Shown piece after piece: positions 1 through 64,000 of a stretch of 64,000 nucleotides of DNA. Within the stretch, counting starts at the first letter, position 1, and every line of letters begins with the position of its first letter. The notes below the pieces were generated by a model. That model saw nothing but the letters and a program-made list of their open reading frames with translations, made no database searches and had not been told where the DNA came from. This stretch comes from Candidatus Eiseniibacteriota bacterium (GTDB lineage Bacteria > Eisenbacteria > RBG-16-71-46 > JABDJR01), in NCBI GenBank assembly GCA_963762255.1, contig CAVXKA010000002.1, forward strand, positions 1,024,001 through 1,088,000. The letters run 5' to 3'. The position numbers and the translations under genes were made by a program.

Positions 1-614
1 CTCACCAGGGTGGCGCTCCACCCCGGGCAGAGACCATTGATGTTCCAGAAGATGCCGGCCGGATCCTGGCAGTCCATGATGACGTGGACGTAGGAGTTCC
101 CCGCCCCGGGGCAGATCAGGAGCTGGCCGAAGTGATAGTTGACGCTACCGGTCCCCGGAGGGGTCCAGAAGATGTCCACGTTTCCGTTCCAGAAGGTGGG
201 CGCCGGGCACACATCTGCCAGACCGGTGATTCCGGGAGCGGTGCCGCCTGCGCCACCACCAGGACCGCCGCCGGGAAGGATCGTCGCGGCGCTGGGCGGG
301 AGACTGCTCAGAGCGGCATCGAAGAACACGTCGAAGAAGGAATCCGCAGCCAACTCGGGAACGTCGAATGTTCCGATGGGACCCGAATTGGGCACGAATG
401 CGCCGAACGGCTGAGAGCTCATCATGCCGGATACAGCACTGGAGGGGGCACCTGGATCGGGGTTGTGGAACTGGACATGGAACCGGACGCTCTGTCCGAT
501 CGTCTCCCAGTCGACTTGACTGACCTCGACATCCGCCGAAGAGAGAGCGGGGAGGCCGAGTAGGGGAAGGGCAAAGAGCGCCGCCACCGTGCTCCACTTA
601 GCAAAGCGGGACAT
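1..614 (-). CDS. Secreted hypothetical protein, runs off the window edge (absent from the ORF track)
   Basis: Manual translation from ATG at 614 with AAAGGAG RBS gives MSRFAKWSTVAALFALPLLGLPALSSA|DVEVSQVDW... It has a signal peptide and a DSFFDVFF motif, and stays open to position 1. Confidence 0.75.
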   Translation of the reverse strand, partial: MSRFAKWSTVAALFALPLLGLPALSSADVEVSQVDWETIGQSVRFHVQFHNPDPGAPSSAVSGMMSSQPFGAFVPNSGPIGTFDVPELAADSFFDVFFDAALSSLPPSAATILPGGGPGGGAGGTAPGITGLADVCPAPTFWNGNVDIFWTPPGTGSVNYHFGQLLICPGAGNSYVHVIMDCQDPAGIFWNINGLCPGWSATLV

Positions 615-882
615 GAGTGACTCCTTTGGTTAATTGGGGATCATAATCTCCGTCGAAACGGACCGCGGCGCAGAGGGTCGGGGCCATGAAGATCGGGACC
701 GCGAACTGCGAGTCAGACCCTACCCAGCGCCGCGGGTGGGATACATGACTGAAACAGTATTCTTTCTGGCTAGCCCGTGTCTACGCCAAATCTCACTTTT
801 TTTGACATCAAAGCGAAGTGCGCCGTCTCGCCCGTCGAGCCTCTAACTCATTACAGTTTAATGATTTAACGCCAGACCGGGG

Positions 883-1326
883 TCAGCGGGTCAACACGAG
901 GTTCAGCTTGGCCGGCTCATCGATGTCGTCGTTATCGTAGTCGAACTCGACGTCGGCCCCGCTCATCCTCAGTTCGTCGGTCGAGTACTCCACATCGAAC
1001 TGCCATGAGAAGAGCATGCCTGTCGGTGTGACCGTCATCATGTCCGTGCTGAGCTGCCACGTGCCGGTCGTCACGTTGGCGACGCCGCCGGCAGGCGTGA
1101 TCGTGTATACCAAGGAGTTGTCCGTGTTGAGAACGAGTGACGCGGACCCCCCGAGGGCGATCAGATCCACCATCGGTACCCCTGCCGGGGTCGTGTACTC
1201 GACCTTTGTCGCCTGCCACGTGCCTGTGATCTCGGCCTTGCTGGGACCGGAGGGATCGTCGCCGCCGCAACCCATCCCCACGACCAAGAGCAGAACCATG
1301 CAGCCCGCGAGCCATCTCAATCGCAT
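883..1326 (-). CDS. Lipoprotein with lipocalin-like beta domain
   Basis: ATG at 1326 after GGAGG; lipobox-like GMGC; ITGTW and TTGTW motifs typical of lipocalin-like domains. Confidence 0.7.
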   Translation of the reverse strand: MRLRWLAGCMVLLLVVGMGCGGDDPSGPSKAEITGTWQATKVEYTTPAGVPMVDLIALGGSASLVLNTDNSLVYTITPAGGVANVTTGTWQLSTDMMTVTPTGMLFSWQFDVEYSTDELRMSGADVEFDYDNDDIDEPAKLNLVLTR

Positions 1327-1403
1327 GTGCACCTCCCGGACGCGTGCGCCCGTCGGGAGTATGAGGAGATTCGGGCACGGGGACAAGGTCGGGGCCGCAC
1401 GCA

Positions 1404-1442
1404 GTCAAGGACCTTGACCCTTGCGTCACGTTCGATTAGTAT
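1404..1442 (+). promoter_or_regulatory. Sigma70-like promoter overlapping a 15-bp palindrome in a divergent intergenic region
   Basis: TTGACC (1414-1419), 17-bp spacer, TAGTAT (1437-1442); palindrome GTCAAGG-A-CCTTGAC at 1404-1418. Confidence 0.55.
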
Positions 1443-1522
1443 TCAAGAACTTACTGCTGGAGCGCATCCCCCCCGCGCAGCATGAGAATCTTCCAGATTC
1501 ACCCTTCACTGTGAGGTGTCGA

Positions 1523-2236
1523 ATGAAGCGATTGCTATGCATCCCGACTCTGTCCGCGCTGCTTCTCCTGCCCGTCCTTGCCACGGCCGCACCCGTAGAC
1601 GGTGTCTACAGGTCGAACGACTTTCCCCCTCCCTTTACCGGCACTCTCCTGACCGGCCGCGCCTCGACATGGCGTCCCACCATCAACTCCGGCCTTCCCC
1701 ACGTGCTCCACGCGCAGTCGTGGGATGGAACGACCCTTGGGACCCAGTGGGAGATCAACTGCGCGGTCGAGAACAGCGGGTACTCGGTCCAGGACAACAC
1801 TCTGAACGGCACGGGGACGATCATTTATACCTCCACGTTCCAGGGGGGGACGTTTACGTTCTTCGCCGGCGGCTGGCCCTGGGGTGACGGGACAGGGACG
1901 CTGGGCACGACGAACCTCACCACGACGGTCACGTTCATGGGGGGCTACCCGATGGGCTCGGTGGTGAACGGCACCACCAGCGGGATTTTCGTGGGCGGCT
2001 GCGAGCTTTCGTTCGCCATTGCCAACGGATCGGGCATCGGCGAGACAACGAGTCTGTTTCCCACTCTCACCAAGCCGGCCGACTACCCGACCTTCCTGGA
2101 CGGCACCTGCGGCCCGGCGTCGCCCACCCAGCAGTACGGCACCTGGGGCACGGTCCTCACCATCACGCTGGGGATCCACTGCCCCGTCCCCACCGAGCAG
2201 ACGACCTGGGGCAAGGTGAAGGCGCTCTACCGCTAG
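1523..2236 (+). CDS. Secreted Gly/Thr-rich protein with C-terminal TWGKVKALYR tail
   Basis: ATG at 1523 after GAGG; signal peptide MKRLLCIPTLSALLLLPVLATA; ends PVPTEQTTWGKVKALYR. Confidence 0.8.
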   Translation: MKRLLCIPTLSALLLLPVLATAAPVDGVYRSNDFPPPFTGTLLTGRASTWRPTINSGLPHVLHAQSWDGTTLGTQWEINCAVENSGYSVQDNTLNGTGTIIYTSTFQGGTFTFFAGGWPWGDGTGTLGTTNLTTTVTFMGGYPMGSVVNGTTSGIFVGGCELSFAIANGSGIGETTSLFPTLTKPADYPTFLDGTCGPASPTQQYGTWGTVLTITLGIHCPVPTEQTTWGKVKALYR

Positions 2237-2265
2237 GCGAAGCGCGAAGTACCTGAGTTTATGAC

Positions 2266-2304
2266 GCGGCCGCCCGAGGCACCTCGGGCGGCCGCTCTCG
2301 TTTT
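2266..2304 (+). terminator. Rho-independent terminator
   Basis: GCGGCCGCCCGAGG-CA-CCTCGGGCGGCCGC followed by TCTCGTTTT, just after the stop at 2236. Confidence 0.7.
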
Positions 2305-2418
2305 CCGGGTGGGCGCAGACTCGGGAGGCGCGATATCTGACATTGAGCATGGACTCGCCTTGGGGAGTCGGGGCAGTATGAGGGGCACGGTTTGGCCTGC
2401 AGTGAGGAGGGGAAGCCC

Positions 2419-3489
2419 GTGAACGAGAGATCCATTCGCTTTGTGGCTCGGTGGTTTGCCGTCGTGCTTGCGGTCCTCGTGCTGGCAGGGTGTGCCAGGA
2501 AGACCGATTCCGACAGCGCAAGCAACCAGGGAACGAAGAAGTCGACCGTGAAGGCCGCCATGGTCACCGATGTCGGAGGCCTCGGCGATCGCTCCTTCAA
2601 CGATCTCTCCTACGCCGGCCTGCAACGGGCGCAGACCGAGTTTGGAGTCGAGATCAAGGTGCTCGAGTCACGCGAGATCGCGGACTACGCCTCCAACATC
2701 GATCAGCTTGCCCACGCGGGATACAGCCCGATCTTTACCGTCGGCTTCCTGATGCAGGACGCGCTCGCGCGGGAGGCGCCCAACTACGCGGAAACCAAGT
2801 TCGGGGCTATCGACGAGTTCTTCGAGAGTCCGGCGCCGAACGTGGCGGGAATCCTCTTCAAGGAGCAGGAGGCCGGGTATCTGGCCGGCGTGGTAGCCGG
2901 CCTCGCCACGCGCTCGGGCTTCGACCCCCGGCTCAACCCCGACAACATCGTGGGGTTCGTGGGCGGCATGGACATTCCCCCCGTCGAGCGCTACGAGGTG
3001 GGCTTCGTGGCCGGCGTGAAGTCGATCGATCCGCAAGCCCGCGTTCTCATCCTCTACGCCGGGAAGTTCGACGATCAGGCCAAGGGCAAGGAGATCGGCC
3101 TCTCCCTCATCGACCAGAAGGCCGACGTCATCTTCGCCGCCGCCGGCCAGTCGGGCCTCGGCACCATAAAGGCCTGCCAGGAACGGGGCGCCCTGTTCAT
3201 CGGCGTGGACGCCGATCAATTCGAGACCGTCCCCGGCTCCGGTGACGTCATGCTCACGTCCGCGGTGAAGCGCCTGGACGTGGCCGTCTACAACACCGTG
3301 AAGGCTGTCGTGGAGGGCACCTGGACCGGCGGGCACAGCCGGTTCTACGGCATCGAAGACGACGCCGTCGGCCTCGCTCCGTATCACGACTTCGAATCGA
3401 AAGTTCCGGCGGAGATCAAGGACGCGGTCGCGAAGGCTTCGCAGGACATCGTGAACCGGGCGGTGGTCGTCCCCGACGCGCGGCCGTAA
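2419..3489 (+). CDS. BMP-family (nucleoside) ABC transporter substrate-binding lipoprotein
   Basis: Lipobox LAGC; DVGGLGDRSFN, FKEQEAGYLAG and IGVDADQ motifs. Confidence 0.92.
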   Translation: MNERSIRFVARWFAVVLAVLVLAGCARKTDSDSASNQGTKKSTVKAAMVTDVGGLGDRSFNDLSYAGLQRAQTEFGVEIKVLESREIADYASNIDQLAHAGYSPIFTVGFLMQDALAREAPNYAETKFGAIDEFFESPAPNVAGILFKEQEAGYLAGVVAGLATRSGFDPRLNPDNIVGFVGGMDIPPVERYEVGFVAGVKSIDPQARVLILYAGKFDDQAKGKEIGLSLIDQKADVIFAAAGQSGLGTIKACQERGALFIGVDADQFETVPGSGDVMLTSAVKRLDVAVYNTVKAVVEGTWTGGHSRFYGIEDDAVGLAPYHDFESKVPAEIKDAVAKASQDIVNRAVVVPDARP

Positions 3490-3516
3490 CGCCGGAGGGG
3501 GCAAGCAGGAGAGACG

Positions 3517-5061
3517 ATGCCCATCCTGGAGCTTCGCGACATCACCAAGATCTTCCCGGGCGTCGTCGCGAACGACCGGGTGTCGCTGAGCTTGGATCGG
3601 GGCGAGATCGTGGCTCTTCTCGGAGAGAACGGCGCCGGGAAGAGCACGCTCATGAACATCGCCTACGGGCTTCTCGCGCCGGACGGCGGGGAGATGCTCG
3701 TCGACGACCGACCGGTTCGGATTCGTTCGCCTCGGCAGGCCATCGCACTCGGAATCGGGATGGTGCACCAGCACTTCATGCTGGTGGAGACGCTCACCGT
3801 CACCGAGAACATCGTGCTCGGCCGCGAGCCCGCCAGGGCCGGCGTGATCGACTTCGGCGCCGCGCGCGCCCGCGTGCGGGAACTCTCCGAGCGCTACGGT
3901 CTCGAAGTCGATCCCGACGCCCGCATCCGCGATCTCTCCGTCGGTCTGCAACAGCGCGTGGAGATCCTGAAGGCGCTCTACCAGGGCGCGCGCATCCTCA
4001 TCCTCGACGAGCCGACCGCCGTGCTCACTCCCGGCGAGGTGAGCGAACTCTTCAGGGTCATCCGATCGCTCGTCGCGAACGGGCTGGCCGCCCTGTTCAT
4101 CACGCACAAGCTTGACGAGGTTCTCACCGCGGCCGACCGCGTGGTGGTGATGCGCGACGGCAAGGTGGTCGGAGAGACGCGGCCGGCGGATACCGATGAA
4201 GTGGGACTCGCCAGGATGATGGTGGGACGGGAAGTGGTTCTGCGCGTGGAGAAAACCCCGAGCCGTCCCGGCGCGCCCGTGCTTCACGTGCAGGATCTGC
4301 GCGTGCGCGACGATCGCGGTCTCGATGCGGTGCGCGGCGTGTCGTTCGCCGTGCGAGGGGGCGAGATCGTCGCGTTGGCAGGGGTCGACGGTAACGGACA
4401 GCGCGAGCTGGTCGAGGCGATCGTGGGGTTGCGCCGCGCGACGTCGGGGGCGATCTCGCTCCTGGGGCGAGACACCACGCGGGGCAGCGCGCGGGACGCC
4501 ATCGCCGCCGGGGTGTCCCATGTTCCCGAGGACCGGCATCGCCGCGGCCTCGTTCTCGAGTTCGACATCGCCGAGAACCTGATCCTGGGCGATCACCGCC
4601 GCGCTCCCTACGCGATCCATGGAATCCTCCACCCGTCCGCGATCACGGAGACCGCGCTGCGACGCATCCGTGACTACGACGTGCGCACACCTTCTGAGAA
4701 GACACCCGCGGCGAGCCTATCCGGCGGTAATCAGCAGAAGGTCGTGCTCGCGCGCGAGCTGGGACGCGAGCCGAAGCTCCTTGTGGCGGCGCAGCCCACG
4801 CGGGGGCTCGACGTGGGCGCGATCGAGTTCGTGCACCGGCGCATCCTCGCCGCGCGCGACGCGGGAAAAGCCGTCCTCTTGGTGAGCCTCGAGTTGGAGG
4901 AAGTGCTGGCACTGGCCGATCGCATCCTGGTCGTCTACGGAGGGAGGATCGTGAAGGAACTTCCCGCCGCCGAGGCGACCAAGGAGCTGCTCGGCCTGCA
5001 CATGACCGGCGGCGGATCGGCGCCGGCGGGCGTGGCAGTCGCGCCGGAGCCGCGCGGATGA
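3517..5061 (+). CDS. Nucleoside/sugar ABC transporter ATP-binding protein (double ABC)
   Basis: GENGAGKST Walker A; LILDEPT; LSGGNQQK; QPTRGLDVGA. Confidence 0.95.
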   Translation: MPILELRDITKIFPGVVANDRVSLSLDRGEIVALLGENGAGKSTLMNIAYGLLAPDGGEMLVDDRPVRIRSPRQAIALGIGMVHQHFMLVETLTVTENIVLGREPARAGVIDFGAARARVRELSERYGLEVDPDARIRDLSVGLQQRVEILKALYQGARILILDEPTAVLTPGEVSELFRVIRSLVANGLAALFITHKLDEVLTAADRVVVMRDGKVVGETRPADTDEVGLARMMVGREVVLRVEKTPSRPGAPVLHVQDLRVRDDRGLDAVRGVSFAVRGGEIVALAGVDGNGQRELVEAIVGLRRATSGAISLLGRDTTRGSARDAIAAGVSHVPEDRHRRGLVLEFDIAENLILGDHRRAPYAIHGILHPSAITETALRRIRDYDVRTPSEKTPAASLSGGNQQKVVLARELGREPKLLVAAQPTRGLDVGAIEFVHRRILAARDAGKAVLLVSLELEEVLALADRILVVYGGRIVKELPAAEATKELLGLHMTGGGSAPAGVAVAPEPRG

Positions 5062-6158
5062 GCGCGGGCAGCCCCACCCGCGCGGGCGCAGGGCGCTGGT
5101 CGGCCTTCCTCCGAGGGGCGGGGGTTCCGCTCGCGTCCGTCGTGTTGGCGGTGCTCATCGGCTCGATCTTCATCCTCGCCTCCGGTCGCGACCCCGCACT
5201 CGCTTTCGCCGCGCTCTTCCATGGCGCGTTCGGCGGCGCGCGTCAGATCGGCGAGACGCTCATGCGGGCCACCCCGCTCATCCTCACCGGGCTCGCGGTG
5301 GCCTATGGATTCCGAGCCGGGCTGTTCAACATCGGCGCCGAGGGCCAGCTCTTCCTGGGCGGCCTCGCTGCCGCGTGGCTCGGCATCGTGTTGGCCGGGC
5401 TTCCCTGGTGGGTCATCGTGCCGGCCCTGCTCGTCGCGGCGGCGCTTGCCGGCGCGGCATGGGCATTCGTGCCCGCGCTGCTCAAAGCACGGGTGGGCGC
5501 GCACGAAGTCATCACCACGATGATGTTCTCGTATATCGGGCGCTATCTGGTCTCGTGGCTCGTCACCGGCCCGCTGAAGGGACCGGGGCAGATCCCACAG
5601 ACCGCGGCGCTTCCTCCCGAATCCACGCTGCCACGGCTCTCCGACGTCTTCACGATGCTCCCCGCGAGCCGCGCACATGTCGGGATCATCGTCGCCCTGG
5701 TTGCCGCGGTGGCGGTGTGGCTTCTGCTCAAGTACACGATCCTCGGTTTCGAAGCGCGCTCGGTGGGCTTCAATCCGTCCGCGTCGGAGAACTCGGGTAT
5801 CTCGGTGCGCGCCACCACGGTGAAGTCGCTCTGCATCTCCGGCGCCTTGGCCGGGCTTGCCGGCGCGGTCGAGGTGATGGGCGTGCACGGGCGGCTCTTC
5901 GATCAGTTCTCCTCCGGGTTCGGCTTCACCGGGATCGCGGTCGCGCTCCTGGCCAAGAACAACCCGCTCGCGGTGATCGCAACCGCGATCCTGTTCGGGG
6001 CGCTCTCGGCGGGGGCCGGCACCATGCAGCTCGAGGCGGACGTTCCCCAGAAGCTGATCTACATCATCCAGGCCCTGGTCATCTTCTTCGTGGCGGCGGA
6101 ATCGATCGTGCGCTGGGCGGTGCGACGGCGGCAGAAGGCGAGGCTGGCCGGTGGTTGA
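5058..6158 (+). CDS. ABC transporter permease (BPD_transp_2)
   Basis: GLFNIGAEGQ and GFTGIAVALL motifs; multiple TM segments; overlaps the upstream stop. Confidence 0.93.
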   Translation: MSAGSPTRAGAGRWSAFLRGAGVPLASVVLAVLIGSIFILASGRDPALAFAALFHGAFGGARQIGETLMRATPLILTGLAVAYGFRAGLFNIGAEGQLFLGGLAAAWLGIVLAGLPWWVIVPALLVAAALAGAAWAFVPALLKARVGAHEVITTMMFSYIGRYLVSWLVTGPLKGPGQIPQTAALPPESTLPRLSDVFTMLPASRAHVGIIVALVAAVAVWLLLKYTILGFEARSVGFNPSASENSGISVRATTVKSLCISGALAGLAGAVEVMGVHGRLFDQFSSGFGFTGIAVALLAKNNPLAVIATAILFGALSAGAGTMQLEADVPQKLIYIIQALVIFFVAAESIVRWAVRRRQKARLAGG

Positions 6159-6192
6159 CTTGCTGACGGCAGATCCGGTGAAGGCATGACCC

Positions 6193-7146
6193 GTGGTTGA
6201 CCAAATCCTCACTCCAGATCTTCTCGCCTCGGCCATTCGCATGGCTACGCCGCTCGCGTTGGCGGCGATCGGGGGAACGATCTGCGAGCGCGCGGGTGTG
6301 GTCAACATCGCGCTCGAAGGGATGATGCTCGTGGGTGCATTCGCCGGAGTGGCGGTGGCGCTGGTCACCGGCGACACCTGGGTGGGCGTGCTGGCGGCAA
6401 TGGCCGCGGGCATGCTCTTCGCCGGACTTCACGCGTTCGCCTCGATCACGCTCCGCGCGGATCAGGTGGTGTCCGGCACCGCGATCAACATCCTCGCTCT
6501 CGGTCTCACCGGATTCCTGATGGAGGTCGTCTACGGGCATCCCGGTACCACCGACGCCGCCGCGACGCTCGCTCCCCTCTTCCACACTCAAGGACCGACG
6601 CAGGGCTTCTTCGGGGGACTCTGGCGCTGGGTGAGCGGCATCTTCTTGAGCCACACGCCGCTCGTCTACGTCACCGTCGCAATCGCTGTCGCCGCGCACT
6701 GGGCGATGTTTCGCACGACGTGGGGATTGCGGTTGCGAGCGCTCGGCGAGCACCCGCGCGCCGCCGACACGGTCGGCGTGAGCGTGACGCGAGGGCGCTA
6801 CGTGGCGGTGTTGATGAGCGGAGCCCTGGCCGGACTGGCCGGCGCCAATCTCTCTCTCGAACAGGTCGGAAGCTTCACCGAGGGAATGACCAGCGGCCGC
6901 GGGTTCATCGCGCTCGCCGCCAACATTTTCGGCCGGTGGACGCCGGTCGGCTCGTACCTCGCCTCCCTCCTCTTCGGGTTCGCCGACGCATTGCAGATCA
7001 AGATGCAGATCCTGCGCGACATCGTGAACGTTCCCCCTCAACTCTTCTGGATGCTCCCCTACATCCTGACCGTGGTCGTGCTGGCGGGGGTGATGGGACG
7101 CGCAATCGCGCCGGCGGCGATCGGGAAGCCGTACGAGAAGGAGTGA
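6193..7146 (+). CDS. ABC transporter permease (BPD_transp_2)
   Basis: ERAGVVNIALEGMML, GRGFIALAA and LPYILT motifs. Confidence 0.93.
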   Translation: MVDQILTPDLLASAIRMATPLALAAIGGTICERAGVVNIALEGMMLVGAFAGVAVALVTGDTWVGVLAAMAAGMLFAGLHAFASITLRADQVVSGTAINILALGLTGFLMEVVYGHPGTTDAAATLAPLFHTQGPTQGFFGGLWRWVSGIFLSHTPLVYVTVAIAVAAHWAMFRTTWGLRLRALGEHPRAADTVGVSVTRGRYVAVLMSGALAGLAGANLSLEQVGSFTEGMTSGRGFIALAANIFGRWTPVGSYLASLLFGFADALQIKMQILRDIVNVPPQLFWMLPYILTVVVLAGVMGRAIAPAAIGKPYEKE

Positions 7147-7186
7147 GGTCGCTGCGGGTCGCACCGGGGCGTCGGTGCGTGGACAG

Positions 7187-7894
7187 CTACTCGTCGACCA
7201 ATCGGTAGCCCACGCCCGGCTCCGTTCGCAGATAGCGCGGCCGGGCCGGAGTCTCTTCGAGCTTCTTGCGCAGTTGCTGCATGTAGACCCGGATGTAGTG
7301 CGCCTGCTCGTGAAACGACTCGCCCCACACGTCGCGCAGGAGCTGGCGATGGGTGACGACCTTGCCCGCGTGGTGCACCAGAACTGCGAGAAGGTTGAAC
7401 TCCGTGGGGGTGAGATGCACTTCCTCGCCGCGTAGCGAGACCTCGCGGCGGCTCAAGTCAACGCGCAAGTTCCCGACCTCGTAGACGGGATCCTCGTCCC
7501 CGTGCGCCGCCCGCGCCGCATGCCGCAGCGCGACGCGCATGCGGGCGGTCAGCTCGCCCACTCCGAATGGTTTGGTCACGTAGTCGTCGGCGCCGGCGTC
7601 GAGAGCGGCGATCTTGTCGGCCTCCTGGCCGCGGGCGGAGAGCACGAGGATCGGCGTCGAGGACCACTCCCGGATGCGGCGCGCGACCGTGAGGCCGTCG
7701 ATGTCCGGCAACCCGAGATCGAGGATGATCAAGTCCGGCTGTTGCGAGGCGGCCAGGCTGAGCCCCTCGGCGCCGTTCACCGCCTCGTGGAGACGGTACC
7801 CCTGACTGGACAGCGTAGCCCGCAGGAACCGACGGATCTGGTGATCGTCCTCGATGATCAGAACCGTGTGCTTGGTGGGAGTTGCGTCGTTCAT
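7187..7894 (-). CDS. kdpE: KdpE response regulator
   Basis: Start MNDATPTK at 7894; IILDLGLPDIDG, GADDYVTKPF and winged-helix TEPGVGY; lies next to kdpD. Confidence 0.93.
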   Translation of the reverse strand: MNDATPTKHTVLIIEDDHQIRRFLRATLSSQGYRLHEAVNGAEGLSLAASQQPDLIILDLGLPDIDGLTVARRIREWSSTPILVLSARGQEADKIAALDAGADDYVTKPFGVGELTARMRVALRHAARAAHGDEDPVYEVGNLRVDLSRREVSLRGEEVHLTPTEFNLLAVLVHHAGKVVTHRQLLRDVWGESFHEQAHYIRVYMQQLRKKLEETPARPRYLRTEPGVGYRLVDE

Positions 7895-10587
7895 GTCTTG
7901 GCGTCGACCGGCTCCACCTTCGGTGGAGTCCCTTCTATAGGAAGAAAGAATCGAAACGCGGTGCCGCCGCCGGGGCGGCTGTCCGCCCAGATGCGTCCCC
8001 CATGAGCCTCGACGATACCGCGACAGATGGACAGCCCCAACCCGAAGCCGCTCCGATCCTGGGAGGGGCGAGCGCGGTAGAACTTTTCGAAGACGCGTTC
8101 GCCGGCGCCCTCCGGCAGACCCGGGCCTCTGTCCGCGACTTCGACCTGCACTCCTCCCTCCTCGCTTCGGGCGGAGATCTCGATCGGGCTCTCCGCGGGC
8201 GTGTACTTCAGGGCGTTCTCGACGAGGTTCATGAGCACCTGCTCGATGAGAATGCCATCGAGCGGAACGAGCGGCAGCCCGTCGGGAATCTCGAGCCGCA
8301 CCGGACGGTTCCGCAAGTGCCGCTCCATGTGATTCAAGGTCGCTCCCACGACTTCCTCGATCGGCTGCCAATCCTTGTGTACGGCGATCGCGCCCGACTC
8401 GATGCGCATCATGTTGAGCAGGTTACTGACCATACGGCTCAACCGCTCCGCTTCGTCCACGATTGACTCGGCGAGTTCGCGCCGCGTGGCGTGATCGAGA
8501 GAGTTCTCCCCCTCCAGAAGACTGCTTGCCGCGCCGGTGATGGCTGCCAGCGGGGTACGCAGGTCGTGCGACACAGAACTCAGGAGGAGGCCGCGAAGCC
8601 GCTCGGTCTCCGCGCGCACGTGGGCTTCCTGGGCCTCGCGAGCGAGCGTCGCGCGCTCGATCACGAGCGCGGTTTGATCGGCGAACGCTTCGAGCAAGTG
8701 CATCTGCTCGGGATCGCGGGGTGGCCGGCCTCCCATGGGGAAGAGCCCGACCACACCCACCGAGCCTCTCGATGTCACGAGCGGAACATACATGGCCCCG
8801 GCCTTGGACAGGGTTTCGGTGCCGAGTCCGGCGGCTTGACCATGGGCGAAGGCCCAGCGGGCCACTTCAAGCTCCTTGGGGTCGAGCGGCAGGGTGGACG
8901 TGATGCCCGGCGCCTGCACGAGGCCTCCTTCGCCGTCCGGCAGGAGCACCCAGACTTCGCTCGCGAAGACCTCGCCGAGGTGATACTCAGCCCGCTTGAC
9001 GACATCCTCCACGGTGAGGCTACGCGCGAACTCGCGGCTCATGCGGTAGAGGGCCGCCGTCCGCTCCTCGCGCCGACGGTGCGATTCGGCCTGCTGCCGC
9101 AGTCGAACGGCAAGCGAGCTGATGGAGAGCGCCACCACCAGCATGACGCCGAAGGTGACGAAGTATTCGCTATCCTCCACCGTGAGGCTGAAATGCGGGG
9201 GCACATAGAAGAAGTCGAAGGCCACGACGCCGATGAGCGAGGCGAGCATAGCCGGGCCTCGTCCCCACACGATCGCCACGAAGACCACGCCGAGGAGATA
9301 GATCATCACCAGGTTCGGCGGCGAGAAGCTGGGGAACATGAGTCGCGCCAAACCGGTGGCCACCGCCATGACCGCGATCGCCAGCAGGTAGCTCCGCACG
9401 GGGCTATGCAGGCGAATGCGCGCACGAGTCGCGGGCGGCCCGTCTTCGGTCGCCCCCTGGATCACCGAGACGTCCATGTCATCGCTGTTGCGGATGAGGC
9501 TGTCCGCCACCGAGCCCAGCACGCGATCGCGCCACTTGGAAGTCATCGGCTTGCCGACGACGATCCTCGTCACGTTGCGGGTGCGCGCAAAAGCGAGAAT
9601 CTCCTCGCTCACCTTCTCGCCGATGATCCGCGCGGTCTGCGCGCCCAGCCGTTCGGCCAGGCGAAACACCTCGGCCACCCGCTCCTGATCGGCGGAGCTC
9701 TCACCGATGCGGCCCGGCTTCTCCACATGGAGCACGATCCACTCCGCCTGTATGCCCGCAGCGGTTCGAGCTGCCGCACGCACGACTTTCGCTGCATTGG
9801 GGCTCGCGCTGATGCAGACCAGGATGCGTTCCGCAACCGGCCACACCCCGGGGATCCCCTGGTCCCGCTTGTAGGTCTGCATCTGCGCGTCGACGCGTTC
9901 CGCCGTCCAGCGCAGCGCCAGCTCGCGCAATGCGATGAGGTTCCCCTTGCGGAAGAACCCCCGCAGGGCCCGTTCGGCCTGAGTGGGGACATAGACCTTG
10001 CCGTCCCGCAACCGCTGCAGCAGGTCGTCCGCGGTCAGGTCCACGAGCTCGATCTCGTCCGCCTCGATGAGGATCCGATCGGGGACCGTCTCCCGCACGA
10101 CCACCCCGGTGATGCGGGCAACGACGTCGTTGAGGCTGTCGAGGTGTTGGACGTTCACCGTGGTATAGACGTCAATGCCGGCAGCAAGGATCTCTTCGGC
10201 GTCCTGCCAGCGCTTGGCGTGTCGGGCGCCCGGAGCATTGGTGTGGGCCAGCTCGTCGAGAAGTAGAAGCGTCGGCTTGCGCTCGAGAGCGGCATCCAGA
10301 TCGAAGTCGCGCAATACGGCGCTGCGGTAGGCAACCTCGCGCGCCGGCAACCGCTCGAGCCCCGCAAGAAGCGCCTCGGTCTCCAGACGGCCGTGCGTCT
10401 CCACCCATCCCACGACGACCTCTACGCCCTCGCGCCGACGCGCCTGCGCCTGCTCGAGCATGGCGAAGGTCTTCCCGACGCCGGCGGTGGCACCGAAGAA
10501 CACCTTCAGCTTGCCGCGGCCTCGGCGGGTCTCTTCACTCTGAATGCGAGCGAGGAGTTCCTCTGAACTCGGACGTTCCTGGTTCAT
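7891..10587 (-). CDS. kdpD: KdpD sensor histidine kinase
   Basis: GKLKVFFGATAGVGKTFAML, DELAHTN and KRWQD; Usp domain, four TMs, GAF, SHDLRTPL H-box, HATPase. Confidence 0.96.
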   Translation of the reverse strand: MNQERPSSEELLARIQSEETRRGRGKLKVFFGATAGVGKTFAMLEQAQARRREGVEVVVGWVETHGRLETEALLAGLERLPAREVAYRSAVLRDFDLDAALERKPTLLLLDELAHTNAPGARHAKRWQDAEEILAAGIDVYTTVNVQHLDSLNDVVARITGVVVRETVPDRILIEADEIELVDLTADDLLQRLRDGKVYVPTQAERALRGFFRKGNLIALRELALRWTAERVDAQMQTYKRDQGIPGVWPVAERILVCISASPNAAKVVRAAARTAAGIQAEWIVLHVEKPGRIGESSADQERVAEVFRLAERLGAQTARIIGEKVSEEILAFARTRNVTRIVVGKPMTSKWRDRVLGSVADSLIRNSDDMDVSVIQGATEDGPPATRARIRLHSPVRSYLLAIAVMAVATGLARLMFPSFSPPNLVMIYLLGVVFVAIVWGRGPAMLASLIGVVAFDFFYVPPHFSLTVEDSEYFVTFGVMLVVALSISSLAVRLRQQAESHRRREERTAALYRMSREFARSLTVEDVVKRAEYHLGEVFASEVWVLLPDGEGGLVQAPGITSTLPLDPKELEVARWAFAHGQAAGLGTETLSKAGAMYVPLVTSRGSVGVVGLFPMGGRPPRDPEQMHLLEAFADQTALVIERATLAREAQEAHVRAETERLRGLLLSSVSHDLRTPLAAITGAASSLLEGENSLDHATRRELAESIVDEAERLSRMVSNLLNMMRIESGAIAVHKDWQPIEEVVGATLNHMERHLRNRPVRLEIPDGLPLVPLDGILIEQVLMNLVENALKYTPAESPIEISARSEEGGVQVEVADRGPGLPEGAGERVFEKFYRARPSQDRSGFGLGLSICRGIVEAHGGRIWADSRPGGGTAFRFFLPIEGTPPKVEPVDAKT

Positions 10588-10627
10588 GGATGACTCGCGC
10601 GCGTGGGATGGCATGCTTCGGTCCAGT

Positions 10628-11206
10628 CTAGGGCCGCCTGCCGGCTTCGTCGAGATCCAGGTTCAAGAGGAGGATGTTTACGCGCGGTTCGCCGAGAATC
10701 CCCCACTGTCGCCCCTGGACGCGGCGCGCCACCATCGCGCGAACCGCGGCTTCATCCAACCCGCGGGCGCGTGCGACCCGGGGCACCTGGAACATCGCGG
10801 CCTCCGGGCTCACGTCGGGATCGAGACCGCTTCCGGAGGCGGTGACGAGATCCACCGGCACCGGGGCGCGCCGGTCGGGATCCGCGTCCCGCAGCCGCGC
10901 CGCGCGCTCGCCGATCGCCGCCGCAAGCGCGGGGTTGGTCGGTCCCAGGTTGGACCCCGCCGAGGCCGCCGCGTTGTACGGCGGCGTGGTCGCGGACGGC
11001 CTGCCCCAGAAGTGCCGCGGGTCCGAGAAGGCCTGACCGATCAGCGCCGACCCCACTTCGCGGCCGTCGCGGACGACAAAGCTCCCCTCGGAGCGCGCCG
11101 GCCAGAAAACGCGCGCAATCAGCGTGATCGCGGCCGGGTACGCCACACCGGTCAGGAGCGTCATCACCACCAGCATCGCCAGCGAGTTCTTCATCACTTC
11201 ACGCAT
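10628..11206 (-). CDS. kdpC: K+-transporting ATPase subunit C
   Basis: GSALIGQ, FWGRPSA, VTASGSGLDP and GEPRVNIL motifs. Confidence 0.96.
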   Translation of the reverse strand: MREVMKNSLAMLVVMTLLTGVAYPAAITLIARVFWPARSEGSFVVRDGREVGSALIGQAFSDPRHFWGRPSATTPPYNAAASAGSNLGPTNPALAAAIGERAARLRDADPDRRAPVPVDLVTASGSGLDPDVSPEAAMFQVPRVARARGLDEAAVRAMVARRVQGRQWGILGEPRVNILLLNLDLDEAGRRP

Positions 11207-11217
11207 GGTTTGCCTCC

Positions 11218-13281
11218 TCAGGCCAGTCGCAACGCGGTCAGGACGAGATCGATGAGCTTGATGCCCACGAACGGCGCCACCATGCCGCCGAGCCCGTAGA
11301 CCAGGATGTTTCGCCTCAGAAGCGCTTTGGCCCCCACCGGCCGGTACTTCACACCGCGCAACGCGAGCGGGATCAGGGCGACGATGATCAGCGCGTTGAA
11401 GATGACCGCGGAGAGGATCGCGCTCTCGGGGGTGGCCAGATGGAGGATGTTCAGCACCCCCATGGCCGGGTAGATGCCGACAAAGGCGGCGGGGAGGATC
11501 GCGAAGTACTTGGCGATGTCGTTGGCGATGCTGAACGTGGTGAGCGCGCCCCGCGTCATCAGGAGCTGCTTGCCGATCTCGACGATCTCGATGAGCTTGG
11601 TCGGATTGGAATCGAGATCCACCATGTTCCCGGCTTCCTTGGCCGCCTGGGTGCCGGTGTTCATCGCCACGGCCACGTCCGCTTGCGCGAGCGCGGGGGC
11701 GTCGTTGGTCCCGTCGCCGGCCATGGCCACGAGGTGGCCGTCGGCCTGGTGGCGGCGGATGAGTTCGAGTTTGGCCTCTGGGGTCGCCTCGGCGAGGTAG
11801 TCGTCGACTCCCGCTTCGGCGGCGATGGCTGCGGCGGTGAGCGGGTTATCGCCGGTGATCATCACGGTGCGGATGCCCATGCGGCGGAGCTGGTCGAAGC
11901 GCTCGCGAATGCCTCCCTTGACCACGTCCCGCAGGTCGATGACCCCGAGCGCCTCGGCGCGCCGCGCGACGACGAGCGGGGTACCGCCCTCGCGCGCGAT
12001 TCGCTCCACGACGGCCGTTACGGAGTCGGGCACTCGCCCGCCCTGTCCACGAATGTATTCGGCCACCGCGTCCGCGGCGCCCTTGCGGATCTCGTCGTGC
12101 TCGAGGTCCACGCCGCTCATGCGGGTGCGCGCGCTGAACGGCACGAACCGAGCGCCGAGCGCCACCGCATCCACTTCGCGCAGGTTGTACTCGCGCTTGG
12201 CCAGCACCACGATGCTTCTTCCTTCGGGGGTCTCGTCCGCGAGCGAGGCAAGCTGCGCGGCCTCGGCGACCGCCTCCGCCGAGTGAGTTCCAGCCGGCAC
12301 AAACGCGACGGCCTGACGGTCGCCCAACGTGATGGTTCCGGTCTTGTCGAGGAGCAGCACATCCACATCGCCCGCCGCTTCCACCGCGCGCCCCGACATC
12401 GCGAGCACGTTGGCGCGGATGAGTCGGTCCATGCCGGCGATCCCGATGGATGAGAGGAGACCTCCGATCGTGGTCGGGATGAGGCACACGAGGAGCGCCA
12501 CGAGCACCGTGATGGGCACCGGGCTCCCCTGACCCGAAGTGCGCACGCTGTAGATCGAGAACGGAAGCAGCGTGACGGTGGCCACCAGGAAGACAACGGT
12601 GAGCGAGGCGAGCAGGATCGTGAGCGCGATCTCGTTCGGGGTCTTCTGACGACGCGCGCCTTCGACCATTCCAATCATGCGATCCAGAAAGGTCTCGCCC
12701 GGGTCGGAGGTGACGCGCACGATGAGCCAGTCGGAGAGGACCCGTGTGCCGCCGGTCACCGCGCTGCGGTCGCCTCCGCTCTCGCGGATGACCGGGGCGC
12801 TCTCGCCGGTAATGGCGCTCTCGTCCACCGAAGCGATCCCCTCCACCACTTCGCCGTCCATCGGGATGAACTCCCCGGTGCCGACGTAGACAACGTCTCC
12901 CTTGCGCAGCTCGGTCGCAGCCACGTCAGTGCGCGGGGCGTCCACCGAGGGGGATGTGAGCTTGTGTGCGAGGAGGCCTCGGCGGGCGGCCCGCAACGAT
13001 TCGGCTTGCGCTCGCCCGCGCCCCTCCGCGACTGCTTCCGCGAAGTTCGCGAAGAGAAGCGTGGTCCAGAGCCAGAGGGTGACCGCAAGGATGAAGCGCG
13101 GGGGCGCCTCGCCCCGGCCCAGCACGGACTGGACATAGAGAATCGTCGTGAGCACGCAGCCGACCCAAACCACGAACATGACCGGGTTGCGGATCTGCCG
13201 TCGCGGGTCGAGCCGGCGAAACGCGTCGGCGACGGCGCGCCGCAGAAGCGGTCCGTCAAGCAAGGCCGAAGAAGTCTTCAC
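11218..13281 (-). CDS. kdpB: K+-transporting P-type ATPase subunit B
   Basis: DKTGTIT phosphorylation site; TGES; [10 protein letters not shown]. Confidence 0.97.
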
Positions 13282-13297
13282 GATCGATCACGCTCCT

Positions 13298-14968
13298 TCA
13301 TCGTGCCACGCCGCCGTGGCTGATTGCCTCGGCGATCGGGCCCAGCGCGAGGGCTGGCAAGAAGGTCAGGGCCCCGACCAGGATCACGACCCCGATCAGC
13401 ACCAGCACGAAGAGGGGGCTGCTGGTGGGCAGCGTGCCGGAACCCGCGGGGACTCGCTTCTTGGCGGCAAGCGATCCGGCCAAAGCCAGCGCCGGGATCG
13501 CGACCGCGTAGCGAGCGATAATCATGGCCGCGGCGAGCAATGCGCAATAGAAGCCGCCTGAGGCATCGAGCCCGGCGAAAGCGCTTCCATTGTTGTTGCC
13601 CGCCGACGAGAGCGCGTAGAGGATCTCGCTGAAACCGTGCGGACCCGGGTTCAGGACAGTTGCCCTGCCCGCCTCCGTTGAGACCGCAAGAGCGGTCCCT
13701 CCCAGCACGACGATCGGGCAGATGAGGATCATGAGGACCGCCATCTGGATCTCGCGGGTTTCCACCTTCTTCCCCAAGTACTCCGGCGTTCGCCCGACCA
13801 TGAGCCCGGCAATGAAGACGGCCACCAGCACAAACGCGAGCATTCCGTAGAGGCCGGAGCCGACACCGCCGAACACGACCTCGCCGAGCTGCATGAGGGC
13901 GAGAGGGACGAGTCCGCCGAGCGGGGTGAAGGAATCGTGCATGGCGTTCACCGACCCGTTGGACGCGGCGGTGGTCGCGGTCGCCCAGAGCGCGGATATG
14001 GCGGACCCGAACCGCACATCCTTGCCCTCCATGCTTCCGCCCGCCTGCTCCTGAACCACGGTGACGGCGAGGAACGCGACGAAGAGCGCGGTCATCGCGG
14101 CGAGAATGGCCCACCCCTGCCGCGTATCCCCCACCATCTTTCCGAACGTGAGGCAGAGCGCGGCGGGGATGAGGAGGATGGCCAGCATCTCGAGGAAGTT
14201 GCTGAGCGGCGTCGGGTTCTCGAAGGGGTGCGCCGAGTTCGTGTTGAAGAAACCGCCGCCGTTGGTGCCAAGCTGCTTGATTGCCACCTGGGAAGCCGCT
14301 GGGCCGACGGCCACGAGCTGCTCCGCGCCGGATTCGACGGCGGCGACCTGATGATAGGGCGCGAAGCTCTGCACCACCCCCTGTGAGACGAGCGCGATCG
14401 CAAGGACGACGGAGAGGGGCAGCAGGATATATAGGACGCTGCGGACCATGTCCACCCAGAAGTTGCCGATGGTCGCCGCCGAGTGGCGCGCGATTCCGCG
14501 GATCAGCGCAACCAGAACCGCCATGCCCGCGGCGGCGGAAACGAAGTTCTGCACGGTGAGGCCTGCCATCTGGGTGAGGTAGCTCATCGTCGCTTCCCCG
14601 CCGTAGGCCTGCCAGTTGGTGTTGGTGACGAAACTCACCGCGGTGTTGAATGCGACCGCGATGCCGACGCCCGGAAGACCCTGCGGGTTGAGCGGGAGGA
14701 CTCCCTGAAGCAGTTCAAGGGCAAAGAGCGCAATGAAGCCGATCGCGTTGAAAGCCAGGAAGGCGATCGCGTATTGCCTCCAGGTCATCTCCGCGTCGGC
14801 GCGCACACCGCACGCGCGGTAGACCACCCGCTCCAGCGGCCGGAGGAACCGCATCGCGCGCGGGATGTCGCCTTCATAGACGCGTGCCATGAAGAGTCCC
14901 AGCGGCCTGGCCAAGCCCAGTATGAGCGCCAGGTAGAGGCCGATCTGAATCCAGGAGGTGGCGTTCAC
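13298..14968 (-). CDS. kdpA: K+-transporting ATPase subunit A
   Basis: [20 protein letters not shown] and NNGSAFAGL motifs; GTG start at 14968 overlaps the kdpF stop. Confidence 0.96.
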
Positions 14969-15057
14969 GAGAACAGCTCCGGCTTGAAGATGGCCACGAA
15001 CAAGTACACGAGCAGGATCACCGCGATCACCGCGCCGACGATTTGGAAGAGGTTCAT
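14965..15057 (-). CDS. kdpF: KdpF small membrane subunit, 30 aa (below the ORF-track cutoff)
   Basis: Manual translation [30 protein letters not shown]; YL..A...PE.F signature; RBS AAGGAG; immediately upstream of kdpA. Confidence 0.9.
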
Positions 15058-15113
15058 GGGTCGCTCCTTGATCCGCACCGCGGATCCCATGCGATACGGT
15101 AGGCCTGGAACGA

Positions 15114-15162
15114 GTCAAGGCGGCGTCAGGATCGGGTGGGGACGCATCAAGAAACGGTAAGG
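15114..15162 (-). promoter_or_regulatory. Putative KdpE-binding direct repeats
   Basis: Two pairs of TCAAG/TCAGG/GTAAG-like repeats at 10-11 bp spacing upstream of kdpF, as expected for OmpR-family sites. Confidence 0.4.
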
Positions 15163-15337
15163 ATCCCAGGGTAGCACAGGAGCCTGCCCGGTCCCGTGCC
15201 CCGGGCCATTGCGCGTGAGGAGCTTCTGTGTCTTCGCGGTGGCTCGACTTGTCCCCCGAGATCGTTCAGAATACCCGCAGTTTGCAGCTCATCCTCGGCC
15301 GCGCCGGGCGCGGTCCGACCAAGAAGGAGGCGGTGCG

Positions 15338-16367
15338 GTGCGGCAACCGGTTGTCTTGATCACGGGAGCGAACGGGGAAGTGGGGCACGGGCTCATCAAG
15401 GGCCTGTCGGCGGATGGACACAAGGACATCCTGGCCATGGATCTGGACCCGGTGGACGAGCGCCTGGCAGAGCACTGTCGCGCCACGTTCGTCGGGAACA
15501 TCCTGGATCGTCAGCTCATCGGACGGATCGTGAGCGAGTACGAGGTGCGGGAGATCTATCACCTGGCCGCGCTCCTCTCGACTCGTGCGGAGTACACCCC
15601 CGAGACCGCGCACCAGGTAAACGTCGAGGGGACGATGGGGCTCCTGCAGCTCGCGCTCGAGCAGTCGAGCTGGCGCGGCGAACCGGTCAAGTTCCTCTAT
15701 CCGTCGTCCATCGCAGTGTTCGGGATGCCCGATCTCGCGACGAAAGAGCGCGCGGGCAAGGTCAAGGAATACGAGTGGACCTCCCCCACCACGATGTACG
15801 GCTGCAACAAGCTGTACACGGAGAACCTCGGCAGGTACTTCGCCGACAACTACCGGCAGCTCGCCGCCGACACCAACGGACGCAAGGTGGACTTCCGCTG
15901 CTTGCGCTACCCGGGGATCATCAGCGCGGAGACGATGCCGACCGGAGGCACGAGCGACTTCGCTCCCGGAGATGGTGCATGCCGCCGCCAAGGGCGAGCC
16001 GTACGCGTGCTTCGTGCGCGAGGACTCGATCATCCCGTTCATGGTGATGCCGGATGCGATCAAGGCGATGCGGCTCCTGGCCGCCGCCGACCGCACACAG
16101 CTCAAGCGGCGCGTATACAACGTCACGAGCTGGAGTCTGACCGCGGGCGAGATCCGCAAGCGCGTCCTGCGAGCCTTCCCCAAGGCCGAGATCACGTTCG
16201 AGCCCGACACGAAGCGTCAGGCGATCGTGGACACCTGGCCGTTGGACGTGGACGACGGGCCCGCGCGGCGTGAGTGGGGCTGGATGCCCGACTACGACGT
16301 GAACCGGTCCTTCGACGAGTACCTGGTGCCGGAGATCAAGAAGCGGTATTCGGGGGCGAAGGCCTGA
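15338..16367 (+). CDS. NAD-dependent epimerase / L-threonine 3-dehydrogenase-like, with a +1 frameshift near 15965
   Basis: ITGANGEVG, YHLAALLS, YGCNK (YxxxK) and RYPGII motifs; ...GGTSDFAP continues as EMVHAAAKG in ORF 15972-16367. Confidence 0.85.
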
Positions 16368-16466
16368 TAGATCGCGGCTTGAGCGCGATTTTTCGACTAT
16401 ACTAGCTTCACGGAAGCCGGTGTCCCACCCCATGCAGTCCAACCCGGCATCCGGCCGGAGGCTGCC

Positions 16467-19400
16467 GTGGTTCACCGCAGGGGGCTCGCCTCGTTCCTGG
16501 CCGTCAGCGCCGTCCTGACCGGCGTGATCTGGTCCTGGTCCGCCGGGGCGCCGCGGCCGTTGCCTGCCTTTGAGCCGGTGGCCGGCGTCATGCCTCTCTC
16601 CTCAGGCGACGCGAACAGTCCCGCGCTCAGCTCCGGTGTGAATGACACCTTCTACTTCGGCGGCACTCGGTGGGCCCCCGACTCCTCCCGCTGGGAGGCG
16701 ATCCCCGACTCCGTGTGGACGTTCGAGACCGGGGTGGGCTCGCACTACCAGCATCCGGCCGGGTCGTGCAAGGGCCCGAGCTTTCATGAGCTGATGGAGG
16801 GGTGGGTAGGCGCAGACCCCGGTTCCGAGTCCGTCGCCAGATTTCGCAGGCTGGGAACGAGTGCCTTCTCGGGCACGCCCTGTGTCGGCGCGGCGGGAGG
16901 TCTAGCGGGCAGCTACTCGTTCTGGGCGGGGCTCTTGGAGGCCGAAGCCGACTCGCTCTGCTGGGCCAGCGGCCAGGGATACGGGAACAACTGGAGCATC
17001 TGCATCGTCAAGGAGATCGCATATGACGGCGCAGGGTGTCTGCATCTCGACTACCGATATCAAGTGGACGTCGAACCCGGCTGGGACTACGTCTTTGTCA
17101 TGGTTGACACCACGGGAGCTCTTCCCGACACCGGGGGAGTCCAGGTCAGGACGTATACCGGGCCAGCAACCGGTACGGAGAACTTGACCCTCACGGCGGG
17201 AACCAACCTCCCCAGCCAGACCGGTCCGATCCGCGTCAAGTTCTGCGTTCAGTCGGACGGCGCGTACTCCGACGAGGACGGTCTATACGGAACATCGTGC
17301 GGTGCATTTGGCGTGGACGACATCCACATTTGGAACACGAACTGCGGGGGCGCCATCGATGACCTGTCCACATTCGAGACCGGAAGCGACGGTTGGGTCA
17401 CCGAGGCGCCGTGTCTGAACGGGGGTGACCTGTCGCGTATCGTCCCGGTGAGCGAGCTGCCCTGGCCCCCCGGCTACACAGGTGGATGTGATCTCGGAGA
17501 TTCGGTGTTGGCCTTCTACGACTCCGCGACCGGCGGGCATCCGCTCAGCCAGATCGAGAACTTCGCGGTGTCTCCATGGATAGACCTCAAGGCGGCGGAC
17601 AAGGTCGGATTCCCGAAGCGGTTTCTCGAGTTCGGTGGGTACTACGAACTCCCCCTCCGCAACTACATCTTCGTAGCTGCCTACGCTCAGTGGTATCCAG
17701 CGATTTGCTCGATCACAGGGCGCGTGCAGATGAGCGCCATCACCAGCGATGGCTACCCGCGCTACTTTGGCGGAGTGCCGACGTGCGCGGGTGCCGTGCC
17801 GCGTCGCATCGACTTCACCTCCTTCGTACCTTCCACTGCCGAGCAGGTCCGGGTGGGGGTCGGAGTCATCAACTACTGCCAATGGTACGGGGACTGCACG
17901 CACGTCACCAACTCGACCCCGTGGTTCGATGACGTCCGGTTCGGGGTAACCACGACCAATACCATTCAATCGTTGGTGGACGCGGCAGCGCCCGGGGACA
18001 CCGTTATCGTCGGCGCAGGTACCTACACCGGCAATGGTTACAGGAACATCACCTTCCACGGAAAGGAGATCGTGCTGCTGGCCACTGCGGGCCCGGAACA
18101 CACGATCATCGACTGCCAGGGCGCGGCGCGGGGGTTTGTGATCGACAGCGGCGAGGATTCTACGCTGGTGATCGACGGGTTCACCGTGCGGAACGGTAAG
18201 GCGCCGGCGACGACCGAATACCCCTACATCGATGACGGCGGAGCGGTTCTGGTCTCCGGGGAGGCTCATCCGACCTTCAGGAACTGCCGGCTGGAGTCTT
18301 CGCTCGCCGACGCCGGGGGCGGCGTGTACGTGGCATCTCTGTGCGGGATCTTGCTGGAGGGTTGCATACTGGAGGCAGACAGCACTCGCTCCTACAGTGG
18401 AGTCGGCCTCCACAGTGAACCCGGGACGACCGTGCGAATCACAGGCAGCGAAATCCGCGACAACGGCCGCGGATACGGCCTCCGAACGCGCGGAGCGGCG
18501 CAAGTGGATTCCAGCTCGATCCACGATAACCATGGCGTCGGCATGCTCCTTTGGGGCTCAAGCCGTGTGAGCGATTGCACGATCGTCGACAACTGGGGCG
18601 GCGGAATCGAGGGGGCATCTCTCGTGCAGCGCTGTCTCATCAGCAGGAATGGAGGAGAAGGCGTCTCATCCTCGGGGACAATTGAAGACTGTACGATCAC
18701 TGCGAATCACGGCACGGGCGTCGACGGCGGAGGCGTGATCCGGGATTGCCTCATCTCGGAGAATGATGATCGAGGCGTGGACTTCGGGGGCGGCGGCGGC
18801 GAGATCCACAACTGCCTCATCACCGGCAATCGGTACGGAGGCGTGACGTTGGGATTCGCGCTTCTTGATTCCTGCACCGTGATGGGCAACGGCTCCCCGA
18901 ACCTTGGCGTTGGTGGGGGCGTCTTCGTGTTTTTCGAGTTCCCGTTCCTTGCGGGAACACCTGGACATCCGCTCAACACGGACGATCGCGCAAGAACCCT
19001 CTCCGGGGAGTCCAGCGCAGCCAGCTCGGCCTACTTCGGAATCCCGACGATCCGGGATTGCATCGTCACCGGGAACGCAGCGGCGCACGGAGGCGGCATA
19101 GCCTTCTCCTGGGATCAGGTCATGCCCAACTATGGCCAGCTGATCCGCAGCACCGTAAGCGGCAACCGTGCAACAACCGGCGGGGGGTTGGCGCTCCAAT
19201 ACGACTACCAGCTCCACGTGGAGGACTGCGTCATCTGGGGCAATTGCGCGGATGACTCGGGAGATGAGATCCACACGCAGAACGACTCCACGACCGTCAC
19301 GTTCCTCTGCTCTGCCATCGATTCCGCCGGATTCGCCGGTCCCGGAAGGTTCGTCTACAACGGCCCGCAGGTCTTCACCGACCCGTTCTTCTGCTCCCCC

Positions 19401-19823
19401 GCTTCCTGCTACGGGACCCCGACCACCGCGGGGGACTACCACCTCACCGCCGGTTCTCCCTGCCTTCCTGAGTCGAGCCCCTGCGACTCGCTGATCGGGG
19501 CGCTGGGCATGGGGTGCAGCACGACTGGCGTACCGGACGACCGGCCACCGTTGCCGCTCACCGCGTCGCTACGTGCGTTTCCCAACCCGTTCCGGGCGGA
19601 TGTGACGTTCATCGTCGGCGTGCCGGCCGACGCGACGGGGAGCATCGAGATCTTCGACGTGCGGGGGCGGCGCGTTCGCGCGTTCGAAGCACGCGCCGGG
19701 GAGACCGCCCTGCGCTGGGACGGGCGTTCGGAGCAAGGTGTCTCGCTGCCCCAAGGGCTCTACTTCGTCCGTCTGCACGCGGGCGCGGAGTTCAGGACGC
19801 AGAGAGTGATCCTGATGCATTGA
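16467..19823 (+). CDS. Large secreted Cys-rich protein: N-terminal beta-sandwich region, right-handed beta-helix, C-terminal FlgD-Ig/T9SS-like domain
   Basis: Signal peptide; TIQSLVDAAAPGDTVIV...GFTV.NG beta-helix start; repeated (D/N)CxIxxN and GGG; C-terminal PNPF...IFDVRGRRV...WDG...GLYFVRL. Confidence 0.85.
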   Translation: MVHRRGLASFLAVSAVLTGVIWSWSAGAPRPLPAFEPVAGVMPLSSGDANSPALSSGVNDTFYFGGTRWAPDSSRWEAIPDSVWTFETGVGSHYQHPAGSCKGPSFHELMEGWVGADPGSESVARFRRLGTSAFSGTPCVGAAGGLAGSYSFWAGLLEAEADSLCWASGQGYGNNWSICIVKEIAYDGAGCLHLDYRYQVDVEPGWDYVFVMVDTTGALPDTGGVQVRTYTGPATGTENLTLTAGTNLPSQTGPIRVKFCVQSDGAYSDEDGLYGTSCGAFGVDDIHIWNTNCGGAIDDLSTFETGSDGWVTEAPCLNGGDLSRIVPVSELPWPPGYTGGCDLGDSVLAFYDSATGGHPLSQIENFAVSPWIDLKAADKVGFPKRFLEFGGYYELPLRNYIFVAAYAQWYPAICSITGRVQMSAITSDGYPRYFGGVPTCAGAVPRRIDFTSFVPSTAEQVRVGVGVINYCQWYGDCTHVTNSTPWFDDVRFGVTTTNTIQSLVDAAAPGDTVIVGAGTYTGNGYRNITFHGKEIVLLATAGPEHTIIDCQGAARGFVIDSGEDSTLVIDGFTVRNGKAPATTEYPYIDDGGAVLVSGEAHPTFRNCRLESSLADAGGGVYVASLCGILLEGCILEADSTRSYSGVGLHSEPGTTVRITGSEIRDNGRGYGLRTRGAAQVDSSSIHDNHGVGMLLWGSSRVSDCTIVDNWGGGIEGASLVQRCLISRNGGEGVSSSGTIEDCTITANHGTGVDGGGVIRDCLISENDDRGVDFGGGGGEIHNCLITGNRYGGVTLGFALLDSCTVMGNGSPNLGVGGGVFVFFEFPFLAGTPGHPLNTDDRARTLSGESSAASSAYFGIPTIRDCIVTGNAAAHGGGIAFSWDQVMPNYGQLIRSTVSGNRATTGGGLALQYDYQLHVEDCVIWGNCADDSGDEIHTQNDSTTVTFLCSAIDSAGFAGPGRFVYNGPQVFTDPFFCSPASCYGTPTTAGDYHLTAGSPCLPESSPCDSLIGALGMGCSTTGVPDDRPPLPLTASLRAFPNPFRADVTFIVGVPADATGSIEIFDVRGRRVRAFEARAGETALRWDGRSEQGVSLPQGLYFVRLHAGAEFRTQRVILMH

Positions 19824-19920
19824 TCACCCGGGTGAGCATCCCGTTTACCCGGGGAAAATGGTGCGTGTTAACCGCGCCGTCGGCGTGGCGACCCGATGAT
19901 CACCCGGGTGATCATCACGC
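19821..19920. repeat. 100-bp palindrome-rich element, copy 1
   Basis: Matches 23224-23323 at 96 of 100 positions by eye; contains the perfect 22-bp palindrome GATGATCACCCGGGTGATCATC (19895-19916). Confidence 0.85.
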
Positions 19921-19979
19921 AACACGAACATCGGCGCTGGTCCCACGCAGGTCTTGCCGATGGCGAACCGAGGTGGAAC

Positions 19980-22900
19980 TTGACCGACAGCAAGCGGCTT
20001 CTGTCCTTTACGCTGCTGGCAGCTTTGTTTGCAGGGTTGATTTGGTCATGGTCCGCCGGCGCGCCTCGGCCGCCGCGTGCCTTCGATCCCCCAGCCGGCA
20101 TCTTGTCCCTGTCTGCCGACGATGCGGGCGACCCCGCGCTCAATCCCGGCCTCAACGACACCTTCTACTTTGGCGGCACCCGGTGGGCACCCGACTCCTC
20201 TCGCTGGGAGGCGATCCCCGACTCCGTGTGGACATTCGAGACAGGCGTGGGATCGCACTACCAGCACCCGCCCGGATCGTGCAAGAACCCGAGCTTTCAT
20301 GAACTGATGGAGGGGTGGGCGGGCGCAGACCCCGGTTCCGAGACCACCGCCAGATTCCGCAGGCTGGGTACCAGCGCCTTCTCGGGCACGCCCTGTGTCG
20401 GCGCGGCGGGAGGCCTCGCCGGGAGCTACTCGTTCTGGGCGGGGCTCTTGGAAGCCGAAGCCGACTCGCTTTGCTGGGCCAGCGGTCAGGGATACGGAGA
20501 GAACTGGAGCATCTGCATCGTCAAGGAGATCGCCTACGATGGCGCAGGGTGTCTGCGATCTCGAGTACCGATATCAAGTGGACGTCGAACCCGGCTGGGA
20601 CTACGTCTACGTCGTCGTCGACACGACCGGGACCCTTCCCACCACCGAGGGCGTCGATGTCGCTTCGTACACCGGCCCGGCCAGCGGCACGGGAAGTCTG
20701 ACCCTCACGGCGGGGACCAGTCTTCCCAGCCAGGCAGGTCCCATTGCCGTCAAGTTCTGCGTCATCTCCGACGGTGCGTACTCCGACGAGGACGGAGACT
20801 ACGCGACCTCGTGCGGCGCATTCGGTGTGGACGACATCCACGTCTGGAACACGGACTGCGGCGGCGCGATCGACGGCCTCTCGACTTTCGAGACCGGGAA
20901 CGACGGATGGGTCACTGAGACACTGTGTCCCGGGACCGATGACCTCTCCCGCCTCGCGCCCGTGAGCGCCCTTCCCTGGCCCCCCGGCTACACAGGTGGA
21001 TGTGATCTCGGAGACTCGGTGCTCGCGTTCTACGACCCCGCGACCGGCGGGCATCCGCTCTATCAAGACAGCTACGCCGTGTCCCCCTGGATCGACCTCA
21101 GAGCGGCCGGAAAGACGGGCCTTCCGGGACGGTTCATTGAGCTTGGGGGGTACTACGACCTCCCACTATTGAACTACATCTTCGTACAGGCGCTGGCTCA
21201 GTGGTACCCGGATACTTGCTCCGTGACGGGTGCCACGCGAGTAAGCCCCCTCACGCTGACTCCAAACGTGTACTACTTCGCCGGAGTCCCCACGTGCGCG
21301 AGCGTCGCTCCGCGTCGGATCGACCTCAGGGATGTCCTACCTTCGACAGCGGAGCAAGTCCGAATAGCGGTGGGTGTCATCAACTACTGCCGCTACTACA
21401 GCAACTGCACGCAAGTCACCAACTCGACCCCCTGGTTCGACGACATCCGATTCGGGGTGACTACCACCAACAGAATCCAAACCCTGGTGGACGCGGCGGC
21501 GCCGGGAGATACCGTCCTCATCGGCGCCGGCACCTACTGGGGACCCGGCAATCGGGACATCACGTTTCGCGGGAAGGAGATCGTCCTCCTCGCCCCGGCG
21601 GGGCCAGAGAGCACGGTCATCGACTGCCAGGGCGCGGCGCGGGGGTTCATCATCGACAGCGGCGAGGACTCGACGCTGGTGATAGACGGGTTCACGGTGC
21701 GCAACGGCAAGGCGCCGGTGATAACCGAGCGCCCCTACATGGAGAACGGCGGCGCAGTCCTCGTCTCGGGCCTGGCTCATCCGACCCTCAAGAACTGTCG
21801 GCTGGAGTCCTCGCTGGCCGCTGTAGGAGGTGGGGCCTATGTAGGATCTCATTGCGGCATTCGGATGGAGGGCTGCACCGTCAGAGCCGACAGCGTCACT
21901 TCTTACGGCTATTACGACTCTTACGGCACGGGCGCCGGGGTACACGGGGCTGACCCGTCGACCGTCGCGATCCTCAATAGCATCATCCAAGACAACCGCA
22001 GGGGATTCGGGGTCCGAGGTGACGGGACGACTCAGGTGGACTCCTGTTTGATCGAAAGCAACCACGGAGCCGGAATTTACATCGGAGAAGATGGGTGGGT
22101 GCGCGATTGCACGGTCGGGGGTAATTCTGGGGCTGGCCTCCAGCTACAGTGCGTGGGCCAATGGAACAACGGGAGCTCTGCGGTCGTTCAACGCTGCGTG
22201 ATCAGCGGGAACCAGGGCTACGGGATTGTGGGGTGCGGGGCGGGTGCGATAGAGGATTGCACGGTCAACGGGAACGGGGCGGGAGGTATCAGTGTCTTCG
22301 ACACCACAATCCGCCGCTGCCTGGTCAGGGACAACAACGGCACCGGGGTATATCTGGGGGGAGGCCTACTGGAGGCTTGCGAGGTGACCGGGAACATCGG
22401 CATCGATGCGGGGGGGGTCTTCGCGAGCAACAGTTGGTGGCAGTCCTCGACGATCCGGGATTGCGTCATCACGGGGAACAGAGCCCCTCGAGGCGGCGGG
22501 GTCGCCTTCTCCTGGGACAGTATTGTGCCCAACTCTGGACAGATGATCGGATGCACAGTGAGCGGCAACCGCGCCGAGTTCGGCGGTGGCGTCTCCGTCA
22601 CGTACCAATACTTGCTCGACATTCGCCAATCGATCATCACGGGCAACTGCGCCGACAGCCTCGGAGCAGACGTCTACACTCGGGGCGATTCCACCACCGT
22701 GACGTTCCACTGCTGCGCATTCGACTCCTCCGGCATCGGCGGTCCCGGGCACTTCGTCTACGACGGCCCCCAGGTCTTCACCGACCCGCTCTTCTGCTCC
22801 CCCGCTTCCTGTTTCGCCACCCCGACGACTGCGGGCGACTACCACCTGACCACCGGCTCCCCATGCTTGCCGGAGTCCAGCCCCTGCGATTCTCTGATCG

Positions 22901-23226
22901 GGGCGCTGGGGTTGGGTTGCAGCACGACCGGCGTGCCCGATGACAAGCCGCCCCTGCCGACTACCGCGATGCTACGCGCCTACCCCAACCCGTTCAGGGC
23001 GGATGTCACCCTGCTCGTCGCGGTCCCGGCCGGAACGACCGGCGCCATCGAGATCTTCGACGTGCGCGGCCGGCGCGTTCGCGCGTTCGAGGCTCGCACC
23101 GGAGAGACCGCCCTGCGTTGGGACGGACGCTCGGAACAAGGTGTCTCGCTACCTCAAGGCCTCTACTTCGTTCACTTGCGCGCGGGCGCGGAGTTCAGGA
23201 CGCAGCGGGTGATCCTGCTACATTGA
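19980..23226 (+). CDS. Tandem paralog of 16467-19823, with a +1 frameshift at ~20556
   Basis: TTG start after GAGG; ORFs 19896-20918 and 20395-23226 join. Copy 1 reads TGCATCTC where this copy reads TGCGATCTC (one extra base). Confidence 0.85.
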
Positions 23227-23323
23227 TCACCCGGGTGAGCATCCCGTTTACCCGGGGAGAATGGTGCGTGTTAACCGCGCCGGCGGCGTGGCGACACGGT
23301 GATCACCCGGGTGATCATCACGC
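23224..23323. repeat. 100-bp palindrome-rich element, copy 2
   Basis: See copy 1; palindrome TGATCACCCGGGTGATCA at 23300-23317; an extra GTGCGTGTTAAC at 23339-23350. Confidence 0.85.
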
Positions 23324-23433
23324 GTCCGGATGGGCGGCGTGCGTGTTAACACTTGCCGCTCGGAGCCCCGCAGATCTTCGGACAGTCCTCGCATCCCGAC
23401 TTCAGCCTCGTCTCCCTGTGGTACGATCACGCC

Positions 23434-23658
23434 ATGAAACGGGATCCTTCAGAGCTGCTGAGAGAGGCCTTGGAGCTACCTCCGGAAGTACGCGCCGCCC
23501 TCGCCGGGTCGCTGCTAGAAAGCCTGGATGACACGCTAGACCCCGATGTTGAGGCCGCGTGGGAACAAGAAATCACCCGCCGGATTCAGGATCTGAATGG
23601 CATCAAGATGAAGCCCATACCCTGGTCTGAAGCCCGCCGTCTAATCGTCGGGGGGTAA
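23434..23658 (+). CDS. Addiction module antitoxin (TIGR02574-like)
   Basis: ALELPPEVRAALAGSLLESLD...AWEQEITRR...IPWSE pattern; TAATG overlap with the toxin. Confidence 0.85.
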   Translation: MKRDPSELLREALELPPEVRAALAGSLLESLDDTLDPDVEAAWEQEITRRIQDLNGIKMKPIPWSEARRLIVGG

Positions 23659-23966
23659 TGGCGCGGTTCTCAGTCGAATTCCATCCCGAGGCGGTAACTG
23701 AGGCTAGGGTCGCTGTCGAGTGGTATCGGGACCGAAGTGCGGCTGCAGCGAGTGCGTTGATCCACGAACTGGACGAGGCGGTCGCTGCAATCAAAGACGC
23801 GCCCCTCCGTTGGTCAGCGCACGTGTCGGGAACGCGACGATTCCTCCTTCATCGATTTCCTTACTCTCTTGTCTACCGAGTCATGGGCAACACGGTGCAG
23901 GTGATTGCGTTCGCCCACGCACGGCGACGCCCCCGCTACTGGGATGACCGGGGACAGTCGAACTAG
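23658..23966 (+). CDS. RelE/ParE-family toxin
   Basis: FHPEA...WY...RRFLLHRFPYSLVY...AFAHARRRPRYW. Confidence 0.9.
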   Translation: MARFSVEFHPEAVTEARVAVEWYRDRSAAAASALIHELDEAVAAIKDAPLRWSAHVSGTRRFLLHRFPYSLVYRVMGNTVQVIAFAHARRRPRYWDDRGQSN

Positions 23967-24043
23967 CAGGAGCAACCCAGTGCCTTGCGAATCTGCGCCA
24001 GGGAACGTTGCGCTCCAGACGATCCCACGACTTCCTCGCCCCA

Positions 24044-24883
24044 TCACTCCCCCGCCCAGGGATCTTCGTTCATCGCCACCGCCGCCGGCGCGGCGCCAAC
24101 GACTGAGGCCAGCACTCGGTGGATCGCCTGCACTCCCGCCGACAACGCCGCCGGCCCCGGCTGGAGGATGATCGACGAGTCGATCTCGAACGCGCGCCCC
24201 TCGCGCACGAACGGCGCTTGCGGCCATCCCGCGCGCTTCTCCAGATAGTCCGGACGGAACTTCGCGCCGCACCAGGAAGCGAACATCACGTCCGGCGCAC
24301 GCTCCAGCACCACCTCGGGCCTAGCCAGGATGCGGTCCTTGGCCAGCGCCGCCCCGCGCAGCTCGGGGAACACATCGATGCCCCCTGCGATCTCGATCAG
24401 CTCCATCACCCAGCGGCTCCCCGCGATCAGCGGGTCGTGCCACTCCTCGAAGTAGACGCGCGGCCGCCGGGGAAACTTCCGCCCCGCCACCTCGATCTCG
24501 GCGAGACCCTCCTCCAGCTCGCGCGCCAGCGCCTCGCTCTTCTCATGCACACCCACCAACGCCCCCAGTCGGCGGATCATGCCGAGAATCTCCGCCACCG
24601 ACCGCTGGTTGAAACAGTGCACCTCGATTCCCCGCCGAATCAACTCCGCGCAGATGTCGGCCTGCAAGTCGGAGAACCCGAGCACGAAGTCCGCGCGCAG
24701 TTCCACGATCTTCTCGATGTCGGCCTTGATGAACTGCGAGACAACCGGCTTGGTCTTCTTCGCCTCGGGCGGGCGCACCGTGAACGCGGAGATCCCCACG
24801 ATGCGATCCTCCTCGCCAAGGCGATAGAGGACCTCGGTGGTGTCCTCGGTCAGGCAGACGATTCGGCGCGGCTCCATGGCCAT
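24044..24883 (-). CDS. BtuF-like periplasmic-binding-fold protein (cobalamin/iron), no clear signal peptide
   Basis: PRRIVCLTEDTTEVLY, YFEEWHDPLI and IILQPGP motifs. Confidence 0.8.
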   Translation of the reverse strand: MAMEPRRIVCLTEDTTEVLYRLGEEDRIVGISAFTVRPPEAKKTKPVVSQFIKADIEKIVELRADFVLGFSDLQADICAELIRRGIEVHCFNQRSVAEILGMIRRLGALVGVHEKSEALARELEEGLAEIEVAGRKFPRRPRVYFEEWHDPLIAGSRWVMELIEIAGGIDVFPELRGAALAKDRILARPEVVLERAPDVMFASWCGAKFRPDYLEKRAGWPQAPFVREGRAFEIDSSIILQPGPAALSAGVQAIHRVLASVVGAAPAAVAMNEDPWAGE

Positions 24884-25062
24884 GGCACGGTCCTGCTTCC
24901 TGGCTGCGAACGGTGGCGGGCGACCCCGGACCCCATCAGACAGCAGTAACATACTATACATCAACGTGTTACAGCAATCGCCGTCGGCGGCTTGCGCCCG
25001 CGCGAGCGATCGTCTATACAATGCACGGCTGCAATTTCGCCCCGGATTGCCCTGGAGAGCCT

Positions 25063-27792
25063 ATGCCGAAGCGACTGGTCATCGTCGAGTCCCCCGCCAA
25101 GGCGCGCACGATCTCGCGCTTTCTGGGGAAGGATTACGTGGTCGACTCGAGCATCGGGCACATCCGCGATCTCCCCAGCAGCGCGGCCCAGATACCGGCG
25201 GCGGTCAAGAAAGAGAAGTGGGCGCGCCTCGGCGTGAACGTCGACAAGGACTTCGAACCACTCTACGTGGTCCCCGCCGAGAAGAAGAAGAAGGTTGCGG
25301 AGCTCAAAGAGCAATTGAAGGGCGCGGACGAACTCCTGCTCGCCACCGACGAAGACCGCGAGGGCGAGGCGATTTCCTGGCACCTGCTGGAGCTCCTCAA
25401 GCCCAAGGTCCCCTACTCCCGCCTCGTCTTCCACGAGATCACCCGCGAAGCGATCCACGAGGCCCTCAACAACACGCGCCCCCTCGACGAACGACTGGTC
25501 TCCGCGCAGGAGACGCGCCGCATCCTCGACCGGCTCTATGGGTACGAGGTATCGCCGCTCCTCTGGAAGAAGATCGCGCCAAAGCTTTCCGCCGGCCGCG
25601 TGCAGAGCGTGGCGATCCGCTTGGTCGTGGAGCGCGAGCGCGCGCGGATCCGCTTCCGGGAAGCCGCGTACTGGGACGTCGAAGGGCTCTTCGCCACGGC
25701 GAAGCACGAAGAGTTCCCCGCCACGCTCATTACTCTGGGCGGCAAGCGCGTGGCCCTGGGCAAGGACTTCGACCCCGAGACGGGCACGCTCACGAACAAG
25801 GACGTCGTGCTGGTGGACGGCGCGCGCGCGCAGTCGCTCGCCAAAGACCTCTGCCGGCAACCGTGGAAGGTTCTCGAGACGGAGACGAAGCCGTTCGTGC
25901 AGAACCCGCCGGCACCGTTCACCACAAGTACATTGCAGCAGGAAGGGGCGCGCAAGCTTCACTTCACTGCGCGGCGCACCATGCAGGTCGCGCAGCGGCT
26001 CTACGAGAACGGCTTTATCACCTACATGCGGACCGACTCCACGACGCTGTCGGACCAGGCGTTGGCCGCCGCGCGTCAGGCGGTCCTCTCTCTCTACGGA
26101 GACCGGTTCCTCTCCGATCAGCCGCGCCAGTTCAAAACCAAGGTACGCAACGCGCAGGAAGCCCATGAGGCCATCCGCCCCGCCGGCGATCACTTCCGCA
26201 CTCCGGCGGACCTCAAGCACGAGCTGCACGGCGAGGATTTCAAGCTCTACGAACTGATCTGGATGCGCACGATGGCAAGCCAGATGGCGGAGGCGCGCGG
26301 TCGTCGCATGACCGTGCGTCTCGGCGCCGCGGACGCGGTGTTCCAGGCCTCGGGCAAGGTCATCGACTTCCCCGGTTTCCTGCGCGTCTACGTCGAAGGC
26401 TCGGACGATCCCGAGGCGGATCTCGCCGAGCAAGAGACGCTTCTCCCGGCCATGGAGAAGGGCGATCCGTTGACCTGCCGCAACCTGGAGGCGAAGGAAC
26501 ATCGCACCCAGCCTCCGGCGCGCTTCACCGAAGCCTCGCTGGTGAAGGAGTTGGAGGCCAACGGCATCGGCCGCCCCTCCACCTACGCAAGCATCATCGA
26601 CACGATCGAGCGGCGCGAGTACACGTTCAAGCGCGGCACCGCATTGGTGCCGACGTACCTGGCGTTCGCGGTCGTGAACCTGATGGAGAAGCATTTCACC
26701 GACCTCGTGGATCCGGGTTTCACCGCCCGCATGGAAGACGACCTGGACGCGATCTCGCGCGGCGAGGCGGAAGCGCTCCCCTACCTGAAGTCCTTCTACT
26801 TCGGGAACGGACACAAGGGACTGCGCGCGCAGTTGGACGAGAAGGCGGAGCACATCGATCCCCGCGAGGTGTGCACGCTGCCTTTGGGCAAGACCCCCGA
26901 GGGCGCCGACGTCGCGGTGCGGGTGGGACGCTACGGCCCCTACCTTCAGAGCGGCGACTCGACCGCGCCTATCCCCGACGGCACCGCTCCGGATGAGATC
27001 ACGCTCGCGCGCGCGATCGAGATCCTCTCCACCGCGCAGCAGGGCCCGCGCGTGCTGGGGCAGGATGCCGAGACCGGTTCAGCGGTAACCGTGCGCGACG
27101 GTCGCTTCGGGCCCTACGTACAGCTCGGCGAGGCGGAGGGAAAGAAGAAGCCGAAGACGGCGTCGCTCCTGCGCGGCATGACCCCGGACACGGTGGACCT
27201 GCCGGCGGCGCTCAAGCTCCTGAGTCTCCCCAGAACGGTGGGGCAAGACGAGCACGGCGTGGACATCATGGTTGCGAACGGCCGCTTCGGTCCGTTCCTC
27301 AAGCGCGGCACCGACACGCGAAGCCTGGCCGGCGAAGAGCAGATCTTCACACTCACGCGCGAGGAAGCGCTGGCGTTACTGGCTCAGCCCAAGCAGGGGC
27401 GGCGCGGCGACGCGCCGCAGGCGCTCCGTTCGCTGGGCCCCGCCGAGGCGCTCGACGGCGCCGAGGTGAAGCTCATGGACGGGCGCTACGGCCCGTATGT
27501 GACCGACGGCACTCACAACGCCTCGCTTCCAAGAGGGGCGGATCCCGCCACGGTGACCATCGAGACCGCGATCGAGCTGATTGAAGCGCGCAAGGCTCGC
27601 GGGCCGGTGGAGCGGCGGGGGGGGCGAAGGACAACGAAGCGGGCCGCCGCGAAGCCCACGCGCGCGGCCGAGAAGTCGCCCGGGGAGGCTCGGGCTAAGA
27701 AGGTCGCCAAGAAGAAGACCGTCGCGAAATCCTCGAAGAAGACCGCCAAGAAGAAGTCGACGAAGAGGGCTGCCGGCCCCGCGTCGACTTGA
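25063..27792 (+). CDS. topA: DNA topoisomerase I with Toprim_C repeats and a Lys-rich tail
   Basis: LVIVESPAKA, ATDEDREGE, SAGRVQS and ITYMRTDS; repeated GR(Y/F)GP(Y/F). Confidence 0.97.
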   Translation: MPKRLVIVESPAKARTISRFLGKDYVVDSSIGHIRDLPSSAAQIPAAVKKEKWARLGVNVDKDFEPLYVVPAEKKKKVAELKEQLKGADELLLATDEDREGEAISWHLLELLKPKVPYSRLVFHEITREAIHEALNNTRPLDERLVSAQETRRILDRLYGYEVSPLLWKKIAPKLSAGRVQSVAIRLVVERERARIRFREAAYWDVEGLFATAKHEEFPATLITLGGKRVALGKDFDPETGTLTNKDVVLVDGARAQSLAKDLCRQPWKVLETETKPFVQNPPAPFTTSTLQQEGARKLHFTARRTMQVAQRLYENGFITYMRTDSTTLSDQALAAARQAVLSLYGDRFLSDQPRQFKTKVRNAQEAHEAIRPAGDHFRTPADLKHELHGEDFKLYELIWMRTMASQMAEARGRRMTVRLGAADAVFQASGKVIDFPGFLRVYVEGSDDPEADLAEQETLLPAMEKGDPLTCRNLEAKEHRTQPPARFTEASLVKELEANGIGRPSTYASIIDTIERREYTFKRGTALVPTYLAFAVVNLMEKHFTDLVDPGFTARMEDDLDAISRGEAEALPYLKSFYFGNGHKGLRAQLDEKAEHIDPREVCTLPLGKTPEGADVAVRVGRYGPYLQSGDSTAPIPDGTAPDEITLARAIEILSTAQQGPRVLGQDAETGSAVTVRDGRFGPYVQLGEAEGKKKPKTASLLRGMTPDTVDLPAALKLLSLPRTVGQDEHGVDIMVANGRFGPFLKRGTDTRSLAGEEQIFTLTREEALALLAQPKQGRRGDAPQALRSLGPAEALDGAEVKLMDGRYGPYVTDGTHNASLPRGADPATVTIETAIELIEARKARGPVERRGGRRTTKRAAAKPTRAAEKSPGEARAKKVAKKKTVAKSSKKTAKKKSTKRAAGPAST

Positions 27793-27805
27793 TCCGACGG
27801 ACGGG

Positions 27806-28579
27806 ATGACAAACCTCACGATCCCCCGATCCTGGATCGCCCTCATCTTGCTGATGGCGTCGACCGGCAGCCTCGTCGGATGCGGAGCAAAGAGCGCGAT
27901 CACCGTCTTTACTGCGGACGAACTCGTGGCGGCGGTGACCGAGGCCGCTGCCGAGTTTCGAGAGCAGGGCGCCCCCCGCGTGACCATCCGTGCCGGAGCG
28001 ACCGCCGACCTCGCCCGCGCGATCGATCGGGGAGAGGCAGCCGATCTGTGGCTATCCGCGGACCCGGCATGGACCGACTCCCTTCAGGCCGGGCACCGCC
28101 TCACATCCGACGGCGCACGCCTCCTCGCGTGGGACAGCCTCGTCGCGGTGGTGCCCGCCGGGCAGGGCCCCGCGCCAATTAACCAATACCTTCTTCCCGA
28201 TTACCGCCGTATCGCGACCGCGGACACGACGACCAGCTTGGTTGGCCGTTGCGCGAAGCAGGGACTTTCCACCATGGGGGTCTGGGGCGCGATCCGCGAC
28301 CGCGTCGTCACCGCCGCCGACGCGCGCGCGGCTCTGGCCATGGTCGAACGCGGCGAGGCCGACGCGGGGATCGTGCCGGCCACGTTGGCCAAGAGCTCTT
28401 CAGGCGTTGAGGTCGGCTTCACGCTCTCCGAAGGCACCCACGACGTGTTGGCCTACACCGGTGCGGTCGTGCAGGGCGCATCGCGCGCCGAGGCCGCGCG
28501 TCGATTTCTCGACTTCCTCTCCGGACCGCGCGGACGCGAAATCCTGCGCCGGCACGGTTTCCTGGGAGTCGGAGAGTGA
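27806..28579 (+). CDS. modA: Molybdate-binding periplasmic lipoprotein (divergent ModA)
   Basis: Lipobox LVGC; GATADLARAIDRGEAADLWLSA, VERGEADAGIV and ILRRHGF motifs. Confidence 0.75.
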   Translation: MTNLTIPRSWIALILLMASTGSLVGCGAKSAITVFTADELVAAVTEAAAEFREQGAPRVTIRAGATADLARAIDRGEAADLWLSADPAWTDSLQAGHRLTSDGARLLAWDSLVAVVPAGQGPAPINQYLLPDYRRIATADTTTSLVGRCAKQGLSTMGVWGAIRDRVVTAADARAALAMVERGEADAGIVPATLAKSSSGVEVGFTLSEGTHDVLAYTGAVVQGASRAEAARRFLDFLSGPRGREILRRHGFLGVGE

Positions 28580-29778
28580 CGAAGCCGCCTGCCGCCGCCT
28601 CCACCGCGACGAACCTCCCCAGACCGCGCCGCCTCCGCTTCGACCGCCACGAATGGGCCGGGAGCTTCGGCGACATCGGCACCGACCTACCCCTCATCGT
28701 CGGCATGATCCTCGCCGTGGGACTCGATAGCGCGAGCGTGTTCATCGTCTTCGGCGCGCTGCAGATTCTGACCGGGCTCGTCTACGGCCTGCCGATGCCG
28801 ATGCAGCCCCTGAAGGCGATGGCGGTGCTGGTCATCACCCAGAAGATTGCGGGACCGGTGCTCTTTGGTGCGGGGCTCTCGATCGGCATCGTCATGCTGG
28901 TGTTGAGCCTCACCGGTGCGCTGAGCTGGCTCGCCCGCGTGATCCCGCTGTGTGCCGTGCGCGGCGTGCAGTTCGGACTGGGCCTCTCGCTCGCCTCGCT
29001 CGCGTTGAAGACGTACATTCCTTCGGCCGGCATACCCGGGTACGCGTTGGCGGCGGTTGGGTTCGCGATCTTGATCGCGCTGTGGGGAAGTCACCGCTAT
29101 CCGGCCGGGCTCTTCGTGATCGCGATAGGCATCGTTTACGCTGTCGCGTTCAAGCTCGACTGGGGGACGATTGGGGCAGGGATCGGGTTCACGCTGCCGC
29201 AGGTGCATCAGCCCACTGTGCGCGACATGGCCACCGGGTTCGTAGTGCTGGCGTTGCCGCAGATTCCCCTCTCGCTCTCGAACTCGATCATCGCCACCAA
29301 ACAGACGATCCATGATCTCTTCCCGGCGCGAGAGACCTCAGTGCGTCGAATCGGCCTCACGTACTCCGTGGCCAACCTGATCGCCCCGTTCCTGAGCGGC
29401 ATCCCGGTCTGCCACGGCTGCGGAGGACTCGCCGGACACTATGCGCTGGGCGCGCGCACCGGCGGCTCCGTGGTTATCTACGGCTCGATGTACTTGGTGA
29501 TCGGGCTCTTCCTGAGTGGAGCCTTCGCCGAAGTGGTCAAGGTCTTCCCGCAGCCCATTCTCGGGGTGGTGCTCCTGTTCGAGGCACTCACATTGCTTCT
29601 CTTCATCCGCGATCAGGCGGCGAGCCGGCGCCACCTGTTCATCGCGCTCCTGGTCGGACTTCTGGCCTTCGCCGTCCCCCAGGGGTACGTGGTGGGCCTC
29701 CTGGTCGGCGTCGCCCTGTACTACCTCTCGAACCGCTTCCCGCTGCTGGACGGTGCGGACCGCTCCCGCATGCGGTAG
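28576..29778 (+). CDS. MOT1-family molybdate/sulfate transporter
   Basis: EWAGSFGDIGTDLP, PMPMQPLKAM and PVCHGCGGLAGHY...GARTG MOT1 signatures. Confidence 0.88.
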   Translation: MTKPPAAASTATNLPRPRRLRFDRHEWAGSFGDIGTDLPLIVGMILAVGLDSASVFIVFGALQILTGLVYGLPMPMQPLKAMAVLVITQKIAGPVLFGAGLSIGIVMLVLSLTGALSWLARVIPLCAVRGVQFGLGLSLASLALKTYIPSAGIPGYALAAVGFAILIALWGSHRYPAGLFVIAIGIVYAVAFKLDWGTIGAGIGFTLPQVHQPTVRDMATGFVVLALPQIPLSLSNSIIATKQTIHDLFPARETSVRRIGLTYSVANLIAPFLSGIPVCHGCGGLAGHYALGARTGGSVVIYGSMYLVIGLFLSGAFAEVVKVFPQPILGVVLLFEALTLLLFIRDQAASRRHLFIALLVGLLAFAVPQGYVVGLLVGVALYYLSNRFPLLDGADRSRMR

Positions 29779-29835
29779 ACTCTCCCCCGTTCAGTTTCCG
29801 GGCCTCCCCTGCGGAAAACGATGGAAGGAACGCCG

Positions 29836-30048
29836 ATGCCGATCAGCAAGGAACTTCTCGACATCCTCGTCTGCCCCCTCTCGCACGCGACGCTCGTGCT
29901 GGACGGCGAGACGCTGGTCTCCACCGACAAGGCGACCCGCCGCCGCTACAAGATCGAGGACGGCATCCCCAACATGCTGATCGAAGAAGCGGAAGAGCTG
30001 GACGAGACCGCATGGGCCGAGATCATGAAGCGACACGGGAAGGGCTGA
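29836..30048 (+). CDS. Trm112-family protein
   Basis: LLDILVCP...YKIEDGIPNMLIEEA. Confidence 0.9.
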   Translation: MPISKELLDILVCPLSHATLVLDGETLVSTDKATRRRYKIEDGIPNMLIEEAEELDETAWAEIMKRHGKG

Positions 30049-30108
30049 GCACGCAGTTGTTCCGGTGATGCAACGTGGTAGACTCCGATCGGGCTGACCG
30101 GAGGCCGC

Positions 30109-31765
30109 ATGCGCCGTTCCGTCAGGATACTTCTTCGATCGCCGCTGATTGCTGTTTTCGCCCTATCTCTGCACGCCCCACCCGCTCGCGCGCTCTGTTC
30201 GGGAGTTGTCAGCCGGGACGGCCGCCGAGGCAGCGTCGTCCGCTACGACGAGATCTTCCTGGGACACGTCGTCTCCCAACTCAACCCGGAGTCGTATCAA
30301 TACGACAACCGTGGGGAGTACAGGCTCTTAGTAGAGCGGCTGTGGAAAGGCATTGCGGGCGACACGATCACCGTCATTAGCAACACGAACGTTGCCGATT
30401 GCCCAGACCTGAAGCTCGGCGAGTGCTACCTGGTGCTCGCCCATCGGCGTGATGGCGAGGTATTCATAGACTGCTGCGGAACGCGCCTTCGCCGTTACTC
30501 CACGGATATGCTCCGGGCGCTAGACACGCTCCCCGTCACCGGGGATCCCACGAGCGTGGACTTGGCTCTCCTCGACCTCTATCTCACCCAGCTCCATGAC
30601 CCTTCAGAACAGGTGCGCGCGGAGGCCGCGGGCATTCTCGGAGGATTCGGGCAACACGCCGACTGGGTCGTTGGGCCTCTGCTGGAGGTCCTGCGAACCG
30701 ATTCCCGCCACGTGGCCGGTTCGACGGTGTGGGCGATCAGGCAACTTGGCCTTCCCGACAGCGTCGCGCTCCCGATCTTCCTGGAGGCCTTCGAGCAGCC
30801 GCGGACACGGTCTCTAGCCATTCAGGCCCTGTCGGGTTACAGGGACAGCGTCGAAATCGTCGTGCCGCTCTTTCGCCGGGCGGTCAAAGATCCCGATTTC
30901 AGGGTTCGTTGGGCGGCGCTTCAATCGCTCTCTGTCCGGGACTCTGTGGACGAAGTGCTTCACGAGGTCGTTCCCCTTCTGCAGGACCCTGAAGCGTCGG
31001 TACGTTGGCGAGCGGTGAGGTGGATTGCGTACTCCGACACGGACTCCTCGTCGGTCGAGTCCGTTCTGGTCGAAGCCACCCAGGATCCCAATCCCGACAT
31101 CCGCGCCGATGCACTCGAGATGCTCTTCAACATCGCCCCAGCCACGGCTCAGCCACTGATTGCGCGTGCCCTCGACGATCCCGCGCCCCAGGTGAAGAAC
31201 GCCATCCTGGAACTCCTGTCGGACGAGGAGGCGCCGGATCATCTTCGCAATCTTGCTATCGACCGTGGGCTTGCGGATGGCGACCCCGAGATCCGTTCCG
31301 CCGCCGCCGCGCTTCTCTTCAAGGGCCCGTCCATCGGAACGAACCGACGGGAAGCTCAGGTGGAACGCGCCTTCGCGGATTGGCACCCTGAAGTGTGGGA
31401 CGTTCCTGGCCAGTGGTCGCTGCGGCTGCGACCCCGAGGACCTCTACACTCCTGCGCTCCAGCACCGGTTGCTCACCCGGGTGATCATCGTTGCCGAGCG
31501 CGGAATGCCGGCAACCCGGGCGGCCGCCTTCAGAATCCTCAATCGTTGGGGGTTCGTCGAAGACCTCATCGCTCTCTACGACCGCGCACTCGTTTCGCCC
31601 TACGAAGAGGTCCGTATGGAGGCAATCCGCGGCCTCTCCCGCGCCGGAACCGCGGCCGCCCCCGCGCTCCCTCGCCTCCGCGCGCTGTCCGTCGGCAAGA
31701 CCCGGCAGGCGGAGGACGCCCGGCGCGCCATCGCGTCCATCGAGGCTGCTATGATCCGCCCATGA
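30109..31765 (+). CDS. Secreted protein: TIMP/NTR-like N-terminal domain plus HEAT repeats, with a +1 frameshift at ~31398
   Basis: Signal peptide then a Cys-containing OB-fold-like domain; repeated DP...VR..A HEAT units that continue in ORF 31253-31765, whose stop overlaps the xth ATG. Confidence 0.7.
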
Positions 31766-32529
31766 ACATCGCCACCTGGAACGTGAACTCGGTGCGGGCC
31801 CGCCTGCCCCGCCTGATCGTATGGATCGAGACGCACCGCCCCGACCTCCTCTGCATCCAGGAGACCAAGGCCCCCGACACCTATTTCCCCCGCGCGGAAC
31901 TCGAATCGCTCGGCTATACCGTCGAGTTCTTCGGCCAGAAGACCTACAACGGTGTGGCGATCCTCGCGCGCGACGCGCTCGCCGACGTCGTGCGCGGACT
32001 GCCCGGCGACACCGAGGAGTCCGAGAAACGCGTCCTCGCCGCCACCTTTGACGGCGTGCGCGTGGTGAACGTGTACGTCCCCAACGGCCAGGAAGTGGGC
32101 TGCGACAAGTACGTCTACAAACTCGCATGGCTCGACCGGCTGCGCGCGATGCTCGCCAGGACGCACACTCCCGACCAACCGCTCGTGCTGTGCGGCGATT
32201 TCAACATCGCCCCCGACGATCGCGACGTATACGACCCCGATCTCTGGCGCGGCAAGGTTCTCTTCAGCGAGCCCGAGAGAGCGAAATTCCGCGACCTCAT
32301 CGGCTGGGGGCTCTCCGACGCGCTCCGCCTGCGCACGGCGGAACCCGGCCAGTACACATGGTGGGACTACCGCATGAACGGATTCAAAAGAGACCTTGGG
32401 CTGCGCCTCGATCACTTTCTCGTCACCGCGCCGGTGGCCGCCCGCGTGCGCGAGATCGCCATCGACCGCGAGGAGCGCGCGGGCGAGAAGCCTTCCGACC
32501 ACGCGCCGGTGATCCTGACGCTCGGCTAG
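31762..32529 (+). CDS. xth: Exodeoxyribonuclease III
   Basis: MNIATWNVNS, QETK, YNGVA, GDFNIAP, YTWWDYR and SDHAP motifs. Confidence 0.96.
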   Translation: MNIATWNVNSVRARLPRLIVWIETHRPDLLCIQETKAPDTYFPRAELESLGYTVEFFGQKTYNGVAILARDALADVVRGLPGDTEESEKRVLAATFDGVRVVNVYVPNGQEVGCDKYVYKLAWLDRLRAMLARTHTPDQPLVLCGDFNIAPDDRDVYDPDLWRGKVLFSEPERAKFRDLIGWGLSDALRLRTAEPGQYTWWDYRMNGFKRDLGLRLDHFLVTAPVAARVREIAIDREERAGEKPSDHAPVILTLG

Positions 32530-32588
32530 GCCGTCCGCCGGGGAACGCCGCAGGACGGCGCCGGCACGCTATACTCATCCGCACCCCC

Positions 32589-33506
32589 ATGAACTACGAC
32601 CCGCTTCGAGAACAGCACTACAACGCCACGATCGTCGGAGAGCGGCTCCTCCACGGCACCGTCATGGTGATTCGCGTGCGTCCGGATGCACCTCTTTCTC
32701 CCCCGCGCCCCGGCCAGTGGGTGGAGCTCGGGCTCGGCATCTGGGAGCGCGTGATGGACGGCGCCGAAGCGGGCAGCGCCCGCCGCGCCGCACCGGATTC
32801 GCTGATCAAGCGCGCCTACTCGATCAGCTCCCCCATCCTCACATCGGACCTCTCGCGCCTCATCCAGCCGAGCGAAGAGAACGGGCTGGAGTTCTTCCTG
32901 AGCCTGGTGGTGCCGCCCGCCGAGCGCTCGCGAAAGGTCCCCAACCTCACCGGGCGCTTGTTCTGTCTGCGCGAGGGAGATCGCCTCTTCATGTCCTCGC
33001 CGCCCATGGGCGAGTACGGGCTCGACGACGTGCGCCCCGGCGACGATGTCCTCTTCCTCGCCACCGGCACCGGTGAAGCCCCGCATAACCGGATGATCTG
33101 GGAGCTGTTGCGGCGTGATCATGAAGGGCGCGTGGCCTCCATCGTCTCTGTGAGACGAGGCATCGATCTGGCTTACGGCTCGACGCACCAACGACTCGCC
33201 GAAATGTTTCCCCGCTACCGCTACGCCACGTTGATCACCCGCGAACCGGGGCACGACGGCCGCCATCTACAGGACTACCTGCGGGACGGCACGCTGGAGG
33301 ACATGGCCGGGTTCCCGCTCGACCCCGCGCGCACCCACGTCTTCCTCTGCGGCAACCCCGGCATGATCGGCCCGCCGCGAACGCTTCCTTCCGGGCGCGT
33401 GTTCCCCGAACCGCCGGGCATGGTGGAGCTGCTAGAGGAGACCCGGGGATTCAACGACGATCCCGCGCGCGGGCCGCTCAACGTGCACTACGAGCGGTAC
33501 TGGTAG
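32589..33506 (+). CDS. Ferredoxin-NADP+ reductase (bacterial Fpr type)
   Basis: KRAYSISS, ATGTGEAP and FLCGNPGMI motifs; C-terminal ERYW. Confidence 0.88.
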   Translation: MNYDPLREQHYNATIVGERLLHGTVMVIRVRPDAPLSPPRPGQWVELGLGIWERVMDGAEAGSARRAAPDSLIKRAYSISSPILTSDLSRLIQPSEENGLEFFLSLVVPPAERSRKVPNLTGRLFCLREGDRLFMSSPPMGEYGLDDVRPGDDVLFLATGTGEAPHNRMIWELLRRDHEGRVASIVSVRRGIDLAYGSTHQRLAEMFPRYRYATLITREPGHDGRHLQDYLRDGTLEDMAGFPLDPARTHVFLCGNPGMIGPPRTLPSGRVFPEPPGMVELLEETRGFNDDPARGPLNVHYERYW

Positions 33507-33544
33507 GGCGTTTCGGGGCAGCGCCGGAGACGGAGCGTAGGGTC

Positions 33545-34615
33545 TCAGCCCACCTCGAGCATGCGATCCAGCGCCACGCGGGCGCGTGAGCGGATCGGCT
33601 CCGGCACGTCGATCTTGTATTGTTCCTTGCGCAGCGACTCCAGCGTGTCCTCGAGCGTGATCTCGTTCATATGCGGACAGCGCACGCTGCACAGACGCAA
33701 CATCTCTCGATGGGGGTTCTTCGCGGCGATGTTGTCCCCCATGCTGCACTCGGTCAGCAGCAGGTAACGGCCGCTCGTCATGTTCTCCACATACTTGATC
33801 ATGCCGGTGGTGCTGCCCGAGAAATCGGAGGCGGCCACGACCTCGGGGCTGCACTCCGGATGCGCGAGCACGACCACGTCGGGGAACTGCTTGCGGACGT
33901 TGGCGATGTCCTCCACCGTGAACTTCTCATGCACCTCGCAGCGGCCGCCCCACGCGATCACGGCGTTCGCCACGTGGCGCGCGTCGTCCCTCGGCCCCAC
34001 GCCCCCGTTCCCAGGCCCGATGAGCTCCATCCCCACCTCGCGGGCCACGTTGCCGGCCAGGTACTCGTCGGGGAGGAAGAGGATCCGGTCGTGCCCCTTG
34101 GAACGCAACGCGCGCACCATTGCCTCCGCGTTGCCCGATGTCACACAGTAGTCGGATTCGGCCTTTACATCCGCGTAGGTGTTCACATAGGTCACCACCG
34201 GCACACCCGGGTAGCGAGACCGGAGCGCACGCACGTCGGCGGCGGTGATGCTCTCGGCGAGCGAGCACCCGCCCTTCGCGCTGGGAAGCAGCACCATGCG
34301 ATCCGGATTCAGGATCTTGGCCGTCTCCGCCATGAAGCGAACGCCGCAGAAGATCACGATGTCGGCGTCGGCCTTGGCCGCCACCCGGCTCAGGTAAAGC
34401 GAGTCCCCGGTGAAGTCGGGCACCGAATGGAAGAGCACCGGCTCCATGTAGTTGTGCCCGAGGATGACGGCGTTCTTCTCGCGCTTCAAGCGGTTCACCT
34501 CGACGGCGATCTCCGCTTTGAGCTTCAACTCCACGGCGGGGACGACATCGCCGAGGCGCTCGGCAAGCCTCTCGAACATGGCTTCCCGCGTGGTCGGATA
34601 GTGGATCGAGTTCAT
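33545..34615 (-). CDS. nadA: Quinolinate synthase
   Basis: ILGHNY, FCGVRFMAET, CSLA, YVNT, CEVH, AHPEC and CPHM motifs. Confidence 0.96.
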   Translation of the reverse strand: MNSIHYPTTREAMFERLAERLGDVVPAVELKLKAEIAVEVNRLKREKNAVILGHNYMEPVLFHSVPDFTGDSLYLSRVAAKADADIVIFCGVRFMAETAKILNPDRMVLLPSAKGGCSLAESITAADVRALRSRYPGVPVVTYVNTYADVKAESDYCVTSGNAEAMVRALRSKGHDRILFLPDEYLAGNVAREVGMELIGPGNGGVGPRDDARHVANAVIAWGGRCEVHEKFTVEDIANVRKQFPDVVVLAHPECSPEVVAASDFSGSTTGMIKYVENMTSGRYLLLTECSMGDNIAAKNPHREMLRLCSVRCPHMNEITLEDTLESLRKEQYKIDVPEPIRSRARVALDRMLEVG

Positions 34616-34626
34616 GGCCGACAAGT

Positions 34627-35025
34627 CTACCGCTTCCCGCGCTTCCTCAGGAGGCGATCCACCGAGAGGCTCCCGCCACCGTAGATGAGGAAGAAGAAGG
34701 CCACCGCCGCGTAGGTGAGCGCGAGTTCCTTCCGTCCCCACGGATCGGCCCCGTGGACCACGAAGGCCGCGCCGACCATGGTCCCCAGGATCGTCGCGGC
34801 CGCGAGGCGCGTCCAGAGCCCAAGCGTGAGGAGGATCCCGCCGGCGAACTCGGAGAGGATGGCCAGCCAGCCGAAGAGCACCGGCAACGGAAACTTCTGT
34901 ACTCCCCGGCCGTCGAGGAATGCAGTCGGGTCGCTGATCTTGCCGAGCCCGTGGGCGAACACGAAGTTGAGCCCTACCCAGGCCCGCAGGACAAGCACCG
35001 CGAACGGAATCAAGCGATCGAACAC
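34627..35025 (-). CDS. DoxX-family membrane protein
   Basis: HGLGK, SEFAGG.LL.LGLWTR.AA and GGGSLSVD motifs. Confidence 0.9.
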   Translation of the reverse strand: MFDRLIPFAVLVLRAWVGLNFVFAHGLGKISDPTAFLDGRGVQKFPLPVLFGWLAILSEFAGGILLTLGLWTRLAAATILGTMVGAAFVVHGADPWGRKELALTYAAVAFFFLIYGGGSLSVDRLLRKRGKR

Positions 35026-35041
35026 GAATCGACTCCTTCCA

Positions 35042-35740
35042 CTAGCTGAGATCGAAGACCAGTAGCTCCGACGGCGCCGTTGCGTCGACCACCAGCGCAG
35101 GCTCCTCGCTCACCGCCGCGCCGTCGCCCGCACCCAGCTTCGTCCCGTTGACGTCCAGCTCGCCCTTCACCACCTGAACCCAGCCATGCCGGCCGGGCGC
35201 GAAGTCATGCCGCACGGTGGCCCCAGCGTCCAAGAGGCTCGAGTACAGGCGGGTGTCCTGGTGAATGCGCACCGAGCCCTCGGCGCCGTCCGGCGACGCG
35301 ATCAGCCGCAGCCGACTGCGGCGCTCCCCCTCCGCGAACGCCTTCTGTTCGTAGCTCGGCGCGATCCCCTTCGCCGCGGTCAGGATCCAGATCTGCAAAA
35401 GATGGACGGGGGTGTCCGGCGAGGGGTTGAACTCGCTGTGCACGACCCCTCTTCCCGCGCTCATGCGCTGCACCTCTCCGGGCCGGATCACCGAGCTCGT
35501 CCCCATGCTGTCACGGTGCTCGAGTTCACCCTCGATGATGTAGGTGATGATCTCCATGTCCCGATGCGGATGCATGGGAAAGCCGCCGCCCCCCGCGACG
35601 CGATCCTCGTTGATCACCCGCAGGGTGCGGAATCCCATGTGCTCGGGGTCGATGTAGTCGGCGAACGAGAAGGTGTGATAGGTGTCCAGCCAGCCGTGAT
35701 TGGCGTGCCCGCGATCCTGTGAGCGCCGAACGAGGATCAT
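35042..35740 (-). CDS. Pirin-family protein (YhhW-like)
   Basis: HGWLDTYHTFSF, HPHRDMEI and MSAGRGVVHSE motifs. Confidence 0.95.
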   Translation of the reverse strand: MILVRRSQDRGHANHGWLDTYHTFSFADYIDPEHMGFRTLRVINEDRVAGGGGFPMHPHRDMEIITYIIEGELEHRDSMGTSSVIRPGEVQRMSAGRGVVHSEFNPSPDTPVHLLQIWILTAAKGIAPSYEQKAFAEGERRSRLRLIASPDGAEGSVRIHQDTRLYSSLLDAGATVRHDFAPGRHGWVQVVKGELDVNGTKLGAGDGAAVSEEPALVVDATAPSELLVFDLS

Positions 35741-35851
35741 GATTCTTTCCTTTCGATAATGGTCGCCCCCTGGCCGGGGCTACGGGGATGATACGCTGTA
35801 CGCGGTCCCGCCGGGTTTGATTCCATGACCATCGTCAGAGGAGACCCCGTC

Positions 35852-36763
35852 ATGTTCCGCCGGTTCCGCCTTTCCGTGCTCGTCCTGACCCTCATCCTCG
35901 CCGTCCTCCCCGCCGCGGTCGCCGCCCAAAGCTCGGGCGACGTCACGATCGAGACCATCCCTCTCGGGGGCGGGGTCTTCATGCTGACCGGCGCCGGAGG
36001 CAACATAGGGCTCTCCACCGGCAAGGACGGCGCATTCCTCATCGACACCCAATTCGCCCCGCTCACCGGGACGATCCAGGCCGCGGTGGCCCGAGTTTCG
36101 GAGATCCCGGTGCGGCTCGTCGTGGACACGCACTGGCATCGCGATCATGTCGGCGGCAACGAGAACTTCGCCAAGACGGGGGCGGTCGTGATCGCCCACG
36201 AGAACGTCCGCAGGCGCATGGCCTCGGGAGGGACGATCGAGGCGCTCCAAGCGGAGATCCCTCCGGCAGCACTCGGCGCGCTGCCCCAGGTCACCTTCAG
36301 CGACAGCCTTGACCTGCACTGGAACGACGAGGAGATGCGCATCTTCCACGTCGCCCCCGCCCACACCGACGGTGACGCGGTAATCTGGTTCGTCAAGGCC
36401 GACGTCATGCACGTCGGGGATGTCTACTTCAACGGGCTCTACCCCTTCATCGATCGCTCGAGCGGCGGGTCGGTGCAGGGCCTCATTGCCGCCGTGGATC
36501 GCGTGCTCGCGCTGGCCGACGAGAACACGAAGATCATCCCGGGGCACGGCCCCCTCTCCAACTCACGCGAGCTGCGCGCCTACCGGGAACTCGTGGCCAC
36601 GGTGTATGGTCGCGTACGCAACATGGTCGCCCAGGGCAAGAGCCGGGATGAGGTCCTCGCCGCCAAGCCCTCGGCGGAATACGACGCCGTGTGGGGAAAC
36701 GACTTCATGAGCCCCGCCGTGTTCGTGGGAATCCTATACGACGACGCCTCCACGGAAAGGTAG
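35852..36763 (+). CDS. Secreted MBL-fold metallo-hydrolase (cyclase-like)
   Basis: THWHRDHVGGN, AHTDGD and IPGHG motifs; signal peptide. Confidence 0.9.
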   Translation: MFRRFRLSVLVLTLILAVLPAAVAAQSSGDVTIETIPLGGGVFMLTGAGGNIGLSTGKDGAFLIDTQFAPLTGTIQAAVARVSEIPVRLVVDTHWHRDHVGGNENFAKTGAVVIAHENVRRRMASGGTIEALQAEIPPAALGALPQVTFSDSLDLHWNDEEMRIFHVAPAHTDGDAVIWFVKADVMHVGDVYFNGLYPFIDRSSGGSVQGLIAAVDRVLALADENTKIIPGHGPLSNSRELRAYRELVATVYGRVRNMVAQGKSRDEVLAAKPSAEYDAVWGNDFMSPAVFVGILYDDASTER

Positions 36764-36770
36764 ACCAACC

Positions 36771-37250
36771 ATGCAGACCGCCGCCGAGCGTACCACGCAG
36801 ATCAACCGCATCCGACAGCTTCCGGCGCTGGCCAGGGAGGCAACCCGCGGCCTCGACCCGGTTCAGCTCGACACGCCCTACGGGCCGGGCAAATGGACCC
36901 CGCGCCAGGTGCTCCATCACCTCGCCGATGCGCACATGAACGCCTTCGTGCGCATGAAGCTCATCCTCACCGAGGACCATCCGACGCTCAAGCCGTACGA
37001 TCACGAGGCATGGGCGGAAACCGCCGACGGCGCGCGGTCCGACGCCGAGGCCTCGCTGACCATCCTGCGCGGGCTGCACGCGCGGTGGGTTGATCTCCTG
37101 AACGCGGTGCCGGAGGAGGCGTGGAAGCGAAGCGCGCATCATCCGGAGTCGGGCGACGTCACGCTCGATGCGATCCTGCGCATCTACGCCGCGCATGGAG
37201 AACTGCACCTCTCCCGCATTCACGAGCTGCGGCAGGATCGGGGCTGGTAG
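36771..37250 (+). CDS. YfiT/DinB-family metal-dependent thiol transferase
   Basis: LDTPY...WTPRQVLHHLADAH, PTLKPYD and YAAHG..HL motifs. Confidence 0.88.
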   Translation: MQTAAERTTQINRIRQLPALAREATRGLDPVQLDTPYGPGKWTPRQVLHHLADAHMNAFVRMKLILTEDHPTLKPYDHEAWAETADGARSDAEASLTILRGLHARWVDLLNAVPEEAWKRSAHHPESGDVTLDAILRIYAAHGELHLSRIHELRQDRGW

Positions 37251-37264
37251 CGGAGTCGTGGCGA

Positions 37265-38110
37265 TCAGCTGATCGCCACGACCTCTTTGACCTCGGGCAC
37301 CGCGTCCTTGAGGAGTGTCTCCACGCCCATCTTGAGCGTGGCCAGCGAGGACGGGCAGCCCACACAGCTCCCCAGCATGTAGAGCTGGACCACGCCCTCG
37401 TCGAAGCCGGCAAACGCGATGTCGCCGCCGTCGCGCTGCACCGCGGGACGCACGACGTCTTCAAGCACCTCGATGATTCGACGCTCGACGTCGGTCACCT
37501 CGCCGAAGCCCTGCGCGGGAGGCGTCATCGCCGCGCCACCATGCGCGAAGTAGGCCTGCAAGCGCCGCCCGATCTCGGCTTGCAGCTCCGGCCACTCCGC
37601 CCCGGGGATCTTCGTCGCGGTGCAAAAGTTGCGAATGAAGAAGAGCGACTTCACGCCGGGAATCTCCAAGAGGTACTGCACCAGCAGCGGATCGTCCTCG
37701 CGCGACGGCTGGGCGAAGGTCGCGCTCCCCTCGGTGACCAGCTCGCGATTCATGATGAACTTGCGCGAGTCCGGGTTGGGGGTCTCGGCGAGATGCACCG
37801 AGACGTTGGTGAAGGTCACGAAACGGTCGTTACGATAGTCGATGGTGGTGCCGTGCAGGCGCTCGAGATCCTCATCGCCGACCTGGACCGGCACTGCGTA
37901 CTCGGGGCGTAGCGCCCGCTCCCCTCCCTGGCGCTCGAATCCCACCCCCACGGTGTATCCCAGACGCGAGGGCTGGGTGAGCACGAAGAACGCGGAAGGC
38001 TCTTCCCTGTTCAGCTCGGTCAGCTTCACGCGAATCGCCTCCTCGGCGGCGGCGGTCAGGGCGAGGGGCAGAAGCGTCTCAGTGGAGGATCCGGGGTGCG
38101 GCGAGTTCAC
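37265..38110 (-). CDS. NifU/NfuA-family Fe-S biogenesis protein
   Basis: ETPNP..KF (Nfu_N); VRPAVQRDGGDI...GSCVGCPSS..TLKMG; extra N-terminal segment. Confidence 0.88.
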   Translation of the reverse strand: MNSPHPGSSTETLLPLALTAAAEEAIRVKLTELNREEPSAFFVLTQPSRLGYTVGVGFERQGGERALRPEYAVPVQVGDEDLERLHGTTIDYRNDRFVTFTNVSVHLAETPNPDSRKFIMNRELVTEGSATFAQPSREDDPLLVQYLLEIPGVKSLFFIRNFCTATKIPGAEWPELQAEIGRRLQAYFAHGGAAMTPPAQGFGEVTDVERRIIEVLEDVVRPAVQRDGGDIAFAGFDEGVVQLYMLGSCVGCPSSLATLKMGVETLLKDAVPEVKEVVAIS

Positions 38111-38286
38111 GATGTCTCCCGTACCCGCGGCCCAAGCCGCGGGGATGCTGGGGTAAAGAAGTAGCGATAAGATGATAGCCGTTGGGCCACAATGGGTCGA
38201 TCCAGTGTATCCCAAGCAAGCCCGAACGTGACGAGCACACCGGGAGCGCACCGACTCCCTCCATCCATGACAGGACCCCCGAACTC

Positions 38287-39450
38287 ATGATCATCACGCG
38301 CCCCCATGAGCTGGCCGACCTGGCCGGCGCGCTCCGCCGGCACGGCGCCTTCGCCCTCGACATGGAGTTCGAGCGCGAGCGGTCCTACTGGCCGAAGCTT
38401 CAACTCGTGCAGGTGGCGATTCCGGATCTCGTGGCCGCGGTCGATCCGCTTGTCATGGACGATCTCTCCCCCCTATACGACCTCATCGCGGATCCGGCGA
38501 TCGAGAAGATCACCCACGCCGGACGCCAGGACGCGGAGATCTTCTTCCTGAAGACGGGGAAGGCCCCCGCCGGCATCTACGACACCCAGATCGCGGCGGC
38601 GCTGGTCGGGCTCGGCGAGCAAGTGGGATACGCCGTGCTGGTGCAGCGGCTGTTGGGTGTGCGGGTCGTCAAGCACGAGCGCGTGACGGACTGGGGGCGG
38701 CGCCCCCTGTCGGATGCGCAACTCGAGTACGCGCTCAACGACGTGCGCCACCTCCTCCAGATCCGGGACGCGCTCAACGCGGATCTGCGCGAGCTGGGGC
38801 GAGAGGCCTGGTTTCGCGAGGAGACCGCGTTTTACTCCGATCCGGATCTCTATCGCCACGACCCTGACCGGCTCTACATGAAGGTCTCTCGCTGGCGGTC
38901 GTTGGACCGCCGAGGCCTCGGCGTGCTCCGCGAACTGGTGGGATGGCGCGAGGAGGAGGCGAGGCATCGCGACCTGCCCCGCCAGCGCGTGGTTCCGGAT
39001 GATGTGTTGATCGAGCTGGCAGGCCGGCGTCCCAAGCGCGTGGCCGATCTCTCTCCCCTGCGCCGGCTCCATCCCAAGGAGATCGAGCGGGGCGGAGAGG
39101 CGATCGTGGCCGCGGTCGGCCGGGGCCTGGCCCTGCCCGACGCCCAGCTTCCCAACCCTCCCAAGCCGCCTCGCGAGGATCCCGACGCGTCGCTGGCAGC
39201 CGACCTCCTCGCCGTCCTTCTGCACATGCGCGCGAGAGAAATCCGCATCGCCCCCTCCTACCTGGGCACTCAGAAGGACGTTCTGGAGCTGGTCAACTGG
39301 CTGGCCGACAAGCGCGAGGGGCCGCCGCCGCACCTCATCGAGGGATGGCGCCGCGAGGCAGTCGGAAACGATCTTGCCGAGGTCTATGAAGGACGCGTCT
39401 CTCTCCGCGTGGACGCCGCGGCCGGCCGTGTGGTGGTGGAGCCGGTCTGA
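38287..39450 (+). CDS. rnd: Ribonuclease D
   Basis: DMEFERERSYWPKLQLVQ, DTQIAA and DW.RRPLS..QLEYA..DV; HRDC region; GWRRE. Confidence 0.93.
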   Translation: MIITRPHELADLAGALRRHGAFALDMEFERERSYWPKLQLVQVAIPDLVAAVDPLVMDDLSPLYDLIADPAIEKITHAGRQDAEIFFLKTGKAPAGIYDTQIAAALVGLGEQVGYAVLVQRLLGVRVVKHERVTDWGRRPLSDAQLEYALNDVRHLLQIRDALNADLRELGREAWFREETAFYSDPDLYRHDPDRLYMKVSRWRSLDRRGLGVLRELVGWREEEARHRDLPRQRVVPDDVLIELAGRRPKRVADLSPLRRLHPKEIERGGEAIVAAVGRGLALPDAQLPNPPKPPREDPDASLAADLLAVLLHMRAREIRIAPSYLGTQKDVLELVNWLADKREGPPPHLIEGWRREAVGNDLAEVYEGRVSLRVDAAAGRVVVEPV

Positions 39451-39461
39451 GCAAGCAGAAT

Positions 39462-39498
39462 GCGAGAGCCCCCCGGCCAAAGGCCGAGGGGCTCTCGC
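39462..39498. terminator. Hairpin between convergent rnd and the cytochrome operon
   Basis: GCGAGAGCCCCCCGGCC-AAA-GGCCGAGGGGCTCTCGC; followed by ATTCTGCTT on the minus strand. Confidence 0.65.
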
Positions 39499-39555
39499 CT
39501 GCAAGGAGAAGAGACGCTTCAGGGTTCCCCGATCACCGGGATCGACCCTGCTCCC

Positions 39556-40587
39556 CTACTTCTGCGCCAGGGTCGGCTTCAAGGCCCCGTTCATGAATTG
39601 GATTGAGGATTCCAGGAGCCCCTTGACATAGGCCGGGTTGTGCACGCCGTGGCTTCGGTCATCCTCGGCCATGGCCAGGTTCCACACCGCTCCCGCGCTG
39701 TCCACAGAGGTCGTCACCACCTTGGGGCCGCCGTTGGCCCACAATCCAGCCGCCGTCAGCAGCTCCGCCAGTTCCTCCGCCATCGCGTCCACCTCGGTCT
39801 GGACGCCTGCGATGTCGAAGCTCTCGACGTCGCTGTGGCACTTCTCGCAGGCTGCGGTGTTCTCCAGCTCCTCCACGCTTCCATCTTCACCCCGGAGGGA
39901 GCCCACCATGTTGAACGAGTGCCCCCCGATCACATTGCTGCTGGTGACCCGGTAATGGCAGTCCAGGCATCCGTCGGTGACGGCGCTGCGGTGCTTGGTG
40001 ATGGCGTAGTCGTACCCCTCGTACTCGTACCCGTTCGAGCCGATCAAGATGTCGCCCTGGTTGCTGTAGTGCGGGCCCCAGTGGGTGCTGTTGATGTTCG
40101 TCCGGGCCGTGCCCTCGGCACCCACGTAGACGTTGACGTCCCGGCGGGAATGATGGCAGGCCACGCAGAGATTGCCGGCCCCCAGATCGAACGTCACCCC
40201 GTTCAAGAGGGTCGCCGTTTCCGTCCAGCGAAGCCCGAAGTCGCCGTCGGTATGCGGGCTGTGGCAAGTGAAGCAGTGAATCACGGTGGGGTTGGTGCTC
40301 GCCGTGACCGTCTCCCCGTTGACCCTCTGGATGAAGCCTTCGCTAATGTGGCACCCCGCGCAGCCGGCGCTTTCCCCTTCGGCCAGGCGGAGACCGCTGG
40401 CGTGGAAGGAATTCGCCCACTGAGCCTCCGCCGCGATCAGGAACGTGTTCTGGTCGCTATGGCACTCGAAGCAGGTCTGGGCCTCGCCGATCTGCTCCAC
40501 GCGAGTGATTTCGCGGTCGCATGCCGCGAGGGACACGACGAGCAGCACCATGAGCGCCGGTACTGCGACTATCGAGAATCGAGACAT
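39556..40587 (-). CDS. Hexaheme lipoprotein cytochrome c (OmcB/OcwA/NrfA-superfamily-like C-terminus)
   Basis: Lipobox LAAC; six CxxCH (CFECH, CAGCH, CFTCH, CVACH, CLDCH, CEKCH); helical C-terminus with DRSHGVHNPAY. Confidence 0.85.
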   Translation of the reverse strand: MSRFSIVAVPALMVLLVVSLAACDREITRVEQIGEAQTCFECHSDQNTFLIAAEAQWANSFHASGLRLAEGESAGCAGCHISEGFIQRVNGETVTASTNPTVIHCFTCHSPHTDGDFGLRWTETATLLNGVTFDLGAGNLCVACHHSRRDVNVYVGAEGTARTNINSTHWGPHYSNQGDILIGSNGYEYEGYDYAITKHRSAVTDGCLDCHYRVTSSNVIGGHSFNMVGSLRGEDGSVEELENTAACEKCHSDVESFDIAGVQTEVDAMAEELAELLTAAGLWANGGPKVVTTSVDSAGAVWNLAMAEDDRSHGVHNPAYVKGLLESSIQFMNGALKPTLAQK

Positions 40588-40618
40588 CTCACCCTCCTTG
40601 TCAGCTTTCGCCTTACGA

Positions 40619-42187
40619 CTACTTCGTGTGCAGGTCGTAAGCTACGTTGAACCAAACCACATTGGCGGTGTAGTAACGATCCAAAAGAATGAAATCATCG
40701 TAGTTATACACGTTGTACTTGATCTCGAAGTGGATATCGTCTTTGACGGTGTACATCCCTTCGAAGAATAGAATCGACTTCTCGATGTTCAGATCGGCGC
40801 CCACATCCATGTACGTGAGGCCGCTCGAGAGGCGGATATTCTTGATCCGCTCCAAGTCCACGCGGCCGGTGACGCTGTGGCTCTTGGCGTCGAAGGTGCC
40901 GTTGAGATCCTCGTACTCGTCGTTGGAGTACGCATAGGTTCCCGTCAATCCACCCCACTTCGGATAGGAGTACCGGGCATGACCGGAAACGGTCCGCCCC
41001 TTGGCGTTGACGTCGATGTCGGGAAAGTCCCGCTCACGAACATGGAACCCCGAGCCCAGAGCGAGACCCTTGACGGGCTTCACCTCGACATCTCCGCGAA
41101 AACGGGAGGTTTCGATGTCCTTGAGAAGGGTGAGTTCCTCCTGGTCCTTCTTCACCCTGCCCGCATACCGGAACCTGGCGGTCAGCAGATCGTCGTAACG
41201 GAAGCTCGTGGCGGCCCGCCAACTGTGGTACCGCGTGAGCGTGATGTCATTGTCGTTGATCTCGTAGCCGTAGCCCGCCGAGATGTCGCCGCGCCGGCAG
41301 AAGGCCGTAACGTCGACGTTGTTCTGGAAGCGATCCGTCTTGAGGCTGGTGGATTGGTTGTCGATTCGCTGGGCCTCGAAGTTGTACTTAAAACGCAACC
41401 GGTCGACCGGGCTGAGCACGCCGGTGTACTGGAAGTTCGCCAGGGTGTAGTCCAGATCCCCGGAGGAGAGCTTGCTCACCCCGTAGGCCGCGCGGAACAG
41501 ATGCGTCGACTTCTTGAAAAGGATGCCGGGGGCGGCGATCCGGGCCGACACGACCTGGCCGGTGCGGTCGGCGGCGGCGTTCCGCTCGTCGTTGAAATCG
41601 GAAACGCGATAGTCGACGGCTGCAACCTTCCCACCCTTGCGGGCCTCCGCCGAGAAGCGACCGGAGGAGAGGGAATTGTCGTACCGCCCACCCAGGACGC
41701 TGTTGGTTCCGCCAGGGTAGGACAGGCGGTCCCCGACCCGGGTCAGATAGTTCAAGGATCCCGTCAGGTTGATCCAGCGAGCCGGGGTCAGATGGGCGCC
41801 CAGGTTCCAGTCCCGGCGATCGGATGTCACGTTCCGCTCCGGGTCGAAGACCTGACGGTGCTGATCGAGGGAGGCGGTCAGCTTGAGCTTGCCCGGACGG
41901 CGGTAGAGCAGATTCGCCTGACGACCGTCGAGATTGATTTCCCGCAGGTCGATCATGAGGTAGCTCTCGGGATTCGGGGTTCCGGCCAGGCGGAGTTGGG
42001 TGATGGAGAATCCCTCGTGGATGTTGTAGGTCTCCTGGACCGTCGACCGATCCCCTTGCTCGTCGAGAAGCACGCCGCCCAACTTCACCGTCCCGTTCCA
42101 CGTCCCCGCCTGAAGCGGAGCCGCCCCCAAGGTGACGACGAGCAGGGCCGGAAGCGTCGCTAGCGTCCTCATTCGCATTCGCACCAT
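40619..42187 (-). CDS. Outer-membrane beta-barrel (MtrB/PioB-like conduit porin)
   Basis: Signal peptide; alternating aromatic beta-strands; ends WFNVAYDLHTK; lies between a decaheme and a lipoprotein cytochrome. Confidence 0.75.
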   Translation of the reverse strand: MVRMRMRTLATLPALLVVTLGAAPLQAGTWNGTVKLGGVLLDEQGDRSTVQETYNIHEGFSITQLRLAGTPNPESYLMIDLREINLDGRQANLLYRRPGKLKLTASLDQHRQVFDPERNVTSDRRDWNLGAHLTPARWINLTGSLNYLTRVGDRLSYPGGTNSVLGGRYDNSLSSGRFSAEARKGGKVAAVDYRVSDFNDERNAAADRTGQVVSARIAAPGILFKKSTHLFRAAYGVSKLSSGDLDYTLANFQYTGVLSPVDRLRFKYNFEAQRIDNQSTSLKTDRFQNNVDVTAFCRRGDISAGYGYEINDNDITLTRYHSWRAATSFRYDDLLTARFRYAGRVKKDQEELTLLKDIETSRFRGDVEVKPVKGLALGSGFHVRERDFPDIDVNAKGRTVSGHARYSYPKWGGLTGTYAYSNDEYEDLNGTFDAKSHSVTGRVDLERIKNIRLSSGLTYMDVGADLNIEKSILFFEGMYTVKDDIHFEIKYNVYNYDDFILLDRYYTANVVWFNVAYDLHTK

Positions 42188-42188
42188 C

Positions 42189-43154
42189 CTAGTACTGGTG
42201 ACACCCGACGTTGAAACAGCCTTGATCCTGGAGCGATTCGCTCAGGAAATTCCGGCTGACATAGGAACCGTGAATGTCGGTGTGACAGTCGTTGCAGGCC
42301 AGCTCCGCCCACTGGGTCCCGTGATAGGGATTCATCTTGTGGAGTGGGACGGAGTGGCACTGCGCGCAGAGCTGGAAATTCGGAGCCTCGTAGGGCTGCT
42401 TGAGCATCCTCGGCAGATACGATCCGTGGGGTTCATGGCAGGTCATGCACCCACCCTCCTCCGTGGAGTAGTCCACCGAGGCCTGGTGTTCGTAGGGGAA
42501 CGGCCCCTGGAATTCGCCGTGGCAACTCGTACACGCGTCGTTCATCCCATTCATGGAGAGTTCCCGAGTCGTCTTGTCCAGCGTCAAGTGGCACTCGGAG
42601 CACTTCACGATCCCGTCGTTGACGGGATGCCGCGAAGGCTTGGCGAATTCGCTCGCTACTGCGGTGTGGCACCCCTGGCATAGCTCCACCTCGGCCTCCT
42701 CGAGAAGAGAGGGTTGCTTGCCGGCGTGGACGCTGTGACAGGAACTGCAGTTCACGTCGTTTTCGGCGTGGACGTTTCTCTCCATCATGTTCTGTTGGTG
42801 CGGATTCAGATGGCAGGATGAGCAGATCTCGCCCTCGGCGATCGCGCCCACAGCAGCCGGGTTGGTCATCGGATACTGCTCTGGACTCTCCTCGTAGTGA
42901 CGAGAATCCCCGCGGTGACAATCGGTGCAGGCCGTCAGGACCTCGGTCTTCTCGCCGGATTTCTCGAAGAGCCGGTGGGCAGTCAGCGCGAGTGAGGCGT
43001 CAAGTCCCTCGTGGCACGCGAGACACGCCTCGCTCTCACGAGGATTGTCCGCGGCGGAGAGTTCCGGTTGCGACCCGGAAAGGAGGGCGATGAGGAAGGG
43101 GGCAAGGATCAGGACGGGTACGTAGCGACCGAGATGCTTGCTGTGCGCTTTCAA
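42189..43154 (-). CDS. DmsE/MtrA-family decaheme cytochrome with an extra C-terminal CX4CH
   Basis: Ten CxxCH; EFAKPSRHPV and GPFPYEH...C.TCHEPHGS MtrA-like motifs; ends CFNVGCHQY; TTG start after GGAGG. Confidence 0.88.
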   Translation of the reverse strand: MKAHSKHLGRYVPVLILAPFLIALLSGSQPELSAADNPRESEACLACHEGLDASLALTAHRLFEKSGEKTEVLTACTDCHRGDSRHYEESPEQYPMTNPAAVGAIAEGEICSSCHLNPHQQNMMERNVHAENDVNCSSCHSVHAGKQPSLLEEAEVELCQGCHTAVASEFAKPSRHPVNDGIVKCSECHLTLDKTTRELSMNGMNDACTSCHGEFQGPFPYEHQASVDYSTEEGGCMTCHEPHGSYLPRMLKQPYEAPNFQLCAQCHSVPLHKMNPYHGTQWAELACNDCHTDIHGSYVSRNFLSESLQDQGCFNVGCHQY

Positions 43155-43446
43155 CGAGTCCCCTCCGAAGAAAGACCGCCTGTGTACCTCTCAAGGACGG
43201 AACCTGCCGATACCCCAGAAGATCCGCCAAAGTGCTCTTCTTCTACTTGCCGGGCACTTTATCACGAGTATCGAGGCTTGTCTGTGCAGTCGACTGCCAC
43301 GGTCAAACTGCCATATCGGCAACTGCGCGGCAAGGCAATAGTGGAGAAAAGAGATAAGGTCAATCATGGAAAGCGAACGGAGCATTCACGACAAAATCGC
43401 TCCTATTTACCAGTGAGGCGACTCCCCCCCCCAACTGCGGAGCCTG

Positions 43447-46400
43447 CTACCGGCCCCCTCTTGGACGCGCTTCCAGGTCGCCGCCCTGATGACACTGCAC
43501 GCAGAGCAACCGCGTCTTGTCGTGGGTCAGAAGCTGCTCGTGGTCCGTGCCGTGCGGGTTGTGGCAGGAGGTGCACGTCAGATCCTGGCCGGTTCGCGGA
43601 TCCTTCTGCGGTCCCGAGTACGGGTGATAGTGCGACTCCGAGGCGTCGTGGCACTGGCCGCAAAGCGTCTGCTGGGGCTCGACCAGGATCCCCGCGTTCC
43701 CGCTGCCATGAGGATCATGGCAGGTGGAGCAGCCCCCGATGTCCGGGTGTTGGTACTTCGCGGCGAACATCTTGCGGTCGTGACAGGTCTGACAGGTCTT
43801 GGTCACGTCGTCGCGCACCAGCATCTCCTTGGTGCGGCCGGCGTGAGGCGAGTGGCAGTTGATGCAGCCCATGCCCGTCGTCACCGCGGCGTGCACGACC
43901 GGCTTCTCGGCGTCCTTCGCGTGACCACCGTGGCAGGTCACGCACAACGCCATCCCCTCCGCCTTGAGCCCTTCCTGCCCGGCGTGGCAGGCCATGCAGT
44001 CCTTATCCGCATAGGGTTTGTGCGAGAAGGCCAGCATGAGCCCCGCGTTCTTGGAACCGTGCGGGTCGTGGCAACTCGTGCACTTGGCCCCCTCGGCGTG
44101 GAACCCGCGGTGCTGTGCCAGGAACTGCGGGGCGCGCGGATCGTGGCAGGACGCGCAGAGTTCGCGCACCGGCGTGGTGAGGAGCCCTTCCTCCCGGCCC
44201 ACATGCGGGTCGTGGCATTGCTTGCACCCGGGATCCGTGACCGGTGCGTGCGTGAACTTCTCTTGGGTCTGCTTGATCACATCGCCGTGACAGTCCCCGC
44301 AGAGTTCAGGGCTCGCCTTGTTGAGAAGGCCGGGCTCGAATCCCTCATGGCCGCCATGGCAGGTGCGGCACTCCCCGGCCCGGGCGGGGGCGTGGACCAG
44401 CTCCGGGTTGGCGGAGCGGAGCTGCTGCGAGAGATCCGTGTGGCAGCGCTCGCACAGCTCCGAGGCTGTCTCGGGGAGAAGCTTCTTCCCCGAAGCGGCG
44501 TGCGGGTTGTGGCAGCCGCTGCAATCCCCCATCTCCACCGGGGTATGCAGAGCTTTGGGCGGTTTGGGCGGCTCGATCCCGCCGTGACAGCCGGCGCAGA
44601 GCTCCGCCTCCGGGGCCACCAGTTCCACCTTCGAGTCGGGCGACGGCGGCTTGTGGCAGGTCTCGCAGGAGCCGGGCCCGAACGGCTCGTGGCGCTCCGC
44701 ACGGAGAAGTCCCTTCTCCGATCCACGATGGGGATCGTGGCACGATAGGCAGTCGGTCTGCTCCACCGGGAAGCTCTCGTGGCTCCGCTTGAAGTCGCGA
44801 TCGGCTGCGTCGTGGCACGTCGTGCAAGGCGTTGCGAGGGCCACTCGTCCGTCGGCGGTGCGCGTCTGGTGCGCGCTGTGGCAGGTGGCGCACTCGCCGT
44901 TCTTGACCGGAGCGTGCACGACACCCGTGGCCAAGGACTCCTTCATCGTGTTGTGGCATGTGAAGCAGAGATCCGCGCCCGCCGCGCGCAGCAGGCTCTT
45001 TCCTTCCGGGATCGCGTGAGGATCGTGGCAAGAGTCACACTCACCCCGGGCGACCGGAGCATGCAGAGTAACGGCGGACGCGCCTCCGGCCGGCTCGCCG
45101 TGGCAGGTCGCGCACAGTTCCGCCTGCGTCGTCATGAGGAGCCCGGGCTCCTTCCCGCTGTGCGGCCGGTGGCAGGACGTGCATGCGTCGGTCTCGAAGG
45201 GAGGATGCTTCTGGGGCATCCGCATCTGGTCGACTTGCTCACGGTGGCACTGCAGGCAGAGCGCCGGCTGCGCCTTCGTTCCGAGCGCCGGCAGATCCGA
45301 CCCGTGAGCGGTGTGGCATGCCGCGCAGGTGCCGTCCAGGAACGGGAAGTGGACGATCGGTTCCTTGCCTTCCTTGGCCAGGCCGTCGTGACAGCTCTCG
45401 CATAGAAGGGCCTCGGGCTGGGCGAGAAGGGCCGTCTCCTCGCTTACATGGGGGGCATGACAGGTCCGGCAGTCCCCTTCCATGGGGGCATGGGGGACCT
45501 TTGCCGCCGCTGCCTTCTCCACCGCGGCGCCATGACAGGAGCGGCAGAGCACCTCCGAGGATTCGGTCAGCATCCCCTTCCCACCGCCGCCGTGCGCCTT
45601 GTGACATGAATCGCAGGCGAGCTCATCGAAAGGCTGGTGCTTGGAGGCCAACTCCGGATTCTGGCGCGGGTCCTCGTGACAGACGAAGCAGAGCTCTTCA
45701 GCGCTTCCCTTGAGCAGGCCCTTGCGGTCGGCCTTGTGAGGATCGTGACAGAAGAGGCAATCCCCTTCCGCCGCCGGCGGGTGGCCGTGGTCCGCCTTGG
45801 CCACATCCCCCACGTCGCTGTGGCAGGTGATGCATAGCTCTTCCTTGGGGGCGGTGAGGACTGACGGATCGTCCGGCAACCCGCTGTGGCAGGCCTGGCA
45901 GTCGGCTTCGGCGTAGGGGGCGTGGACAAATCCCCCTCCCTTGCCCTGTGGCGATCCGTGGGGATCGTGACACGACGAACACAAGAGCGCCCGCCACCTC
46001 CGGTCGAGTATGGAGTTCCGGCAACTCGGAAACGGGACCGTGGCAGCGGGCGCAAAGCTCGGCTTCGGGCGCGATCAAGAGCCCGGGATAATCGGACTGA
46101 TGCGGGGCATGGCAGGTCTCGCACTTGCCCTCGGCAAAGGGGGCGTGTTTTGCGGGGGATGCCTGGGCCTGGGCAAGTCGCGGGTGGCATGCCGCGCAGA
46201 CTTCCGCCGCTGGGGCGGCGAGGAGTCCCTTGCTGTCGGAAGCATGCGCGTCGTGGCACGAGACGCAGGAAACGCCCTTCGTCGAAAGATGGTCGAAGCC
46301 GCCCTCGGCGGGCTTCGGGTCACCGCGCCGGGGTGGCAGAGGTGCAGAGTTCGGGAAGATCCTTCTGCAGGATGAGTTTCTGCGCAAACCCGTGTCGTTT

Positions 46401-46605
46401 GTGGCAACTCTCGCAGTCCTCGGCCTTCACCGGGTCGTGCACGACCTTCTTCTGCGCGTACTCGTCCTGCGCCTTCTGATGGCAGTCGTAGCACCGACGC
46501 CGGGGCTGGGCATCCGAGCGCCCCGACAGCAATGACGCCACCACCCCCATGCCTAGAGCAAGAGCGAGTATCGCCAGTGCGACTCAAACGGATGCGGCCG
46601 CTCAT
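43447..46605 (-). CDS. Giant periplasmic multiheme cytochrome, ~1,050 aa, ~42 CxxCH, interrupted by ~4 single-base frameshifts
   Basis: 35 CxxCH in ORF 43447-45984, 4 in 45698-46387, 2 in 46320-46550, plus one (CT.CH) across a shift at ~46340; signal peptide VALAILALALGMG; repeated H.P...CxxCH.PH...LL....ELCxxCH units. Confidence 0.82.
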
Positions 46606-46606
46606 C

Positions 46607-47087
46607 TCACTTCTCCTTCTCGGACACCTTGGGAGTCTCAGGCTTCGAAGAAGGCCCCTTGTAGCCGAGCACTTCCTTCAGCTGGAAGGAGTAGAACGAT
46701 TTCGACGAGAAATGGGGCGGAAAGTTCAGAAACGCCCAGGAGCTGTCCACCGCTCCGGTGTCGGCGAGGACGAAGACCTGGACGGCGGGGTTGTTCATCG
46801 CCTCGGAGAGGTTCAGCATCTTTCCGTCGATGATGCGGAAGTCGGTCAGGAACTGCTTGACCGTTCCGCTGAGCGGCGTGTCGCCGAAGATAGAACTTCT
46901 CCCCGATTCGGACGGTGTGATCTTCCTTCCAATCCGGGTAGAGCCGGTTCCCCGCCTGAATCACGAACTTGAGCGTCGTGTCGGTGATGGCCGGCACGGG
47001 CTTGGGTGCGGATTCCTGGGAGTGGGCAGGGTCCGCGGTGCACCAGCACATGAGACCCAGCACACTCGCAACCAGCAGGCTCTTCAA
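46607..47087 (-). CDS. Secreted protein, DUF2155/ResB-like, with a frameshift at ~46887
   Basis: Joined sequence ...EKFYL|GDTPLSGTVKQFLTDFRI...NNPAVQV...WAFLNFPPHF; signal peptide. Confidence 0.6.
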
Positions 47088-47091
47088 GATG

Positions 47092-47712
47092 TCACCTCTC
47101 CTCTCCCGCCGGGGTCGAGGCGCGCTGACGCTTGCCTCCCCTCGATGCGGGGAACGTCTTCATAATCTCTTCGACCGCGTCCGCCGCGAGCCGCTCCAGG
47201 TTCGTGACGCGACCCAGGCCGAACACGGTCTCGCCGTCGCTCCCTCCACGACTGTGTACTGCGCTCCAGAGAACCCTGCCACCCGGCGCCTCGATGAGAC
47301 GCAGCGAGAGAGACACCTCGGGCAACGAGCCCTCGGGATCCTCGCGCAAGCCGTAGGCGAGTACCGCCCCGAGCAAAATGGCGTCCGCGCCCATCTCGGC
47401 GCCCAATGTATCGACGAGATCCGGCGGAAGCCGATCGATCATGAGCCACGGCTCCTTGGAAAGCGCTTCCTCCACCCGGCCGGACTCGACGACCTCTATG
47501 TCACGGAACTGGGAGAGCGCCACCGCCACCATGGGCCCCAACCGCTCCGGCGCTTCACGCGAGTCGGAGTAATTCGCCAGCGGAAGCACGGCGATCCGCA
47601 TCGGGCCGGCTAGTGGTTCTGCAATGTACGCCTGGGGCGACGGTGCGCATGCGGCCAACCCCAGCGCCCAGAGCGCCGCCGCCAGAGTGATCATCCCGCG
47701 CGACCGTTTCAT
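47092..47712 (-). CDS. Lipoprotein, CsgG/PelC/TolB-N-like fold
   Basis: Lipobox LAAC; IAVLPLAN...GADAILLGAV..Y...VSLSLRLIE...GRVLWS. Confidence 0.7.
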   Translation of the reverse strand: MKRSRGMITLAAALWALGLAACAPSPQAYIAEPLAGPMRIAVLPLANYSDSREAPERLGPMVAVALSQFRDIEVVESGRVEEALSKEPWLMIDRLPPDLVDTLGAEMGADAILLGAVLAYGLREDPEGSLPEVSLSLRLIEAPGGRVLWSAVHSRGGSDGETVFGLGRVTNLERLAADAVEEIMKTFPASRGGKRQRASTPAGEER

Positions 47713-47717
47713 GGTTC

Positions 47718-48320
47718 TCAGTTCCTCGGCAGCGTCTTCAGAAAGTCACGACACACCGACGTCGTGAGCTCGCCCATCGTGTGGATCTCGCCGCCGCCGA
47801 AGAGACCCAGAATCCAACTCACCACCGGAGTTCCCGGCCCTCCGCGACGGGTGTCGCTCGCGCTCCAGACCAGCTTCCCGGACGCCGCATCGACCAATCG
47901 CACCTCCATCGAAAGCAGCGGAAACGCCGAGCGACCGGTGCGAGACATCTCGTACTCGCGCACCGTGCCCAAGAACACCCCCTCGACGCCGAGTTCCTCC
48001 GCCAGACGGGCCAGTTCCTCCGCCGACCATGGATTCTCGACCGGTGTCCCCCCGCGCAGCTTGACCACAGCGGCGGAGAACTGACCGGGCTCAACTACAT
48101 CCGCGAATCCCCGGCGAAGCAGCTCGCTGAAGAAGATGTCGCTCACGCGATATCCGGCCCCGCGATCCTGGGACAGCGACGTGAAGGGGATGATTGCCAC
48201 TTTCTGGTAATAGGGCAGGTCCGCTTCGGGGTTCACAAAGGCGGAGGAACCGCCACAGCCGACGACCGAGATCAAGAGCACCGCCATCGCCAGCTCCACC
48301 GCCTTCATCCGTGCACTCAT
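47718..48320 (-). CDS. Lipoprotein, CsgG/PelC/TolB-N-like fold (paralog of 47092-47712)
   Basis: Lipobox VVGC; VAIIPF...LGVEGVFLGTVREY...MEVRLVDA.SGKLVWS. Confidence 0.7.
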   Translation of the reverse strand: MSARMKAVELAMAVLLISVVGCGGSSAFVNPEADLPYYQKVAIIPFTSLSQDRGAGYRVSDIFFSELLRRGFADVVEPGQFSAAVVKLRGGTPVENPWSAEELARLAEELGVEGVFLGTVREYEMSRTGRSAFPLLSMEVRLVDAASGKLVWSASDTRRGGPGTPVVSWILGLFGGGEIHTMGELTTSVCRDFLKTLPRN

Positions 48321-48347
48321 GTCGTGTGTGACTCCCTGCTGTCCGAT

Positions 48348-50012
48348 CTAAAAGCTTCTGTCGAGGGTGAAGCCGTAGCTGTCGGCTCCGCGGCCGTAAC
48401 GCCACGGATCCTGGAGCGATCTGCGCGCGGCACGGCGCCATTGGACCTTGGCTCGGAGCTCGCTGGGCAACCAGAAGCCCAGATCGACGCCGCCGATTAT
48501 CTCACCGGTGCGCGAGCTCAACACCAGAGACTCCCTGCGGGACCAGTCCACGGAGAGCGTCGCCTCTTCCGAGATGCGTATGCCCGCGCTCACCGTTCCA
48601 AAGCGCTCCTCGCGGACGAGCCGGCCCGTGCCGGCAAGCCGCCGATACGAAGCAATGAAACTCGACCGGGGAACCGGCTGGTACCCAACCGTGTACTGCC
48701 ACTCCTGATCGGTCTGAGCCTGCCCGTCGAACATGGGCAGCGTGTCCCGGCGCCAGGTGATCTCACAGGTCGCGTTGCTGACGGGGGCGGTGCGAAGCTG
48801 GAGCGATCGTCCCCATTGCGTACCGGTCTGTGAGGCGCCGATCACCGCCCTGGAAGCCCGCAACTCGGCCCGCGCGGCGATCCCCTGGCGAAGTCTGCCG
48901 TCCAGCAGACCGTAGACCGTGTTCAGAGGGATGGAGCCGTTCCGGCTTGCCAGGTCCACCGCGCGTTGAGCGCCGGCCTGGAGGACCAGTCCTCGAATGA
49001 GGTCGCGAGCGAATGTCGCCTGGCCCTGCACATAGTCCGAGACGATGTCTCCTCCCGTCTGGGTCTGCTGCCGGTACTCGCGCAGAACACGAAGGCTCAT
49101 CCCGTCAATCGGCCGGTAGTCGGCGCTTCCGCTCAGGAATCGTTCCGCGCGAGACCTGGAGTCGGGAAGCGCATTGTCCTCGGCCCGGCCCCACTGCACC
49201 GTGCCCGATCCGCCGACCGAGAGCCGACGGCTGGGATTCCAGAAGGAGGACACACCGGTGCGCTGGCTGTACTGCTTGCGGTCGCGGTCCCGGGTCGAGT
49301 ACGTGGAGTAGCTGGCGTCATAGGAGGCTTGAGCGGACACGGCGCGCCAGGCTCTCGAGCCTTGTAGGGCGGCCCGCCAGTCATCCGTGTTGGAGCGAGC
49401 ACCCAAAGAGGAGGAAGACGGCGCGCTCTGAAGGCGCCGATAAGCCAAGGTGCTCCCCACGCCACCCCGGGAATAAGCGAGTTGGCCCCGCCAGTCGTCG
49501 GACCAGGAACGCTCGCTGCGCACACCGCTGGCGGTCCACGTGGGCGCGTCTCGATCCAGTCGATGGTAGTGCGCGCTCAGGCTGGGCGCCCCTGCCGGAG
49601 ACGCATTGAGATCCACTTGGGCCACGCGTTCCCGAACGCCGCCCACACCCGAATCCACGCCCTGCCATGGCACGAACTGGGTCCGAATGCGTACCGTCGA
49701 CTTCTGCGCGTCCGCGTACCAGCGATGCCGGAGAAGGTCACCGTCGCCGGACTCGAGCCCGTACCGGGTGTTGCGGCTGTAGTAGGCAAACGATCCTCGC
49801 AGCGTGACCGCGACGCCGCCCGGGAAATCGCTGCTGCCGCGCAGGTCGAGGTTGCTCCGCCAGGTGTCCTCGGAAATCGTGTCCTCCGTGCGCAGGAAGG
49901 AGGACACCCAGTTCCCCTGCATCGCGTGGACCGACCGGGGAGCCAGGAGCGCCAGAGCGGCCAGGAAGCCGACGCGGCAGCCTGCAATGATCGCCACCCG
50001 GAACACCGTCAA
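48348..50012 (-). CDS. Outer-membrane beta-barrel protein
   Basis: Signal peptide ending VHA; amphipathic Trp/Tyr/Arg strands; C-terminal YGFTLDRSF (BAM-type terminal Phe). Confidence 0.75.
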   Translation of the reverse strand: MTVFRVAIIAGCRVGFLAALALLAPRSVHAMQGNWVSSFLRTEDTISEDTWRSNLDLRGSSDFPGGVAVTLRGSFAYYSRNTRYGLESGDGDLLRHRWYADAQKSTVRIRTQFVPWQGVDSGVGGVRERVAQVDLNASPAGAPSLSAHYHRLDRDAPTWTASGVRSERSWSDDWRGQLAYSRGGVGSTLAYRRLQSAPSSSSLGARSNTDDWRAALQGSRAWRAVSAQASYDASYSTYSTRDRDRKQYSQRTGVSSFWNPSRRLSVGGSGTVQWGRAEDNALPDSRSRAERFLSGSADYRPIDGMSLRVLREYRQQTQTGGDIVSDYVQGQATFARDLIRGLVLQAGAQRAVDLASRNGSIPLNTVYGLLDGRLRQGIAARAELRASRAVIGASQTGTQWGRSLQLRTAPVSNATCEITWRRDTLPMFDGQAQTDQEWQYTVGYQPVPRSSFIASYRRLAGTGRLVREERFGTVSAGIRISEEATLSVDWSRRESLVLSSRTGEIIGGVDLGFWLPSELRAKVQWRRAARRSLQDPWRYGRGADSYGFTLDRSF

Positions 50013-51139
50013 GGAGGCCCGCCTTCACCCTCGCCTGGGTTGTGCACGTTGCTGCCGGTCGGGCTCGAGTAGTCCCGGCCATGGCAGTCGTAACAGCTCT
50101 TGGCGGAGTTGAGACGGTGCGGACCTTGGTCGGGGAGCGTATTCATCACGATCCCCTCTACGGTCTGGGTGCCTGGGATCCCGCCCGACGGGATGTGGCA
50201 ACCGAGGCAGAACTTCCGGCACTGGGCGGCGTCGGTGAGCGTGCTGGTGAGGCCGCTCCAGTTCGTCCGCTGGTCGCTGATCAGGAAGGCGTTGGGCTGC
50301 ACGCTGTTGTTCCCCTGGGAACCGTGAGGGTTGTGGCAGTCGTAGCAGGGAAGCATGTCGCCCACTTGGATATGCGCGGGCCAGGAGATGGCGACGTCGG
50401 GGTTCCGCCGGATGCGGTGCCCGCCGTGGTCCGGGTTCAGGCCGGCATCGTAGTAGTCCTCGATGAACCGGCTGCCAAGATCCATCCCTGCAGGGCCGTC
50501 GTTGCCGTGGCAGTCGAAGCACAACCTATACTGGTCCGGGGCGCCCATCGAAGCGTGGCCGCCGATACCGCCGTACTGCGCGATCAGGAGGTCACGCGGG
50601 TTCGGGGCATCGTGAGGCGTGTGACAATTCAGACAGAGCCCCTGCCCGGAGGGATCCTGTCGCGGCATGTCCGGATCCAACGCATGAGGCGAGATGTAAT
50701 GCCCCGAGGTGGTCATCGCGGGGTTTGTATAGACGCTCTCGCCGGGCCAACGGCCGCGCAGCTCCACTCCGATCCGCCGCACACCGGCGTTGTTGGCTTC
50801 GAAGTAGCCCGCGTCGGGTTCCGTCTCGGGCAGTCGGTCGGTCTCACCCAAGGGATAGTTCTGGGGCCGGGCGCGGTGGCAGGGACCGTCTCCCTGGTCC
50901 CAGAAGGCGATGCGGTTGACGTTGTCGGTGAAGAGTTCGATGGGAAAGACCGGAGCGTTCGGGGAGTCTTCGTGGGTCGCGTGGCACTGCCGGCACTGGC
51001 CGCGCGTGGAGGGAACCGTAACGAGGCGCTGGACCCCGGTGTTGGGGTCGGCGTGGGGATCGTACGTCGTTTGTGCGGAGATGGTCCAGGCGGCCAGAGT
51101 CAGGACGCCGGTGAGAACCACGCCGGAAACTGGTCTCAC
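50009..51139 (-). CDS. Hexaheme cytochrome c next to the OmcS-like gene
   Basis: CRQCH, CLNCH, CFDCH, CYDCH, CLGCH, CYDCH plus a lone PCH; probable GTG start at 51139 with signal peptide. Confidence 0.8.
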   Translation of the reverse strand: MRPVSGVVLTGVLTLAAWTISAQTTYDPHADPNTGVQRLVTVPSTRGQCRQCHATHEDSPNAPVFPIELFTDNVNRIAFWDQGDGPCHRARPQNYPLGETDRLPETEPDAGYFEANNAGVRRIGVELRGRWPGESVYTNPAMTTSGHYISPHALDPDMPRQDPSGQGLCLNCHTPHDAPNPRDLLIAQYGGIGGHASMGAPDQYRLCFDCHGNDGPAGMDLGSRFIEDYYDAGLNPDHGGHRIRRNPDVAISWPAHIQVGDMLPCYDCHNPHGSQGNNSVQPNAFLISDQRTNWSGLTSTLTDAAQCRKFCLGCHIPSGGIPGTQTVEGIVMNTLPDQGPHRLNSAKSCYDCHGRDYSSPTGSNVHNPGEGEGGPP

Positions 51140-51283
51140 GCTCGACTCCGTCGGCCACCTTCCGGAACGCGGAATCAACAACGGCAGACCCAGGCTGCGG
51201 GCACCGACAGTGGCCGGATTGTCGGTGCCCGCGCCCAAGCGTCGTATTCAGGCTATGGAGAGATTAGCTCTCCAGGTCTTGCA

Positions 51284-52366
51284 TCACCAGGTCGTCGAGC
51301 TGCCTCCCATGCCGTGGCACTGGCGGCACATGTTGCGGGCGTCAACGCCGTCGTCGCCCTGCTCAGTGACCGTACCGGTTCCCAGCATGTAGATGAGGCC
51401 GAACGCGTTCTGGTTGCCATGACCCTTGTGGCAGCTCATGCACGAGGGGGTCAGGTCGGTGTCGGCAGCCAGATAGGTGCCGGCACGCTTGCCAGCGGGG
51501 GACATGACCTGGACCTGGTTCACCTTGCCGGCGAACCGGCTGAGGCTGGAGTGGCCGCCGCCGACAGCGCCGATGTTCACGGTGCTGGACGGGTGACGAT
51601 GGAACTCCTCCCAGATGCCGCCGCCGATGTCCACGCCGCCGACCTCAGCACCGCCCATGTCGCCATGGAAGTTGGTGTGGCAGGACTTGCACAGGTTGGC
51701 GTAGGCCGACGCAGTCGCCGAGGGCTCGTTGAACGTGATGTGGTTGTAGCCGTAGTGATTGGCACTCGTGCCACTGGAGGCATCCTCGAACACCGAGAGG
51801 GCCAGGTTGTTCGCGCCGTCCGCGTCCAGGCGCGAGTAGCCGATGCTCGCCGTGCCGGACCGGTACAGGTTGCGATACCCGCCGTTGGTGACACCGGTGG
51901 GAAGGCCGCTGGCCCGCCCGTGCGGCGAGTGGCAGTCGGTGCACTCGAGACCGTCTGCATTGGTGAACGTGCCGCCCGGAGCGACGTCGGTCGAGTTCAG
52001 GGTGTGTCCGGCCGCGGCCGGGTAGAGGCCGTTGCCGCCCACCTCGTTCAGAGCGCCAGCCTGACGGACGTAGCCGTTGGTGTGGCCCTCGAACACGTCG
52101 GGCGCCCAGCTCTGCCCGTCATGGCAGCCAAGGCACATGTCGTTGATGTCGTTGCGGAGCAGGAACTCGTACGGGCCAGCGGCGCCGAGCGGGTTATAGA
52201 TCCCACTTCCGTTGGCGTTGTAGCCATGGGTCTGGCTGTAGTGCATCACGTGACAGTCGGAGCAGATCAGGGTCGAGTTCATGTGGAAGTCGCCCGCGAA
52301 GCTCACAGACGCCAGCGCGGCCACAGCGACGAGGACCCCCACGTGGAGCATGAGTTGTTTCCTCAT
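51284..52366 (-). CDS. OmcS-like hexaheme cytochrome (candidate nanowire subunit)
   Basis: Signal SFA|GD, then FH-x6-CSDCH-VMH; CLGCH; CTDCHSPHG..YRNL; CKSCH..FH; HRHP; SCMSCHKGH; terminal CRQCH. Six motifs in the OmcS order and context. Confidence 0.8.
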   Translation of the reverse strand: MRKQLMLHVGVLVAVAALASVSFAGDFHMNSTLICSDCHVMHYSQTHGYNANGSGIYNPLGAAGPYEFLLRNDINDMCLGCHDGQSWAPDVFEGHTNGYVRQAGALNEVGGNGLYPAAAGHTLNSTDVAPGGTFTNADGLECTDCHSPHGRASGLPTGVTNGGYRNLYRSGTASIGYSRLDADGANNLALSVFEDASSGTSANHYGYNHITFNEPSATASAYANLCKSCHTNFHGDMGGAEVGGVDIGGGIWEEFHRHPSSTVNIGAVGGGHSSLSRFAGKVNQVQVMSPAGKRAGTYLAADTDLTPSCMSCHKGHGNQNAFGLIYMLGTGTVTEQGDDGVDARNMCRQCHGMGGSSTTW

Positions 52367-53412
52367 CACCACCTATACCTCCCTTGCAGTGTTGCGAGAC
52401 TCGCCCCGGCTGCACCGGGGCCTCCTTGCTCGAGGGTCGCACCCGCAGGATGTTCGGATGCCGGTACTTGGACCTCGAGCACCTGGAAGCGAGCTCCCAC
52501 CCGCTCCAAGACCACGAGACGGTCGGGCGCAAGAAACGCGCAGCCGCTCGGATAATCGAACTGGCCGGGACCGTGGCCGAAGCCGCCGATCCGACCCAAA
52601 TACGTGCCCTGCACATCGAAGACGCTGATCGAGTGGCGAACGGTGTCGGTGACCCAGAGCGTCCCACCGGGTCCCCACGTCACGTCGCTCACCATGGAGA
52701 AGGTGCCGTCGCCTTCGCCGTGTCGTCCGAATGCGGTGATAAGGGTGCCTTCAACGGAAAAGAGAAGGACGGGCTTCTCGGCCATCGGGTCGGCCACCGC
52801 GATCATCGTCTCGGTCGGATCCACGTCCAGGGCGGTGGGGCCGGTGAACGGGCCCGTCTCGCTGGAATCGAAGCCGACATGGGTGACCGGTCTGCCATCC
52901 GAATCGCCTACCACAAAGCCGGGCCGCTCACCGCCGCAGAGAAGGTAGATCCGACCGCTCGGGCCGATCACGATGTCCTGAGGACGGGCATCGTCGCCGA
53001 CTCCTTCCGGGAGAAGCGACGGGAGATACGCGAGGTGCGTGCCGCGGGGGGTGAGTACTTCGACTTCGCGGCTCATGTTGTCGACCAGGAAGAGCCGCAT
53101 GCGCCGGTCGACGGCGAGAGACCGGGGCTCGCTGGCGTCCTTGCCGTTCGGCAGATCGAAGGCCACGACGCCCCGGGAGCGATAGGCCGCATCGAACGTG
53201 GCGATCCGGTGATTTCCGGTATCGGCGATGACGATCATGCCCCGGGACGGGTCCGTGACGAGGCCCTGGGGACGCTTGAAGGCGTCGAGAGGCGCCGGGC
53301 CCTGGACGATGGCCAGGACCGACTTGATGGCGGGTTCGCTGGCCTCGGCGGAGGGGGCCAAGGCCACCACCGCTGTACCCAGCGTAACTAGCACCGCGCG
53401 GCGCAGATGCAT
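52366..53412 (-). CDS. Secreted NHL-repeat beta-propeller
   Basis: FKRPQGL..D...IADTGNHRI, FGRHGEGDGTF and GHGPGQFDYPSG repeats; TGATG overlap with the OmcS-like gene. Confidence 0.9.
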   Translation of the reverse strand: MHLRRAVLVTLGTAVVALAPSAEASEPAIKSVLAIVQGPAPLDAFKRPQGLVTDPSRGMIVIADTGNHRIATFDAAYRSRGVVAFDLPNGKDASEPRSLAVDRRMRLFLVDNMSREVEVLTPRGTHLAYLPSLLPEGVGDDARPQDIVIGPSGRIYLLCGGERPGFVVGDSDGRPVTHVGFDSSETGPFTGPTALDVDPTETMIAVADPMAEKPVLLFSVEGTLITAFGRHGEGDGTFSMVSDVTWGPGGTLWVTDTVRHSISVFDVQGTYLGRIGGFGHGPGQFDYPSGCAFLAPDRLVVLERVGARFQVLEVQVPASEHPAGATLEQGGPGAAGASLATLQGRYRW

Positions 53413-53506
53413 GAATCCTCTCCAAGCAGCCCATGGCGCCAGAGGCCTGCCCCTGCGGAGGGCGCGGGCCGGAATACGACGTCCAAGAGATTATCTTGAA
53501 AAGAGA

Positions 53507-53524
53507 ATGTGATCTATTTCACAA
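53507..53524. promoter_or_regulatory. Rex/CRP-type palindromic operator upstream of the NHL-OmcS operon
   Basis: ATGTGATCTATTTCACAA (minus strand TTGTGAAATAGATCACAT) equals TGTGA-N6-TCACA, in an AT-rich patch ~95 bp before the ATG; -10-like GATAAT at 53490-53495 on the minus strand. Confidence 0.65.
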
Positions 53525-53627
53525 AAGCGATAACGCATTTTGCGCGAACGGATTGTGCAGTATATTGGGCACCGTAAAGCATTGACCGCCAACAGAATAG
53601 ATGATTTGTGTCGTGTTTAGGGGCTCA

Positions 53628-53671
53628 CAAAAGAACCGGCCCGCCGAGGCTTTCGCTCCAGCGGGCCGGTT
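53628..53671 (-). terminator. Rho-independent terminator after the c554-like gene
   Basis: AACCGGCCCGC...GCGGGCCGGTT stem followed by CTTTTG on the minus strand. Confidence 0.65.
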
Positions 53672-53712
53672 GAGAGGCATACAGGGCCGAGCCCCGAATC
53701 AGGTCGGTCGGA

Positions 53713-54285
53713 CTAGCCGCCCGCCTTCGGGATCGGGTGCGCGATCTTCTTGACGTACTCGGCGAACTTGAACTCCTTGTGGAAGGGGTTCCCCTCCGCC
53801 TTGTGGCAGGTCATGCAGAGCTTCTCATCCGGCGCGAGCAGGCCGACCGTCTCCGGCTTCACCGTGCCCGCGTAGAGCTCCTTCATAACCTTCATGTCCT
53901 TGTATGCGCTCCCCGGGCCATGGCAGCTCTCGCAGGACACGCCCTCTTCGAGCGTGATCTTCTGGGTGGCCAGGTCCTTCATGACCGAGAACGCGGTCAC
54001 GTGGCAGCTCAGGCACTTTTCGGACTTCTGCGGGTCGTCGATCCCCAGTTCCTTGGCCTTCGCCTTCGACTCGGGGCTCGCGAGCGACGCGTACGCCTTG
54101 GCGTGAGCGCTCTTCTCCCACAGCGCGAACTGGTTACCTGTGGCGTCCTTGCTGTGGCACATCTTGCAGTTCTTGATGCCCATGTAGGTGTTCGCCTTGG
54201 CGGGCTCAGCGGCGAAAGCCGCCATGCAGGACAAGGTCAGGAACACCCCCACGAGCGCGACGATCAGAGTCTTCTTCACTGTCAT
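53713..54285 (-). CDS. Periplasmic tetraheme cytochrome, c554-like
   Basis: Signal peptide ending AFA; YMG...CKMCH...W.KSAHAKAY; CLSCH; GVSCESCHGPGS; CMTCH. Confidence 0.85.
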   Translation of the reverse strand: MTVKKTLIVALVGVFLTLSCMAAFAAEPAKANTYMGIKNCKMCHSKDATGNQFALWEKSAHAKAYASLASPESKAKAKELGIDDPQKSEKCLSCHVTAFSVMKDLATQKITLEEGVSCESCHGPGSAYKDMKVMKELYAGTVKPETVGLLAPDEKLCMTCHKAEGNPFHKEFKFAEYVKKIAHPIPKAGG

Positions 54286-54368
54286 TGAACCTCCCCTACC
54301 CGATTCCGGGTTCGCTGTCCGACCAGGCACCTTACTGCCGGAAACCGCCCGCCGACAAGCATCTTCTC

Positions 54369-55883
54369 CTACTGCATGGGAGGGAAGACGCTGTCGTCGC
54401 CGGTATGACAGTCCGTGCACGGCATCTCCGTTTCGGCCCCGCCGATATCCGCCGGGTGCCGGAAAGGCAAGCCGGCGGCTACCAGAGTGTCCCCGATCTC
54501 GTGCACGATGCCCTGCGAGGCGATCGTGTGGCAGAGGTTGCAGTCATCGCTGATCCCCTCGCCATCCGCGGTCCGCAGGTCGGAACCGTGACACCGGAAA
54601 CACCCCGGATAGATGAAATGTCCTCGATTCTCGGGATAGCGGTCCCAGCGGACCCGCATCTCCGGAAACATGTTCTTCCCGTAGATATCCTGAACGGCGG
54701 CGATTGCTTCCGGGGGAAGTGAGACTCCCTGTCCCTCGTAGAAGGCTCCCATCGCCAGCGCGATGGAATCTCGTGCCCCTGCCGTCGTGGCGTAGTTCCG
54801 GGAGAGGGCCTCCACCGCCACGCGCTTGATCCACGGGATGCCAGGATCGAGCCTCCCGGAGGCCATCGCCTCGTTCACCGTCTCCATCGGGGAGCGATAC
54901 CGATGTGAGGGCCGGTTGTGGCAGTCCATGCAGTCGAACGGCCGGACGAGCTTCTCAGCCCGCTTGCGCACCAACACCGAGTCCGGGAGCGGCTCTCCGC
55001 CGCGCGTGTAGACGACTTTCCGGCCGTCCTTGGACCAGGTGACTTGGTCGAAGCCCTGGCGCGACCCATCGGTCGCGACATAGGTCATGTGGTTGGCCTT
55101 GTCGATGTGCCAGTGGATGCCGGTGGGCCTTCCTTCGGGAGAGGCCGAGGTGCCTCCCACCCGGACCAGCAGGTTGATCCGCCATTGCGTGTTCTCGCGG
55201 TCACTCAGGAAATGGTCGCGGATGACCTGAGTGGCGGGGAAGAACTTCTGGGGCCAGTGGCACTCCTCGCACACTTCCTGCGCGGGTCGCAGGTTTTCGA
55301 TGGGGGTGGGGATCGGCCGGGGATAAGTACCCAGGACGGTCTTTACGACCTGTCGGGCGCCGGAGAGCTTGCTCTTCACGTACCAGCCCGCGCCGGGCCC
55401 GATGTGGCAGGCAGCGCATTCCACCTGGGCGTGGGAGGAGTTCATGTAAGCGGTGTACTCAGGGTTCATCACCTGATGGCAGACCTTGCCGCAGAAGGAC
55501 ACCGATTCGGTGTACTGGTAGCCCTGGTAGAGACCGATCGTGGTGATGAGGAGGAAGGTGCATGCTCCAACCAGCGCGGTGACCATGAGGTTGCGGTGGT
55601 GGGCGTTGCCGAGATCGATGATGAGCGGCCGTGTCTTCCCCGATTCGCGGCGCTTCTTCTCGCGCCACATCCCGAATGGGACCAGGAGGAGCCCGAGCAC
55701 CATGATTCCGGGAAAGACGATGAACGTGAAGATCCCCAGATAGGGGTTGGAACCCTTGGCGAAGACGCTGAGCAGGAAGAGGATGATGATGGCGGCCAGG
55801 CCGAAGAGGGCCAGCCCCAACCCGAGCAGGGTGAAGAAGTTGTAGACCAACCCGGGGTAGCGCCCCTTCAGGTTCGTTTCCAT
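54369..55883 (-). CDS. NapC/NirT-family membrane-anchored heptaheme quinol oxidase (ImcH-like)
   Basis: Three N-terminal TM helices; YTES..FCGKVCH..M.PEY; CAACHIGPGA.WY..SKLSG; CEECH, CMDCHNRPSH, CFRCH, CNLCH, CTDCH. Confidence 0.85.
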   Translation of the reverse strand: METNLKGRYPGLVYNFFTLLGLGLALFGLAAIIILFLLSVFAKGSNPYLGIFTFIVFPGIMVLGLLLVPFGMWREKKRRESGKTRPLIIDLGNAHHRNLMVTALVGACTFLLITTIGLYQGYQYTESVSFCGKVCHQVMNPEYTAYMNSSHAQVECAACHIGPGAGWYVKSKLSGARQVVKTVLGTYPRPIPTPIENLRPAQEVCEECHWPQKFFPATQVIRDHFLSDRENTQWRINLLVRVGGTSASPEGRPTGIHWHIDKANHMTYVATDGSRQGFDQVTWSKDGRKVVYTRGGEPLPDSVLVRKRAEKLVRPFDCMDCHNRPSHRYRSPMETVNEAMASGRLDPGIPWIKRVAVEALSRNYATTAGARDSIALAMGAFYEGQGVSLPPEAIAAVQDIYGKNMFPEMRVRWDRYPENRGHFIYPGCFRCHGSDLRTADGEGISDDCNLCHTIASQGIVHEIGDTLVAAGLPFRHPADIGGAETEMPCTDCHTGDDSVFPPMQ

Positions 55884-56153
55884 GGATCCGAACGCCCTCC
55901 TTCTTGGTCTGAGACAGTCGCCGTGCAGTGTGGCATCGCGACTTGCCGAATCAAAAGGAAAATATCCGGGTTCACAGGATTCATGGCTACAACCGGGAGC
56001 CCGGGGGCCTCGGCGTGGCCCTCATCTTCGTCGCCCTGACCCTGGTAGGATTGGCGATCAAGATCCGCGACACGACGCGGTCATCCCGGACCTGAGTCGC
56101 GGCGGACGATCCGGCTCGCGAGGCGCGGGCCGGCAGTCACGGGGAGAACGACG

Positions 56154-57158
56154 ATGGAGTACGTGAAGCTCGGCCGCACCGGGCTCGATGTCTCGCGCAT
56201 CTGTCTGGGGTGCATGTCCTACGGCGATCCCGCGTGGCGCCCGTGGGTGCTGTCGGAAGACGCGGCGGGCGAGCACTTCCGCGCCGCGGTCGAGGCGGGC
56301 ATCAACTTCTTCGATACCGCCGACATGTACTCGCGCGGGCGTAGCGAAGAGGTCACCGGCCGCTGGTTGCGCGAGCTGACCCGCCGCGACGAAGTCGTCG
56401 TGGCGAGCAAGCTCTACTTTCCGCTGCGTGACGGGCCGAACTCGCAGGGGCTCTCCCGCAAACGCGTCTTTGACGCCTGCGACGCCTCGTTGCGCCGGCT
56501 CGGCCTCGACACCATCGACCTCTATCAGATCCACCGCTGGGATCCCGAGACGCCGATCGAGGAAACCCTCGAGGCGCTGGACGCGCTGGTTCGCGCGGGC
56601 AAGGTGCGCTACCTGGGCGCAAGCAGCATGGCGGCCTGGCAGTTCGCGAAAGCGATCTACACCGCGGACCGCTTGGGTCTTCACCGCTTTGTCGCGATGC
56701 AGAACCACTACAACCTCATCTACCGTGAAGAAGAGCGGGAAATGATTCCCCTGTGCGACTCGGAGGGGATCGGCGTGATCCCGTGGAGTCCGCTCGCGCG
56801 AGGGCTCCTGGCCGGCAACCGCAAGCGTCTTGCGCAGGAGCCCACCGAGCGCGCGAGGAGCGACGACTACACGCGCCAGCTCTACACCGATGCCGACTTC
56901 GACGTCGTTGAAGCGGTGGTTGAGGTAGCGCGCGGGCGCGGCATCAAGCCGGCGCAGGCCGCGCTGGCCTGGATCCTCCAGGCACCGGGAGTCACCGCGC
57001 CCATCGTGGGCGCGACCCGGCTGGAACACCTCCAGGACGCGGCGGCCGCGGTCTCGATTCGGCTCGACCCGGAGGAGGTGGAACGGCTCGAAGCGCCCTA
57101 CCGGCCACACCCGGTGCTGGGACACCGCGCGCCCGTGGCCGGCGGTCGGGCCGTCTAG
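56154..57158 (+). CDS. Aldo/keto reductase
   Basis: ICLGCMSYG, FFDTADMYS.G.SEE, IDLYQIHRWD and PWSPLARG motifs. Confidence 0.95.
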   Translation: MEYVKLGRTGLDVSRICLGCMSYGDPAWRPWVLSEDAAGEHFRAAVEAGINFFDTADMYSRGRSEEVTGRWLRELTRRDEVVVASKLYFPLRDGPNSQGLSRKRVFDACDASLRRLGLDTIDLYQIHRWDPETPIEETLEALDALVRAGKVRYLGASSMAAWQFAKAIYTADRLGLHRFVAMQNHYNLIYREEEREMIPLCDSEGIGVIPWSPLARGLLAGNRKRLAQEPTERARSDDYTRQLYTDADFDVVEAVVEVARGRGIKPAQAALAWILQAPGVTAPIVGATRLEHLQDAAAAVSIRLDPEEVERLEAPYRPHPVLGHRAPVAGGRAV

Positions 57159-57191
57159 GCGCCGCGCAGCGCGTCGCCCGTCGACCGCAGT

Positions 57192-57222
57192 CCGAAGGGC
57201 CGCGAAGCGGGGGCCCCTTCGG
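57192..57222. terminator. Possible hairpin between convergent genes
   Basis: CCGAAGGG...CCCTTCGG; no clear U-tract. Confidence 0.35.
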
Positions 57223-57259
57223 CGAGGACGACGGGCGCGTGCGGAGCGGCGCCTGGACG

Positions 57260-58216
57260 CTACGACATCCCGGACAGGTAGTGCTCAGCGTCGAGCGCGG
57301 CGGCACAACCGGCGCCGGCAGCGGTGATCGCCTGCCGGTAGCGGAAGTCGTGTACGTCGCCGGCGGCGAAGACCCCGGGCACGCTCGTCTCCTGACCGTG
57401 CTTGAGCACGATGTAGCCGGTCTCGTTGGTCTCGAGCTGGCCCTCCAGAAACGCGGTGTTGGGGACGTGGCCGATGGCGTAGAAGAGGCCGCCCACTTCG
57501 ACCTTGCGACGGGAGCCGTCCTTGGTGGAGAGGACGGTGATCGCCTCGAGCTGATCGGAGCCGTGGAGCTCGTCCACCGTCGTGCTCCAGAGCATTTCGA
57601 TCTTCGGGTTCTCGAGCACGCGCTCCTGCATGATCTTGCTGGCGCGAAGCTCGTCGCGGCGATGCAGCACGTAGACCTTGCTCCCGTACTTGGCGAGGAA
57701 GCTCGCCTCCTCCATCGCGGTGTCGCCGCCACCGACCACAGCCAGCGGCTTGCCGCGGAACATCGGGAGCGCGCCGTCGCAGACCGCGCACGCGCTCACG
57801 CCGTTCTGCCAGAACTTCTCGCTCCCTTTCGGATCGAGCTTCTTGGCCCGGGCCCCGGTGGCGACGATGACGCAGAGCGCGGCGATCTCCTGCCCCTCGG
57901 AGGTCCAGAGCCGGAAGGGGCTCTGCTTCAAGTCGACTCGGCTCACGTCCTCCTGCACTGTGCGCGCCCCGAATCGCTGGGCCTGGGCACGCAGGAGATC
58001 CATCAACTCGCCGCCGCTCACCCCCTCGGGGAAGCCGGGGAAGTTCTCCACCTCGGTCGTGGTCATGAGCTGGCCGCCGGGGATCTCGCCGCGATCGTTC
58101 GCGAGCGATCCCTCCACGATGAGCGGTTGAACCTCGGCGCGCGCCGCGTAGATGGCGGCGGTGAAGGCGGCGGGACCCGAACCGACGATGACGACCTTTT
58201 CCGGCGTAGCTGACAC
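57260..58216 (-). CDS. trxB: Thioredoxin reductase
   Basis: [47 protein letters not shown] and YRQAITAAG motifs. Confidence 0.96.
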
Positions 58217-58490
58217 GATTCCAACCTCCCTGCGAGAGCGATGAGCGAACGAGGCCCTAATCCTACACGGGCCGCCGCAGGGCCGTCATCCCGGGCCTCG
58301 GCGCGGTCAAACGGCCTCGGCGAGCCCACGCGGCGGGATACTGCCTCCTGGAGGTCCGGCGCATATCACAATTCGCGATTCCGGCACTCGACGGTCACGG
58401 TGCGGTCTGTTTAGAATGGCTCGGATTTTCGTATGGGATCCCCTGCTGCGGGATCATCCTTGCCAGGCCATTCTTGAAGTGAGGACGACG

Positions 58491-59642
58491 ATGCCGACGG
58501 TCTTTATTCCGAAGGAGATCACCCCCGGCGAAACGCGGGTCGCGGCGATGCCCGACACCGTAAAGCGCCTGGTCAAGGACGGGTTCACGGTAACGATCGA
58601 GGCCGGCGCCGGCCTCACGGCCAGCGTTCCCGACAAGCTTTTCCAGGACGCCGGGGCCACCGTGGGGTCGGATCTGCTCGCCCTCTATGCGGCGGCGGAC
58701 GTCGTGGGGCGGCTCAACCCGCCGCGCATGAACGAGAAGCTCGGCAAGCACGAAGCCGAGTTGATGAAGGACGGGGCGATCCTCGTCTCCTTCCTCTGGC
58801 CGATGGAGAACGCCGAGGCGGTGAAGATGCTCGCCAGCCGCAAGGCCACCGCGTTCGCGATGGATCTCATGCCCCGCACCACGCGCGGCCAGGCCTTCGA
58901 CGCGATTTCGTCCCAGGCCAACATCGCCGGTTACAAGGCGGTGCTGGTCGCGGCGAGCCACCTTCCCAGGCTCTTCCCCTTCATGACCACCCCGTCGGGC
59001 ACGATCAGCCCGGCCAAGGTCGTGATCATGGGCGCGGGGGTGGCCGGACTCCAGGCCATCGCCACCGCCAAGCGTCTCGGATCGGTGGTCGAGGTCTCCG
59101 ATGTGCGCCCCGCGGTGAAGGAGCAGGTCGAGTCATTGGGCGGACGATTCATCGAGGTACCCACCGACGCCAGCATGCAGGACGCGGGCGGCTACGCGCG
59201 CGAGGCGACTCCCGAGTTCCTGGCCAAGCAGCGCGAGATCGTGCGCAAGCACGTGGTCGAAGCCGATGTCGTCATCACCACCGCCCTCGTGCCGGGCAAG
59301 CCCGCGCCTCGGCTCATCACCGCCGACATGGTGAAGGAGATGAAGCTGGGCACGGTGATCGTGGACCTGGCCGCCGAGCGCGGCGGTAACTGCGAGCTGA
59401 CCGAACCGGGCAAGATCGTCGTGAAGGAAGGGGTGACCCTCGTCGGCACCCTGAACATGCCCGGCACCGTCCCCTTCCACTCGAGCGCGATGTACGCCCG
59501 CAACGTCTACGGCGTGATCGGGCTCATGTTCCAGAAGGGCGAGCGCAAGGTCAGCTTCGAGGACGACATTGTCGCAGCCTGCGTGGTCACCGATGCGGGC
59601 CAGGTGCGGCTGCCTGCTGTGTCGGAGGCGGCGAAGGGTTAG
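58491..59642 (+). CDS. pntA: NAD(P) transhydrogenase alpha subunit, soluble domain I only
   Basis: PKE...ETRVA, SSQANIAGYKAV, GAGVAGLQAIATAKRLG, GGYARE and GGNCEL motifs; no TM tail. Confidence 0.92.
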   Translation: MPTVFIPKEITPGETRVAAMPDTVKRLVKDGFTVTIEAGAGLTASVPDKLFQDAGATVGSDLLALYAAADVVGRLNPPRMNEKLGKHEAELMKDGAILVSFLWPMENAEAVKMLASRKATAFAMDLMPRTTRGQAFDAISSQANIAGYKAVLVAASHLPRLFPFMTTPSGTISPAKVVIMGAGVAGLQAIATAKRLGSVVEVSDVRPAVKEQVESLGGRFIEVPTDASMQDAGGYAREATPEFLAKQREIVRKHVVEADVVITTALVPGKPAPRLITADMVKEMKLGTVIVDLAAERGGNCELTEPGKIVVKEGVTLVGTLNMPGTVPFHSSAMYARNVYGVIGLMFQKGERKVSFEDDIVAACVVTDAGQVRLPAVSEAAKG

Positions 59643-59661
59643 AGAATCGCCGCCGAGCCGC

Positions 59662-60419
59662 CTATTTCACTCTTCCGACGAGTCGGAGCAGACCGTCGAG
59701 AATGGTCAAGGGGTGGGGCGGACAGCCCGGGATGAACAGGTCGACGGGAAGCCGCGGTAGCGCCGTCATGCTGCTCGGGATGGTCGATGTAAGGGCCCGC
59801 CGCTGATGGCGCAGGCCCCGACCGCAATCACGATCTTCGGGTCGGGAACCGCATCGTAGGTCTTCTCCAAGGCCAAGCGCATGTTCTCCGTCACCGGGCC
59901 TGTGATCAATAGGCCGTCGGCGTGTCGAGGAGATGCCACGTACTCGATTCCGAAGCGACCGATGTCCCACCCAATCGTGGTGAGCACGTTCGTGTCGGCC
60001 TCGCATCCGTTGCAGCCGCCCGCGCTCACCACCCGCAGCTTCAGGGACCGGCCAAGCACCTTCCTCAGTCGCGCACCCAGGGCTTCGGCCAGCCGAAGCT
60101 CGTCCGCGTGCAACACCAGGTGATCCCGCTGGCCCGCCGCGAGTCGGTAGTCCGTCGTGTACATGATCTTCTTCTCGGGGCAGGCGTCCTCGCATTCCGC
60201 GCAAAACAGGCATTTGCCCAGATCGATCCTTACGCCACCGGACACTTCGATGGCGCCGGTGGGGCAAGCCGCCTCGCAATCGCTGCAGCCGGCGCGACAT
60301 TCGGCGGCCAGGATCACCGGCCGGCCTCGGAACCGATCGGGCAACACGGGGGGCGGGCCTTTGGGATACGAAGTCGTGCGATGCCCTTGCTGGATTCTGG
60401 CCAGAACCATCTTGATCAT
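59662..60419 (-). CDS. Ehr/HyfI-like small subunit (2x[4Fe-4S] ferredoxin + NuoB domain), frameshifts at ~59790 and ~59752
   Basis: C..C...CP and CLFCAECEDACP; GGCNGCE; SPRHAD; GACAISGG; IPGCPPHP found in another frame. Confidence 0.85.
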
Positions 60420-61921
60420 AGGTCGTGCCCGCAGTAGGAGAGGTTGAAGCTCTTGTTGCAGAGGGGAAAGTCGGAGATCTGCTGGCCCCGCATTGCATAA
60501 GCGAGACCGAACCAGTTGTGGAACGACGGGTCGATCACCTTGTACGAAGAGAATCGCCCGTCAGGGCCTGTGACGGCCACGTGACAGATCTCGCCGCGCC
60601 AGCCCTCGACCATCGATACCGCGAACCGGTCGGGGGGTAGGGCCGGCGCCGAGGCGACCCGCGTTTCCCCGGAAGGCAGCGCGTTCAATTGCTCGCGGAT
60701 GAACGCGAACGAGCGCTGGATTTCGATCGAGCGGATGCGCGCGCGACCGAAAACGTCCCCCTCGCGCCACGTGCAGGAGGGAATGTGGGAGTAGCGGTAG
60801 ATTCCGAACGGGTGGTCCTTTCGGACGTCTCGATCGACCCCGCACGCCCTCGCGGCCGGGCCCACCAGACCGATCTCCTCGCACACGTCCGGCGGGACGA
60901 TCCCGGTCCCCTCGAAGCGCGCCATCGCCGAGGGACTCTCCCAGAGGAGCGTGTCGGCGACCGAAAGGTCTCTCGCCGCAGCCTCCAGGCGGCGCCGCAA
61001 TTCATCCACCCGATCACGGTCCAGATCGAAGGCCACCCCGCCGGGGCGGACCCATCCTCGGCCGAACCGGCTGCCGCATACCAGCGCCGTCAGGTTCAGG
61101 ACGTCGCCCCGGATTCGCCCGCAGAAGGAAGCCGGCGGGAGAAAGCCGACGTCCCCGGACAGGGCGCCCAGATCACCGATATGGTTCGCGATCCGCTCGA
61201 GCTCCAACCCGATTCCCCGGATCGCCATTCCCCGCGGCGGCACGCCGACCCTGCCGATCGCTTCAACTGCCTGGCAGTACGCATGGGCGTGCCCCACGCT
61301 CGTGTCGCCGGCCAAAGTCTCCATGTAATGGATCGTTCTCTTGTCGGGACCGCCGACGAGAGCGCGCTCGATGCCCCGATGCTGGTATCCGAGCGAGATC
61401 TCGAGGTGCAGGACTTCTTCCCCGAAGCATTGGAACCGGAAGTGACCGGGTTCGATCACCCCGGCGTGCACCGGCCCGACGGCAACCTCATGGATCTCCT
61501 CGCCGCCGACCTGAAAGTAATCGGTCACTCCACACGGCGGCCGCTCCCCGACCTCCCCACCCCGCGGCGGCTCGAAACGAATCGGCTTGAGCCACGGATG
61601 TCCGTTCGGCTTCACCCCCCACTGTTCGGCCAGCTCTCGCTCGAACCAGTGGACCTGGGGGCAATCCGGCGTGAGGGCCTCGAAGGTCTGCGTCACGTCC
61701 GCCGCGCACACCGCCAGTTCCCCCTGAGCATCGTCGCTGAGAACCGCAAGGAGGCGCAGGGCCTGGCCACTCCCCGGCATGCCGAACAACGCGGAGACCC
61801 GCTCGCCCCGATGCACCGCCTCGACCATCGTCCGCCGAAACGCACCGAATGGCAGGACCGGAATGTCGGTCGTCGCGATCGAATCGCCGTTGCGCAGCGT
61901 GGCCAAGCGTCCGTCCGGCAT
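60416..61921 (-). CDS. Ehr/HyfG-like large subunit (NuoC+NuoD) lacking [NiFe] ligands
   Basis: VGPVHAGVIEPGHFRF, GYQHRGIE and EGWRGE; ETLAGDT replaces the N-terminal CxxC and SFNLSYCGHDL replaces DPCxxC. Confidence 0.9.
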   Translation of the reverse strand: MPDGRLATLRNGDSIATTDIPVLPFGAFRRTMVEAVHRGERVSALFGMPGSGQALRLLAVLSDDAQGELAVCAADVTQTFEALTPDCPQVHWFERELAEQWGVKPNGHPWLKPIRFEPPRGGEVGERPPCGVTDYFQVGGEEIHEVAVGPVHAGVIEPGHFRFQCFGEEVLHLEISLGYQHRGIERALVGGPDKRTIHYMETLAGDTSVGHAHAYCQAVEAIGRVGVPPRGMAIRGIGLELERIANHIGDLGALSGDVGFLPPASFCGRIRGDVLNLTALVCGSRFGRGWVRPGGVAFDLDRDRVDELRRRLEAAARDLSVADTLLWESPSAMARFEGTGIVPPDVCEEIGLVGPAARACGVDRDVRKDHPFGIYRYSHIPSCTWREGDVFGRARIRSIEIQRSFAFIREQLNALPSGETRVASAPALPPDRFAVSMVEGWRGEICHVAVTGPDGRFSSYKVIDPSFHNWFGLAYAMRGQQISDFPLCNKSFNLSYCGHDL

Positions 61922-63398
61922 CAGTGAATCCCCAGGGCGTGAATCGCATCGTTGATCGCCCCGACCAGACCCTTCGGGACCCAGAGACCGAGGGCCAGAA
62001 CCGTGAGCGCGAACACGGCGGGCGGGAGGGTGGACGAGAGCCGTTCGCGCCGCCGAGGACTCTTCTCGAACGCCTCGGGGGGACTCCGTGAGCCATCCGA
62101 AGCATCACCATCGCCATTCCAACGAACACCGCCCCCAGAAGCACGAGGTACGCCACGGCCAGGATATCGTGGTGCGCGTCCAGGATCCCTTTGAGGATCG
62201 TGAACTCGCTCACAAACAGCCCGAACGGGGGCGATCCCGTGATCGCGAAGAACCCCGCAAGCCACAGGGTACCGGTGACGGGTAGCAGGCGGAGGACTCC
62301 GGTCACCTGACGAGCGGACTTGGTCCGATAGGTGGCGAGGATGTTTCCGGCCAACAAGAAAAGCATCGCCTTCGTGAGGGAGTGGTTGACGATGTGGAGC
62401 AGCACCCCGAAGCTCGCGCTTCCCCCCACGCCGATCCCCAGACAAGCGATCCCCATGTGCTCCACGCTCGAATACGCGAGCATTCTCTTGTAGTCGGCCT
62501 GACCGATGATGAATACCGCGGCGACCGCCATCGATACAACCCCGAAGAGAATCAGAAGCTCGCCGCTGAACGCGGCCAGTCCCGCGGCCACGCACACGCC
62601 GTGCATGCGGAGAATGGCCAGGAACGCACAGTTCAGGAGCGCGCCGGACAGCAGGGCGGAGATCACCGACGGCGCCTCGCTATGGGCGTCCGGCAGCCAG
62701 GTATGCAGCGGAGCCAGGCCCATCTTCGTCCCGTACCCCACGAGCAAGAGGAGGAACGCGGCCTTGAGCCACGCCGGGTCGAGTTCTCCGGCATGCGCCA
62801 TCAACTCCGGAATCGTCAGGGATGATATCCGGTGCCCGACGGGACTCGTCGCGACCACCAGGAAGAAGTTTCCGAGCAAGGCGATGGCGATTCCGACCGA
62901 GCAGATGACGAGGTACTTCCAGGCCGCCTCGAGCGAGCGGTGATGTCGGTGGAAGTGAATCAAGGGGGCGCTCGCCAGCGTCGTCGCCTCGATTCCGACC
63001 CACATCAACCCGACGTGCCGCGACGCGATCACGAGGGACATCGTACCGAGAAAGATCAGGAGGCAGCCGATGAACGTGGCCTCGGGAGCGTTCGGGAAGA
63101 GGAAACCCTCCTCGATGTCCGCCCGCGGCTCGCGACCCTCGCGCTTGAGGTAGCCGATGCCGTACGCCGCCGCCACCAGGAACAGGGCGCTGGTGACGCT
63201 CAGGAAGAGCATCTCCAGCGAATCGAGGGCCAGCCAGCCGCCCAGGAACGTCAGCGGGCGCAGGGTCCACGCCGCCGCGGTCAGCCCCGCGTGCGCGACC
63301 GCCGCCGCCATGAGCAGGATCCGGCGAAGGGGATCGCTTCGCAGGAAGAACGCCAGCCCGCCGGCGACGAGAGGGGTCAGGATGATGGCCAGGATCAT
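61921..63398 (-). CDS. HyfF-like proton-translocating antiporter subunit, frameshift at ~62080
   Basis: WVGIEATTL, EAAWKY, GYGTKMGLAPLHTWLPDAHSEAP and KRMLAYSS; the last TM lies in ORF 61921-62595. Confidence 0.88.
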
Positions 63399-63423
63399 GA
63401 GGTCCAGTGCTCTCCTCGGGTAC

Positions 63424-64000
63424 TCAGCCCTTCAGCTGTGATAGTCGATCCGTGTCGATATGGTCGAATTCGCGATTGATGTTGTAGATCATGATGCCCA
63501 TCACGAATACGGCCATGAACACATCCAGGAGGATTCCCATCTCCACCAGAAGCGGCTCCCTTTCCGCGAACGCGAGGCCGAAAGCGTAGATGCCGTTCTC
63601 CATGGCCAGATAGCCGAGCACCTGCGTGATCGCCATGCGTCGCGCGACGATGATGAACAAGCCGACCATGATCGTGTTGAAGGAAGCGACGATCAGGAAC
63701 TGAGAGCCGATTGGAGTCGGGAGCGGCAGCCGCCAGCCCAGCCACAGCGCCACCCCGAGAAGCCCGCCTCCGATCAGCAGCGACGGCGTGTACCCTACGA
63801 TCGGATCGAGTTCGCGCCGGATGTCGGCGCCTCGCACCGCCCGCGTAAGCAACCATGGGAAGACAACGCCCTTCGTGATAATGCTCACCCCGCCCTGGAG
63901 AACGACACGGAGCGAGAGATCGCCCGCATGCGCGAGCAGCGGGATCAAACCGAGGAGGATTCCCTGAACGGCCACGGTCCGGATGCTGGCGACCAGGCGA
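63424..64000 (-). CDS. HyfE-like membrane subunit (5' end outside the window)
   Basis: QVLGYLAMENGI, PLLVEMGILLD and INREFDHID motifs; upstream of the hyfF-like gene. Confidence 0.85.
   Translation of the reverse strand, partial: RLVASIRTVAVQGILLGLIPLLAHAGDLSLRVVLQGGVSIITKGVVFPWLLTRAVRGADIRRELDPIVGYTPSLLIGGGLLGVALWLGWRLPLPTPIGSQFLIVASFNTIMVGLFIIVARRMAITQVLGYLAMENGIYAFGLAFAEREPLLVEMGILLDVFMAVFVMGIMIYNINREFDHIDTDRLSQLKG

Follow-up and report, generated by a model that had tools for sequence, protein, structure and literature searches.

What does a run of 13 genes rich in multiheme cytochromes encode in an Eisenbacteria-type genome, and is it, as a preliminary description proposed, an undescribed system for extracellular electron transfer (EET)? 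The genes (A to M) lie in a window of 64,000 nucleotides, the whole stretch of DNA analysed here. As had been noted, the ORF list and the sequence place all 13 on the minus strand, spanning 39556-55883, and plus-strand genes for RNase D (38182-39450) and an aldo-keto reductase (AKR, 56154-57158) flank them. The count of about 80 heme motifs also held: we found 79 CXXCH, one CX3CH and one CX4CH. All 79 CXXCH were on the minus strand, a control count on the plus strand of the cluster gave zero, and there was none in any of the six frames of the remaining 47.7 kb of the window. Two module ends, after B and after M, coincide with terminator-like hairpins, the one behind B being followed by an AT-rich spacer of 200 nt (Table 1). 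The host is a facultatively aerobic Eisenbacteria-type bacterium, in agreement with the proposed lineage; the contig is not from Geobacterales. Its genome also contains cytochrome c maturation genes, and A, F, G, H, K, L and M are present in one copy each. As for expression, contigs were obtained from a single RNA library, in which DNA may be present. Our results indicate that the locus is probably an EET gene cluster consisting of three module kinds that are already known, a reading directly supported by homologies, a barrel fold, synteny conservation and modular distribution.

Table 1. Genes and hairpins of the cluster, with positions in the 64,000-nucleotide window
Feature	Position	Strand	Assignment	Basis
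A	54369..55883	-	ImcH-type inner-membrane heptaheme cytochrome (predicted), 504 aa	Hydropathy; NapC/NirT match; 6 CXXCH + CX3CH = 7
B	53713..54285	-	Secreted c554-like tetraheme cytochrome	4 CXXCH; PF13435
Hairpin between B and C	53634..53669	-	Terminator-like, with U-rich run	-35.3 kcal/mol, z -3.4
C	52366..53412	-	Secreted NHL-repeat beta-propeller	PF01436, E 1.6e-15
D	51284..52372	-	Secreted hexaheme, putative distant OmcS homolog, 362 aa	Family profile vs 6ef8_A; 6 CXXCH
E	50009..51238	-	Second secreted hexaheme, distinct family, start codon uncertain	6 CXXCH
F	48348..50012	-	28-strand outer-membrane beta-barrel (modelled), C-terminal Phe	AF2 pLDDT 92.6
G	47718..48320	-	PelC-like lipoprotein, 200 aa	Profile vs PelC 5t11, E 2.6e-9
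H	47092..47712	-	PelC-like lipoprotein, 206 aa	Profile vs PelC 9h80_C, E 3.5e-13
I	46607..47087	-	Small secreted protein, no assigned family, frame-broken	Intact ortholog in L003 (P0241)
J	43447..46605	-	Secreted 42-heme cytochrome, paired-CXXCH repeats, frame-broken	Motifs; orthologs
K	42189..43154	-	MtrA-like periplasmic cytochrome	10 CXXCH + 1 CX4CH = 11; MtrA 6r2q_A, E 1.6e-29
L	40619..42187	-	Putative MtrB/PioB-like outer-membrane barrel, 522 aa	Family-level matches
M	39556..40587	-	Hexaheme lipoprotein, presumed surface cytochrome	Lipobox SLAAC; 6 CXXCH
Hairpin at cluster end	39462..39498	-	Terminator-like, strong	17 pairs, z -5.5

Module 1 consists of A and B. According to an excerpt of a 2018 survey, ImcH homologs have 495-519 aa, 3 TM segments, an atypical CX3CH and six CX2CH (PMC6295460). 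Judged against this description by length, helices and motifs, A has the predicted architecture of ImcH, as the initial call had it. Three N-terminal membrane segments were found at residues 11-47, 47-74 and 98-119 (Kyte-Doolittle), and the CX3CH (CGKVCH) at residue 131 lies next to the third of them; six CXXCH are present as well. A also matched NapC/NirT (PF03264, E 2.2e-8) and, under the cut-off, NrfH (TIGR03153, E 3.4e-15). With ImcH (GSU3259), as far as the excerpted description goes, A shares its length, three helices, the CX3CH by the membrane domain, six CXXCH and a NapC/NirT-like region. The c554-like assignment of B agreed with its motifs and with the match to PF13435 (E 1.6e-16). 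Translation of B likely starts at Met46 of the 235-aa ORF, and a signal peptide was recognised by eye.

Concerning module 3, the alignment of K to MtrA sustained the identification made earlier. K scored 176.5 bits against TIGR03508 (DmsE family), under the cut-off of 192.2, and its eleventh motif, CX4CH, was kept in all four relatives checked. The L protein itself gave no match in Pfam or PDB, and as an Atlas feature it is a lead only. PF11854 matched 6 of the 24 members of its family, whose profile aligned with that of the F family (hhalign 95.6%); by profile, L would be an MtrB-like barrel. M exceeded the cut-off of 30 for the MtrC/MtrF domain PF22113 with 32.7 bits. The module resembles MtrCAB of Shewanella (PDB 6R2Q) and MtoAB/PioAB in that K aligns to MtrA, that the barrel beside it comes from a family with MtrB_PioB matches, and that a lipoprotein multiheme cytochrome with an MtrC/MtrF-type domain comes next. 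It differs from MtrCAB in the eleventh motif of K and its score under the DmsE-family cut-off, in the length of the barrel (522 aa; MtrB chain, 649) and in the hemes of the surface cytochrome (6, not 10).

Module 2 comprises C to J. The expected NHL propeller was recovered in C. D, which had been called OmcS-like, could be placed as a distant homolog on profile evidence, the match being weak: the profile of its family (29 sequences) hit OmcS (6ef8_A) with E 4.8e-9 and 39.1 bits, and the next match had E 0.63. The alignment consists of three collinear stretches beginning at the mature N-terminus. A single-sequence search with D alone gave no match, and the AF2 model of D (pLDDT 40.9) was unusable. 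His44 of D (CxxCHxMH), three residues past the His of the first CXXCH, was invariant in 29 of 29 family sequences and is aligned to the TMH His of OmcS in the profile alignment. Wang et al. reportedly found in 2019 that His16 of OmcS provides a ligand to a heme in the adjacent subunit. Since D keeps a His at the position of this inter-subunit ligand, D may polymerise. An excerpted source cautions that wire formation is known for OmcS alone and that homology-based nanowire calls are error-prone (PMC12977616). E displayed local similarity to the D family over 70 columns only, and no significant match in PDB (OmcS E 0.16).

Modelling of the barrels as outer-membrane porins had been set as a test, and F indeed modelled as such a barrel (Table 1). 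Its best Foldseek match was MtrB (6r2q_B, E 6e-10, TM 0.50/0.44), and F is, on its model, an MtrB-like outer-membrane barrel. The two predicted lipoproteins, G and H, were confirmed by PelC homology, seen for H also against 5t11 (E 3.6e-11), and by lipoboxes, which are visible in the sequences of G, H and M. G and H are paralogs (hhalign 100%, E 3e-43), and in each family alignment the lipobox Cys (position 22) is invariant. As to likeness with the Pel polysaccharide export system (PDB 5T11, 9H80), homology extends over most of the PelC chain and both genes adjoin a large barrel. There are also differences: two paralogs are present instead of one PelC, the barrel is MtrB-like and not PelB, and the presumed cargo is a cytochrome rather than a polysaccharide.

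The estimate of about 42 hemes for the giant cytochrome J proved accurate. Its largest open piece (43447-45984) is an 845-aa ORF with 35 motifs; six further motifs lie upstream in two other frames, and an indel disrupts one more. Intact orthologs measure 1050 and 1066 aa, and 37 of 39 complete orthologs carry exactly 42 CXXCH with the spacing in register. In seven shorter relatives (611-689 aa), the alignment to J covers its N-terminal part, from query residues 9-34 to 530-650; six of these have exactly 26 CXXCH, and the other has 25 and an atypical motif. J contains DmsE/MtrA-like units (TIGR03508, 354 bits, 8 stretches). No Pfam family was found for I.

With the D profile, 79 loci were found, 35 of them with full flanks. 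C was present in 69 of the 79, G in 65, H in 64 and J in 57, and C, D, G, H and J occurred together in 50 (29 of the 35 with full flanks). The conservation of gene order that had been anticipated was thus found for the C-J core, and module 2 is kept across Eisenbacteria, Zixibacteria, Ignavibacteria, Gemmatimonadota and related groups. On the other hand, the 13 genes do not form one fixed unit as first presumed, but three separable modules. The order is AKR-A-B-C..J-RNaseD in G052 (locus L003), AKR-A-B-K-L-M without module 2 in G048 (L092) and AKR-A-B-C..J-K-L-M in G050 (L006 and L094), the latter two being of the same family as the present genome; in G138 (L089) both modules are adjacent in a rearranged order. 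Sister genomes carry modules 1+2, 1+3 or 1+2+3 beside the same neighbour gene.

Protein localisation and partnering, assembly into filaments and outward electron flow are inferred, and the locus would work as follows. In module 1, the inner-membrane A would draw electrons from the quinol pool and hand them to the soluble periplasmic B. Module 2 would be a relative of the Geobacter omcS/osc block, in which F together with G and H may make an outer-membrane passage. D, perhaps with E, would be exported via this passage and held at the surface, and the propeller C would act on the surface assembly. J would serve as a long heme wire of fixed length, feeding module 2 from the periplasm. In module 3, the porin-cytochrome conduit K-L, capped by M, would be used for short-range transfer.

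We considered whether module 2 is instead itself a porin-cytochrome conduit, with J passing through F in the manner of MtrA in MtrB, a collar formed by the PelC-like lipoproteins, and D and E being monomeric surface cytochromes fed by J. The top structural match of F to MtrB, the profile-level homology of the F and L barrel families, the DmsE/MtrA-like units and fixed heme number of J, and its presence with G and H in most loci are all consistent with this. However, a polymer export system is known to use PelC homologs, in line with secretion; D retains the inter-subunit His of OmcS, and the Geobacter block is described, in excerpts, as one for maturation/secretion (PMC13194489, PMC12977616). 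We regard a conduit instead of filament export as unlikely; the two are not mutually exclusive.

Electrons might also flow inward, reaching the quinone pool from Fe(II), minerals, cathodes or partner cells, a direction proposed for MtoAB/PioAB and for outer-membrane cytochrome clusters of Desulfovibrio ferrophilus. In excerpt, MtrAB homologs are described as functioning in organisms that oxidise Fe(II) (PMC6295460), and NHL-associated cytochrome clusters have been tied to electron uptake in D. ferrophilus and Tenderiales (excerpts of PMC5815863 and a Tenderiales preprint). The genome harbours four COX1-family oxidase genes, which could be sinks. Against this, the excerpted 2018 survey found ImcH homologs only in Fe(III) reducers and interpreted them as quinol oxidases (PMC6295460), and the cluster contains neither Cyc2 nor a rusticyanin-type partner. 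The direction of flow cannot be fixed from sequence alone, and we consider inward flow doubtful.

I and J are not single open frames in this assembly, with four indels within about 0.9 kb. Compared with the intact L003 orthologs, I has +1 near 46891, and J has +1 near 46582, -1/+2 near 46340/46321 and +1 near 45982. One CXXCH is lost to the indel near 46340, and J has no other motif loss or premature stop. Two independent runs gave contigs, about 94-97% identical, that lack the extra bases at 46320, 46558 and 46581. In the same assembly, another giant cytochrome region (C3:874338-882362) has 101 intact CXXCH spread over 23 frame runs, a pattern resembling local consensus error. The reading frames of the roughly 45 other window genes are intact. 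The four indels are probably assembly errors, because some or all of them are missing from orthologs and near-identical contigs. That module 2 is decaying, with J and I pseudogenes and only A-B plus K-L-M functional, is quite improbable: the clustered indels and the absence of module 2 from G048 would agree with it, but the intact remainder of J, the independent contigs, the similar breaks in the second giant cytochrome region and the intact neighbouring genes all speak against it.

How new, then, is the locus? The omcS and omcS-companion (osc) cluster of Geobacter sulfurreducens (GSU2504-GSU2493) is said to originate from Shen et al. 2025 in Cell Chem Biol. In excerpted accounts, the Geobacter cluster has an omcS-like hexaheme gene upstream of an eight-gene maturation/secretion block including the 26-heme GSU2495 (PMC13194489, PMC12977616). 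The C-J block matches this published block, contrary to the notion of an undescribed system. There, an OmcS-type and a second hexaheme gene lie upstream of a propeller, a barrel, two lipoproteins and a giant paired-CXXCH cytochrome; here, the propeller, barrel and two lipoproteins adjoin the OmcS-like D, as they do in most of the 79 loci, and J is the giant cytochrome of the block. The match to OscD/E/F/G is one of architecture and excerpted published descriptions, not of alignment. The two blocks differ in gene order, in the added I, in phylum and in the giant cytochrome (42 hemes against 26 in GSU2495, as excerpted). OscH is also missing from the cluster, as a domain search found no PPIase domain in the 13 cluster proteins. 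With this absence and two genes frame-broken in this assembly, the chain cannot be called complete, as had been claimed.

Because its parts are relatives of three known electron-export devices, the locus combines familiar parts in a new way but does not amount to a new system. Three points are new. Firstly, an imcH-type gene adjoins mtrAB-like genes: A is followed, here and in G048, by a c554-like gene and then by mtrAB-like genes, whereas mtrAB/mtoAB never adjoined imcH in the excerpted 2018 survey (PMC6295460). Secondly, the heme counts of the giant cytochromes fall into fixed classes, one of 42 and a shorter one of 26. Finally, modules are exchanged between sister genomes.

The thirteen genes of the cluster, designated A to M in transcription order, follow one another in tandem on the minus strand and are flanked by an RNase D gene and an aldo-keto reductase (AKR) gene. 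They carry 79 CXXCH heme motifs together with one CX3CH motif in A and one CX4CH motif in K, and no such motif was found on the plus strand of the cluster or, in any of the six reading frames, over the 47.7 kb that make up the rest of the window. The multiheme cluster of thirteen genes noticed in the preliminary description was confirmed, and its heme counts (7+4+6+6+~42+11+6) agreed with the motifs counted gene by gene. The assembly (4.14 Mb in 3 contigs) displays a completeness of 93.6% and a contamination of 0.1%. This genome holds one copy each of A, F, G, H, K, L and M, has no paralogs of F, G and H anywhere else, and harbours four COX1-family genes and three matches to cytochrome c maturation. 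A search for PF18764 (NosZ propeller) gave no match, the control being equally silent. Elsewhere in the window, we observed a complete potassium pump operon and two large beta-helix proteins.

Positions in the window of the cluster, its neighbours, the frame breaks and other features
Feature	Position	Strand	Remark
Genes A to M	39556-55883	-	multiheme cluster
RNase D	38182-39450	+	bounds the cluster
Aldo-keto reductase (AKR)	56154-57158	+	bounds the cluster
Frame break	near 46891		one extra base relative to locus L003
Frame break	near 46582		one extra base relative to L003
Frame break	near 46340/46321		one missing and two extra bases relative to L003
Frame break	near 45982		one extra base relative to L003
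RNA library X18, part of D	51477-51865		covered by contigs
RNA library X18, part of C	52260-52591		covered by contigs
RNA library X18, A/B junction	54315-54506		covered by contigs
kdpABC-kdpD	7891-15118	-	potassium pump operon, complete
Large protein, 1118 aa	16467-19823	+	right-handed beta-helix / NosD-like repeats
Large protein, 943 aa	20395-23226	+	right-handed beta-helix / NosD-like repeats

Concerning the first module, gene A encodes a protein of 504 aa with hydrophobic segments at residues 11-47, 47-74 and 98-119, six CXXCH motifs and, at residue 131, the motif CGKVCH. It contains a NapC/NirT-like region (PF03264, E 2.2e-8) and matches the NrfH model at E 3.4e-15, which is below the cut-off. 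In PMC6295460, the length of ImcH homologs is given as 495-519 aa, and they are described as having three transmembrane motifs, six CX2CH and, beside the membrane domain, an atypical CX3CH. In its architecture, A agrees on every point of that description. B is a secreted, c554-like tetraheme protein (PF13435, E 1.6e-16), and its gene is followed by a hairpin with a U-rich tail and then by an AT-rich spacer.

In the module formed by K, L and M, K matched MtrA of the Mtr complex (6r2q_A) with an E value of 1.6e-29. It possesses 10 CXXCH motifs and a C-terminal CX4CH, as do all four relatives checked, and scored 176.5 bits against a DmsE-family cut-off of 192.2. L itself had no Pfam match, and its profile retrieved nothing from the PDB. 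Six of the 24 members of the L family matched PF11854 (MtrB_PioB; best E 1.3e-7), the L profile aligned with that of the barrel protein F at 95.6% over 420 columns, and an Atlas feature search, taken as a lead only, returned clusters bearing MtrB_PioB. The three results point to L as a putative MtrB-type barrel. M carries a lipobox and six hemes, its MtrC/MtrF-type domain scores just over the cut-off, and a strong hairpin follows its gene.

The second module, C to J, begins with an NHL propeller (C) and a hexaheme protein of 362 aa (D). Searches of the PDB with the single sequences of D, E and M gave no meaningful match. On the other hand, a profile of 29 members of the D family matched OmcS (6ef8_A) with an E value of 4.8e-9 in a collinear alignment that starts at the mature N-terminus; the second-best PDB match had an E value of 0.63. 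All 29 sequences share a His residue three positions past the His of the first CXXCH, and the equivalent His in OmcS reportedly ligates a heme of the next subunit. Among 8000 candidates scored, 709 proteins belonged to the family at E <= 1e-3; among the 120 of these that were listed, identities were 51-88%, and some bear a cytochrome c3 family name from Candidatus Eisenbacteria. An AlphaFold2 model of D from the 29-row alignment reached a pLDDT of 40.9 and was dropped as unusable for a fold search. A lone paralog of D is present in the same genome (C3:709011-709949; a 389-aa open frame, ~28-33% identical, 7 CXXCH).

E represents a separate hexaheme family, with only local similarity to D over 70 columns and no significant match of its profile in the PDB. 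Five loci of the Gemmatimonadota/Glassbacteria type (L027, L035, L040, L046 and L066) encode E fused with a D-like paralog in one 12-heme protein of ~700-760 aa, which argues that both hexahemes cooperate. In three other loci (L030, L041 and L071), a 12-heme protein of 705-720 aa has E as its N-terminal half. The structure of F was modelled as a 28-strand barrel (pLDDT 92.6), and in Foldseek the best match of this predicted fold was MtrB (6r2q_B, E 6e-10, TM 0.50/0.44), with TonB-dependent receptors and LptD ranking lower. The lipoproteins G and H are paralogs of each other (hhalign 100%, E 3e-43) and homologs of PelC, a lipoprotein of the Pel export system, with E values of 2.6e-9 and 3.5e-13, respectively. 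A prediction of the F, G and H complex, run without controls, scored 0.01 and was given no weight in either direction. I matched no Pfam family, and its Atlas lead to DUF2155 scored just 0.83-0.84.

Genes J and I are split into several frames in this assembly. Their orthologs in L003 and L006, loci of a relative of the same genus and of one of the same family, are unbroken: J has 42 CXXCH in both, over 1050 and 1066 aa, and I has ~157 aa. The breaks relative to L003 are single or double base differences, and among the indels listed, two bases at 46320 and one base each at 46558 and 46581 are missing from Logan contigs (~94-97% identical) of X2 and X3, two independent DNA runs. The remaining ~45 genes of the window appear whole. 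Local errors in the consensus are probably the origin of the breaks, the rival explanation being real decay of the two genes. A second giant multiheme region was observed outside the window (C3:874338-882362), with CXXCH motifs ~70-75 nt apart and 101 of them intact over 23 runs of changing frame; it could be either one cytochrome of ~2700 aa with many assembly indels or a gene that is heavily broken. Within the repetitive J (43568-46400), some Logan contigs of the runs X1 and X18 bridge 0.9-2.5 kb, the short sides of the joins being 21-29 letters long, and these joins probably represent mis-joining between heme repeats rather than real deletions.

J consists of paired-CXXCH units, with PF09699 in 18 stretches and DmsE-family matches in 8. 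We examined 45 J-like ORFs, and after dropping six that ran off the end of a locus, 39 complete ORFs, 35-78% identical to J of the window, were compared. The number of CXXCH motifs was 42 in 37 of them, 41 in one and 36 in one. Their spacing was in register in the 20 loci checked, with gaps of ~25 and ~23 residues alternating and irregular steps identical. With the L003 ortholog as query, 1.84 billion representatives were searched exhaustively, yielding 5198 matches at E <= 1e-3, and 16 of the 150 listed, picked by length and collinearity, were fetched. Eight were full-length and collinear (1028-1086 aa; 42 CXXCH in seven, 40 in one), and seven were shorter (611-689 aa; 26 CXXCH in six, 25 and an atypical motif in the other) and aligned with the N-terminal part of J, from query residues 9-34 to 530-650. 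The last, of a different build, had 38 CXXCH. The 42-heme and 26-heme counts indicate that the J family occurs in at least two fixed sizes. The shorter class equals GSU2495 of Geobacter in the size that PMC12977616 gives for that protein (~70 kDa, 26 hemes). A lipobox-like N-terminus was seen in three of the seven shorter proteins (P0263, P0270, P0271, P0276, P0278, P0283 and P0290). Among the matches listed in a literature search, nothing relevant to a 42-heme cytochrome was found.

Conservation of the second module was examined by scanning genome contigs with the D profile. There were 160 matching stretches, 136 of which encoded relatives, and the best 80 were kept, corresponding to 79 loci. 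Judged by record title, these lie in metagenome-assembled genomes of Eisenbacteria, Krumholzibacteriia, Zixibacteria, Ignavibacteria, Gemmatimonadota, Latescibacterota, Glassbacteria, Acidobacteriota and further groups. At a coverage of at least 0.5, tblastn matched C in 69 of the 79 loci, E in 54, G in 65, H in 64 and J in 57; C, D, G, H and J occurred together in 50 loci, and in 29 of the 35 with full 10-kb flanks. F was matched in 13 of the 79, being too divergent in most, and the gap between E and G was occupied by a barrel-sized ORF, 28 of which aligned with F. The 58 tblastn matches to K were cross-hits that fell on J at its N-terminus, and they were left out of the tally of MtrA genes. 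Loci of the Ignavibacteria and Zixibacteria type are arranged as J-(D')-E-F-G-H-C-D. A D homolog (E <= 1e-20) was found within the phylum in 62 of 206 species genomes, in 42 of 121 high-quality genomes and in 26 of 83 genera.

The osc cluster that accompanies omcS in Geobacter sulfurreducens is said to encode a beta-propeller-like OscD, a channel-like OscEFG and the PPIase OscH. According to PMC13194489, omcS, omcT and oscC belong to the osc operon, with proposed roles of OscH in folding, of OscE, F and G in secretion and of OscD in morphology. PMC12977616 states that every Geobacter genome with the omcS-like hexaheme gene GSU2501 carries an eight-gene block, GSU2500-GSU2493, downstream, and that OmcS alone is known to form a wire. 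Compared by these descriptions, the second module agrees with osc gene class by gene class; it differs in having no PPIase, in the 42 hemes of J against 26 and in the additional gene I. The parts are largely as first named, whereas the proposal of an undescribed system gives way to three known kinds of module. What is new is the linkage of imcH to mtrAB, the swapping of modules at one site, the fixed size classes of 42 and 26 hemes, and, by the homology searches performed here, the PelC-like nature of the two lipoproteins. We infer that filaments form, which partners J has and in which direction electrons flow.

The swapping became evident from the gene order in relatives. A genome of the same genus (G052, containing L003) has AKR-A-B-C..J-RNaseD without K-L-M. 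Within the same family, G048 has AKR-A-B-K-L-M without the second module (L092, G048:C3:497000-516999), and G050, a Candidatus Eisenbacteria genome (L006, L094), has AKR-A-B-C..J-K-L-M. In another family, G138 (L089) has the second and third modules adjacent in a changed order. G049 and G139 have K-L-M alone within the stretch fetched. L was found in 22 of the 206 genomes of the phylum. These arrangements suggest that A-B is a shared input, beside which two output modules come and go. The locus of G048, AKR-ImcH-c554-MtrA-barrel-hexaheme, is the simplest form observed. A 2018 survey (PMC6295460) found no mtrAB/mtoAB adjacent to imcH; the window and G048 differ from it, with just a c554-like gene between imcH and the mtrAB-like genes.

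Concerning regulation, a sigma-70 scan gave 0 sites, and a sigma-54 consensus matched 28 times against 54 expected, with none upstream of the modules. Contigs from X18, one RNA library, are ~93-99% identical to parts of D, C and the A/B junction. Because such libraries can contain DNA, this does no more than hint that a close relative expresses these genes. Stretches of the cluster without cover by X1 or X18 were not taken as absent, and run shares below 0.2 were left out of the habitat reading.

We also considered a joint reading, which at present seems unlikely, in which J is a wire of fixed length and quantised heme number, 42 here and across the FCB phyla and 26 in the shorter class. J would cross the periplasm and thread the MtrB-like barrel of 28 predicted strands, and the PelC-like lipoproteins would serve as a collar. 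The osc apparatus would then be primarily an electron conduit charging a surface cytochrome, beyond a mere secretion machine. It would plug directly into the ImcH/c554 input, which the alternative MtrAB-type output would also use at the same chromosomal site.

If the cluster works as read, Geobacter-type machinery for surface or filament cytochromes would be common in uncultured soil and sediment phyla, could couple genetically to an ImcH-type quinol oxidase and would be freely mixed by evolution with an Mtr-type conduit. The strictly kept 42-heme count provides a testable handle on electron passage across the periplasm, and the compact layout in one locus makes the cluster a handy candidate for heterologous rebuilding of a whole chain from inner membrane to cell surface.
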